32,000 nt of DNA from Candidatus Saccharimonadota bacterium (GTDB lineage: Bacteria; Patescibacteriota; Patescibacteriia; 2-12-FULL-60-25), in NCBI GenBank assembly GCA_016699205.1, contig CP064964.1, positions 570,001-602,000 of the forward strand. The letters are read 5' to 3'. Positions within the stretch are counted from its first letter, which is position 1, and the number at the start of each line of letters is the position of its first letter. Below, piece after piece: positions 1-32,000 of this stretch. Position numbers and translations under genes: made by a program. The notes beneath the pieces are model-generated. The model was not told where the DNA came from. It did no database searches and was given only the letters and a program-made list of their open reading frames with translations.

Positions 1-378
1 AAAATTTTGCTTTCCGACAGTGCCGACATCATCCGCAAGAAAATCATGCGTGCTGTGACGGATACAGCTGGCGGAATTACGTATGACATCGACAAAAAAC
101 CGGCGGTTTCGAATTTGATGACGATTTATCATCATGTGACCGGTGCCACGATGAAGCAGATTGAGTCGGAGTTTGAAGGCAAGGGGTATGGCGACTTCAA
201 GAAAGCTTTGGCAGAGGCGGTTGTTGCCCATCTTGAGCCCGTGACCAAGCGCATGCAGGAATTCCAGAGTGATCCGCATGAGCTCATGCGCATTCTCGAT
301 GCAGGCCGTGAAACAGCACAGGGCTTGGCAGCTGAAAAAATAAAACTGGTGCGCAACCGTGTCGGATTAGGCAGATAG
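1..378 (+). CDS. trpS: Tryptophan--tRNA ligase, C-terminal part (5' end outside the window)
   Basis: Frame 1 is open from base 1. The tail ...LSDSADIIRKKIMRAVTD...EGKGYGDFKKALAEAVVAHLEPV... has the layout of class-I TrpRS downstream of KMSKS (recognised from memory). TAG at 376-378 is followed by a hairpin terminator. Confidence 0.8.
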   Translation, partial: KILLSDSADIIRKKIMRAVTDTAGGITYDIDKKPAVSNLMTIYHHVTGATMKQIESEFEGKGYGDFKKALAEAVVAHLEPVTKRMQEFQSDPHELMRILDAGRETAQGLAAEKIKLVRNRVGLGR

Positions 379-381
379 CAA

Positions 382-417
382 GAAAAAAAATACCCCGACG
401 TATCGGGGTATTTTTTT
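382..417. terminator. Bidirectional intrinsic terminator between convergent trpS and cyclase genes
   Basis: A-run 382-390, stem TACCCCGA/TCGGGGTA 391-410, T-run 411-417. Confidence 0.7.
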
Positions 418-2401
418 ATTTCTTTGTCATGACCCAGGCGCCGTTCCAGTCAGCCGGAGGAGGCGTTTCTTGATAGATATGACAACGCTCAAGGAGATGC
501 TGCGTCGTGAGATCGTCCGGCTTGATCTGGAGAAGATTCTCGCATTCTGCGGCGGCTTCTGTGAAGTTGCGGCCGTAATAATGGTTCAGAGCTGTTTCAA
601 ATTGTTTGGCGAATTTGATGTGGCTATCCTCGACTTCACCAGCCATGCCAAGCACTTGGAAGATACGTACCGGTTCTTTTTTGCCTTTGACGGCTACGGA
701 ATCGAGCTCGCGCGTAATGTAGCTTTCATCAAGCATGTCGAGCGTGTTTTTGGTGATGATGATTTGCACGCCGTACTCCTTACACAAGCTTTCTGTGCGG
801 CTCGCAAGGTTTACGCTGTCGCCGATAACGGTGTAGTCATAGCGGACATCGGCACCGATGTTGCCGACGACCATATCGCCCGTATTTACACCGACACCCA
901 CCTTGAGCTCAATGCCTTTTGGAAACGCGCCCTCCTTATTCATCTGTTCAAGTTTATCGCGCATACGGATGGCGGTACGGACGGAGCGTGCGGCGTGGTC
1001 GGCTTGGTCGAGCGGGGCGTTCCAGAAAGCCATGACGGCGTCACCGATGTATTTGTCGAGCACTCCCCCTTCTTCAAAGACGATATTGGTCATCTCATTC
1101 AGGTAGGTATTGAGAACGTCGACCAACTGCTCCGGAGTAAGTCCTTCCGACAAGGTTGTGAAGCCGCGCAGGTCGGAGAAAAGTACAGACATGCGGCGGC
1201 GATCGCCGCCGAGCTTCAAGCGCTCTGGCTCACGAACGAGCTGCTCGACGACGGAAGGTGAAACATAGCGCGTAAAGGCAGCGCGAATTTGCTTGCGCTG
1301 AGCATCGGTTTCCAGCCAGCGCTCGAGCAAGAGACCCATGTAGCCAAAGAAGACAACGAGGGAAATCCAGACGATGTCGAGAACGTAGCCGCGATCAAAG
1401 AGAACAAAAGATGTGATGATCCAGCCAAGCCAAATCACGAGCGCAACGATGGCGCTTGCGCGAGCTTTTACACGAGGGACGAGCAGACCAAGCAAGAGAC
1501 CGACGAGCAGCAACAACAATCCCTGAATCCAGAGCGAGACCGGGACAAGCCATTTGCGCTGTACGAGCGTGTCATAAACCGAGGCATGAATTTCTACGCC
1601 GCTCATCGGGTCGCCAAAGGAGGTGGCGACGTTTTGTTGGTCATGCAAGTCGCGCGCCGTTGCGCCGATGAATACAACCTTATCTTTTAAGCGAGCGGCA
1701 TCAACACGACCTTGGATAACATCCGCAGCAGAGACAATTGGAAAAGCTTTGCGAGGGCTAGCCGGGAAGTTGATCAGCATTCTTCCGCTGCGGTCGAGCG
1801 GGATGGAAGCGATTTCTGGAGCGCGTCCGGCAAGACGGGCGGTTTCATAGGCAAAAGGTACGACTTGAGAGCCATCGAGACCTTGAGACTGCGTTGGAAG
1901 ACGGCGGGCAACGCCATCCGTATCGAGCGGGATATTACTGAAACCCGCGGCTTTGCTTTCTGCCTGAATCAGAGCGATTGGCTGGACGGTATTCTTGGAA
2001 TCAAAGACGAGCGTATTACCGCGTACGACAAAGTCGAGCTCAACCGGGAGAACGACGTTCCTTGCAGATTTCAACGATGTTGCGAGTGCCGTGTCAGCGG
2101 CGGTGTCGGATGGTTCCGGAAAATTTACGTCGAGAGCAATGACTTTCGCGCCTGCTTCACGCAAACGATCGATAAGCTGGGCGTGCACGGAACGCGGCCA
2201 TGGCCATCGACCAATGCGGCCAAGCGAAGCGTCGTCGATCGCCACAATAATGGCAGATGGGTCAGCGGTGCGCGGAAGAAAGAAGCGGTCGGTGACGCGC
2301 GAGCCGACGGTATCAAAGAGCCCGGCCAAAAGGCCGAGCATCCCGACAAAGCCGACGCTTAGTCCGACGATAACTGGTAAAGCGATGCGAAAGCGTTTCA
2401 T
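416..2401 (-). CDS. CHASE2-sensor class III adenylate/guanylate cyclase with TPR-like C-terminal tail
   Basis: 661-aa ORF with an N-terminal TM, a ~300-aa extracytoplasmic region and a cluster of TM helices. Cyclase catalytic motifs follow: RRMSVLFSDLRGFTTLSE, KYIGDAVMAFWNAP, GVNTGDMVVGNIG, DYTVIGDSVNLASRTE. Confidence 0.85.
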   Translation of the reverse strand: MKRFRIALPVIVGLSVGFVGMLGLLAGLFDTVGSRVTDRFFLPRTADPSAIIVAIDDASLGRIGRWPWPRSVHAQLIDRLREAGAKVIALDVNFPEPSDTAADTALATSLKSARNVVLPVELDFVVRGNTLVFDSKNTVQPIALIQAESKAAGFSNIPLDTDGVARRLPTQSQGLDGSQVVPFAYETARLAGRAPEIASIPLDRSGRMLINFPASPRKAFPIVSAADVIQGRVDAARLKDKVVFIGATARDLHDQQNVATSFGDPMSGVEIHASVYDTLVQRKWLVPVSLWIQGLLLLLVGLLLGLLVPRVKARASAIVALVIWLGWIITSFVLFDRGYVLDIVWISLVVFFGYMGLLLERWLETDAQRKQIRAAFTRYVSPSVVEQLVREPERLKLGGDRRRMSVLFSDLRGFTTLSEGLTPEQLVDVLNTYLNEMTNIVFEEGGVLDKYIGDAVMAFWNAPLDQADHAARSVRTAIRMRDKLEQMNKEGAFPKGIELKVGVGVNTGDMVVGNIGADVRYDYTVIGDSVNLASRTESLCKEYGVQIIITKNTLDMLDESYITRELDSVAVKGKKEPVRIFQVLGMAGEVEDSHIKFAKQFETALNHYYGRNFTEAAAECENLLQIKPDDLTTQHLLERCHIYQETPPPADWNGAWVMTKK

Positions 2402-2404
2402 AGA

Positions 2405-3781
2405 TTAAAGAGGTTTGCCGTTGATCAGGAATTGAACCTTGGTATCGACTTGCATGTTGGTGGAAGTCGCCTCTATTGGCAAGACAACGGGTGTCTCAAC
2501 AGAGCGGCTTCTTAGGGCTGCAGCTCTGGCGGCGAGGGCGCGCATTTTTGCTTTTACGACTGGCGTCCCCTTCTCTCCTTCCGGCAGCTGCTGTAATTCA
2601 CGGCCAAGATTTACAAGGGATTGTTCAGCGATGCCGGCCATACGTCCTGCCAGATCTTTGTCGCCGCTTTCAAGGGCCATCAAACCTTCATCGAGCCGAT
2701 CTCCGATAGAAAGCAGGCGGAGGAAGATGCGTTCGGCGGCATTTTTTGCGACACGCTCGCGCAGATCTTCCAATGCCTGTTTGTAACGATAGGCCGGTGT
2801 TTCCGGAAGCACGTCCTCGAACAGTCGTCGGCTGCTGACGAGAGCGCGGCGCAGAGCGAGCATGACGGCTGGTTTACCAGATTCAAGCTGGGCGCGAATG
2901 TCGCGCTCAAGACGCGTGAAGTCTTCTGCCGCTCTCCCCTCTGCACCCGTTTCTGCCTCATCGCGGATGATGGCGAGACGACGGAGAATCATGCGCGCAC
3001 CAACCGAAGGACCGCGCAGACGCTCGGAGGCATCACTGAGCAAGCGGAGCACACCTGGGCGCGGCAATCGACCAAGACCGAGCGAGGTACGAAAGGCACT
3101 GCGGACACGTTCATTGAATTTTTTATCCAATACGCTGTTCTCGGTGAACCAAGCGCTTGCCGTACCTGATGCGCTAATCGGCATGGTGGATGTTGTGCGA
3201 TACGCGCCGCCAAATTTTGCCATCGAACCCTCTACCACAAGGAGTCCTTCTGCTGTTGATGCAACGGTTGGACCCGAAGCCTCAACGACGGAATCGGAAA
3301 CCCAGAGCGTTGTTGGTTCATTGCCGTGTTTTTCCAAATCAAAAGCGGTTCCGCGTACGGTCGCGATCACATCATTTGTATGAACTACGGCTTGCGCGTC
3401 GATATCGAGCAATGTCTGCATGCGCGACCAGATGCGTCCGGCTTCAAGACGTAAGTCCAATATTACATTACCGTCTTCTGTTTGACCGAGCTTCTCGATC
3501 AGGATTTCTGTCGAGGTCGAGATGCGGCTCTCGCCTTGGCCAAACCAATCGAGAGATGCGCTGCCCTCGCTGCTCGTGCGGATACGATCGCCTTGCATAA
3601 GCGTATCGTCGACATTGATAGCGACGGGGGCTGCACCGTCACGAAGACGCTCGAGCGTTCCGGTTTTCTCACTGACGCGTGCGAGGGTAATACCCTCTTC
3701 CGGCAATGAGCCGAGCGACCAGAACCAAATTCCGCCTAAAGCCGCGATAAACAACAGAACAACAGGAATCCATTTGCGCAT
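2405..3781 (-). CDS. Membrane-anchored FecR-domain protein, co-operonic with the CHASE2 cyclase
   Basis: 458-aa ORF ending 3 nt before the cyclase start. It has a TM anchor (WIPVVLLFIAALGGIWFW) and a beta-rich FecR-like core (...VHTNDVIATVRGTAFDLE...). Confidence 0.6.
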   Translation of the reverse strand: MRKWIPVVLLFIAALGGIWFWSLGSLPEEGITLARVSEKTGTLERLRDGAAPVAINVDDTLMQGDRIRTSSEGSASLDWFGQGESRISTSTEILIEKLGQTEDGNVILDLRLEAGRIWSRMQTLLDIDAQAVVHTNDVIATVRGTAFDLEKHGNEPTTLWVSDSVVEASGPTVASTAEGLLVVEGSMAKFGGAYRTTSTMPISASGTASAWFTENSVLDKKFNERVRSAFRTSLGLGRLPRPGVLRLLSDASERLRGPSVGARMILRRLAIIRDEAETGAEGRAAEDFTRLERDIRAQLESGKPAVMLALRRALVSSRRLFEDVLPETPAYRYKQALEDLRERVAKNAAERIFLRLLSIGDRLDEGLMALESGDKDLAGRMAGIAEQSLVNLGRELQQLPEGEKGTPVVKAKMRALAARAAALRSRSVETPVVLPIEATSTNMQVDTKVQFLINGKPL

Positions 3782-3832
3782 AGAGTGTTATTCCGAGTCT
3801 ATCGTCTTGTCTCGGGCGCGTAAAATCCAAAC

Positions 3833-3860
3833 AAAAATCCCACCTTGCGGTGGGGTTTTT
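3833..3860. terminator. Intrinsic terminator downstream of rnpB (palindromic, flanked by A-run and T-run)
   Basis: A-run 3833-3837, stem TCCCACC/GGTGGGG 3838-3855 with loop TTGC, T-run 3856-3860. On the minus strand it directly follows the RNase P RNA 3' end. Confidence 0.65.
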
Positions 3861-4314
3861 GTGCCGGGCGAAACGGTAAGCCGAGTTTTGTCGTGCCTGC
3901 TTTGCAGCAGACAGGATGACCATCTCTCTGGGCCGCGCATTACTGCACGGCTCTAGCGAGCGACCATTGCCAGCAATCTTGCGATCACCGACTCTTGCTC
4001 TTGCACCAGAAAGGGTTTGCCGCAAACTGCCGTTACCGGCAGCCGAGCGGACTCGCAGAACGGCTTGCGCCGCACCACCTGTCCGCACTTTTCACGTTTC
4101 ACCCCGTAAAACGCTTGCGCGTCACGGGGCTAGTATAGTCTCTGTGGCACTTTCCCTGGGTTTCCGTAAATGGAGAGACACGTGTTCCTTCCATTTGCTT
4201 TATATCCCGGCGGTCGTTAACCGCTTTCGCTTTCCTCCGCCTTGCGACGGATTCGGAGCTCGGACTTTCCTCCCCTGTTCTTGCGAACAAAGGCGATCAT
4301 CTGTTTTGCCAGGC
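3861..4314 (-). ncRNA. rnpB: RNase P RNA, bacterial type A
   Basis: The minus-strand read contains the universal GGGGAGGAAAGUCCGAGCUCC (rc of 4255-4275). It also contains AGUGCCACAGAGAC, GGUGAAACGUGAAAAGUGCGG, GGUAACGGCAG, AGAUGGUCAUC and 3' ACAAAACUCGGCUUACCGUUUCGCC. The 5' GCCUGGCAAAACAG pairs with the 3' end (P1). The predicted TSS from the upstream promoter coincides with the 5' end. Confidence 0.9.
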
Positions 4315-4320
4315 GGGCCC

Positions 4321-4349
4321 AAGATAACAGAAAAAATGGGTTTTGGCAA
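4321..4349 (-). promoter_or_regulatory. Putative sigma70-type promoter of rnpB
   Basis: On the minus strand, TTGCCA (rc of 4344-4349), a 17-nt spacer, then TATCTT (rc of 4321-4326). This places the TSS about 7 nt downstream, at ~4314. Confidence 0.5.
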
Positions 4350-4383
4350 GGGTTACAGCCCGATCGATCCTATATAAGGACGA

Positions 4384-4412
4384 TTGACAAAAGGACGATT
4401 TTTTGCTAAAGC
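4384..4412 (+). promoter_or_regulatory. Putative promoter of the GC-rich two-gene unit
   Basis: TTGACA 4384-4389, a 17-nt spacer ending TGC (4404-4406, extended -10), then TAAAGC 4407-4412. The design matches the array promoter (TTGACAAAA(A)GGAC...TGCTA). AGGACGATT is directly repeated around the -35. Confidence 0.45.
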
Positions 4413-4466
4413 TACGTCGCACCTTGTGAAGTTATCGCATGCAAAACATGCGAAGAAAGGCCAGCA

Positions 4467-5561
4467 ATGCAGACGAAGGACCTCCCGATTCCGCAGAAGT
4501 TCCAGTCGTTCGCCCTCAACCGCGTGCGCGCCCATCAGCTCGTGGCACCGAAGGGCATGCTCTCGCACTTTGGTCTCGAGACGCTCATCACGAGCGTGGC
4601 GGTCGAGCGTACGCGTCTGCTCGACATCGTCGAGCGCGTGACGCGCACGCATCGCAAGATCCTCGAGCGCAAGTTCTCGCCGGAGCTCGATCTCGACCGG
4701 ACGCACATGATGGCGCTCGAGCTCATCCACGACGCGATCGAGGCCGAGGCCGCGACGGCCGAGGATCTCTTCGACGAGAACGGTACGCCGAACGGCATCT
4801 CGACGGACGAGATCGCTCACTTCTTCCCGGGCGACAAGGTCTTCGAGCTGTGGTTCTACTCGGGCTGGCACAGCGGTGACGAGTTCGACAAGAAGTTCAT
4901 GGCGGATGTGTGGGACTTCGTGATCGAGCACAAGATGTTCGGTCCGATGACCCATCTCGACCTCGTGACCAAGCTCGGCGTCGGACTGTTCATGTCGGAC
5001 AAGATCCCGCACGCGGTGCGTACCGCAGTGCTCGAGGCCGTTCTCCAGAACGGCGAGCCCCTGCTCCGCAAGACGGATCCGGGCCGCGACAGCTCGAGCA
5101 TGAACGCAACAGGAAGCAAGGCCTTCACGGCCGCCAAGCTGCTCGAGGTCATGACGCCGACGGTGCTCACGCAGCACATCGAGATCAGCCAGCTGGGCCG
5201 CCCGATCATCGAGCTCGCCAAGCAGCTTGGGTGGATCAAGGTACCGGCAGTGAACGTCGAGGTGCCCAAGCCGGAAATCTCGGCGCTTCCGCCCGAGGCG
5301 CTCGACTCCGTCGTGCCGCCCGCTCCCAGCACAACCTCCGATGGCGACCCCGAAGTCGTGGTCGGTGCGACCGACGGCAGCGGCATGGACGTCGAGCTCG
5401 ACGAGATGCTCGCGAACGACAAGGCCGCCAGCGAGCACCCCGCGCTCGTCGACGACGACTCCGACGAACCCACCATGGTGGTGACCGCCGACGATGCCGA
5501 GCGCGGCAGCAAGAAGAACAAGCGGGACAAGAGCGGTCCGCCGCCGATCCAGAAGCGGTGA
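4467..5561 (+). CDS. Hypothetical protein with acidic, low-complexity C-terminal third
   Basis: 364-aa ORF with strongly G/C-ending codons. A weak SD (GAAAGG) lies 6 nt upstream of the ATG. The longer antisense ORF 4353-5837 has R/L/H/D-rich shadow composition. No family recognised. Confidence 0.7.
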   Translation: MQTKDLPIPQKFQSFALNRVRAHQLVAPKGMLSHFGLETLITSVAVERTRLLDIVERVTRTHRKILERKFSPELDLDRTHMMALELIHDAIEAEAATAEDLFDENGTPNGISTDEIAHFFPGDKVFELWFYSGWHSGDEFDKKFMADVWDFVIEHKMFGPMTHLDLVTKLGVGLFMSDKIPHAVRTAVLEAVLQNGEPLLRKTDPGRDSSSMNATGSKAFTAAKLLEVMTPTVLTQHIEISQLGRPIIELAKQLGWIKVPAVNVEVPKPEISALPPEALDSVVPPAPSTTSDGDPEVVVGATDGSGMDVELDEMLANDKAASEHPALVDDDSDEPTMVVTADDAERGSKKNKRDKSGPPPIQKR

Positions 5562-5564
5562 ACC

Positions 5565-5888
5565 GTGGACCCCAAGCAGAATCGTGCTCCCGAGCCGGAA
5601 GAGCCCGAGACCGTCGACGATGAAGATGTCGTCATGGTCGACGAGGATTCTCCGGATCGGGACACGATTCCGCCGGATGAGCCACTCGTCACAACCGAAT
5701 CGATCCCTCCTGGAGACGCAGAGGTCGAGGACGCTCTCCTCGACGAAGAGCTGGGAGACGTGTTCTCCCGCATCCGCACGGTGTCGGTAGCACCTCCGCC
5801 GCCTACCGCCCTTTCCGAAGATGAGCTCGAAGCTCAACGTGAAGCCGAGTTCGAGGCACTTCTCGAACGAAGCAAGAAACCAACCTAA
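5565..5888 (+). CDS. Hypothetical acidic, probably disordered protein
   Basis: 107-aa ORF with a GTG start 3 nt after the upstream TGA (coupled). It is D/E/P-rich and followed by a terminator. The start codon is uncertain. Confidence 0.45.
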   Translation: MDPKQNRAPEPEEPETVDDEDVVMVDEDSPDRDTIPPDEPLVTTESIPPGDAEVEDALLDEELGDVFSRIRTVSVAPPPPTALSEDELEAQREAEFEALLERSKKPT

Positions 5889-5895
5889 CTGACAA

Positions 5896-5932
5896 GGCCC
5901 CGACCAGCAATGGATCGGGGCCTCGTTTTTTT
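5896..5932. terminator. Bidirectional intrinsic terminator
   Basis: Stem GGCCCCGA 5896-5903 / TCGGGGCC 5915-5922, T-run 5925-5932. It lies between convergent genes. Confidence 0.7.
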
Positions 5933-5933
5933 C

Positions 5934-7629
5934 TTACCAACTTCCTCCCCCGCCGCCGCCCCCGCCGCCACCGGAACCTCCGCCCGAGAATCCGGAACCG
6001 CCGGAACCGGATGAAGAAGGCGCAGAGTACATCGAGGATGATGAGGATTGATGGAATGATTCCATCGCGTGAGCGTAACTTACGGCTGACCAGGCATTTG
6101 TCGATCCAGTCACGTATGAAGGCTTGGGTAATTGAATGTTGGCAAACTGTCCGGCCCACTTTTCTTCTACTCCGAAGGCAACAGCGGCGGGCAGGAAGCG
6201 GGCAAATTCTTCTGGCCGTTTGGCTGGAGCGTCCGTGAATTCTAGACGGGCTTTTTCCGTAACAGACAAAAATTTCTTGAAGCCCTCAACACGCTCGACA
6301 ATCACAGCACCTTCCTTTGTGACTCGCGGCATGTGCCAACCAAATAGCATCACGATCAAACCGGATGCGATGCCGGAGAAAATAAACATTTCTCCAAAAG
6401 CCCCGATCAAAAAGAAACCGAGTGCAACACAGCCGATCGCGACGGCCGTCCAAAGGAATCGAATGACTGATGGATCTTTTCCAAAGTACCCGCGCTTTTG
6501 CAGATCATCGAATATTTCTTTGCGGGCTTTTTGCAGATCTTGCCAGAAAGAGTCGTGCCGCTCGGAAAGATCGACGGAATCGCCCTCAGAGAATACTCCG
6601 TCAAAAAGCGTGCGCTCGTATGGTGCCAATCCAACCGGCTCTTTTACTTTTTCGTAATACACTTTGGCCTTTGGCTTGAACCAACCGTCTTCATTTGGAT
6701 CGCCTTCAAAGCGGATCTTGGCGTAGCCGCGGCGAGCGAGATCGAGCAGTGTTGCGGTGATGGCTTTGGACGGGACTTGCTGATCGACCAAAGAAATTTG
6801 CAGGCCAGGCGGAAGCTGTTCCGGCTCCTCGTACTCGGCGATGATGGTTCCGCGGCCCTTTGGATCGCGTCCGTATTTCCACCAGAAGATGATCATCGCG
6901 ATCAAGACAAGTAATGGCGAAAAAAGCGGAAGGTTGTCTTGAATAAAGAAGAGTATATGCTCCGATAAACCGATGTCGCGCATCGCTACATCCGGAAGAC
7001 GGACGGCGAACGTCAGGCCCTCGCCAGGCGCGAGTTCACGGCGCGCGGAAACCGTTAGCGTGGTTCCCTGAACGTTGATATCGCACTCTTGCTCGGTTGA
7101 GCCATAGGCGCCGGTGAAACAGATGGTATTGGTCGGAGCAGCGGGAAGCTCGACGCGCATGCTGGCTTTGGCGATCGAGACTTGCCACTCGTTTCCGGTG
7201 ACATTCCAATAGAGTTCACGCTCTTTGTCATCCGGGAAATCGTTAATGGAACGAACGGTGGAATAGTTAAACGTATACTGGTGCTTTCCGGTGATGGTGA
7301 TGTCTTCATCGCCCAAACGAATTTTGCGATGCTCGCCCTCGCGTGTAATTTTGCGTGGCAAATTTCCCATCCTGTAATGAATCTCCGATATTAAAGTGGA
7401 GATCAAAGTTGGTCCCGCTACGGGAATAGCGTTCCGGAATTGAACGATAGATCCCATGCTTTTGGAGATCGCCGAAGTCGTAGTCGATCGACTCGGTGAT
7501 CGTGAGACGGCGGTCAGCGTCTAGCTTGGCTTCTACATGGAAATCCGTGATGGACTCGGCGGCGTGGGCCGCATGCGTCGCCTGAAAAGCGCAAAGCGTA
7601 AAGACAAGCGAGAAGAGAAGGCGTTTCAT
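5934..7629 (-). pseudogene. DUF2207-family membrane protein, reading frame broken (frameshift or sequencing indel)
   Basis: The 107-aa ORF (7306-7629) has a signal peptide and ...HGIYRSIPERY.... The 507-aa ORF (5934-7457) has ...IRLGDEDITITGKHQYTFNY..., TM helices and a Gly-rich GGGGGGGGSW tail. Together they make one DUF2207-type protein in two overlapping frames. Confidence 0.7.
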
Positions 7630-7682
7630 GCAGATATGGTGGCCTAGCTGGGGCCAGAGGGCAAGGTATCCCGTGAAATGAG

Positions 7683-7715
7683 AAACGCCGCCCCGACAGA
7701 GTCGGGACGGCGTTT
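7683..7715 (-). terminator. Intrinsic terminator closing the 17-cistron array
   Basis: Arms AAACGCCGCCCCGAC 7683-7697 and GTCGGGACGGCGTTT 7701-7715 (14 bp, 1 mismatch). On the minus strand this is followed by UUUCUCAUUU. Confidence 0.65.
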
Positions 7716-7728
7716 CAGAGGGTGCCCG

Positions 7729-9480
7729 TTAGGGCGCGATGGCGATGGTGCGCAGCGAGAGATCTCCGAGTCCGTACTCGTTGATCCAGTCGCGCGAACC
7801 GCCAGTCGTTGCGGTGAGCGTGTTGTGCGGGGAATCGGTCACATCGGACCAGGCGACGACGAACGAAGCGCTCGCGCCGCCAGGACCGGAGTCCGTTCCC
7901 TGGTCGATGGACGCGGATGGACGCGGGCCGACAGAACCGACGATATCATCGGCCAGGTAGCCGGTGGCAGTGTCGGTTGCGGTCGAGGCAGCGATGCCGA
8001 TGGACAGGACGTCCGTTCCGAGGATGTCGCCCTGAAGCGCCATCTGTACCTCGATCACGGCCGTACCGTCGACGGCGAGGCCTCCCGGGAAGGAGAGCCA
8101 CGCGCGTGCGACATCCGGCGCAGGGAAGAGGTAGACGGCGCTACGGAGATCGGTTCCGTCTTCTGCGAAGATCGTGGCCGAGTCTACCGGTCCGCCGTCC
8201 CGAAGGACGTTCATGCCGTAGAACGAGTACGACGGCGTGGTCGTCGCGTAGTCGGGCGTCATGGTGCGATCGAACTCGAGCAGGATGCGTCCGAGCTCGC
8301 CGCGGCCGGTGACGGTCATGCGCAGGAAGGTGAAGGAGCGGCCCCGGAAGAGCATCGCATCCGTCACTTCCTCGAGCGCGATCGAGAGCGAGCTTCCGCG
8401 TGCCACGAGCGTGTTGCCCGTGGTCGGCGCGGAAGACGAGGTGCAGGGCGCGGCCGAAGTCGCGCCAGTACCACTGACGCTCTCGAAGCCGAGGGCGATG
8501 CGGTTGCCGGACACCGGAGTGCCAGCAGCCGAACCGACCGACGAGCGAGGCACGAGCGTCGCGAGACGCGCGCGCAGCTCGAGCGGCTGCTCGACGTCGC
8601 GATTCAGGATGGACATGCCACCCGTCAGCGTGATGTCGATGCTCGTGTCTGCGCCGGCGACCGCCGTTCCGACTTCCTCGCCGCCGATGAAGACGGCAAT
8701 GTCGTCGTAGGAGGCGGGATCACCTGCGAGGGTGATGCTCGCCTGCTCGAGAACGATGTTCTCGCCGGTGGCGGTGATCGTTCCGCTCGCGATGAGCTGG
8801 AGCGTGCCGTCGGGAACGATCATGCCGGTGGGACTGGCGGGATCGAACTCGACGACGATGTCGCCGGCTGGAGCAACGGGAACGCCGAGCATGGGATCTT
8901 CTCCCGTTGCACCGGCTTCACGCATGGCTTCCGCGGTGACGTTCACGGGCACGGCGCCCATGTCCATACCGAGAGCCTCGATGTCGACGACGTCCGCGAT
9001 GCCGACCGTGACGAGCTCGCCCGACGGATTGTCGAGCGCGCTGTCGAAGTCACAGCGGACGCCGAGACGCAGCTCCCCCATCGCAGGAACGAGCACCGAA
9101 AGACCGGTGAACGCCATGCGACCGGAAGCATCCGGGATGACCGCCGACGAGATGAGGTTGTCCGCATCGTCGTACAGCGAGCAGTTCTCCACCACACGTG
9201 CGAAGTCGCTCGCGCGGAAGGAGCCCGTGATATTGGCCTGACCGGTGAGGGTCAGCGTGGGAACACTCGTGTCCGGATCACCAGGGTCCGAGGTGAGAAT
9301 GACATCGTTGACGGGAACGAGCTCCCCGCCGGCGACGCCACCGCTCGAACCCGACGACTCGATGTCCGCCGTGAGAGCGGCGTTGGTCGAGCTGACCGGA
9401 AGGGTCGACGGATTGGTGCTGCAGGCAATGAGCAGCACGATGCTGCTCAGGGTGTAAAGGAGCTTTCGTACCTGTACCAT
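7729..9480 (-). CDS. Array cistron A17: large lipoprotein, unknown function, C-terminal WSD...GGSRDW module
   Basis: GGAGG lies 5 nt upstream of ATG 9480. The signal peptide has a lipobox (MVQVRKLLYTLSSIVLLIAC). The 583-aa T/G/A-rich beta-type sequence has a C-terminus paralogous to A06. Stop is TAA. Confidence 0.75.
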   Translation of the reverse strand: MVQVRKLLYTLSSIVLLIACSTNPSTLPVSSTNAALTADIESSGSSGGVAGGELVPVNDVILTSDPGDPDTSVPTLTLTGQANITGSFRASDFARVVENCSLYDDADNLISSAVIPDASGRMAFTGLSVLVPAMGELRLGVRCDFDSALDNPSGELVTVGIADVVDIEALGMDMGAVPVNVTAEAMREAGATGEDPMLGVPVAPAGDIVVEFDPASPTGMIVPDGTLQLIASGTITATGENIVLEQASITLAGDPASYDDIAVFIGGEEVGTAVAGADTSIDITLTGGMSILNRDVEQPLELRARLATLVPRSSVGSAAGTPVSGNRIALGFESVSGTGATSAAPCTSSSAPTTGNTLVARGSSLSIALEEVTDAMLFRGRSFTFLRMTVTGRGELGRILLEFDRTMTPDYATTTPSYSFYGMNVLRDGGPVDSATIFAEDGTDLRSAVYLFPAPDVARAWLSFPGGLAVDGTAVIEVQMALQGDILGTDVLSIGIAASTATDTATGYLADDIVGSVGPRPSASIDQGTDSGPGGASASFVVAWSDVTDSPHNTLTATTGGSRDWINEYGLGDLSLRTIAIAP

Positions 9481-9560
9481 TACTTCCTCCATGTAAAATA
9501 TTACACCTTTCAGGGGTTTATGCAACGCGCATAAGCCTCTGAAGGAGTGCGGGAACCGGC
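9481..9560 (-). repeat. Intercistronic spacer IE16 (divergent member): long imperfect hairpin plus SD
   Basis: In mRNA sense: CCUUCAGAGGCUUAUGC-GCGUU-GCAUAAACCCCUGAAAGG, followed by GGAGGAAGUA-AUG. Confidence 0.4.
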
Positions 9561-10571
9561 TCAACTCCGATGTATTTCTACATTGGATGAGCAGGTTCCC
9601 GATGGCTCAGAATGAGCCAGAAACGGTGAGGGTCGCGTGATCGGTCGAGACCGAAGGCGAGACCAGGACACCGGTTGCAGGAGCGTGGCGCCCGCACCAG
9701 CCGAGGCCAGTCCGAGCGCGAGGAAGACGTACTGCAGCGCCTCGAGCGTTGCACCCTCGGAGCAAAGGCCGCGTACGTGACCGACCTGCTGCATGGCGTC
9801 GGGGACGCTGAGGCCATCCACCGGGAGGATGTTGCCGTCGCTCGCGTTGGAGCAGGCGTCACCGCCGGAACCGAACGTGAGGCGATGACGATAGTCGATC
9901 AGCGACGGGTCGCTGTTCAGATCGTTGAGACGTATCCAGACCGGGATGTCGGCGAGGAGCAGCGCCGCACCGAGACCGATGAGCGACCAGCCTGCCCACT
10001 CGTGGTTGTACGAGGCAGGAGCCGGATGCGGATCGAGGATGACGTCGGACGAAGGCGGAATGACGTCGGCGACCGCCGGAACCGGATTGGGCGAGACGTG
10101 CAGGCAGTCGATGAGCGATGGTCCTGCCACAGACGCCATGCTGTCGATCTGCTCTTGCGAAGGCATCAGCGGAAGACGGCCCGTGTAGTGCGAGACGACG
10201 CGATGCTGGTGAAGGTCGAAGTAGTTGAGCTCGACCTCGAGCTCTTCTGCGATGTCGGTGTTGACCCTGTGGGTCGTACCGAAGACGAGCGTGCCGACAG
10301 ACATCGCGTTCGCGATCCGATCGAGACACTCGATGTTCGTCGAGGCGCAATCGTGAACGAGCACCATCTGCGCGAGCGAGATGTCGCGATCCGACACATC
10401 GCAACCGCGAGCCTCGAGGGCCGTGCGGAGCGAATGCGTCAGGCGACGCGCCTGATCATCATCCCCTTCCATCGAGTTGATGCCGAGAACGAGGACGGAC
10501 TGCGCGGAAGCCATTGCGGGTTGCGTGATGATGAACAGAAGGAACAGGTACGAGAGCATTTGAATGTGCAT
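9561..10571 (-). CDS. Array cistron A16: secreted/membrane protein, unknown function
   Basis: GGAGG lies 6 nt upstream of ATG 10571. The signal peptide is MHIQMLSYLFLLFIITQPAMASA. Two later hydrophobic segments are present. 336 aa, TGA stop. Confidence 0.7.
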   Translation of the reverse strand: MHIQMLSYLFLLFIITQPAMASAQSVLVLGINSMEGDDDQARRLTHSLRTALEARGCDVSDRDISLAQMVLVHDCASTNIECLDRIANAMSVGTLVFGTTHRVNTDIAEELEVELNYFDLHQHRVVSHYTGRLPLMPSQEQIDSMASVAGPSLIDCLHVSPNPVPAVADVIPPSSDVILDPHPAPASYNHEWAGWSLIGLGAALLLADIPVWIRLNDLNSDPSLIDYRHRLTFGSGGDACSNASDGNILPVDGLSVPDAMQQVGHVRGLCSEGATLEALQYVFLALGLASAGAGATLLQPVSWSRLRSRPITRPSPFLAHSEPSGTCSSNVEIHRS

Positions 10572-10680
10572 TGCACACCTCCATCTGAGATTCACGACCT
10601 TCGCCACCATGGCGGGGTTATGAATCCAAGAGGAGCCTCCTGCCGCTGGTTTCACCCAGACGGAAGAAGCAGAGAAACGG
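10572..10680 (-). repeat. Intercistronic element IE15, family D
   Basis: Core 10626-10663 (CCAAGAGGAGCCTCCTGCCGCTGGTTTCACCCAGACGG) is homologous to 18874-18911. Hairpin 2 is CGCCA-TGG-TGGCG. The SD is GGAGG. Confidence 0.7.
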
Positions 10681-11385
10681 TCAGAATGATGGTGTTGTCG
10701 TCACATGTACGAAGCACACGTCACGAGACATGCCGTCGATGCGCAGCGATGTGCTGACGAGTTCGGCCTCGACCGGCAAGCAGCGCGCAACCGGATCACA
10801 ACGCTGAACCGAGAGATGCAAGAGCGCATCGTCCGGACAGGATGCCGTGGAATCGCTTCCGATCCCTGCCGTGTGTCCGGCAAATCCGTCACCGGAACGC
10901 TCGGCGAAGTCGCCTTCTAGGATGAAGCCGAAGGATTCTTCCGCCCTCACCCGGAAGGCAAAGACAATCGGGAGCTCCTGTTCCGGAATTCCTTCATCCC
11001 ACTCGGCGCTTCTGCGGCACTCGAGCCAGTCGAGAACGCATTCGTGATCGAGCACGTCCGAGACTGCCCCATCCACGACACGGATGTTGCCACCCGTGCC
11101 GAAGTAGGATCGGATGCGGCCGCCATAGGCGACCATGCCATCCATCGCTGAGGTGATGCGCACCTTGTAGACGACCTCGTTTGGAGGCAGCACGTCTACA
11201 GGATCATGCCAGTAGTGGAAGTAGTTGGCGGGACCGTCCGGATGCGGACCGCAGGAAGCGGGGTTGTACTCCCGCGTGCAGGCGCTGACCGGAAGCGGAA
11301 CGGGATTCTCCTCGCGCTGATGCGAGAGATAGCAACCCGAGATCCACGATGCGAACAACGTGATGATTGTGATGCGAATGTACAT
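10681..11385 (-). CDS. Array cistron A15: lipoprotein, unknown function
   Basis: GGAGG lies 4 nt upstream of ATG 11385. Lipobox signal peptide MYIRITIITLFASWISGC. 234 aa, TGA stop. Confidence 0.75.
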   Translation of the reverse strand: MYIRITIITLFASWISGCYLSHQREENPVPLPVSACTREYNPASCGPHPDGPANYFHYWHDPVDVLPPNEVVYKVRITSAMDGMVAYGGRIRSYFGTGGNIRVVDGAVSDVLDHECVLDWLECRRSAEWDEGIPEQELPIVFAFRVRAEESFGFILEGDFAERSGDGFAGHTAGIGSDSTASCPDDALLHLSVQRCDPVARCLPVEAELVSTSLRIDGMSRDVCFVHVTTTPSF

Positions 11386-11522
11386 GTGTCCTCCAGCTTC
11401 GGCCTCCGACGGAAATCGTCAGAAGGCGGAGAGGAGAGCCGATCGACCGCGAGTGAGCGCGGGATCGGCTTCCAGTCTGGTTCTGGATTCCCGCCTTCGC
11501 GGGAATGACAGATGAGAAGGTG
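11386..11522 (-). repeat. Intercistronic element IE14, family E, carrying an extra ATTCCC-N8-GGGAAT palindrome
   Basis: Core 11420-11470 is homologous to 12181-12227 (hairpin CCGCG-AGTGAG-CGCGG). The inserted palindrome ATTCCCGCCTTCGCGGGAAT lies at 11486-11505. The TAG stop sits in GAAGGTGCTAG. Confidence 0.75.
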
Positions 11523-12122
11523 CTAGAGAATCTCGAAGCGGTTGCTCCAGAGCGTCTCGATGTCGACGCTGTAACGCATGTCGTCGAGGATCTGGTCTGC
11601 ACCGGTGATGCCGATGCGGAACGAGCTACCCGACGAGAGTGGCGCCGTGCGCACGAGAACGAGCATGTTCACGCGCGAGTCGGTCAGCGGGAGCGTGCGG
11701 ATGTGCTCGTCGAGCTCCACGCAGACATGCGTGCTGCCCGAGAAGCCACCCATGTGCACTCCGTGCATGAACGTCGTGCGCGAGATCGGCCCGAGAGACG
11801 CGATGGCGACATCTGCGATGTCCGCGGGATCACCATCGAGCTCGAGGCAGATCGCGGACAGGTCCTGGCTGTGACCGATCCAGGCTCGCGCGACCTCGTG
11901 CCACTCGCCGTCGCCTGCGATGAGATCACCTCCCATGGGCGTGTCGCCCGGAGTGATGTCGACGGTCGGCACAGGGCCGGCGTCGGTGAGGACGGGGCCC
12001 GAGTCGCCGATCGTGGGACCGGCGTCAGCCATCGGCATCGCCATGTGGGACGAGTTGCAGCCGAGAGTGACGAAGCAAGCGAACGAGACGAACAGAACCA
12101 TCAACGTGTTGCGAATGTGCAC
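11523..12122 (-). CDS. Array cistron A14: lipoprotein with DAG-rich linker, unknown function
   Basis: GGAGG lies 6 nt upstream of GTG 12122. Signal peptide (M)HIRNTLMVLFVSFACFVTLGC. 199 aa, TAG stop. Confidence 0.7.
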   Translation of the reverse strand: MHIRNTLMVLFVSFACFVTLGCNSSHMAMPMADAGPTIGDSGPVLTDAGPVPTVDITPGDTPMGGDLIAGDGEWHEVARAWIGHSQDLSAICLELDGDPADIADVAIASLGPISRTTFMHGVHMGGFSGSTHVCVELDEHIRTLPLTDSRVNMLVLVRTAPLSSGSSFRIGITGADQILDDMRYSVDIETLWSNRFEIL

Positions 12123-12253
12123 TTGGCACCTCCATCTTCGGCCTCCGTCCCGTAAAGTCTGCACTATGCAGATCACGGGACAGAAGGCGGAGAGGAGGCC
12201 CGATCGACCGCGAGTGAACGCGGGATCAGAGCCAGTTTAACAGAGTAAAAGAA
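12123..12253 (-). repeat. Intercistronic element IE13, family E with hairpin H2
   Basis: Core 12181-12227 has hairpin CCGCG-AGTGAA-CGCGG. H2 hairpin at 12147-12181 is homologous to 13726-13767 with compensatory inner-stem changes. Confidence 0.75.
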
Positions 12254-13081
12254 CTACTTCTTGGGCGGACCCAGGTGTTCGCGGACGAAGCGCGTGGCGG
12301 CCTCGAGCTCCTTGAAGGAGCTGGCTTTCACGAACTGGCGCGAGCCGTGCACGGGGCCGCTCATCGGACGTCCCTCCGCGTCCTTGCGATCGGAGAACGG
12401 GAAGTTCTCGAGACCGAGGGACGGGCGGAACGTGCCGATGAAGAAGATGCCGTAGACCTCGTTGTACTGGACGCCCCAGTCGTAGCCGCTGATGTAGGCG
12501 CCCTGTAGTCCGCCGTCGCGGATGACGAAGGGGATGCCGTCGACGAGGGTGAAGTTCTTGCGCATCGAGAGCAGCGTGTCGTACGCGGCGGCGATGCGCA
12601 TGGGCGGATTCTGCGCGAGCGCGCGGAACGCGTGGAGCTGGCGGGCGAACGACTCGTTGTCGATACCGCCCTCCTTGCAGATGGAGCAGGCGGCGAGCCA
12701 CCAGCAGGTCTCGGACTCGGCATCCATCTTGATGGACGCCTCGCTGCCGAGGCCCAGGTAGAACTCGCTGCGCACTTGCTCGACCGCCGCCTCGGTGTAG
12801 GCGGCGTGGAGCGTGGCGGAGAGCGTCTGCTTCTCGGCCGGGATCATGTTGAGCGCGCAGGCGATGCCGGCGTCGAAGCCGGGGGCCGTGTCCAACATGG
12901 TGGGCACACGCGAGACGAGCGAGCGCTCGCCGTCGATGTATACGGGCCAGCCGCCGAGTCCCGCGATGCGGGGAACGGACAGGCGGACTTGCTCGCGCAG
13001 GAAGTCGAGATCGGTGACCGTGAATTGCTTCATGCCATCGATCATGAGAAGGAACATGTCGGTTGCGACCAATTGATTCAT
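12254..13081 (-). CDS. Array cistron A13: hypothetical soluble protein
   Basis: GGAGG lies 6 nt upstream of ATG 13081. 275 aa with GC3-rich codons, TAG stop. No family recognised. Confidence 0.75.
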   Translation of the reverse strand: MNQLVATDMFLLMIDGMKQFTVTDLDFLREQVRLSVPRIAGLGGWPVYIDGERSLVSRVPTMLDTAPGFDAGIACALNMIPAEKQTLSATLHAAYTEAAVEQVRSEFYLGLGSEASIKMDAESETCWWLAACSICKEGGIDNESFARQLHAFRALAQNPPMRIAAAYDTLLSMRKNFTLVDGIPFVIRDGGLQGAYISGYDWGVQYNEVYGIFFIGTFRPSLGLENFPFSDRKDAEGRPMSGPVHGSRQFVKASSFKELEAATRFVREHLGPPKK

Positions 13082-13216
13082 CTAGAACCTCCAGCTTGGA
13101 ATCCCGATTTCTCGCAGTAGCGCGAGTTTGATCGGGAGTCCGAGAAGAGGGCGGCAGCGTCGAGACGAGTGACGGGGCCGCGCTTATGGGGAAGTGAAGG
13201 GGCGGAAGGGAAGGTG
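13082..13216 (-). repeat. Intercistronic element IE12, family A
   Basis: The 50-nt core 13136-13185 is identical to 13768-13817, 14327-14376 and 14932-14981. It has a unique hairpin 2 (CCCGAT...ATCGGG around CTCGC-AGTAGC-GCGAG). The TAG stop sits in GAAGGGAAGGTGCTAC. Confidence 0.85.
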
Positions 13217-13705
13217 CTACACGCGGACGAACAGGAAGCGGCGGTCAGCGTCCCACTCGAGCTCGAACCAGCGGTTGCCGAGGCCACGCTCGTCGCCGCG
13301 GCCGCTCAGGACCGGGACGTACCGACGGTTGCCGCCGCTGTCGATGAAGGAGCCGAGATCGACGATCCAGAACTTGCGCTGAAGACCAGGGTTGGCCTTG
13401 GAGAAGGCTTCGCGCTCGGCTGGGAAGGCTAAGCGGTAGCCGTTGCCCTTGGCCCACTCGATCGCCTGCTCACTCGTGGAGGCGCGATCGAACTTCTTGA
13501 GGAAAACAACCTTGTCACCAACGGAAGGCGTGATCTCACGTAGCGACTTGTGGAGCTCGAGCATGTACTCGCTCTCGTTCCACACATCGCTCACCCAGTC
13601 GTAGGCCAACTTGAGGTCGGCGAAGGCTGGGTTCGTGGTCGAGGTGACCGTGATGCGGTAGTGATCCGCGGGAAGATCGGTCTGAACACTCTGAAGACTT
13701 GTCAT
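13217..13705 (-). CDS. Array cistron A12: paralog family member (with A09, A10, A11), unknown function
   Basis: GGAGG lies 6 nt upstream of ATG 13705. 162 aa with MTSLQS..., ...QRKFWIVDLGSF..., ...RFLFVRV. About two-thirds identical to A10 by eye. TAG stop. Confidence 0.8.
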   Translation of the reverse strand: MTSLQSVQTDLPADHYRITVTSTTNPAFADLKLAYDWVSDVWNESEYMLELHKSLREITPSVGDKVVFLKKFDRASTSEQAIEWAKGNGYRLAFPAEREAFSKANPGLQRKFWIVDLGSFIDSGGNRRYVPVLSGRGDERGLGNRWFELEWDADRRFLFVRV

Positions 13706-13842
13706 CTCTACCTCCAGCTTGGAGTCACCATCCCGTAAAATTCGCACGATGCGAATCACGGGATGATGAGTCCGAGAAGAGGGCGGCAGCGTCGAGACGA
13801 GTGACGGGGCCGCGCTTTCAGAAAGGTAAGGAGGAACAGAAA
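13706..13842 (-). repeat. Intercistronic element IE11, family A with hairpin H2
   Basis: Core 13768-13817, H2 hairpin 13726-13767. The post-stop box reads UUCCUCCUUACC in mRNA sense. Confidence 0.85.
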
Positions 13843-14289
13843 CTACTTGATCTCACGGAAAGCCATGCAACGATGGCCTGCTACACGCCTATCTTCGATC
13901 CAGGCGCCACGAAGCTCACGATCCTGACCTTGACGAGAAAAGAATGGATAGTCGAGGCGGCCATCAGACCATCGGAAGAGCCTGCTGTCCTCGAATGGGA
14001 TCGTCGAAGAGTGACCCTCGGGATCATTCTCCATGATCCAGCAGAGGTAAGCCGGGACGTTCCCATCAACACTAAGCCCCTTGAAGTGCTTACGCGCTTC
14101 TTCTGTGGTCGTAACCTGATCGGTACCCCACTCGATGGCTTCGTATGACCTGCCGACTTCGCCGCGCATGAAGTCCCATTCGAAGGTATGGAACCTGTGC
14201 AAGCTGATGCGGCGGAATCTACTTTCGAACTTCGCCATGAACTCGGCTGTAGTCAGATCAGGTATGATTATTTTTTGAGAGCTTGTCAT
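13843..14289 (-). CDS. Array cistron A11: distant paralog of A09/A10/A12, unknown function
   Basis: GGAGG lies 6 nt upstream of ATG 14289. 148 aa with MTSSQK..., ...YEAIEWG.... It appears visibly less GC-rich than its neighbours. TAG stop. Confidence 0.7.
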   Translation of the reverse strand: MTSSQKIIIPDLTTAEFMAKFESRFRRISLHRFHTFEWDFMRGEVGRSYEAIEWGTDQVTTTEEARKHFKGLSVDGNVPAYLCWIMENDPEGHSSTIPFEDSRLFRWSDGRLDYPFFSRQGQDRELRGAWIEDRRVAGHRCMAFREIK

Positions 14290-14406
14290 CTCAATCCTCC
14301 AGCTTGGAGTCACCACACGTTGTGATGAGTCCGAGAAGAGGGCGGCAGCGTCGAGACGAGTGACGGGGCCGCGCTTATGGGGAAGTGAAGGGGCGGGAAG
14401 GAAGTG
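14290..14406 (-). repeat. Intercistronic element IE10, family A with hairpin H3
   Basis: Core 14327-14376. H3 is CACCACA-CGT-TGTGATG at 14311-14327. Confidence 0.85.
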
Positions 14407-14895
14407 CTACTCGCGGACGAACAGGAAGCGGACGTCGGCATGCCACTCGTTGCCGAACAAGTAGCGGCCGAGGTCGCGCCCGCCATCGGAGCCGCACAGA
14501 ACCGGGACATACCGGCCGCCGTCGTCGACGAGGAAGGAGCCGAGGTCCACGATCCAGAACTTCCGCTGGATGTCGGGGTTGGCCTTGGAGAAGGCCTCGC
14601 GCTCGCAGGGGAAGGCCGGGCGATAGCCGTGGCTCTTGCCCCACTCGATCGCTTCCTCACTCGAGGTGTGACGGTCGAACTTCTTGATGAAGACGACCTT
14701 GTCACCAGTGGTGGGCTCGAGCTCGCGCAGAGACTCGTGGAGCTCGAGCTTGTAGTCGCCCTCGCACCACACCCGACTCACGCCGTCGCCGTAGTTGGCA
14801 ATGAGACCGGCGTAGGCAGGGATCGCGGTCGAGGTGACCGTGATGCGGTAGTGATCCGCGGGAAGCGCGTTCTGTACACTCTGAAGACTTGTCAT
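14407..14895 (-). CDS. Array cistron A10: paralog family member, unknown function
   Basis: 162-aa ORF. The first ~69 nt are nearly identical to A12 (4 differences by hand). The SD upstream is replaced by an A-run. TAG stop. Confidence 0.75.
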   Translation of the reverse strand: MTSLQSVQNALPADHYRITVTSTAIPAYAGLIANYGDGVSRVWCEGDYKLELHESLRELEPTTGDKVVFIKKFDRHTSSEEAIEWGKSHGYRPAFPCEREAFSKANPDIQRKFWIVDLGSFLVDDGGRYVPVLCGSDGGRDLGRYLFGNEWHADVRFLFVRE

Positions 14896-15001
14896 CTCTA
14901 TTTTTAGCTTGGAGTCACCACACTGCGTGATGAGTCCGAGAAGAGGGCGGCAGCGTCGAGACGAGTGACGGGGCCGCGCTTAGGATGAAGAAGGGAAGGT
15001 G
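14896..15001 (-). repeat. Intercistronic element IE9, family A with hairpin H3, SD mutated
   Basis: Core 14932-14981, H3 14916-14932. Plus-strand ATTTTT at 14900-14905 replaces the ACCTCC found in the sister copies. Confidence 0.85.
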
Positions 15002-15451
15002 CTACTTGCGGACGGCTAGGAAGATGTAGCCACGAACCCACCGGAACGGATATTCGATCCAGTACATGCCGAGGTAGCGACCGGCGTCGCCCCCGTTCGC
15101 GCACGGCGAGCCGAGACCGCCGCCTTGCCAGCAGACAGAGCCGAGAGCGACGATCGGGAACTTGCGCTGCTCGTCGGGGTACTGCTTGGTAAAGCCGAGC
15201 AGCTCCTCATAGAGAGCGGGGCGGAACCCGAGGCGGTCGAGCTCGGCGAGGATCGCGTCCGTGTGCATCTCCTTGTCGAGATGCACGAACTCGAACTCGA
15301 TCTCTCGACTCTCGGTCGAAACGTCCTTGCAGATGTCGATCGCCTTGAAAACCGCGCCGTTGAGGGGGACGTCCACCCAGTCGTACGCCTTTTTGAGGTC
15401 AGTGTACGAGGGCTGACGGTACTCGACGTGGGCATTGAAGGAACTGGTCAT
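15002..15451 (-). CDS. Array cistron A09: paralog family member, unknown function
   Basis: GGAGG lies 6 nt upstream of the second ATG (15451). 149 aa with MTSSFN..., ...AYDWV..., ...QRKFPIVALGS..., ...IFLAVRK. TAG stop. Confidence 0.75.
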   Translation of the reverse strand: MTSSFNAHVEYRQPSYTDLKKAYDWVDVPLNGAVFKAIDICKDVSTESREIEFEFVHLDKEMHTDAILAELDRLGFRPALYEELLGFTKQYPDEQRKFPIVALGSVCWQGGGLGSPCANGGDAGRYLGMYWIEYPFRWVRGYIFLAVRK

Positions 15452-15584
15452 CATTTACCTCCACCTTGGACCTCCGACCTCTCGCGATCTTGCGAGGTTG
15501 GTCAGAAGTCCGAGAAGAGATGCTTCCGGCCGCTAGTTTCATCTAGGCGGTAGAAGCGAGAAGAGAAAGGGCGGTTGGTGCGCA
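15452..15584 (-). repeat. Intercistronic element IE8: unique hairpin 1 plus hairpin H1
   Basis: AAGTCCGAGAAGAG box at ~15507. Hairpin GCTTCCGGCCGCTAG-TTTCAT-CTAGGCGGTAGAAGC. H1 at 15469-15503 is homologous to 19645-19678 and 20178-20212. Confidence 0.7.
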
Positions 15585-15827
15585 TCATGAGATCGCTACC
15601 GATACGACGATGACCACGATCGCGAGGATGGTGGCGATGGTCATGGTGAGCGCGTAGAACGGGGTGCGCGTGAGCTCGCCGGGGCGGAAGTTGTGGAAGC
15701 CAAAGGCGATGCCGAGCGCGATGATGCCGGCTTGGCCCGAGCGGAACAGAATCTCACCGACGACGAGCGCGATGAGAAAGAGCAAGACGACGAGCGTGAT
15801 CGCGATGATCATGAATGTCTCCATCAT
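15585..15827 (-). CDS. Array cistron A08: small polytopic membrane protein
   Basis: 80 aa with about three hydrophobic helices (METFMIIAITLVVLLFLIALVV...). The SD is weak (GGTGG). The start could be 15827 or 15824. TGA stop. Confidence 0.55.
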   Translation of the reverse strand: MMETFMIIAITLVVLLFLIALVVGEILFRSGQAGIIALGIAFGFHNFRPGELTRTPFYALTMTIATILAIVVIVVSVAIS

Positions 15828-15927
15828 CGGCCACCGAACTCGACACTGCGTCGGGTTGCGGGGGCCAGTGAGGAGAGCCGACCGTTGAGTGAACAACGGT
15901 GCGGCTCGATCCAGCGATTGGAAGGTG
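15828..15927 (-). repeat. Intercistronic element IE7, family B
   Basis: Core 15870-15914 is identical to 16806-16850 (hairpin GAGCCG-ACCGTTG-AGTGAA-CAACGGT-CGGCTC). The TAG stop sits in GGAAGGTGCTAG. Confidence 0.8.
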
Positions 15928-16761
15928 CTAGCTGCCGCAGTAGTGGTCGATCTCGTATTGGATCGTGGCTTCGCGGTAGAGGCGGTCGCCGTCGAACAGT
16001 TCAGCGTTGATGATCGTCTCGCCGACGCAGAACGTGACGAAGAACCCATCCATCATCATGATGTCGCGTCCGCGCAGCCACGGCTCGGCGAGATAGTACG
16101 TGACGGTCGGGTCGGCGATCCTTCGGAGGACATTGCCGTGGTCGACGACGTAGCTCGCGGGATCCGTGATGATCGCGACGGTTACGACACCGGGACGCAT
16201 CGGCACATTGCCGTTGATTCGGATGGAGGCGAGCAGCTCATCTGGAATCTGCGTCACCTGTCCGCAGGCGTAGTCGTCACGACCGAACCGCACGTCGCGG
16301 GATGGATCGAGATACCAGCTCGTGAGGAACTGGGTTGTCGGGAAGACGTATCGGTTACCATCGTTGGCGATGTAGTAGATCTGGCTTCCAGATCCCTTCA
16401 CCAGCATTCCCGGCTCGACATGGTCTGCCGTCGGGAAGACGCCCTCGATCGCACAGCAGCCGCGGAATCCTCCGCGATGCTCGACGTCGGGCGTCCAAGG
16501 ATCGCAGAACGCATATCGACCGAGCGGTGCGACATGCGCATCAGGCGCGGCGAAGGCGTCTGGCTCGACATGGGCGTCGGTGCCCGCATCGGATCCTGCA
16601 TCCGGCGTCGGCATGGGGGCCGCGTCGGCAAGGACCGTGGCGGCGTCGCTCAGCGGCAGACCTGCATCGGACGCGGGTGCCGGGCAGGCGTAGTTGATGC
16701 TGGTACAGCCGTTCATCGCCATGAAGGAGATGAGGGCGAGTGCGATCTTGCTGATGTTCAT
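15928..16761 (-). CDS. Array cistron A07: lipoprotein; N-terminal export module shared with A06
   Basis: GGAGG lies 5 nt upstream of ATG 16761. Signal peptide MNISKIALALISFMAMNGC with a DAAPMPTPDAGSD linker. 277 aa, TAG stop. Confidence 0.8.
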   Translation of the reverse strand: MNISKIALALISFMAMNGCTSINYACPAPASDAGLPLSDAATVLADAAPMPTPDAGSDAGTDAHVEPDAFAAPDAHVAPLGRYAFCDPWTPDVEHRGGFRGCCAIEGVFPTADHVEPGMLVKGSGSQIYYIANDGNRYVFPTTQFLTSWYLDPSRDVRFGRDDYACGQVTQIPDELLASIRINGNVPMRPGVVTVAIITDPASYVVDHGNVLRRIADPTVTYYLAEPWLRGRDIMMMDGFFVTFCVGETIINAELFDGDRLYREATIQYEIDHYCGS

Positions 16762-16890
16762 GCGAACCTCCATCTTGGAGCCACCACACATTGTGATGGG
16801 TCCGAGAGGAGAGCCGACCGTTGAGTGAACAACGGTGCGGCTCGATCCAGAGTATGTCGCGCGATGCGTGTCGCGTGACGCGTGAAAGAA
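16762..16890 (-). repeat. Intercistronic element IE6, family B with hairpin H3
   Basis: Core 16806-16850, H3 16782-16798. An extra tandem TGTCGCGCGATGCG/TGTCGCGTGACGCG lies next to the stop. Confidence 0.8.
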
Positions 16891-18267
16891 CTAGCGCGAC
16901 AGCGTCTGCGTCTGAGTGAGGTCCTCGATGTAGAGGCCGTCGGTCCAGTCGCGGGAGCCGCCGCAGCAGCCGTAGAAGTCGGAGTGCGGGACCTCCGAGA
17001 GATCGGACCAGATGAATCCGGCAGCGATCGGAGGAACCGTGCCGGCCGAACCCCACGGGCTCACGTCGAGCGCCGAGTGGATCGGATCGTCGAGCAGGTA
17101 GCCCGTCGAGCCGTTCAACGTGCGGTGGAACGTGAGAGAGATTGTGTCACCCGCGTGCACATCGCTCGGCACAGCCTGCAGGGTGTAGGAGCTGCCACTC
17201 CCAGTCACCGTCTCACCGTCGTCGTGGAAGACGATGATGAGGCGGTGTGAGACGCCGCTCGAGAACGAGATGGCGCCGGCCTCGAGGTTGTTGGCGTACT
17301 CGTCGACGATGTCGTAGTCCGCGGTGTTCATCAGGGTCGAGCCCCGACGGAGACCGAAGCCCGAGAACGTCAGGTCGCCGCTCGAGATCGCGGTGAACGC
17401 GATCGAGTGGAACGAGACCGAACCCGCTGAGTCGGCAGAGACCTGGAACCGGTAGAGGTCCTGGCTCGAGCCGTCGGCGAGCGTCGTCGTTGAGAGCGAC
17501 TGACGCGTGACCGTTGGCTTGGTGCGTCGGACCACGAACTCGTTCCCGTACATGGGATCGAAGTGCGTACTCTCGACGGTGCTTCCGATGCGATACTCGA
17601 TGCCGTAGGCACCGAGGCGGAAACGGTCGCCAGAGTTGCACACGCCGACCGTTGCTCCGCTCACGGATGCCGACGACTGGACGTTTGCAACCCGCACCCA
17701 GATCTGGAAGTAGCCGTAACCGTCTGTGCCGACACTGATCGGTGAGCCGGTGATGTCGATGCGCGTGTACGAGGAGCCAGCACCGGACGGGAACGTTCCC
17801 GATCCGCGAATGACTCCTTCGGAAGCGATCGACACCTGGGTCAGGTCGCCGTAGTCGCCATCGAGCATGACGTTGACGCCTTCGAGCGAAGCGATGGAAC
17901 CATCACTCGCGCGGAAGCGGTAGCTCGCGACGTTTTGCCAGACATCGGGTCCGGCGACGAGGATCGTCGACTGCCGCATGGTGTGCGGCTCGATGATGAT
18001 CGCGGGGCCGATCGCTGCGTCGGCCTCGACGATGACGGCGCTGTCGCTGCCCGCGTCGGGCGTGGGCAGCGGTGCCGCGTCGCTTGCGACGTACATGCCC
18101 GCATCCCCCATCGGGATACCGGCGTCGCCCATCAGCATCGGCCTTGCGCCGGAATCGAGCTCAGCTCGACTGCTGTCGCTTCCGCCGAAGATGATGTTGA
18201 TGGTGGTGCAGCCGTTCATCGCCATGAGGGCGACGAGGGCGAGCGCGATCTGCTTGATGCTGTTCAA
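16891..18267 (-). CDS. Array cistron A06: lipoprotein; N-terminus like A07, C-terminus like A17
   Basis: GGAGG lies 4 nt upstream of TTG 18267, at the position homologous to the A07 ATG. Signal peptide (M)NSIKQIALALVALMAMNGC with a DAAPLPTPDAGSD linker. C-terminal ...FIWSDLSEVPH...GGSRDW.... 458 aa, TAG stop. The 212-codon upstream extension of the tracked ORF is rejected. Confidence 0.7.
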   Translation of the reverse strand: MNSIKQIALALVALMAMNGCTTINIIFGGSDSSRAELDSGARPMLMGDAGIPMGDAGMYVASDAAPLPTPDAGSDSAVIVEADAAIGPAIIIEPHTMRQSTILVAGPDVWQNVASYRFRASDGSIASLEGVNVMLDGDYGDLTQVSIASEGVIRGSGTFPSGAGSSYTRIDITGSPISVGTDGYGYFQIWVRVANVQSSASVSGATVGVCNSGDRFRLGAYGIEYRIGSTVESTHFDPMYGNEFVVRRTKPTVTRQSLSTTTLADGSSQDLYRFQVSADSAGSVSFHSIAFTAISSGDLTFSGFGLRRGSTLMNTADYDIVDEYANNLEAGAISFSSGVSHRLIIVFHDDGETVTGSGSSYTLQAVPSDVHAGDTISLTFHRTLNGSTGYLLDDPIHSALDVSPWGSAGTVPPIAAGFIWSDLSEVPHSDFYGCCGGSRDWTDGLYIEDLTQTQTLSR

Positions 18268-18392
18268 GGAGCCTCCGAATTTGTTGTGAGTTGTTGCTGT
18301 TCTTTCATCGTTGATCCACGACCGAGTCGCGGATCCAAGAGAAAGCCCATGAGAAGATTTTGTTTCGGTCCATGGGTAGACCGTCGGATGCA
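18268..18392 (-). repeat. Intercistronic element IE5, diverged family C
   Basis: Core 18335-18376 (CCAAGAGAAAGCCCATGAGAAGATTTTGTTTCGGTCCATGGG) resembles 19683-19725. Hairpin 2 is GATCCGCGAC-UCG-GUCGUGGAUC in mRNA sense. Confidence 0.6.
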
Positions 18393-18830
18393 TCACTGCA
18401 TCCTGTCGTGGAATGGGAGCGGGAGCTTGCGCTCGACGGGGCGGATGACGCTGGCGAGCGATTCCCGCTGGCGCTCGAGCTTGTCGTCGAACGAATCGCA
18501 CTCCTTCCACGCGGCGCGGGCCTTGTAGATGAAGCGGATGCCGATCGACGTGAACATCACCCCAAAGGTGAAGACCACGCCGACAGGAAGGAAGTCGGGC
18601 ACGCGCGGCGCGATCACGTAGACCGCGTTGACGCAGAGGGCGAGTCCGATCGAGCTCACGACGACCGCGAGCAGCAAGTACGCGATCACCGCGTCGAGCT
18701 GGCGTCCGCGGAGCACCACGAGCTTTTCGTTGCGCTTCTGCGGCTCGGGCTCGGGGACGTGGCGGACCACGCGACGGTTGCGGTAGACGGCGAGGTCGAT
18801 GGGGCGACGAGCGAGCGGGCTGTTGTTCAA
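18393..18830 (-). CDS. Array cistron A05: membrane protein (two central TM helices)
   Basis: GGAGG lies 7 nt upstream of TTG 18830. 145 aa, TGA stop. No family recognised. Confidence 0.6.
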   Translation of the reverse strand: MNNSPLARRPIDLAVYRNRRVVRHVPEPEPQKRNEKLVVLRGRQLDAVIAYLLLAVVVSSIGLALCVNAVYVIAPRVPDFLPVGVVFTFGVMFTSIGIRFIYKARAAWKECDSFDDKLERQRESLASVIRPVERKLPLPFHDRMQ

Positions 18831-18935
18831 ATGATTGCCTCCGGCTTAGGTCCGCGACGAGAGTGTCGTGGAGCCAAGGGGAGGTTCGTGCCGCTGGTTT
18901 CACCCAGACGGTCGAACGGGAGAGGGAAGGTGCAG
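18831..18935 (-). repeat. Intercistronic element IE4, family D
   Basis: Core 18874-18911 is homologous to 10626-10663 (hairpin CCGCTGG-TTTCAC-CCAGACGG). The SD context is CCUAAGCCGGAGG. Confidence 0.7.
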
Positions 18936-19268
18936 CTATCGTCTCTTCTTGTAGATCTCACAGAGGCTGCGGGTGCTGTAGTACAGGATCTGGCAGCTCA
19001 CCGCCGCGATGTGTACGGCCACATACGCTACCGCGAGATAGAGAGGTATCTCCGGATTGATTCCGTCGACCTTGAAGCCCAGGAAGAAGAACCAAAGGCC
19101 GCATGCACCCATCCCCGCTCGCAACAGATGTGCGACGTGAGCCGTTTCCGTCGCGTTCCGATCGTACTTCTGCTCGTGGCGGAAGTACTTGCGAAGACCA
19201 TCGATGTTCATGAACAGTCCGAGGATCGCGCAGACGGTGAGCAGTGCGTAGAAGATCACCTGGTTCAT
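18936..19268 (-). CDS. Array cistron A04: small polytopic membrane protein
   Basis: GGAGG lies 6 nt upstream of ATG 19268. 110 aa with about three hydrophobic helices. TAG stop. Confidence 0.7.
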   Translation of the reverse strand: MNQVIFYALLTVCAILGLFMNIDGLRKYFRHEQKYDRNATETAHVAHLLRAGMGACGLWFFFLGFKVDGINPEIPLYLAVAYVAVHIAAVSCQILYYSTRSLCEIYKKRR

Positions 19269-19380
19269 TCTGTGCCTCCGGCTTAGGTCCACCACAATGT
19301 GTGATGGAGCCAAGAAGAGGGCGGCCTGCGTCAAGACGAGTGACGGGGACCGCGGCTTCAGAGGTTAAGAAGGGAAGGAG
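19269..19380 (-). repeat. Intercistronic element IE3, diverged family A with hairpin H3
   Basis: Core 19307-19358 (GAGCCAAGAAGAGGGCGGCCTGCGTCAAGACGAGTGACGGGGACCGCGGCTT). H3 at 19290-19306. The TAG stop sits in GAAGGGAAGGAGCTAG. Confidence 0.7.
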
Positions 19381-19626
19381 CTAGCGATAGCGTGAAGTGC
19401 TCGGTGGAGAATAGTCGATGCTGATGAAGTTCTTGGCGCCGGTGTTGAACCAGCGCAAGTTCTTGCTCTGATAGTCCTCCGGGACCCCGCAGTTTTCTCG
19501 GGTGACACGGAGACAGATCATGCTCTCGTTGACCTCCATGAGCTCACCGCGAATATGCGAGGCTCTAACTTCTTCGTTTCGCAACTGGGCGACAGTCACG
19601 ATCTTTCCGATCAAATCTTTGAGCAT
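19381..19626 (-). CDS. Array cistron A03: small hypothetical protein
   Basis: GGAGG lies 6 nt upstream of ATG 19626. 81 aa, TAG stop. No family recognised. Confidence 0.65.
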   Translation of the reverse strand: MLKDLIGKIVTVAQLRNEEVRASHIRGELMEVNESMICLRVTRENCGVPEDYQSKNLRWFNTGAKNFISIDYSPPSTSRYR

Positions 19627-19741
19627 CGTATGCCTCCAGCTTTGGCCTCCGACCTCTCGCGATGTTGCGAGGTTGGTCAGAAGTCCAAGAAGAGTCCCCT
19701 GAGAAGTTTTTGTTTGGTGCAGGGGCACACCGTGAAAGGAG
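19627..19741 (-). repeat. Intercistronic element IE2, family C with hairpin H1
   Basis: Almost the whole spacer matches 20162-20274. Core 19683-19725 (hairpin CCCCTG...CAGGGG), H1 19645-19678. Confidence 0.85.
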
Positions 19742-20161
19742 CTAGAGGATCACGCGAAGCGGGAGGTTGGCCTCCTTCACGCGCTCGGCGACTCCCGGGT
19801 AGGAGTACTGGCCTCCGTCGGAGAAGCTCTCGAGCTGTAGCCCGAGCGGCTTCAGGTCGTGAGCGACGAGCATCGTGTTCAGACGCTCGAAGGACTGCTC
19901 GCCGTCGTCGGCGTCTCGCCAGAGCGCGCGGCCATCGGCCTCGGCCTTGGTCAGCGCGTCGACGATCTTGCCGTGGACCGCTTGGCCTTCGGCGTCGTTC
20001 TTGTAGAACCACTTCACCTCGTTGTACTTGCCCGAGGGATCGAAGGCGTGCTGGCGCCGACAGCCGAAGTAGAACAGGCCGGTCGCGAGATCGCTCTCGG
20101 TGACGATGCCATCGCGGAGCGCACGCAGAAGCGCAGTGAACGAAACGAAGAGTGCGGTCAT
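19742..20161 (-). CDS. Array cistron A02: hypothetical soluble protein
   Basis: GGAGG lies 6 nt upstream of ATG 20161. 139 aa, TAG stop. No family recognised. Confidence 0.7.
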   Translation of the reverse strand: MTALFVSFTALLRALRDGIVTESDLATGLFYFGCRRQHAFDPSGKYNEVKWFYKNDAEGQAVHGKIVDALTKAEADGRALWRDADDGEQSFERLNTMLVAHDLKPLGLQLESFSDGGQYSYPGVAERVKEANLPLRVIL

Positions 20162-20274
20162 GAGAACCTCCACCTTTGACCTCCGACCTCTCGCGATGTT
20201 GCGAGGTTGGTCAGAAGTCCAAGAAGAGTCCCCTGAGAAGTTTTTTGTTTGGTGCAGGGGCACACCGTTGAAGA
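20162..20274 (-). repeat. Intercistronic element IE1, family C with hairpin H1
   Basis: Core 20217-20260, H1 20178-20212. It is a near-duplicate of IE2. Confidence 0.85.
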
Positions 20275-20481
20275 TCAGTTGTAGAGGACGAGCACGCCGG
20301 GCTCGACGGTGATGGTGACGCCGTCTTCCACGTAGCTCGAGGCCTCGCCGATCAGGTAGACCTCGGGGGCGCGGACGGTCTTGTCCGTGTCGGCGAGGGC
20401 GGTGCTGGTGCAGCCGGAGATGTTGGCGGTGATGGGGGCGAAGGCGATGAGGGCGAGGATGAGGCGGATGGTCTGGTTCAC
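20275..20481 (-). CDS. Array cistron A01: small lipoprotein
   Basis: AAGGAG lies 6 nt upstream of GTG 20481. Signal peptide (M)NQTIRLILALIAFAPITANISGC. 68 aa, TGA stop. Confidence 0.65.
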   Translation of the reverse strand: MNQTIRLILALIAFAPITANISGCTSTALADTDKTVRAPEVYLIGEASSYVEDGVTITVEPGVLVLYN

Positions 20482-20609
20482 AGGGAGCTCCTTGGTTTTC
20501 AGCCACGACCGAAATGGTCATGGACAGACTAAAACCAGCCCGTGGTCGCGGACTGGCTTGAGTCTTTTATTGTGAAATGGCGACCAACCCATTCCTTTAC
20601 TGACCATAT

Positions 20610-20638
20610 AATATAGCACAATAAGTCCTTTTTGTCAA
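20610..20638 (-). promoter_or_regulatory. Near-consensus sigma70-type promoter driving the array
   Basis: On the minus strand, TTGACA (rc of 20633-20638), a 17-nt spacer ending TGC, then TATATT (rc of 20610-20615). The predicted TSS at ~20603 gives a ~120-nt leader. Confidence 0.65.
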
Positions 20639-20659
20639 GCAAAGTGAACATTATTATTG

Positions 20660-20760
20660 GCTAAGGTTAGCGGATATTACTAACGATTGTTAGCGGTTTT
20701 TTACAGAATATTCTGTTAAAGAACTGACATCGCTAATATTAGCCAATGGCTAGGGTTAGC
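20660..20760. promoter_or_regulatory. Cluster of four TTAGC-type palindromic operator-like sites plus CAGAATATTCTG
   Basis: GCTAA-GG-TTAGC 20660-20671, CTAAC-GATT-GTTAG 20680-20693, GCTAAT-ATTAGC 20732-20743 and GCTAG-GG-TTAGC 20749-20760. The perfect palindrome CAGAATATTCTG lies at 20704-20715. Confidence 0.45.
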
Positions 20761-20765
20761 CATAA

Positions 20766-20851
20766 TCACGCAACATGGTCATAGTCATCAAGCTTTAGAT
20801 TCGTGTCTGAAGTGCGCTGCCTTTTTCATGTTGCGTGACTATGTTGCGTGA
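20766..20851. promoter_or_regulatory. Three copies of ATGTTGCGTGA (one inverted, two tandem)
   Basis: TCACGCAACAT at 20766-20776 (inverted). ATGTTGCGTGA at 20828-20838 and 20841-20851, just upstream of the pfkB-family gene. Confidence 0.4.
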
Positions 20852-20867
20852 TCATGAATTGCAAACG

Positions 20868-20876
20868 TGATAACAT
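20868..20876 (+). promoter_or_regulatory. Extended -10 (TGaTAACAT) giving a leaderless or near-leaderless kinase mRNA
   Basis: TG at 20868-20869 and TAACAT at 20871-20876, with ATG at 20885 (8 nt gap). There is no SD. Confidence 0.4.
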
Positions 20877-20884
20877 AGCCACAA

Positions 20885-21856
20885 ATGCCACATTTCGATG
20901 TGATAACCATCGGCTCGGCGACGCAGGATGTTTTTGTTAAAAGCGCTGGCTGGAAGGAACGACCTGATGGGTCGGCTCCGGATGGGATTGATGCCTGTAT
21001 TCCCCTTGGCTCCAAGCTCGGGATTGATGAGCTGGTTTTTGCGACTGGGGGCGGGGCGACAAATGCGGCTGTTACCTTTTCCCGCTTTGGGTTGAAGACC
21101 GCTTGCTTCTCACGCGTCGGGGTTGATGAAGTCGGAGACAGTATCGTGAGGCAGCTGAAGGCCGAGCGTATCGATACAACAGGAATCCAGCGCGACAAAG
21201 AACGGACAACGGCATATTCAATTATTCTTGTTTCTGGCGAGGGGTATCGCGGTATTTTGACGCATCGTGGAGCAGCAAGTCATTTGGATGTAAAACAATT
21301 TCCTTGGAATCGATCCGGGAAAATCGTGAATCGTCCGTACAAAGCCAAATGGATTTATCTGACATCGATCGGCGGAGATGTGAAGTCGCTCAAATCGATT
21401 TTTGATCATGCAAAAAAGATGGGCGCGCGCGTTGCGTGGAATCCGGGGAATGCGGAATTGGAACTTGGTCGTAAAAAATTATTACCGTTCTTGAAAGCGA
21501 CGGATGTTTTACTCGTGAATCGCGAGGAGGCGGCGATGCTTGCGCATGTGGCGCCAAGATTTTTGGATGATGCGATGAAAAAACTCGGAGAACTTCCGCG
21601 GCAAGCGCTCGTTATTACCGACGGAAAGAACGGCGCGTATGTCCGCGCGCATGGTGCAACTTTGTACTCACCAGCACTGCGCGGCAAGCGATTGAATACA
21701 ACCGGAGCCGGAGATGCGTTTGGAAGCGGCTTGGTTGGCGCTTTGGCCAAGGGATATTACCTGGATGATGCGCTGCGTGCCGGACTCTTGAATGCGATCG
21801 GGGTGGTGACGCATATGGGGGCAAAAGCCGGTATCTTAAAGAAATTTCCGCTGTAG
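20885..21856 (+). CDS. PfkB-family carbohydrate/nucleoside kinase (ribokinase-like)
   Basis: 323 aa with an N-terminal ...DVITIGSATQDVFV..., GGGATNAAV and a C-terminal TGAGDAFGSG anion-hole motif. Confidence 0.8.
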   Translation: MPHFDVITIGSATQDVFVKSAGWKERPDGSAPDGIDACIPLGSKLGIDELVFATGGGATNAAVTFSRFGLKTACFSRVGVDEVGDSIVRQLKAERIDTTGIQRDKERTTAYSIILVSGEGYRGILTHRGAASHLDVKQFPWNRSGKIVNRPYKAKWIYLTSIGGDVKSLKSIFDHAKKMGARVAWNPGNAELELGRKKLLPFLKATDVLLVNREEAAMLAHVAPRFLDDAMKKLGELPRQALVITDGKNGAYVRAHGATLYSPALRGKRLNTTGAGDAFGSGLVGALAKGYYLDDALRAGLLNAIGVVTHMGAKAGILKKFPL

Positions 21857-21857
21857 C

Positions 21858-22799
21858 ATGTTGAACATCAAGAATCTGAAACGCCTTTTGACGGAGAACC
21901 AGATCCTCGTGATCTTGATCGGCATCATTCTTGGGTTGGTCTTTCCGTCCCAGCTGACCGTGTTGAACACGTACTCGACACAGCTCCTCATTCTCGTTTT
22001 TTTCTTTTCCAGTCTTAGACTCTCTCTTGGTGAAGTTGTTTCCTACGCAAGAGACTGGCGCATGCTCGTCATCACAACGCTGTACATGCTTGTGATCATG
22101 CCGTTTGCGCTCTTCATTCCAACATCGTTTCTTTCACAAGAGTGGTCTGTCGCGCTTTTAATTCTTGGCGCGATGCCGACGGGAATGACGATTGCGCTGA
22201 TGGCGGAATTTTTTGGAGGTAAAACATCGCTCGCGCTCGTGATCACAACAGTGACTTCCCTTCTCGCTCCATTCACGATTCCGCTCGTTACAAAAATCGC
22301 GATTGGTCAGAGCGTTGAGATCGATACGCTTGGCATGTTCTGGTCATTGTCGCTCACGATTGTTGCGCCTTTTGTTTTGGCGATGCTTGTGAAGAGAGCG
22401 GTACCAAAACAGGTTGAGAAGCTGGATGGCTTGTGGCGCAATCTTTCTGTTGCGGCATTTGGTGTTTTGATTACGGGTATTGTCGCGAGCACGCAAGGTG
22501 GCGGAGGGATTACGTTTACGATGCGCGATGCTTGGATGATGGTTATTTCCATGGTTTTGCTTGGAGCGATGACTTGGGGTGGTTATTACATCGTTCAATG
22601 GCGTTCTTCTGCGGATCGGATGACGATTGCCCTGTGCATGCTGTACATGAATAACACGCTGGCGCTGTTCGTTGGCGAACGGTTTTTTAGAGATTTGGGT
22701 GTGGTTCCGAAGCAGGTTTTGCTGCTTTTGGTGGTGAATGCGTTGTTGCCGGTGCTAAAGTTAGCGACGATAAGGGTGTTGGGAACTAAGCGGGCCTGA
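21858..22799 (+). CDS. Bile acid:sodium symporter (BASS/SBF-like) family transporter
   Basis: 313 aa with ~9-10 hydrophobic helices. Size and motif layout (…GAMPTGMTIALMAEFFGG…TSLLAPFTIPL…) are typical of the family. The start lies 1 nt after the upstream stop. Confidence 0.65.
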   Translation: MLNIKNLKRLLTENQILVILIGIILGLVFPSQLTVLNTYSTQLLILVFFFSSLRLSLGEVVSYARDWRMLVITTLYMLVIMPFALFIPTSFLSQEWSVALLILGAMPTGMTIALMAEFFGGKTSLALVITTVTSLLAPFTIPLVTKIAIGQSVEIDTLGMFWSLSLTIVAPFVLAMLVKRAVPKQVEKLDGLWRNLSVAAFGVLITGIVASTQGGGGITFTMRDAWMMVISMVLLGAMTWGGYYIVQWRSSADRMTIALCMLYMNNTLALFVGERFFRDLGVVPKQVLLLLVVNALLPVLKLATIRVLGTKRA

Positions 22800-22906
22800 T
22801 CGTTCTCCCCTGACAAGGGGAGAAGACAGCCAGAAGGCTGGCGGAGGGGTCCGGACCCCCTGACCCACGCGTAGCGTGAGTCTGTCCCCCTTAGCAGGGT
22901 GACACG

Positions 22907-22915
22907 TGCTAAAAT
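22907..22915 (+). promoter_or_regulatory. Extended -10 (TGcTAAAAT) giving a leaderless dehydrogenase mRNA
   Basis: TGCTAAAAT at 22907-22915 with ATG at 22922 (6-nt gap). There is no SD. Confidence 0.45.
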
Positions 22916-22921
22916 ACCGCT

Positions 22922-23905
22922 ATGCCTCGCATCTTTGTCACCCGTCCTTTTGCCGATGAGGGTATTTTGATGCTTAAGGCCAAGAAATATCAGGTCGATG
23001 TCTACGAACATGACGAGATAATCCCCCGCCAAGAACTCCTGAAGCGCGTGGTTGGCTGTGATGCCCTACTCTCACTTTTGACGGACAAGGTCGATGCGGA
23101 GGTGATGGATGCGGCGGGAGGATCGCTCAAGGTGATAGCTAATTACGCGGTTGGTTTTGATAATATCGATCTTGCGGCGGCGAGAGAACGTAATATCGTG
23201 GTGACAAATACGCCTTCAGATGAAGTGAATCGATCTGTGGCTGAGCATGCTTTTTCATTAATTCTTGCGCTCGCGCATCGCGTTCCGGAATCTGATGTTT
23301 ATGCGAAGGCGGGAAAATATAAGGGTTGGTCGCCAAATAACTTGATTGGAACCGATGTAGAAGGAAAAACGATTGGCGTGGTTGGACTTGGGCGTATCGG
23401 CATGTCGCTTGCTAGAAAGGCCGTGCACGGATTTGGAATGAAATGCGTGTATGCCGATATGCGCCGCAATCCGGAATTTGAAAAAGAGTTTGATGCGAAG
23501 CAATTGCCGCTCGAGAAATTACTTCAGGTTTCTGATTTTGTGTCTTTGCACGTTCCCCTGCTGCCATCGACCAAACATTTGATTTCAACGGAAGAATTTT
23601 CTTTGATGAAGAAGACGGCGTTTCTCGTGAATACAGCGCGCGGACCTGTGGTCGATGAGAAAGCGTTGCTGCGAGCTTTGCGAACCAAGCGTATCGCCGG
23701 AGCCGCGCTTGATGTGTTTGAATGCGAACCTGCGATTGATTGTGATTTGACCGACAAACTCGAACTGAAACAGTTTGCGAATGTCGTCCTTACGCCGCAT
23801 ACGGCAAGCGCAACGATTGAAGCGCGACAATCGATGAGCCGAGGGGCGGCGGAAAATCTGATTGCCGTTCTTTCTGGAAAGACACCGCTTAATCCTGCCA
23901 AATAA
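22922..23905 (+). CDS. D-isomer-specific 2-hydroxyacid dehydrogenase (glyoxylate/hydroxypyruvate reductase-like)
   Basis: 327 aa with the NAD fold GVVGLGRIGMSLARKA, NTARGPVVDEKAL, AALDVFECEP and TPHTASAT. Confidence 0.85.
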   Translation: MPRIFVTRPFADEGILMLKAKKYQVDVYEHDEIIPRQELLKRVVGCDALLSLLTDKVDAEVMDAAGGSLKVIANYAVGFDNIDLAAARERNIVVTNTPSDEVNRSVAEHAFSLILALAHRVPESDVYAKAGKYKGWSPNNLIGTDVEGKTIGVVGLGRIGMSLARKAVHGFGMKCVYADMRRNPEFEKEFDAKQLPLEKLLQVSDFVSLHVPLLPSTKHLISTEEFSLMKKTAFLVNTARGPVVDEKALLRALRTKRIAGAALDVFECEPAIDCDLTDKLELKQFANVVLTPHTASATIEARQSMSRGAAENLIAVLSGKTPLNPAK

Positions 23906-23917
23906 AACAAATAGAGA

Positions 23918-23951
23918 AGCGCCCCGATCCAGAGATGGACGGGGCGCTTTT
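23918..23951. terminator. Bidirectional intrinsic terminator
   Basis: Stem AGCGCCCCG 23918-23926 / CGGGGCGCT 23940-23948, followed by TTTT. It lies between convergent genes. Confidence 0.6.
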
Positions 23952-24394
23952 CAGAAGGGCATGTCGGGGTCGGAAGGATCGGGCTTGGGGACCTCGAGGA
24001 CGCCGAATGTGTAGACCGGAATCCTGAGCTTGATGTTGGGATTCCGGACGGACTGGAGAAGGAGCGGGGCGGAACGCTTGAAGCGCTCGAGATAGCTGGG
24101 AGCACCGCTCACCAGGAAGGTGATGGTCGATTCCATGACCGACATCTGCCTCACAAAGAAGGGGCGCTCGCACTCCTCAAAGCCAAAGCGCAGTCGCTTG
24201 AGCAGGGAGAAGCCGCTGACGTGCTGGTTGTAGAGCGAGGCCGTCACGTTAATCGTGATCATGAAGCGGTTCAGGCGCACCCAGTGGGTTACCCGCACTT
24301 CACGCACGACGTACTCGCCGAGCCTCTCGGGAGAGAAGGCCGGGAAATTCCAGACCTTCCTCCCAAACAGACTCCTCCGAGAGCGAGGTCTCAC
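23951..24394 (-). CDS. Hypothetical protein (second gene of GC-rich two-gene module)
   Basis: 147-aa ORF. Its GTG start overlaps the upstream TGA (GTGA). GGAGG lies 10 nt upstream. Codons are GC3-rich. No family recognised. Confidence 0.5.
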   Translation of the reverse strand: MRPRSRRSLFGRKVWNFPAFSPERLGEYVVREVRVTHWVRLNRFMITINVTASLYNQHVSGFSLLKRLRFGFEECERPFFVRQMSVMESTITFLVSGAPSYLERFKRSAPLLLQSVRNPNIKLRIPVYTFGVLEVPKPDPSDPDMPF

Positions 24395-24819
24395 GGAGAA
24401 GCCGCCTCCTGCAGCGGGGCCGGGGGCGGACGTACCGACTCGGGTCGGAGCGAAGCAGAGATGTCGCTCGGCCCCCTGAACGGGAACGTGCGCAGCGATC
24501 GCCCGAACGAGATCTCGCAGTTGTCGATCCAGTCCTCGGGCAACGCGTCACGCTTGAGCCGCATACCGAGGCGCGAGACGCAGACGTCCGGCCGCTTGGG
24601 CAGGATGTGCGTGTCGAGGCGCTCCGGTTCGAGGATCCGCTTCTCCTCGCCCTTGATGGCGACGATGAGCAGGCCCTCGGCCGGGAGCTGGATGTTGCCG
24701 AGGGGCTTGGCGAGCCAGAAACTGATACACATGTAGTCGAGCTTGGGATCACGGAGCGCGATCTGGTAGTAGCCCGCCAGATGCTCGAGAACTTCCTGCT
24801 GACGATTACGTGATGACAA
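24391..24819 (-). CDS. Hypothetical protein (first gene of GC-rich two-gene module)
   Basis: 142-aa ORF with a TTG start 5 nt after GGAGG. Codons are GC3-rich. No family recognised. Confidence 0.55.
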   Translation of the reverse strand: MSSRNRQQEVLEHLAGYYQIALRDPKLDYMCISFWLAKPLGNIQLPAEGLLIVAIKGEEKRILEPERLDTHILPKRPDVCVSRLGMRLKRDALPEDWIDNCEISFGRSLRTFPFRGPSDISASLRPESVRPPPAPLQEAASP

Positions 24820-24882
24820 AGGACACCTCCGCGCCGGAGTGAAACATAATATTGGCGGATTGTAAAGGGATTGGACGTAAAC

Positions 24883-24905
24883 AAAAATCCCCCGATTGGG
24901 GGATT
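24883..24905 (-). terminator. Intrinsic terminator downstream of tRNA-Ala
   Basis: Stem AATCCCCC/GGGGGATT 24886-24905 with loop GATT. On the minus strand it is followed by UUUUUGUUU. Confidence 0.6.
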
Positions 24906-24911
24906 TCTGTA

Positions 24912-24988
24912 TGGTGGACCGTGTCGGATTCGAACCGACGACCCCTGCCTTGCAAAGGCAGTGCTCTAGCCAACTGAGCTAACGGCCC
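24912..24988 (-). tRNA. tRNA-Ala (anticodon UGC) with encoded CCA
   Basis: The minus-strand 77-nt cloverleaf is GGGCCGT-TA-GCTC-AGTTGGCTA-GAGC-A-CTGCC-TTTGCAA-GGCAG-GGGTC-GTCGG-TTCGAAT-CCGAC-ACGGTCC-ACCA. The G3:U70 identity pair is present. Confidence 0.95.
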
Positions 24989-25035
24989 AAAGACTTCAGC
25001 GGGCTGAATCTTGCCAAAAAACACCATTTAACGCA

Positions 25036-25066
25036 AGCGGTCCGACATTAGGTCGGACCGCTTTTT
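25036..25066. terminator. GC hairpin with T-run between tRNA-Ala and the lipoprotein gene
   Basis: AGCGGTCCGAC 25036-25046 / GTCGGACCGCT 25052-25062, followed by TTTTT on the plus strand. Which transcript it terminates is unclear. Confidence 0.4.
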
Positions 25067-25073
25067 CATTTTC

Positions 25074-25781
25074 TTACTCGTGGCGATAGGTGGCAACGAT
25101 TTGTTCCAAATGAGCACGGTAGAGCGCTTCATCGAAAAGGATACAGGTTGTACCTGAGGAAATGACTGTTTTTCCATGACACGACTCGTCATCAAACAAG
25201 TCACCGTTCGCTAAACGCTTGCTAAAGGTAATCAGGATGAACTTGTCGCCACGCGGTGCGGTGAATGAATCCGTAAAGTAGCGCTGACCTGCACCGGCAT
25301 CAACTTCACGCACGACGCAGAACGATGTGTCTCCAATGACAAATGGTCCGGATGTTGAGCGCAAGTTTGCCTCCGGCTTTTTACACCCGTCTTCCAAACG
25401 CGCATCACCCTGAGAGAGAATGGTTACATTCCATTCCGGAGCATAGCGGCCCTTGGTCGGATACTGGAATGAAAACTTATTAGCCACGTTGTTATAGATC
25501 TTCCAGGTGCCATCGATAACCGGGAGCTCTTTTTCATCGACAGCGCGGTCTGGGTCTGTTCCGGTTGTTGGAGTGGTCGGTGTGGCGGGAGTCGACGTTG
25601 CCGCATCAGCTGGCTTGGTGCCCGTGTCTGTCGGCTTGGTATCGGTTGGCTGCGTGGCTACTGGTGGTGCCTTGGTGTCCGGAGCATTTGTGGTTGGAGC
25701 CGGCTCCGAGCCCATGCAGCCGGCGCCCAAAAGGGCCAAAATCGAACCCGCGGCAACGAATTTGGTGAGGTTGGTATTCAT
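25074..25781 (-). CDS. Lipoprotein with T/P-rich linker, unknown function
   Basis: Start chosen at MNTNLTKFVAAGSILALLGAGC (lipobox). A PT-rich low-complexity stretch is followed by a ~150-aa globular domain. Confidence 0.6.
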   Translation of the reverse strand: MNTNLTKFVAAGSILALLGAGCMGSEPAPTTNAPDTKAPPVATQPTDTKPTDTGTKPADAATSTPATPTTPTTGTDPDRAVDEKELPVIDGTWKIYNNVANKFSFQYPTKGRYAPEWNVTILSQGDARLEDGCKKPEANLRSTSGPFVIGDTSFCVVREVDAGAGQRYFTDSFTAPRGDKFILITFSKRLANGDLFDDESCHGKTVISSGTTCILFDEALYRAHLEQIVATYRHE

Positions 25782-25835
25782 AGATATATGGTTCGTATCA
25801 TGAGAACGGCCGCGAGGCAAAAACCTGACAACTCG

Positions 25836-25844
25836 TGGTACGAT
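25836..25844 (+). promoter_or_regulatory. Extended -10 (TGgTACGAT) giving a leaderless phosphatase mRNA
   Basis: TGGTACGAT at 25836-25844 with ATG at 25852 (7-nt gap). There is no SD. Confidence 0.4.
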
Positions 25845-25851
25845 ATCCCGT

Positions 25852-26310
25852 ATGAACCATGACTTTTTGCCTCATAAGCAGATGGAGTTCTCTCAGATCG
25901 AGGCGCAGATTTTTATCGGGACAAATACTTGCTGTACACATCATTTTAAAAGCGAATTGCTCGACAAAGGGATTACTTGCGATATTTCTCTTGAAGGAGA
26001 AATGATCGACCAGCCGATAGGCGTCGACTGCTATCTGTGGCTACCGACACCGGATCATCAGCCGCCAACCATGCACTCCATTCGTATCGGATGCGAAGCC
26101 TTGGAAGAGATGTTGCGGGAAGGACGAAGCGTTTATATTCACTGCAAGAATGGTCATGGACGCGCACCATCCTTTTATGTGGCTTTTTTAATCATGAAAC
26201 GAGGGCGTACTTTTGAAGATGCTTGGAATATCGTTAAAACTTCTCGGCCCGAGGCCCATTTGGATGCGAGCCAAGAGGCTCTGCTGAGATCCTTGACGAG
26301 AGGGGCGTAA
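25852..26310 (+). CDS. Dual-specificity / protein-tyrosine phosphatase
   Basis: 152 aa with the HCX5R active-site loop (IHCKNGHGRAPS). Confidence 0.75.
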   Translation: MNHDFLPHKQMEFSQIEAQIFIGTNTCCTHHFKSELLDKGITCDISLEGEMIDQPIGVDCYLWLPTPDHQPPTMHSIRIGCEALEEMLREGRSVYIHCKNGHGRAPSFYVAFLIMKRGRTFEDAWNIVKTSRPEAHLDASQEALLRSLTRGA

Positions 26311-26340
26311 TCGTAGGCTTTTTGGTATCCTGTAGATGCT

Positions 26341-26826
26341 ATGAAAACACTTTTGTGCAAGACGGATTGCGTCGGAAATGAGATGCGTATCGACAAGGCA
26401 TTGCTCATTATCCGTATCGTGGCTGGTATCATTTTCTTGGTACACGGCTGGGGTAAATTGACCGGTAATCCGAGTATTGAAATGTTCTCGGGTATGGTCG
26501 GAAATCTCGGCTTTCCAATGCCGATGTTCTTTGCTTGGGTTGTTGCTTTGACCGAGTTCTTGGGCGGTATTGCCCTCATCCTCGGCATCTTTGTGCGACC
26601 GGCTGCTATCCTTCTTTCCATTGTCATGTTGGTTGCGTTCGGCATGGTTAAGAAGTTCGGCTTCCCTGCTGGCGAGCTTGATTTTGCTTTGCTCGGTATC
26701 TCCGTTGCTTTGGCAATGACAGGTCCGGGACATTGGTCTGTCTCGCACAAAATGGTAGGCAAGGACTGCTGCCAGGGTGAAGACGAGGAGTGCTGCGGCG
26801 GACATGGCCACGATCACAAGCACTAG
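26341..26826 (+). CDS. DoxX-family membrane protein with Cys/His-rich tail
   Basis: ...ALLIIRIVAGIIFLVHGWGKL... and four hydrophobic helices. The tail is CCQGEDEECCGGHGHDHKH. The true start may be the internal ATG at 26383. Confidence 0.7.
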   Translation: MKTLLCKTDCVGNEMRIDKALLIIRIVAGIIFLVHGWGKLTGNPSIEMFSGMVGNLGFPMPMFFAWVVALTEFLGGIALILGIFVRPAAILLSIVMLVAFGMVKKFGFPAGELDFALLGISVALAMTGPGHWSVSHKMVGKDCCQGEDEECCGGHGHDHKH

Positions 26827-26851
26827 TCCATCTTTAGTCCGTATCCTTAAG

Positions 26852-26875
26852 AAAACCCTCCGTTTGGAGGGTTTT
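26852..26875. terminator. Bidirectional intrinsic terminator
   Basis: AAAACCCTCC-GTTT-GGAGGGTTTT between convergent DoxX and FemAB genes. Confidence 0.6.
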
Positions 26876-27834
26876 CAAATTCTGCGGATGGATTTTGCAA
26901 GGTTGTAGAGCGAGGGCTTGAGCGGAAAATCGTAAGTGCCCGGGAGCTCAATCACCGCTCCTCCCCAACCAGCTTTAAAGCGCGAGATGCCATCCCAGGC
27001 TTTTTTGAAATCCGGATGATTTTTGTCGACAGGATTGATGCCCCAAAAATCGTAGTAGTGAAATCCTTGGCGTTTGGCCCAGAGCATCGACTCCCAGTGC
27101 ACGAGATATGGCGCCATCAACTGACGATTGGAAGATGAGGACGCTCCGTAAAGATATGTTGCCGTATCGCCAAAGGTCAGCATGAAGTTGGCGGCGAGGG
27201 CTTGGCCGTCTTTTTCTGCAAGGAGAATCGTCGCCGTGCCGCTTTGCTTCAAAAGATCGAATTGCTTGCGGATGTAGGAATCGCTTTGCGCAAAGAAGCG
27301 GTCGCGCTTGGCGGTATCGCGCTGGAGGGAAAGAAATTCATCGACCGTATCTGCTTCACGCAGCATGACTTCATGTTTTTGGGAGACGCGGATGTTGTAG
27401 CGCGTTTTGTGATGCATCTGCGCAAGGATTTCTTCGTCCGTTACCGAGAGATCAAGCAGGCGTGTGACGCTTGGATCATGCGAGGGACGTCGCAGCAGGC
27501 TTGGCGGAAGCGAGTAGCTCGTGGCATGTATCGATGTGACGGGCTCGAAGCGGATGAACCAGGCAGAACCTGGGAGAAGGGCTGCGATCTGGGTTACAAA
27601 ATTGCCGGAAGATTCTCCGACTGGACCGCGTTGAGCGAGCCAATAGGAACCGATGGTCTTTTTGATGAGTGCGAGCTGACAGTATGCATCGCCGTTGCTC
27701 ACGCGAATGACTTGGCGGCCGAGAGACTCCTGAAAGGTTTTCCATGCGGAAGACTGCGCGAACTGCGCATACGGAAAAGCGGAGACGCGCTCGTCCCATT
27801 CCTGATCGCTCCCCTGCCAAAGCTTCCAATCCAT
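26875..27834 (-). CDS. FemA/FemB-family peptidoglycan interpeptide-bridge aminoacyltransferase
   Basis: 319 aa. ...FAQSSAWKTFQESLGR..., ...YLYGASSS... and ...FYDFWGI... are characteristic of the FemABX family. The start lies 2 nt after the ruvA stop. Confidence 0.75.
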   Translation of the reverse strand: MDWKLWQGSDQEWDERVSAFPYAQFAQSSAWKTFQESLGRQVIRVSNGDAYCQLALIKKTIGSYWLAQRGPVGESSGNFVTQIAALLPGSAWFIRFEPVTSIHATSYSLPPSLLRRPSHDPSVTRLLDLSVTDEEILAQMHHKTRYNIRVSQKHEVMLREADTVDEFLSLQRDTAKRDRFFAQSDSYIRKQFDLLKQSGTATILLAEKDGQALAANFMLTFGDTATYLYGASSSSNRQLMAPYLVHWESMLWAKRQGFHYYDFWGINPVDKNHPDFKKAWDGISRFKAGWGGAVIELPGTYDFPLKPSLYNLAKSIRRI

Positions 27835-27836
27835 AC

Positions 27837-28387
27837 TTATGCTTTGGATAAATATTTTAATGCTTCACGAATCTTCTCGGAAGGCTCGGTGGCTTTAACC
27901 ATCTTTAACACATCGCGCGACTGTTGTGTTGAGTAACCGAGACCGACGAGCGCATCGACGACATCCGTATCCGGACCGGACGCTGTATCCGCATCGACGA
28001 GCTGGCCTTTCAACTCCAGAATGATTTTTTGGGCCGTCTTTTTTCCGACACCCGGGACGGAAGTCATCATCGCGAGGTCGCCGGACATGATGGCTTTTTT
28101 TACCTGGTCGGCGGTTCCGACGGACATGATCGTCATGGCCGATTTTGGACCAACGCCGGAAATGGTGAGGAGGCGTTCAAAGAGTTCGAGATCGGCGAGG
28201 GACAGGAAACCGAATAAATCATGGGCGTCTTCACGAATATGGTCATGGGTGTACAGGAAGGCGTGTTCGAGCCTAAAGCTGATAGGACGGCCGGGCTCGC
28301 CTTAATACGGTAGCCGATACCGGCAACCTCGAGCAGGAGCCATGTTGGGCCTTTTTCCAGTATTTGGCCGCGCAACGAACCGATCAT
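27837..28387 (-). pseudogene. ruvA: Holliday-junction helicase subunit RuvA, reading frame broken (frameshift or sequencing indel)
   Basis: Domain I (MIGSLRGQILEKGPTWLLLEVAGIGYRIKASPAVLSAL) is in one frame. The continuation LEHAFLYTHDHIREDAHDLFGFLSLADLELFERLLTISGVGPKSAMTIMSVG... (HhH domains, domain III) is in another. The switch lies near 28270-28280. Confidence 0.8.
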
Positions 28388-28462
28388 AGATTGACATGAG
28401 CATAACTGATCGGGGGCGGACGTGCTAGGCTGGGCAAGGCCCTTTAACAGAGGTAAACGTGA

Positions 28463-29020
28463 ATGGCTGGTAGTTTGACGATGTTCGCCGGATGCATGGC
28501 TTCCGGCAAATCGGCGCTCCTGCTCAACCGGGTGGCATTCCTGCGTACCATGAACCTCTCGGCCGTCGTCAGCTTGCCTGTCGGCAGGTACGGGAACGAG
28601 ATGCGCGCATTCTCACGCGCCGGCCCATCGGAGTACGCACTACGTTTCAAAGAAGCCAATGACCTCCGGCGCTGGACTCACAGCGACAAGGTGCTAGCGA
28701 TCGATGAAATCCAGGATCAGGAACTCTGGGTGAGCGATGTGCTCGAGGAGCTCAAGCGTAGCGGATGCAAGATTATCGTGGCTGGACGGGACACCAATTT
28801 CCGCGGTGAACCGTACCCGATCATGGAGGCCTTGCGCACGATCGCTGACGAGTACACGCAGCTCACGGCCGTGTGTACGGTCTGCCAGCTCCAGGCAGAA
28901 CGTTCGCAACGCCTCGTCCTCGGCGAGCCGGCGCACTGGGACTCTCCGATTCTCGAGCAAGGTCCGCCACGCGAGACCTACGAGCCGCGCTGCCTCGCAC
29001 ATCACGTCGTACCACGCTGA
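28463..29020 (+). CDS. tdk: Thymidine kinase
   Basis: 185 aa with the P-loop GCMASGKS, ...LAIDEIQ..., ...VAGRDTNFRGEPY... and the C-terminal zinc ribbon ...CTVC...C..HH. Confidence 0.8.
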   Translation: MAGSLTMFAGCMASGKSALLLNRVAFLRTMNLSAVVSLPVGRYGNEMRAFSRAGPSEYALRFKEANDLRRWTHSDKVLAIDEIQDQELWVSDVLEELKRSGCKIIVAGRDTNFRGEPYPIMEALRTIADEYTQLTAVCTVCQLQAERSQRLVLGEPAHWDSPILEQGPPRETYEPRCLAHHVVPR

Positions 29021-29027
29021 ACAAATG

Positions 29028-29069
29028 AACCCCGCTCTCCAAACTGGAGTGCGGGGTTCTGTGTTTTTT
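29028..29069. terminator. Nested-hairpin terminator (copy 1 of a two-copy repeat)
   Basis: AACCCCGCTCTCCAAACTGGAGTGCGGGGTT at 29028-29058, followed by a T-run at 29064-69. It lies between convergent tdk and Nudix genes. Confidence 0.65.
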
Positions 29070-29072
29070 ATC

Positions 29073-29759
29073 TTAGAGGATCTCGATTTCTTGAACCGTG
29101 TCTGATTTGAAGGCGTAGAGCTTGGCGGGACGATGGCGCGCGCCGCTTTTCATGCGCGGTAGTTCATTCAAGAGTCCGAGCTTGAGCAGTTTTTTACGGA
29201 AATTGCGTTTGTCGATTTCTTTTCCGGTAATAATCTCAAAGGCTTGCTCCAATTCTGTGAGCGTAATTTCTTTGGGAAGAAGTTTGCTGATCAATGTTGT
29301 GTAGGTAACGCGCGATGCGAGACGTTTGCGTGCAAGCTGCATTATTTCTTTATGATCGTAGGCGAGTTTTGGCAGGCGATGAGCCTCGATCCACTTGGCG
29401 CTCTCAGAATCTTCTTGCTCTTGCGCGCTCAGCTGGGCCCATGGAACAAAACCAAGGTGTGCGACCGCGACGACACGCCCGCGCGGATCGCGATCAACGG
29501 CATCAAAGGTAAAAAGCTGCTCTAAGTGCACGTGATTAGAACGAATGCCGGTTTTTGTTTGGAGAAGGCGCTTGGCGGCCTGTAATGCGGTTTCGTCCGG
29601 ATGAACTAATCCACCAGGCAAGCCGGGAATATGAACAAAATGCGGCGGACGATCCACATCGATCACCCTGACCAGGAGCTCGCCGTCCTTCAAACTAAAA
29701 AGAGCGACATCTGTCGCGAGAATCGCAAACTTGATGTGATCGTTTTTTCCCTTATCCAT
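29073..29759 (-). CDS. Nudix hydrolase-domain protein with C-terminal winged-helix (NrtR-like regulator)
   Basis: Start at MDKGKNDH. The Nudix box region is GLPGGLVHPDETALQAAKRLLQTKTG. The C-terminal ~80 aa (...TLTELEQAFEIITGKEIDKRNFRKKL...) are typical of NrtR-type DNA-binding domains. Confidence 0.7.
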   Translation of the reverse strand: MDKGKNDHIKFAILATDVALFSLKDGELLVRVIDVDRPPHFVHIPGLPGGLVHPDETALQAAKRLLQTKTGIRSNHVHLEQLFTFDAVDRDPRGRVVAVAHLGFVPWAQLSAQEQEDSESAKWIEAHRLPKLAYDHKEIMQLARKRLASRVTYTTLISKLLPKEITLTELEQAFEIITGKEIDKRNFRKKLLKLGLLNELPRMKSGARHRPAKLYAFKSDTVQEIEIL

Positions 29760-29808
29760 AGTGTTACTGTAATTAGTACAATAACTTAGATCCCCCGTCA
29801 ACAAGTAA

Positions 29809-29840
29809 AAGCCCCGCCCTCCAGACCGGAGTGCGGGGTT
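29809..29840. terminator. Nested-hairpin terminator (copy 2 of the two-copy repeat)
   Basis: AAGCCCCGCCCTCCAGACCGGAGTGCGGGGTT is ~87% identical by eye to 29028-29058. It lies downstream of the minus-strand gene 29889-30380. Confidence 0.5.
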
Positions 29841-29888
29841 CTTGCTGCCTCCTGACCAAGCTTCCCCTCCTCATCATCCCGAGAAGGG

Positions 29889-30380
29889 CTAGTGAAGGAG
29901 GCGCCGTTGGAGGGCTTTCTCGACGGCGACGCTAATGCCGGCGGAGAGCGAGTGGACGTACGGGATGTCGTAGCAAAGAGCGTCGTTGTACATTCCGCGC
30001 ATGCCGGGAGCCTTAAGAGGATAAGCCAGCACGAGCCGTTCCGGATCGCGGGCGGTCCAATAGCCCCAATCGGTATTGGTGCGGAAGCCAGGCATGGCAT
30101 CGATCTTACGATCGACCCAAAAGAGAATGACCGTGGAGCGCATCATCGCGTTGCGGCGCCAGTTGAGATGCGCGTCGTCGTCCGGACTCCACTTGTCCGC
30201 GGCCTCTGGTTCAGGGTAGTAGACGACGGGGTCTTGGCGATAGCGCCGGATCATCTGAAGCGCCCGCGGACGCCATGACTTGGTGTACGACTTGCGCGGG
30301 GTAGGCCCCGCAAGAAAGATCGAGGGAATTTTTGGATCCGGAAATTCTTGGAGAGCGTAGACGACGCGGACCTGGTCCAT
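29889..30380 (-). CDS. Nucleoside 2-deoxyribosyltransferase-like protein
   Basis: 163 aa with N-terminal ...SIFLAGPTPR...SWRPRAL...YYPE, characteristic of the Nuc_deoxyri_tr2-type family (from memory). GGAGG lies 6 nt upstream of the ATG. GC-rich. Confidence 0.55.
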   Translation of the reverse strand: MDQVRVVYALQEFPDPKIPSIFLAGPTPRKSYTKSWRPRALQMIRRYRQDPVVYYPEPEAADKWSPDDDAHLNWRRNAMMRSTVILFWVDRKIDAMPGFRTNTDWGYWTARDPERLVLAYPLKAPGMRGMYNDALCYDIPYVHSLSAGISVAVEKALQRRLLH

Positions 30381-30411
30381 GAGCTACCTCCGGCCGAGAC
30401 CTTAGCAAGGA

Positions 30412-30439
30412 TTGACAAAATAAAAAATACCATCATACT
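30412..30439 (+). promoter_or_regulatory. Putative sigma70-type promoter of the PRAI-like gene
   Basis: TTGACA 30412-30417, a 16-nt spacer, then CATACT 30434-30439. Confidence 0.45.
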
Positions 30440-30466
30440 TACCCAGCTCTTTCCAAGGGAAACACC

Positions 30467-31213
30467 ATGCATCCCTATATCGGCGTCACTGGATTCATGC
30501 ACCGCTCAGAAGTAAAAAAGACACTCGCCGCATTGAATGCCATCGAGCAAACCAACGGAGGCGTCAAACGAAAACTGATGATTGGTGTCCTCGCCTGCGC
30601 CCCTGGAATCTCACGCAAGCCCAATCACTGGCTTCAGCGCCACCCCAATGAGCACGATATCTCCGATCTCTTTTTTCCGGATCGACGCGTACTGAATATC
30701 CTCCACTATCACGCGGATGATGCCGATTCACTCGCGGAGCGACTCAAGTATCTGACCAATGCCGTCGGGCCTCATCTCGATGGAATCCAGCTCAACATGA
30801 CATGGCCTCCACCGAGCCGAGTCTACGCATACGGAAAACCGATTACGCTCGAACTTGGGAAGCATGCGCTCGGAGCCTGCAACCATCATCCTCAGGAAAT
30901 CTGCTCACGCTTGCAGGCGTACAAGAATGACATTGCGCGCGTGCTCGTCGATATGAGCGCCGGCCATGGCATTCCCCTGTCTGTCCCCTACATGATGCGA
31001 CTTCTCGTCCCCATTGCCGAACGCTTCCCGAATCTCGGGATCGGCGTGGCAGGCGGTTTGTCGCTCGAGCTCCTGGACCAGATTGAGCCGCTCATCAAGG
31101 CCATTCCCCACCTCAGCATCGATGCTGAAGGTGCGCTGCGGGATGCAGCCGACCATCTCGATCTTGAACGTGTACAGCGCTATCTGGAACGAGCTTATAC
31201 CCTCTTTTGCTGA
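30467..31213 (+). CDS. TIM-barrel protein resembling phosphoribosylanthranilate isomerase (PRAI-like); function uncertain
   Basis: 248 aa. ...VLVDMSAGHGIPL...GIGVAGGLSLELL...LSIDAEGALRD resembles the C-terminal phosphate-binding half of TrpF-type barrels. Confidence 0.45.
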   Translation: MHPYIGVTGFMHRSEVKKTLAALNAIEQTNGGVKRKLMIGVLACAPGISRKPNHWLQRHPNEHDISDLFFPDRRVLNILHYHADDADSLAERLKYLTNAVGPHLDGIQLNMTWPPPSRVYAYGKPITLELGKHALGACNHHPQEICSRLQAYKNDIARVLVDMSAGHGIPLSVPYMMRLLVPIAERFPNLGIGVAGGLSLELLDQIEPLIKAIPHLSIDAEGALRDAADHLDLERVQRYLERAYTLFC

Positions 31214-31219
31214 TATCAG

Positions 31220-31247
31220 CCCCTCCTTATCTCCAAGGAGGGGTTTT
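31220..31247 (+). terminator. Intrinsic terminator
   Basis: CCCCTCCTT-ATCTCC-AAGGAGGGG followed by TTTT. Confidence 0.65.
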
Positions 31248-31273
31248 CCATTCTCGCTACGAAACGCCATACC

Positions 31274-31305
31274 AAAACCGCCCTGGCCTTCTTAGCCTAG
31301 GGCGG
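31274..31305 (-). terminator. Intrinsic terminator downstream of gyrA
   Basis: Stem CCGCCCT 31278-31284 / AGGGCGG 31299-31305. On the minus strand it is followed by UUUUGGUAU. Confidence 0.55.
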
Positions 31306-31314
31306 GATTGTGAA

Positions 31315-32000
31315 TTATACGATGGTGACGCTTGAGACTTTGTCGCCGTCTTCTTTGAAGCGCATCAGGCGGACACCTTGGGTGTCGCGTCCGAGGGACG
31401 GAACACTCTTGAAAGGCGTGCGGACCACGATGCCTTTTTTGGAGATCATGACGAGGTCCTGCTCATCGTCCTTGCCGGAGATGAAGGCGCCAATCACTCC
31501 GCCTGTTTTGTCCGTGACTTTCATTGTACGGATACCGGAGCCGCCGCGGCCTTGCTGCTTGTATTCCGAAAGCGAGGTGCGCTTACCGAGACCGTTTTCC
31601 GTGAGGACGAAGAGTTCGAGTAGGCCTTTATCAGCGAGCTTTGGATTGATGACGTCCATGCCCACGACTTCATCGTTCTTTTTCTTGAGGAGAATACCGC
31701 GGACACCGGCAGCTGAACGGCCCATGGCGCGGACGTCCTCTTCTGAGAAACGGATGGACTGGCCTTCACGCGTGACAAGCGAGATGTCGTCGCCGCCATT
31801 GGAAGGTTTAACCCAGATGAGCTCGTCGCCGTCATGGAGCGAGATCGCGATCAAGCCGGAGCGGCGGACATTGGCGAATTCATCGAGAGATGATTTTTTG
31901 ATTGTGCCTTGGCTCGTAACCATCACAAGGAATTTTGCGCCTTCCATATTTTCCATCGGAAGCGTGATGGAGATTTTCTCGCCTGGAGCGAGCTGGAGGA
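31315..32000 (-). CDS. gyrA: DNA gyrase subunit A, C-terminal beta-pinwheel domain (5' part outside the window)
   Basis: The frame is open to the window edge. It shows repeated GyrA-CTD blades (...RRSGLIAISL..., ...AAGVRGILL..., ...GGSGIRTMKV..., ...DTQGVRLMRF...). Confidence 0.9.
   Translation of the reverse strand, partial: LQLAPGEKISITLPMENMEGAKFLVMVTSQGTIKKSSLDEFANVRRSGLIAISLHDGDELIWVKPSNGGDDISLVTREGQSIRFSEEDVRAMGRSAAGVRGILLKKKNDEVVGMDVINPKLADKGLLELFVLTENGLGKRTSLSEYKQQGRGGSGIRTMKVTDKTGGVIGAFISGKDDEQDLVMISKKGIVVRTPFKSVPSLGRDTQGVRLMRFKEDGDKVSSVTIV

Follow-up and report, generated by a model that had tools for sequence, protein, structure and literature searches.

A cassette operon of Candidatus Uhrbacteria with structured spacers that probably serve as RNA-level expression adaptors

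What kind of system is the run of 17 minus-strand cistrons (20481-7729) that lies between one promoter (20638-20610) and one hairpin (7716-7682) in the window, the whole 32,000-nucleotide stretch of DNA analysed here, and what do the spacers between its genes do? The first-pass annotation had described a single-promoter array of unnamed small genes with conserved spacers, deviant composition and accessory behaviour, and had linked it to a foreign donor and to integron or rAID arrays; the description stood, and the donor and the membership in those systems were not supported. The explanation preferred as a whole, with a probability of about 0.55, is a native operon whose spacers act as RNA expression adaptors, whose cassettes are exchanged by homologous recombination and whose products act at the envelope or on a partner.

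The cistron count, strand and layout given by that annotation were upheld, as was its near-consensus promoter (Table 1); its G+C-rich terminator hairpin does fold strongly (z -5.2), with a stem of 16 bp at 7716-7682 rather than the 14 bp claimed. The count of promoter-type sites in 14.5 kb is not significant (2 found versus 3.3 expected). A TTGACAAA...TGCTATATT-type promoter heads, by regular-expression match, the arrays of the window, of L006 (where it is identical to that of the window) and of the relatives L118, L122/L125/L060, L121 and L127, and the head promoter of L119, TTGACAAAAT-N17-TATGAT, was recognised by eye. The comparison shows, at the level of sequence, a putative operon of one conserved head promoter followed by a same-strand string of promoterless cassettes. 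The 5' leader before A01 is kept in L118 and L119 with compensatory changes and has no Rfam match. A Shine-Dalgarno (SD) sequence, GGAGG or GGAG, stands 3-7 nt upstream of the start codon in 16 of the 17 cistrons, A10 having AAAAA instead. Long plus-strand ORFs are, by inspection, apparent shadows of G+C-rich coding DNA.

Table 1. Features of the array in order of transcription (CM, covariance model; MFE, minimum free energy)
Feature	Position	Strand	Remarks
Array promoter	20610..20638	-	TTGACA (20638-20633), 17-nt spacer with TG, TATATT (20615-20610); 11/12 matches
Structured 5' leader before A01, three-hairpin multibranch	20482..20609	-	MFE -50.2 kcal/mol, z -4.2
A01, 68 aa lipoprotein, lipobox ISGC	20275..20481	-	99% identical in L006; A01-like cassette in L086
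Spacer before A02	20162..20274	-	Element, CM match 20166-20232, 42 bits
A02, 139 aa soluble ORFan	19742..20161	-	Missing in L006
Spacer before A03	19627..19741	-	Element, CM match 19632-19698, 44.9 bits
A03, 81 aa soluble ORFan	19381..19626	-	Missing in L006
Spacer before A04	19269..19380	-	Element, CM match 19274-19323, 70.5 bits
A04, 110 aa, two hydrophobic segments	18936..19268	-	
Spacer before A05	18831..18935	-	Element, CM match 18837-18887, 60.8 bits
A05, 145 aa, basic N-terminus and two hydrophobic segments, core cassette	18393..18830	-	
Spacer before A06	18268..18392	-	Element 18301-18348, 29.9 bits
A06, 458 aa lipoprotein, DAG-rich linker	16891..18267	-	A06-like cassette in L116
Spacer before A07	16762..16890	-	Element, CM match 16766-16815, 65.5 bits
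A07, 277 aa lipoprotein, signal peptide common with A06	15928..16761	-	
Spacer before A08	15813..15927	-	Hairpin 1 YUCACU type, hairpin 2 divergent, no CM match
A08, 75 aa, two hydrophobic segments	15585..15812	-	
Spacer before A09	15455..15584	-	Element, CM match 15457-15523, 35.3 bits
A09, 150 aa, distant paralogue of A10/A12	15002..15454	-	
Spacer before A10	14896..15001	-	Element 14894-14949, 43.4 bits; AAAAA in place of GGAGG
A10, 162 aa, paralogue of A12	14407..14895	-	
Spacer before A11	14290..14406	-	Element, CM match 14295-14344, 68.4 bits
A11, 148 aa soluble ORFan	13843..14289	-	100% identical in L006 and L123
Spacer before A12	13706..13842	-	Element, CM match 13710-13785, 50.1 bits; long hairpin-2 top
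A12, 162 aa, small Uhrbacteria family	13217..13705	-	
Spacer before A13	13082..13216	-	Element, CM match 13087-13153, 38.1 bits
A13, 275 aa soluble, core cassette	12254..13081	-	
Spacer before A14	12123..12253	-	Element, CM match 12128-12201, 28.5 bits; z -7.2
A14, 199 aa lipoprotein, DAG-rich linker	11523..12122	-	
Spacer before A15	11386..11522	-	Extra ATTCCCGCGAAGGCGGGAAT hairpin and element, CM match 11389-11440, 41.7 bits
A15, 234 aa lipoprotein	10681..11385	-	Orthologues L109 (71%), L112 (83%)
Spacer before A16	10572..10680	-	Element, CM match 10577-10639
A16, 336 aa, signal peptide and one later hydrophobic segment, core cassette	9561..10571	-	
Spacer before A17	9481..9560	-	Divergent, two small hairpins beside SD, no CM match
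A17, 583 aa lipoprotein, conserved last cassette	7729..9480	-	
Terminator-like 16-bp G+C-rich stem, then CUCAUUUC	7682..7716	-	MFE -35.5 kcal/mol, z -5.2

The interval between a pfkB-family kinase gene on one side and a DUF2207 membrane-protein gene on the other is filled by an array under the same head promoter in at least ten Uhrbacteria-like assemblies, which argues that the array is not a recent foreign island; the PfkB proteins of relatives with a syntenic array are only 50-84% identical. Cassettes number from 2 to 17 (17 in the window, about 15 in L006, 4-5 in L110/L111/L118, about 4 in L119, 2-3 in L060/L121/L122/L125/L129 and 2 in L127). Candidatus Uhrbacteria is the only source named for any homologue, gene order is the same in the syntenic loci, searches of plasmid and phage collections gave no match, and viral pattern matches reach at most 23 bits. 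To judge from these comparisons, the array is shown to be a native, lineage-specific Candidatus Uhrbacteria operon at a fixed chromosomal site. Its deviant composition and G/C-ending codons were borne out: G+C is 0.615 in the interval 7630-20884 versus 0.544 for the remainder of the window, sliding-window values are 0.59-0.67 inside the array and 0.47-0.52 just beyond the promoter end, and GC3 is 0.61-0.97 in the cistrons and 0.49-0.61 in flanking housekeeping genes. In nine of ten genomes with the array the excess is present as a lasting feature of this site, and it may result from frequent recombination. Singleton A12 relatives, like other ORFans of mid-G+C Uhrbacteria, have elevated G+C as well.

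The content of this fixed site varies. A few cassettes are found in several species: A05, A13, A16 and A17 co-occur in L110/L118, and arrays of 2-3 cassettes retain A13- and A05-like genes. Cassettes have been gained and lost even between strains with flanks 99.9-100% identical: in three near-identical strains, the A12 slot holds A12 (window), nothing (L006) or an unrelated membrane ORF of about 101 aa (L123). L006 has an unrelated 93-aa lipoprotein in place of A02-A04, a 47%-identical, frameshifted relative in place of A10 and, within the spacer before A15, an additional inserted cassette of 110 aa that lies between directly repeated copies of CTCCTCTCCGCCTT. Since content thus differs both between relatives and between near-identical strains, the accessory behaviour proposed in the first pass is supported. 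Spacers occupy 14.9% of the array and contain eight of the ten homology-block ends between the window and L006 (binomial P = 8e-6). The exchange boundaries are scattered over the 5' box, the hairpin top, the SD box, the first codons and a point about 12 nt past the stop codon, and the boxes flanking some exchanges are only 10-18 nt long, which is short for RecA-type recombination.

Profile searches of the 17 products gave no match in Pfam (judged at its own cut-offs), PHROGs or PADLOC, in agreement with the claim that none belongs to a known named family. This includes A13, which is not isolated but a member of a large unnamed conserved family (329 hits); a fold search with its model (pLDDT 93.3) gave no match with E <= 0.001, and the A12 model (pLDDT 92.5) gave weak, C-type-lectin-like matches with E >= 0.04. 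A12 relatives with their own promoter occur elsewhere, in L001, L007 and L009. A check of lipoboxes and hydrophobic segments agreed with the claimed six lipoproteins (A01, A06, A07, A14, A15, A17), the signal peptide of A16 and three small membrane proteins (A04, A05 and A08, two hydrophobic segments each), which leaves seven small soluble proteins and makes 10 of 17 products exported or membrane-bound. The genes are not mutually unrelated, as had been supposed: A09, A10 and A12 are paralogues (A09 distant, A10 and A12 with 69% amino acid identity), A06, A07, A14 and A17 have regions in common, and A06 is a paralogue of A17. Homologues of A05 lie in the arrays of L110/L118 (52%), L057, L116 and L119, and orthologues of A16 in L109, L110, L112 and L118; orthologues of A17, 72-92% identical, adjoin DUF2207, and A17 has 37 representatives among 1.84 billion. 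The products probably have a role in the cell envelope of a putative episymbiont or in its interaction with a partner.

Fourteen of the 16 spacers form one alignable structured family, so that the claim of conserved spacers holds; the family has no Rfam match and is previously undescribed, and its fold with an embedded SD was overlooked in the first pass. From 5' to 3' the element comprises a CU-rich tract past the stop codon, hairpin 1, the box CTCYTCTYGG (CUCYUCUYGG), hairpin 2 and the box YCNAAGNYGGAGG, which is the SD sequence, with the start codon 3-7 nt further downstream. Hairpin 1 has variable stems and recurrent loops; hairpin 2 has a variable top and a conserved base in which CCUCU pairs with GGAGG, SD included, so that each ribosome-binding site is predicted to be occluded. 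All eleven independent MFE folds contain both hairpins with GGAGG paired (z -1.9 to -7.2), paired cells amount to 88-89% versus 37-54% with the partners slid, and eleven pairs are changed on both sides; such covariation supports the predicted fold. The coding strand has 84 G-U pairs versus 35 A-C mismatches, and every copy of the element is on that strand. The covariance model scores 28-70 bits for the 14 spacers and matches solely inside arrays, with none elsewhere in the window or in L001, L004, L007, L009, L113 and L114. In L127 the element immediately follows the promoter, within the 5' UTR and ahead of the first cassette, and A16 orthologues have the same hairpin-2 type upstream across species. 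At the position of the spacer before A10, L006 retains GGAGG. In the spacer before A06, a compensated pseudo-SD (CUUUC/GAAAG) keeps the basal helix while the true SD is about 30 nt downstream, which suggests that SD masking is not, or not alone, the reason why the helix is maintained. The ATTCCC-N8-GGGAAT palindrome reported earlier does exist, in the spacer before A15.

The spacers are most likely RNA-level expression adaptors that are also a source of homology for cassette exchange. As a standard adaptor acting in the transcript, the element would keep ribosome-binding sites occluded until the hairpin-2 helix is opened or cut, and both hairpins may also delimit and stabilise putative processed mRNA segments. 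Because the same 50-130 nt bracket every cassette, homologous recombination or gene conversion, acting between different arrays or inside a single one, could swap, delete, duplicate and insert cassettes.

The mosaic make-up of the spacers, with its joints at the two boxes, would also be compatible with an element that acts on DNA. One such alternative is integron-like capture, in which the spacers are attC-like single-strand DNA recombination sites and a recombinase encoded elsewhere moves cassettes into and out of a fixed core. Several features would suit this mechanism: promoterless same-strand cassettes under one promoter with a structured repeat between every pair; an element whose base and unpaired positions are conserved and whose centre varies; the speed with which single cassettes appear, vanish or are replaced; the direct repeat flanking the extra cassette of L006; and, so far as could be told, a single array in each genome. 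It is nevertheless unlikely: as the first pass had noted for integrases and transposases, no such domain, nor any other recombinase domain, is found in the tested flanking ORFs of the window, no recombinase gene is among those called about 5-7 kb either side of the arrays in L110 and L118, and exchange boundaries fall at several positions, not one. The embedded SD, the coding-strand G-U excess and the retention of the element ahead of orthologous core genes in different species likewise argue for the adaptor reading.

Less probable again is a selfish palindrome of the REP/BIME or MITE type that colonised the gaps of an ordinary accessory operon, its hairpins having no role in expression. Hairpin tops and hairpin-1 types have been reassorted without regard to the ORFs (A13 is preceded by three different hairpin-2 tops, in the window, L006 and L086), and the loops of the two main hairpin-1 families (UUCAC and GUGAA) are each other's reverse complement, which could reflect a single DNA palindrome that went in either way round; a 33-nt nested hairpin has apparently been inserted in the loop of the short hairpin 2, and REP elements, too, are transcribed between cistrons. 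Against these points, in none of the long contigs examined does the model match outside this one locus, SD and start codon are in fixed register with the element, every copy has the coding-strand orientation, and compensatory change maintains the basal helix.

An orphan immunity or defence stockpile on one promoter, comparable to Bacteroidales rAID-1 or to arrays of polymorphic-toxin immunity genes, is improbable; small proteins with rapid turnover fit it, but none of the 17 matches a Pfam immunity family or a PADLOC model, and most are exported or membrane proteins. A recent foreign island from a G+C-rich proteobacterial or myxobacterial donor, or an assembly chimera, would explain the abrupt G+C step at both ends and the DAG-rich linkers taken as a donor hint, and can be set aside as very improbable, being contradicted by identical junctions in independent assemblies (L006, L109, L110, L111, L112, L118, L123), synteny in relatives, named homologues from Uhrbacteria only, the recurrent rise in G+C and the recurrence of such linkers in Uhrbacteria-like relatives.

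The array resembles two known systems, and membership of neither is supported. The hairpin with conserved base and variable top would be the counterpart of integron attC sites; the spacers are, as first claimed, a different family, the consensus RYYYAAC...GTTRRRY occurring in 0 of 16, and an SD lies inside the element. The layout and skewed composition resemble those of rAID-1 (bioRxiv 10.1101/471110), but the skew is opposite, G+C being high in this array and low in rAID-1, and no XerD-like recombinase is found in the tested ORFs flanking the array.

The 17-cistron array (cassettes A01 to A17, numbered from the promoter end) is a real and reproducible feature, and its new content is a structured spacer element that embeds the Shine-Dalgarno (SD) sequence, together with a single expandable slot between pfkB and a DUF2207 gene. 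The first-pass annotation had described a near-consensus promoter, a G+C-hairpin terminator and 17 minus-strand cistrons, and all three are borne out: a search for an SD sequence plus start codon between the promoter and the terminator hairpin recovered 16 of the 17 cistrons, and A10, which has AAAAA instead of an SD sequence, was placed by its ORF and its homology to A12. As read from the sequence, the cassettes are co-directional and promoterless behind one upstream promoter, and the gene upstream of this promoter encodes the kinase PfkB. The count of promoter-like matches in 14.5 kb (2 observed, 3.3 expected in the consensus scan) is unremarkable by itself; a promoter of the TTGACAAA...TGCTATATT type stands, in conserved position, at the head of the array in all related loci where the head is present. 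The deviant composition noted earlier also holds, with G+C of 0.615 at 7630-20884 versus 0.544 in the remaining window, 0.47-0.52 immediately beyond the promoter end, and GC3 of 0.61-0.97 in the array cistrons; the long plus-strand ORFs of the array look like shadows of this G+C-rich coding DNA. The leader between the promoter and A01 has no Rfam match, and its fold is kept in two related loci (L118, L119) with compensatory changes (AGACU/AGUCU versus AGACG/CGUCU) and a different inner hairpin sequence, making it a candidate cis-regulatory leader. In L118, a 17-codon mini-ORF follows the leader. In the divergent stretch that separates pfkB from the array promoter, an inverted repeat could be an operator or a terminator.

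Coordinates of the array, its flanking features and features of two related loci (window positions unless a locus is named)
Feature	Position	Strand	Details
Array promoter	20638-20610	minus	TTGACA-17-nt spacer with TG-TATATT; 11/12 matches (consensus scan)
Leader, promoter to A01	20482-20609	minus	Three-hairpin multibranch fold; z -4.2
Spacer before A06	18268-18392	minus	Basal helix CUUUC/GAAAG
Spacer before A10	14896-15001	minus	AAAAA at GGAGG
Terminator-like hairpin	7716-7682	minus	16-bp G+C-rich stem, then CUCAUUUC; MFE -35.5 kcal/mol, z -5.2
Inverted repeat, 21 nt	20761-20781 / 20836-20856		Arms 90% complementary, 54 nt between them
DUF2207, split	5934-7629	minus	Overlapping ORFs 7306-7629 and 5934-7457
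RuvA, split	27837-28387	minus	N-terminal ORF 28133-28387, C-terminal ORF 27837-28136; 4-nt overlap
G+C-rich ORFans outside the array	4467-5888; 24391-24819	plus; minus	364 aa (GC3 0.90), 107 aa, 142 aa (GC3 0.83)
Bacterial class A RNase P RNA	3861-4312	minus	163.5 bits; ordinary
tRNA-Ala(UGC)	24912-24988	minus	Ordinary
L006 A10-like, A16 and A17 cassettes	9885-10865, 14474-15496, 15497-16173		Broken by frameshifts or a roughly 400-bp insertion with partial duplication
L114 two-hairpin spacers	7864-8000, 8721-8840		About 95 nt; before the A13 homologue and the next gene

Homologue look-ups and two pattern scans found the pfkB-array-DUF2207 interval in many independent assemblies. An assembly chimera is thereby excluded, and the earlier idea of a foreign island was wrong: the locus is native and occupies a fixed site across Uhrbacteria-like assemblies. 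The related locus L006, with flanks 87-99% identical to the window at the DNA level, has about 15 cassettes; L109 and L112 share the array end A15-A16-A17, with an extra A15 paralogue in L112; L110, L111 and L118, in which PfkB is 84% identical to that of the window, carry A05, A13, A16 and A17. More distant loci have about four cassettes (L119; PfkB 78% identical), two or three (L060, L121, L122, L125 and L129; 53-61%) or two (L127; 50%). The interval measures 1.5-13.3 kb and in 9 of 10 loci is richer in G+C than its flanks. The order of core cassettes at this housekeeping site is the same in different species, and each chromosome apparently has a single array. Of the 99 stretches found with a first, loose genome-scale pattern, about 95 were single chance matches, and four metagenome matches (L115, L117, L120, L130) were discarded as false, lying antisense inside large conserved ORFs (likely clpB).

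The flanking genes of the window (FemAB, RuvA, thymidine kinase, NrtR, pfkB and DUF2207, plus an RNase P RNA and a tRNA-Ala) fit a genome of the candidate phyla radiation (CPR). The flanking ORFs tested against Pfam are ordinary genes without a recombinase or integrase domain, in agreement with the first-pass annotation, which had seen no integrase or transposase. DUF2207, a single gene of 530-576 aa in L006, L109, L110 and L112, is split in the window by a frameshift that is either a real pseudogene mutation or an assembly error, and RuvA, likewise split, is intact in L110 (184 aa). The G+C-rich ORFans outside the array have neither a Pfam or PHROGs match nor a spacer element, and there seems to be a scattered pool of G+C-rich accessory genes in the mid-G+C Uhrbacteria. 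Three contigs, L110 (CAYZVS010000001.1, 172 kb), L020 and L086, are labelled as 'uncultured Gammaproteobacteria' MAGs; the gene order of L110 is that of the window (RuvA, FemAB, DoxX, pfkB, array, DUF2207, CHASE2 cyclase), L020 and L086 have the same spacer element and related cassettes, and all three are likely mislabelled or misbinned.

Cassettes turn over rapidly at this site, with boundaries in the spacers. Identity between the window and L006 is 91-100% for shared cassettes and 100% for most shared spacers; L006 nevertheless has one unrelated lipoprotein gene in place of A02-A04, a 47%-identical relative in place of A10, no A12, and an additional 110-aa cassette ahead of A15. Eight of the ten ends of homology blocks between the two arrays lie in spacers (P = 8e-6). 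The clearest case is another related array, L123. It matches the window at 100% identity through A11 as far as nucleotide 8 of hairpin 2 of the spacer element and at 99.9% from 12 nt past the A12 stop codon onward; an unrelated membrane ORF of about 101 aa occupies the A12 slot. The junctions in L006 and L123 lie at variable positions rather than at a single point, which fits recombination between arrays. Simple deletion of A12 between 54-nt identical hairpin-1 repeats was rejected because the L006 junction retains the upstream hairpin-2 top and the N-terminus of A13 differs. The description as a cassette array with conserved spacers is correct and is strengthened by comparison, and its accessory behaviour is confirmed by content that is not identical across relatives. 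Three L006 cassettes are interrupted, whether by decay of the cassettes or by errors of long-read assembly.

Between the cistrons lie 16 spacers of 80-137 nt, and a common modular architecture recurs in 14: the stop codon is followed at once by a CU-rich tract, after which come hairpin 1, a CTCYTCTYGG box, hairpin 2, a YCNAAGNYGGAGG box with the SD sequence GGAGG, a gap of 3-7 nt and the start codon. Independent folds of 11 spacers gave the same two hairpins in every case (z -1.9 to -7.2), with GGAGG:CCUCU paired at the base of hairpin 2 and a U-G wobble and flanking internal loops. Among 14 short-type copies from six genomes, 89% of the cells of the pairing table are paired, compared to 38-49% with the 3' partners slid, and U-G wobbles are conserved; among all model matches (68 rows, an alignment biased towards the model because it was fitted to it), 88% are paired, compared to 37-54%, with both-sided changes in 11 of 19 pairs. 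The coding strand has 84 G-U pairs versus 35 A-C mismatches, an excess that favours a structure of the sense strand. With the covariance model of the element (R1), the only matches in the 32-kb window were to 14 of its 16 spacers (28-70 bits); there were none on unrelated Uhrbacteria loci, and scores on the antisense strand were about 40 bits lower, partly by construction. Across the window and related loci totalling about 300 kb, strong matches are confined to arrays and to the coding strand, and those in long contigs all lie within the pfkB-DUF2207 interval. Rfam 15 yielded no match in the array region (7600-20900) even at E <= 1 and only the RNase P RNA and tRNA-Ala in the whole window, and a literature search found neither the element nor the locus described.

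Hairpin 1 occurs in a few families that recur in different species; their stems covary and their loops are conserved (YUCACU, RUGAAA and GGUGUGCCCCUGCACC...CAGGGGA types), as compared over spacers of the window, L006, L020, L086, L110, L112, L116 and L119. Its function as an intrinsic terminator was ruled out by the lack of a U tract downstream. The spacer before A10 has the full element except for the GGAGG, which L006 and L123 retain in the matching hairpin; to judge from its sequence, A10 may be poorly translated. In a distantly related CPR lineage (L114, GCA_027425155.1), a G+C-rich A13 homologue lies in a small same-strand cluster, in which it and the next gene each follow a different repeated two-hairpin spacer. 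These spacers may be an analogous element family, so the principle may be wider than the element of the window.

The array products are mostly exported or membrane proteins: the six lipoboxes, one signal peptide and three small membrane proteins of the first-pass annotation are confirmed, the last having two membrane segments each. None of the 17 proteins reaches the cut-off of any Pfam family, immunity families included, or has a match in PHROGs or PADLOC, so the claim that they belong to no known family stands on these searches, and a placement of most of them in one known pathway was not found; A13 is no orphan, however, having 329 relatives, most of them unnamed. A13 is identical to IPH19_02950 and A12 to IPH19_02955 of a Candidatus Uhrbacteria bacterium, encoded on a 1.08-Mb contig; an exact-sequence look-up returned no record for A13 and PfkB, probably because start calls differ. 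Among the many invariant residues of A13 are D70, H92, C135 and E258, and its structural model (pLDDT 93) had no match at E <= 0.001 in PDB and BFVD, only faint DHH/RecJ-like matches with TM < 0.3. The A09/A10/A12 family has 24 relatives, which in other Uhrbacteria are singletons with their own promoter flanked by housekeeping genes, and which are G+C-rich even within 53% G+C genomes. The confident A12 model weakly resembles the C-type lectin fold, which is insufficient for assigning a function; the idea that a diversity-generating retroelement targets the lectin-like A10/A12 pair was rejected, there being no reverse transcriptase in the window. A PDB sequence search with A13 and A12 profiles and with A02, A03, A07 and A11 gave nothing significant. 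A17, of which A06 is a paralogue, has 37 representatives among 1.84 billion proteins. As for mobile elements, viral contigs contained no member of the A12 family, a phage collection contained no A13, a plasmid collection had no DNA match, and viral pattern matches did not exceed 23 bits; one 44%-identical relative of A13 lies on a 336-kb IMG/VR contig of uncertain nature.

The element is proposed, as the likeliest reading, to act in mRNA as a uniform expression adaptor. Each ribosome-binding site would stay masked by the basal CCUCU:GGAGG helix as long as this is not melted, unwound or cut, and the two hairpins could in addition mark processed segments and protect them. This RNA-level action is favoured by the position of the SD sequence inside the element in fixed register with the start codon, by L127, where the element immediately follows the promoter of the first cassette, within the 5' UTR, by the hairpin type before A16 orthologues, which is constant across species, and by the G-U pairs. 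Against a purely RNA-level reading, the spacer before A06 has a basal helix that is altered on both sides but retained, with the working SD sequence about 30 nt downstream in an unstructured, CA-rich stretch; the shuffling of hairpin tops is independent of the ORFs; and the two main hairpin-1 loop families, UUCAC and GUGAA, are reverse complements, suggesting either kissing loops or one DNA palindrome in both orientations. These points leave a small probability for an integron-like, site-specific mechanism with an unlinked enzyme. Alongside the RNA-level adaptor, recombination between arrays would exchange single cassettes, since every cassette is bracketed by the same sequences, and it may be speculated that frequent recombination with GC-biased repair causes the standing G+C excess. 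The most far-reaching reading is of an Uhrbacteria cassette-capture system, functionally convergent with integrons and mechanistically unrelated to them, in which one element would be both translation/processing adaptor and recombination site, operating in one chromosomal slot by a putative enzyme or pathway; it is given about one chance in five. If it is true, the adaptor makes any captured ORF expressible from a single promoter, cassettes are inserted, swapped and lost at the element, and the system keeps a G+C-rich pool of envelope genes circulating among reduced-genome bacteria.

CPR bacteria have tiny genomes with few recognisable regulators; to our knowledge, there is almost no experimental genetics for them, and their surface variation and accessory-gene regulation are largely unexplained. 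The structured element of the spacers is well supported, shows covariation and had not been described before; it is a candidate operator for translation or processing. The pfkB-DUF2207 slot is a single, easily located hot spot and, because its gene content changes among near-identical strains, a natural marker of strain dynamics and surface exposure. An integron-like architecture without integron machinery bears on the origin of cassette arrays, and raised G+C at such a locus need not imply foreign origin.

The layout and turnover of the locus are like those of a chromosomal integron array or an island of recombinase-associated orphan-immunity genes (rAID-1), but the locus lacks the features that define each. 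With integrons and CALINs, which are attC clusters lacking an integrase, it shares a single upstream promoter, co-oriented, promoterless and mostly unannotatable small genes, strain-variable cassette content, apparently one array per chromosome and, in shape only, repeats between cassettes that form an imperfect hairpin, conserved at its base and variable in its centre. However, no IntI-type tyrosine recombinase was found beside the window array, nor any recombinase among the genes called in L110 and L118 up to about 5-7 kb to each side of the array; the attC boxes R'', L'', L' and R' are absent, none of the 16 spacers having the RYYYAAC and GTTRRRY pair on either strand; the repeat contains an SD sequence and lies right next to the start codon; exchange boundaries vary in position; and the core order is kept between species. 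The rAID-1 arrays of Bacteroidales are defined by a XerD-like tyrosine recombinase at the 5' end, with no less than 44% identity to BF9343_RS08045, and at least two co-directional downstream genes with skewed (low) G+C (bioRxiv 10.1101/471110). They resemble the locus in their co-directional arrays of many small genes, repetitive intergenic sequences, deviant G+C and variable content; the locus differs in having a pfkB gene instead of a XerD-like recombinase gene upstream of the promoter, a G+C skew in the opposite direction, and products, mostly exported or membrane proteins, without immunity-family homology (Pfam, PADLOC).

The predicted pairing of a pyrimidine stretch with the SD sequence immediately upstream of the start codon, in an imperfect helix that includes small internal loops and G-U pairs, resembles ROSE and fourU RNA thermometers and the lambda N leader, but the element of the window is repeated before almost every cistron of one operon, has an upper stem that is long, stable and variable, as well as a partner hairpin upstream, and matches nothing in Rfam. 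Hairpins between cistrons are also known from RNase III sites of the T7 early region, chloroplast intercistronic expression elements and E. coli REP/BIME sequences; by analogy, they could define and protect mRNA segments, a role that would resemble that of T7 RNase III sites or Gram-positive 5' stabilisers. None of these is related in sequence to the element, and REP/BIME sequences are dispersed genome-wide, whereas the element is seen in this array only. Like the vlp, vsp and vsa systems of Mycoplasma, the locus belongs to a host-dependent bacterium with a small genome and has clustered lipoprotein genes with a common 5' UTR and signal peptide (A06, A07), but its genes have one orientation, one promoter and many non-lipoprotein cassettes among them, and site-specific inversion or repeat-length variation is not seen in the window. 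As in replacement and additive flexible genomic islands and the minimal mobile elements of Neisseria, a fixed slot between conserved genes has content that is exchanged through recombination at conserved flanks and differs between near-identical strains; in the window, the conserved flanks are internal, repeated, structured spacers, and each gene is therefore an independently exchangeable slot.

Follow-up and report, generated by a model that had tools for sequence, protein, structure and literature searches.

Repeated two-hairpin spacers of a single-promoter cassette operon in Candidatus Uhrbacteria as possible RNA-level expression adaptors

The DNA analyzed here (the window, 32 kb) is from a tiny uncultured bacterium of Candidatus Uhrbacteria and carries a minus-strand operon of ∼12.9 to 13 kb whose genes are of unknown kind, with a two-hairpin spacer located 5' of almost every one. 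The 16 cistrons g1 to g16 are separated by 15 spacers of 111 to 143 nt (window positions 10569 to 20277), and the unit ends with g17, which lacks the two-hairpin element at its 5' side.

20610 to 20638, minus strand: sigma-70-type promoter, TTGACA-17-TATATT with TG, the sole one for the array
20482 to 20609, minus strand: leader containing a conserved GGTCGCCATTTCACAA, a hairpin with a U-run after it, and then an hp2-like hairpin (AUUUC loop) and the g1 SD, unmasked
9561 to 20481, minus strand: g1 to g16, 16 co-oriented promoterless cistrons of 68 to 458 aa, GC3 81%
7729 to 9480, minus strand: g17, a GC-rich lipoprotein gene and fixed distal end, with a -10-like box and an SD of its own on the 5' side
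7686 to 7698, minus strand: terminator-like hairpin and U-run, end of the ∼12.9-kb unit

Lipoproteins as well as membrane and cytosolic proteins are among the predicted products of g1 to g16, and none of the 16 matches a Pfam family. Their composition is unlike that of the host (GC3 of 81% in the arrays versus 57%). A scan of the unit revealed the single promoter and no internal ones, and no terminator-like sites in the spacers; a single weak match to the consensus is in g8 coding DNA. An SD-like motif is present 5' of 9 of 45 host genes, and host -10 boxes are 5 to 15 nt upstream of the ATG, such that ordinary genes of the host appear to be mostly SD-less or leaderless-looking.

Each spacer has a stop codon, a CU-rich tract, a GC hairpin (hp1), and a long imperfect hairpin, in the order that the preliminary description gave, although the 3' part is degenerate in S5, S7, and S9. 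The second box of that description (CCUCUUCUYGGAC) and its SD-containing box (CCAAGCUGGAGG), there taken as separate, are the two complementary arms of the one long hairpin, of which its "hairpin 2" is the tip, and the SD is therefore base-paired. All spacers are on the minus strand.

S1, 20159 to 20277, minus strand: hp1 family C; SD-masking long hairpin 20167 to 20230 (H1 tip)
S2, 19624 to 19744, minus strand: hp1 family C, 19694 to 19728; long hairpin 19633 to 19696 (H1)
S3, 19266 to 19383, minus strand: hp1 diverged A, 19321 to 19353; long hairpin 19275 to 19321 (H3)
S4, 18828 to 18938, minus strand: hp1 family D, GUGAAA loop, 18884 to 18917; long hairpin 18838 to 18885
S5, 18265 to 18395, minus strand: hp1 diverged C; hairpin 18302 to 18346, then an A-rich insert, then the SD; covariance model 20.7 bits
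S6, 16759 to 16893, minus strand: hp1 family B, UUCACU loop, 16812 to 16842; long hairpin 16767 to 16815 (H3)
S7, 15810 to 15930, minus strand: hp1 family B, 15876 to 15906; variant long hairpin 15818 to 15879
S8, 15449 to 15587, minus strand: hp1 D-like, AUGAAA loop, 15522 to 15557; long hairpin 15458 to 15521 (H1)
S9, 14893 to 15004, minus strand: hp1 family A; hairpin 14895 to 14947 (H3); SD degenerate (CCAAGCUAAAAA); 29 bits
S10, 14287 to 14409, minus strand: hp1 family A, 14339 to 14375; long hairpin 14296 to 14342 (H3)
S11, 13703 to 13845, minus strand: hp1 family A, 13780 to 13816; long hairpin 13711 to 13783 (H2)
S12, 13079 to 13219, minus strand: hp1 family A, 13148 to 13184; long hairpin 13088 to 13151 (H1 variant, compensatory changes)
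S13, 12120 to 12256, minus strand: hp1 family E, UUCACU loop, 12197 to 12233; long hairpin 12129 to 12199 (H2), arms of class II, CCUCCUCUCCGCC / GGCCGAAGAUGGAGG
S14, 11383 to 11525, minus strand: extra hairpin GUCAUUCCCGCGAAGGCGGGAAUCCAG; hp1 family E, 11437 to 11470; long hairpin 11390 to 11440
S15, 10569 to 10683, minus strand: hp1 family D, 10635 to 10670; long hairpin 10578 to 10637

Repeat search and sequence inspection recovered every repeat of the proposed modular element in place. Family A has an identical ∼50-nt core at 13136, 13768, 14327, and 14932 and a diverged copy at ∼19307; the other copies are at 15862 to 15914 and 16798 to 16850 (B), 19683 to 19738 and 20217 to 20273 (C, with a diverged copy at 18358), 10621 to 10675 and 18869 to 18923 (D), and 11420 to 11466 and 12181 to 12227 (E). 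All five families are thus present in the window, although related genomes add many more. Among the long-hairpin tips, H1 occurs three times, H3 four times, and H2 twice, the H2 copies differing by two compensatory double changes, and the two hairpins assort independently, as had been proposed. The hp1 loops fall into unrelated classes (UUCACU, GUGAAA, ACUCGUCUC, long A-rich, and others). The D loop, previously described as an inversion, becomes G[UUUCAC]C on reverse complementation, one base out of step with the B/E loop G[UUCACU]C, and because of this offset we judge the argument for strand-independent DNA recognition to be weak.

The repetition of the spacers is far beyond chance. No matches to the two-box pattern are expected from shuffles, and CCAAGCTGGAGG with up to two mismatches has 15 matches against 2.5 expected, 11 of the 15 being in spacers. 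Predicted folding is better for each of the spacers than for shuffled versions of it (z of -2.1 to -6.7). Among 57 elements from eight arrays, GGAGG pairs with CCUCY in all 57 predicted folds, and predicted energies of the long hairpin span -16 to -52 kcal/mol, with the majority between -20 and -44. The predicted probability that the SD is unpaired averages 0.07 for internal cistrons versus 0.53 for the first.

Pairing in each of the two hairpins has been preserved through compensatory changes, in agreement with the selection on structure suggested earlier. For the long hairpin, 91% of cells are paired, 10 of 18 pairs show double changes, and the covariation score is 0.357 compared to 0.163 for shuffled alignments (0 of 500 shuffles reach 0.357) and at most 0.118 for slid controls; a MAFFT-only alignment gives 0.394 versus 0.175. 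The UUCACU class of hp1 has double changes at 6 of 8 pairs (0.544 versus 0.194), and its hexaloop is invariant on stems that covary freely. There is also a strand signal, with U.G wobble being the most frequent pairing at two positions of the stem (40/55 and 29/55), G.U outnumbering A.C within stems by 32 to 6, and the sense hairpin being more stable than the antisense in 38 cases and less so in 16 (P = 0.011).

This covariation preserves pairing across sequence classes and is difficult to reconcile with the similarity having merely arisen from tandem duplication and conversion of an ancestral gene with its spacer, the spacer serving only as an ordinary ribosome-binding site, an explanation that we disfavor and regard as very improbable. 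The g9 to g12 paralog run does have identical A modules, and a repeat spacing of 0.5 to 1 kb favors conversion, but most adjacent array genes are unrelated, the modules are conserved between genomes as well as within one, and in L032, which is a distant relative, the architecture persists with a different sequence. The A cores are indeed identical, although the neighboring paralogs, first put at two-thirds identity, are closer than that at the DNA level (g10 and g12 are 74 to 88% identical in DNA and 69% in protein).

A covariance model matches all 15 spacers, with one copy in each and none elsewhere in the window. Matches with E < 1e-3 are all in array spacers and in the sense orientation but for one, a convergent-looking hairpin of 31 bits in an Acidobacteria-like contig (L020/L021), and over the 228 kb searched there are none in the array flanks. 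The element has no match in Rfam. Enterobacterial REP/BIME and Neisseria NIME/dRS3 elements are similarly mosaics of a few intergenic palindromic units, able to stabilize upstream mRNA and to serve as recombination joints, and some spacers contain an additional ATTCCC-N8-GGGAAT hairpin as an insertion, as might be seen if selfish REP/BIME- or MITE-like palindromes had colonized the gaps. Those elements, however, are genome-wide, in both orientations, and unfixed relative to start codons, whereas here there is a single element per gap in one operon, sense only and in constant register to stop and start codons, with a predicted functional SD inside it. The same locus is moreover occupied in genomes that are 20 to 30% diverged. 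Over the 228 kb searched, the element is not of the dispersed kind named in the preliminary description as a refutation, and we see scant likelihood in a selfish origin.

The array is present at the same locus (PfkB, strong promoter and leader, array, DUF2207) in the window and in at least seven related genomes, the set being L006, L010, L012, L029 to L031, and L034/36; the promoter and its upstream TTAGCCAA boxes are kept in L006, L010, L012, and L029 to L031. Each genome has different cassettes, Pfam-less and GC3-rich, with arrays reaching at least 19 co-oriented, promoterless, and mostly ORFan members. As anticipated, the spacers are better conserved than coding DNA: modules are 84 to 99% identical between genomes (S6 and its L012 counterpart, 98.8% across 85 nt), while housekeeping genes are 69 to 81% and orthologous cassettes a similar 67 to 81% identical. 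The S5 variant is likewise found 5' of the g6 homolog in L031. This module conservation exceeds what structure-only selection needs, and the few module types are common to unrelated genes, with identical modules flanking them, a pattern suggestive of shuffling at the DNA level or of recognition that is sequence specific. The differences between arrays are gains, losses, and replacements of whole cassettes with joints at modules, bearing out the suggested strain comparison, and include order changes in L029 and L031. In the near-identical strain L015, g12 is cleanly replaced between identical A modules, because of which homologous recombination suffices to explain the event.

These patterns are reminiscent of integrons (attC arrays, CALIN, and sedentary chromosomal integrons), which also have one promoter, a long co-oriented run of promoterless ORFans of non-host composition, few site types common to unrelated genes, junction-bounded content differences, and an imperfect palindrome at every junction. 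As the chief alternative to an RNA-level function, it is conceivable, although unlikely, that the long hairpin or its junction with hp1 (invariant CUCYUCU) is an attC-like site that folds in single-stranded DNA and is used by an unlinked recombinase, with the array a CALIN-like platform and the SD content secondary. The conserved arms, conserved mismatches, and variable 21- to 47-nt tip would parallel the R box, L box, and variable terminal structure of attC. However, integrons have RYYYAAC/GTTRRRY cores and IntI, and no RYYYAAC...GTTRRRY pair is present in the window, nor is a tyrosine or other recombinase encoded in its 32 kb or, for five further arrays, at a distance of up to 10 kb. The array also differs in that each junction has a second hairpin (hp1), the palindrome holds the SD of the next gene, and the sense rather than the bottom strand folds better. 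The right breakpoint in L015 is within the CU tract, with no fixed site, and a deletion in L010 ends within a gene, off the module. The divergence of cassettes matches that of housekeeping genes, and one population has a stable array, with a single order common to six samples, a vertical, operon-like behavior. The rAID-1 clusters of Bacteroidales are >16-kb arrays of small genes with skewed GC and repetitive intergenic sequences, and are likewise termed "reminiscent of integrons," but they have an XerD-family recombinase conserved at one end and code for immunity-protein homologs (Ross et al., bioRxiv 10.1101/471110), whereas here any recombinase is unlinked and the cassettes are without Pfam matches.

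Action on transcription elongation, with boxB/nut-like hp1 hairpins, Rho-loading or boxA-like CU tracts, and polarity or antitermination at each spacer, is a further role that we consider improbable. It is consistent with the invariant G[UUCACU]C hexaloop, the C-rich, G-poor unstructured tracts of 15 to 35 nt that follow each stop codon, the untranslated gaps of 100 to 140 nt lacking internal promoters, and the attenuator-like hairpin and U-run in the leader. Nonetheless, hp1 has several unrelated loop classes, the boxA resemblance is weak, and the pairing of the SD with box 2 is left unexplained.

Of the three candidate roles raised earlier, those at the RNA or translational level are favored because the SD is always in a hairpin, wobble pairs point to the sense strand, and the remainder of the host is SD-less; recombination at specific sites is less probable, with neither an attC core nor a nearby recombinase present. 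We propose, at roughly an even chance, that the spacers are RNA-level expression adaptors of a single-promoter cassette operon, and that their repetition also drives cassette shuffling. A cassette would then comprise the 5' long imperfect hairpin, the ORF, the pyrimidine-rich tract, and hp1. In that hairpin, base pairing joins the CU-rich anti-SD arm (CCUCYUCUY...) to the SD arm (...AAGNUGGAGG), and the SD and start codon are always within the module, which is confined to the inter-cistron gaps of these arrays and to the sense orientation. On the polycistronic RNA, hp1 would close and protect the upstream message, and the internal SD would stay masked until the long hairpin is opened. At -20 to -44 kcal/mol, the hairpins would block translation without some opening agent, the likeliest being a double-strand-specific endonuclease of the RNase III type, whose cut would release a short SD-bearing 5' end. 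The module would thereby provide an internal ribosome entry site for promoterless genes in a lineage that otherwise seems to use leaderless mRNAs. The near-identical 50- to 85-nt modules would also be portable homology, either incidentally or because this property was selected as well, at which cassettes may be duplicated, deleted, or replaced by homologous recombination. The spacer would both supply and hide the ribosome-binding site and mark the points of gene swapping between strains, and the locus therefore looks like an integron without the known machinery.

The early region of phage T7 has intercistronic RNase III processing hairpins, and RNase III sites can free a masked ribosome-binding site. 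The T7 hairpins are similarly imperfect, have internal loops and a length of about two helical turns, and lie between cistrons of one transcript; as predicted here, a hairpin would terminate the upstream product, with the downstream ribosome-binding site at or near the cut. The element here differs in being modular (hp1 and long hairpin), of many sequence classes, located on a chromosome, and linked to the turnover of cassettes. Among cis-RNAs that sequester the SD, ROSE and fourU thermometers and riboswitch expression platforms also pair it with a pyrimidine-rich anti-SD in an imperfect hairpin, but their helices are weak enough to melt and are found once in each operon leader, rather than being this stable and 5' of every internal cistron. 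Two properties of hp1 count against the RNA-adaptor explanation: it lacks a strand bias, and one class has a loop that is approximately the reverse complement of that of another. So do the high identity of modules between genomes and the presence of identical modules beside unrelated genes, and the explanation does not account for the GC3 excess of the arrays. In its favor, we note that at the cassette joints hp1 type tends to go with the family of the gene upstream, and long-hairpin type with that of the gene downstream.

The spacer module is a real, lineage-specific and structurally constrained intercistronic element of an integron-like cassette operon in CPR bacteria. The array lies in a GC-rich block (~7700-20500; 59 to 66% GC) between window flanks of about 51% GC; array GC is 59 to 62%, compared with 45 to 53% in flanking DNA. 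The array has the following features:

20638-20610, minus strand: strong sigma-70-type promoter (TTGACA-17-TATATT, extended -10), from a promoter scan
20481-20275 (g1) to 10571-9561 (g16), minus strand: 16 tightly packed cistrons, g1 to g16
12254-13081, minus strand: g13, of a widespread family with 329 homologs, many of them from contigs 1-1.5 Mb long
11487-11513: extra hairpin GTCATTCCCGCGAAGGCGGGAATCCAG (ATTCCC-N8-GGGAAT) between the stop codon and the first hairpin (hp1) of spacer S14; also in the related arrays L029 (18886) and L030 (10821 and 12582)
9480-7729, minus strand: g17, a lipoprotein gene after g16
7698-7686, minus strand: terminator-like site 3' of g17, from a scan

Scanning identified no further strong promoters in the array block and no terminator-like sites within the spacers, the single weak match falling inside g8. 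With one strong promoter, terminator-free spacers, and a terminator-like site after g17, the block thus appears to be a single transcription unit of ~12.9 kb. On one side the block is flanked by genes for a PfkB kinase, an SBF transporter, and a 2-hydroxyacid dehydrogenase, and on the other by DUF2207, RNase P RNA, a FecR-like protein, and a CHASE2 cyclase. The 16 cassette products have no Pfam match at E < 0.001, and the N-termini of several are of lipoprotein or membrane type. A hypothetical protein from a Candidatus Uhrbacteria MAG (1.08-Mb contig, locus tags IPH19_029xx) has exactly the sequence of the g12 product; the Uhrbacteria are members of the CPR/Patescibacteria. The g13 family has a confident AlphaFold model (pLDDT 93, pTM 0.89) with no PDB fold match better than E 0.02, no PDB sequence match, and no Pfam family, and exact look-ups of g13 for further strain variants found none on record. 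GC3 is 81% in the array genes (7729-20481) and 57% in flanking genes, with GC1 and GC2 equal, and the GC excess recurs in every related array and lineage; the GC3 excess may stem from a foreign gene pool, from biased gene conversion, or from codon selection.

The spacers between the 16 cistrons (S1 to S15) are 111 to 143 nt long and share the same order of parts: the stop codon, a pyrimidine-rich single-stranded tract, hp1, a long hairpin masking the Shine-Dalgarno (SD) sequence, 4 to 9 nt, and the start codon. The repeat families of the preliminary description were recovered in the spacers, at the same coordinates, by a repeat search, and its two-box pattern is non-random, with 0 matches in shuffled sequence. 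The two boxes, CUCUUCUYGGAC and CCAAGCUGGAGG, had been taken for separate parts, but are the complementary arms of a single long imperfect hairpin that includes the previously named hairpin 2. The SD of the next gene is base-paired in this hairpin, as CCUCY pairs with GGAGG; the mean probability that the SD is unpaired is 0.07 for internal cistrons and 0.53 for the first. Every spacer folds better than its dinucleotide shuffles (z of -2.1 to -6.7). The long hairpin follows hp1 after 0 to 4 nt. Its 17 to 30 rungs are interrupted by 1x2 and 1x1 internal loops, mismatches of the C.A and C.C type are conserved, and the tip measures 21 to 47 nt; hairpin 2 carries a conserved AAUUUCG loop. In the commonest hp1 class the UUCACU loop, enclosed by G and C, is invariant; in other classes the loop is GUGAAA/AUGAAA, ACUCGUCUC, or a long A-rich stretch. 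We take the CU tract to resemble the 3' tail of 16S rRNA, and the extra ATTCCC-N8-GGGAAT hairpin is presumably similar to dRS3-type repeats of Neisseria. We note that S9 (14895-14912) has a degenerate SD before g10, CCAAGCUAAAAAUAGAGAUG, where the otherwise identical module of the near-identical strain L015 keeps GGAGG.

The structural covariation claimed in the preliminary description is seen in both hairpins, with scores above those in shuffled controls. Covariation was gauged by pair counts with shuffle and slide controls. In a MAFFT alignment of 20 short elements, 91% of the long-hairpin pairing is formed and six pairs are changed on both sides, with a covariation score of 0.394, compared with 0.175 when shuffled (0 of 500 shuffles reach it) and no more than 0.149 with the partners slid. 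A covariance model built on this alignment retrieved 57 elements (55 distinct sequences), and in the resulting alignment, which is fitted to the model and so biased towards structure, 91% of cells are paired, 10 of 18 pairs have double changes, and the score reaches 0.357, compared with 0.163 in shuffles. The arms covary between classes (CUCGGAC/GUCCAAG, CUCCGCC/GGCCGAAG, CUCAGAU/AUCGCAG, and CUUGGCU/GRCCUAAG), and in the UUCACU class of hp1 there are double changes at six of the eight stem pairs (0.544 versus 0.194). It is less likely that the modules are functionless products of gene conversion.

The transcribed sense strand is mildly favored. G.U pairs outnumber A.C within stems by 32 to 6, U.G is the most frequent pair at two stem positions of the long hairpin (40/55 and 29/55), and of the two strands of the long hairpin the sense one folds more stably in 38 cases and the complement in 16 (p = 0.011). 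This signal comes only from the long hairpin taken alone: hp1 has no strand bias, and folding of whole spacers gives no strand signal (-1387 kcal/mol sense, -1404 antisense).

A search of 228 kb (the window and 17 loci) with the covariance model placed all E < 1e-3 matches in array spacers in the sense orientation, with exceptions of two sorts: a weaker chance match to L028 coding DNA (E 0.0026), and a single SD-masking hairpin on an Acidobacteria-like contig (L020-L022, 31 bits), which we judge to be convergent and not a family member; in L021 (2269-2313), for example, CUCCUCUCGGAC-N-UCCAAGAUGGAGG masks the SD of a PadR-like gene and is preceded by CUUUUAC repeats. REP, BIME, and MITE elements have many dispersed copies in unrelated intergenic regions and in both orientations, whereas true matches to the module in the 228 kb lie only in arrays and in one orientation, such that the element is not a dispersed repeat of this type and selfish repeats are a less likely explanation. 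Scans of genome and metagenome collections returned array loci and chance coding matches and nothing else, the matches in L007-L009, L011, L013, L014, L016-L018, L023-L025, L027, and L028 being rejected as chance occurrences inside high-GC coding DNA. The two-box pattern is absent from the viral contig collection, Rfam gave no match at the gathering score and nothing at E <= 1 within 9400-20700, and the literature searched yielded no prior description of the module for CPR or Uhrbacteria. The module belongs to no known family.

Relatives were gathered by DNA-pattern scans and look-ups of cassette homologs, and at least seven other genomes or contigs share the structure (L005/L010/L019, L006, L012, L026, L029, L030, L031, and L034-L039). 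GCA_020854265.1 is among the assemblies with an array. Wherever the flanks are visible the locus is constant, with PfkB, a conserved promoter and leader, the array, and DUF2207, and the cassettes are co-oriented in all arrays. Gene content varies by genome; among close relatives the gene order is largely conserved, with insertions and deletions, and it is altered in the more distant L029 and L031. The strain comparison proposed in the preliminary description shows that relatives differ by gain, loss, and replacement of cassettes at modules. L015 is 99.9 to 100% identical to the window, and in it g12 (560 bp) is swapped for 345 bp coding for an unrelated membrane protein; the replacement extends from the base of hairpin 2 to 12 nt past the stop codon, with identical A modules on both sides. 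One array order is common to six samples of another population, and the arrays are thus not hypervariable at short range. In L010 (5400-5700, equivalent to L005 6200-6520) a truncated g15-family remnant is fused to the 3' region of a g13 ortholog without a spacer element, and the deletion endpoints fall away from module boundaries.

The type of hp1 tends to track the upstream cassette family (A after F5 in three of four cases, D after F7 in 3/3, and C after F2 in 2/2), and the type of long hairpin the downstream family (H1 before F3 in four of six, and an own type before F4 in 4/6 and F7 in 3/3). A cassette thus usually runs from the long hairpin through the ORF and CU tract to hp1, with the joint at hp1/CUCYUCU, although F3 and F1 carry varied hp1 types. 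Spacers had been described as better conserved than coding DNA, and this extends to comparisons between genomes: the modules are 84 to 99% identical between the window and six relatives (L006, L010, L012, and L029-L031), compared with 69 to 81% for housekeeping genes and 67 to 81% for orthologous cassettes. Between the window (16766-16850) and L012, 85 nt are 98.8% identical although the neighboring genes on either side are unrelated; RNase P RNA is 77% identical in the same pair. Module types are few, and each is almost frozen in sequence.

In the main rival explanation, an unlinked recombinase would act on the long hairpin as an attC-like site. The recurrence of near-identical modules beside unrelated genes and in diverged genomes is in its favor, as is an integron-like layout of promoterless, co-oriented cassettes served by a single promoter and gained or lost at sites, although the L015 breakpoint is not fixed and the cassettes diverge at a housekeeping-like level. 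Like the module, attC is a single-strand hairpin with conserved arms, mismatches, a variable center, and greater conservation of structure than of sequence, but the module arms are unlike those of attC and include the SD. The bottom strand of attC folds better and recombines, whereas the sense (top) strand is favored here, a bias that also counts against this alternative, as do the missing cores and recombinase. Canonical attC is ruled out by the absence of core pairs (RYYYAAC-N40-130-GTTRRRY; 0 on either strand of the whole window by regex). A complete integron has an intI tyrosine recombinase and attI adjoining the array, and neither lies in the window flanks; with no recombinase Pfam within 10 kb in L029, L030, L031, and L034/36, a linked recombinase is rejected for the flanks of six arrays. 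The rAID-1 gene clusters of Bacteroidales similarly have skewed GC content and repetitive intergenic sequence, but in them a conserved XerD-family recombinase sits at one end and the genes are immunity-protein homologs (Ross et al., bioRxiv 10.1101/471110), unlike this array, which has no recombinase and no Pfam family.

Most likely, the module works on RNA as an expression adaptor and serves as a recombination joint as well. Punctuation of transcription by the modules is less likely. Hp1 would be the 3' boundary and protector of the upstream message, and the long hairpin a masked ribosome entry site that needs opening. RNA thermometers (ROSE/fourU) also mask the SD, but in a weak, meltable leader helix, whereas the module helices have energies of -20 to -44 kcal/mol and lie before each internal cistron. 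The long hairpin is alike to intercistronic RNase III sites, which are imperfect ~20-bp double-stranded RNA hairpins with internal loops between cistrons. On the model of the phage T7 early region and of other messages activated by RNase III, a double-strand-specific cut would be the most economical opener. As a joint, the repeated 50- to 85-nt modules would be sufficient substrate for homologous recombination, which would account for tandem paralogs that share identical A modules, for the cassette exchanged in L015, and for lineage-specific insertions and deletions.

An SD-like motif is upstream of nine of the 45 host genes flanking arrays, and every internal array cistron has a canonical GGAGG. 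Host genes have TGnTAnnAT-type -10 boxes 5 to 15 nt upstream of the ATG (e.g., at 20885, 22922, 25852, 26341, and 28387 in the window, and in the flanks of L001 and L029-L031) and mostly lack an SD, and thus look leaderless or short-leadered. Internal cistrons of a long operon in such an SD-poor genome would need imported ribosome recruitment, which the module may supply. The array promoter region (20640-20700, minus strand) is conserved, also in L006, L010, L012, and L029-L031, with TTAGCCAA/TTGGCTAA boxes immediately 5' of TTGACAAAA...TATATT. Lone GC-rich genes at other loci, in L001 (9800-9880), L004 (9830-9930), and L032 (9330-9400), are preceded by this arrangement too, and its recurrence suggests a common regulator for GC-rich accessory genes. 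In the leader (20530-20600, minus strand; no Rfam match) a conserved GGUCGCCAUUUCACAA is followed by a hairpin and U-run that look like an attenuator; the stem sequence varies between genomes with pairing retained.

A bolder proposal, which we think improbable but worth stating, is that Uhrbacteria carry an independently evolved integron-like platform with a fixed site and a regulated strong promoter, whose joints are bifunctional: an RNA adaptor that equips every captured gene with a masked SD and protective hairpins in an otherwise leaderless genome, and a DNA crossover at which cassettes are captured and exchanged by a recombinase unrelated in position or site sequence to IntI/attC. This would bear on whether integron-like cassette platforms arose more than once with different sites. 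If the adaptor reading holds, the module is a natural standardized "expression adaptor" by which a lineage of normally leaderless, single-gene transcripts runs a 17-gene operon of exchangeable accessory genes. It would also bear on how internal translation initiation is organized where SD use is rare, and on the diversification of surface and accessory proteins in CPR bacteria, which have tiny genomes. Being compact (~100 nt) and highly conserved, the module may also interest builders of synthetic operons.

Single GC-rich genes homologous to the g9-g12 family lie at unrelated loci as well (L001 9800-10900 and L004 9800-10900), with their own TTGACA...TATATT promoter and a conserved terminator hairpin, CCCGTTCCGC...GCGGGACGGG, and with the spacer element absent. 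A more distant CPR genome (L032, GCA_027425155.1) has analogous spacers of different sequence at 5916-11400, in which an hp1 with a GUUACUC loop is followed by CAUCCUCUC, a hairpin, GGAAGAGG, and AUG; its g13 homolog is flanked by a second repeated two-hairpin spacer, and the array begins beside a tRNA gene. The window contains a second GC-rich block (24000-25000, 61% GC), in which the putative ORFs have odd codon-position GC values; it lies directly downstream of tRNA-Ala (24912-24988), as does a similar block in L006 (5300-6200).
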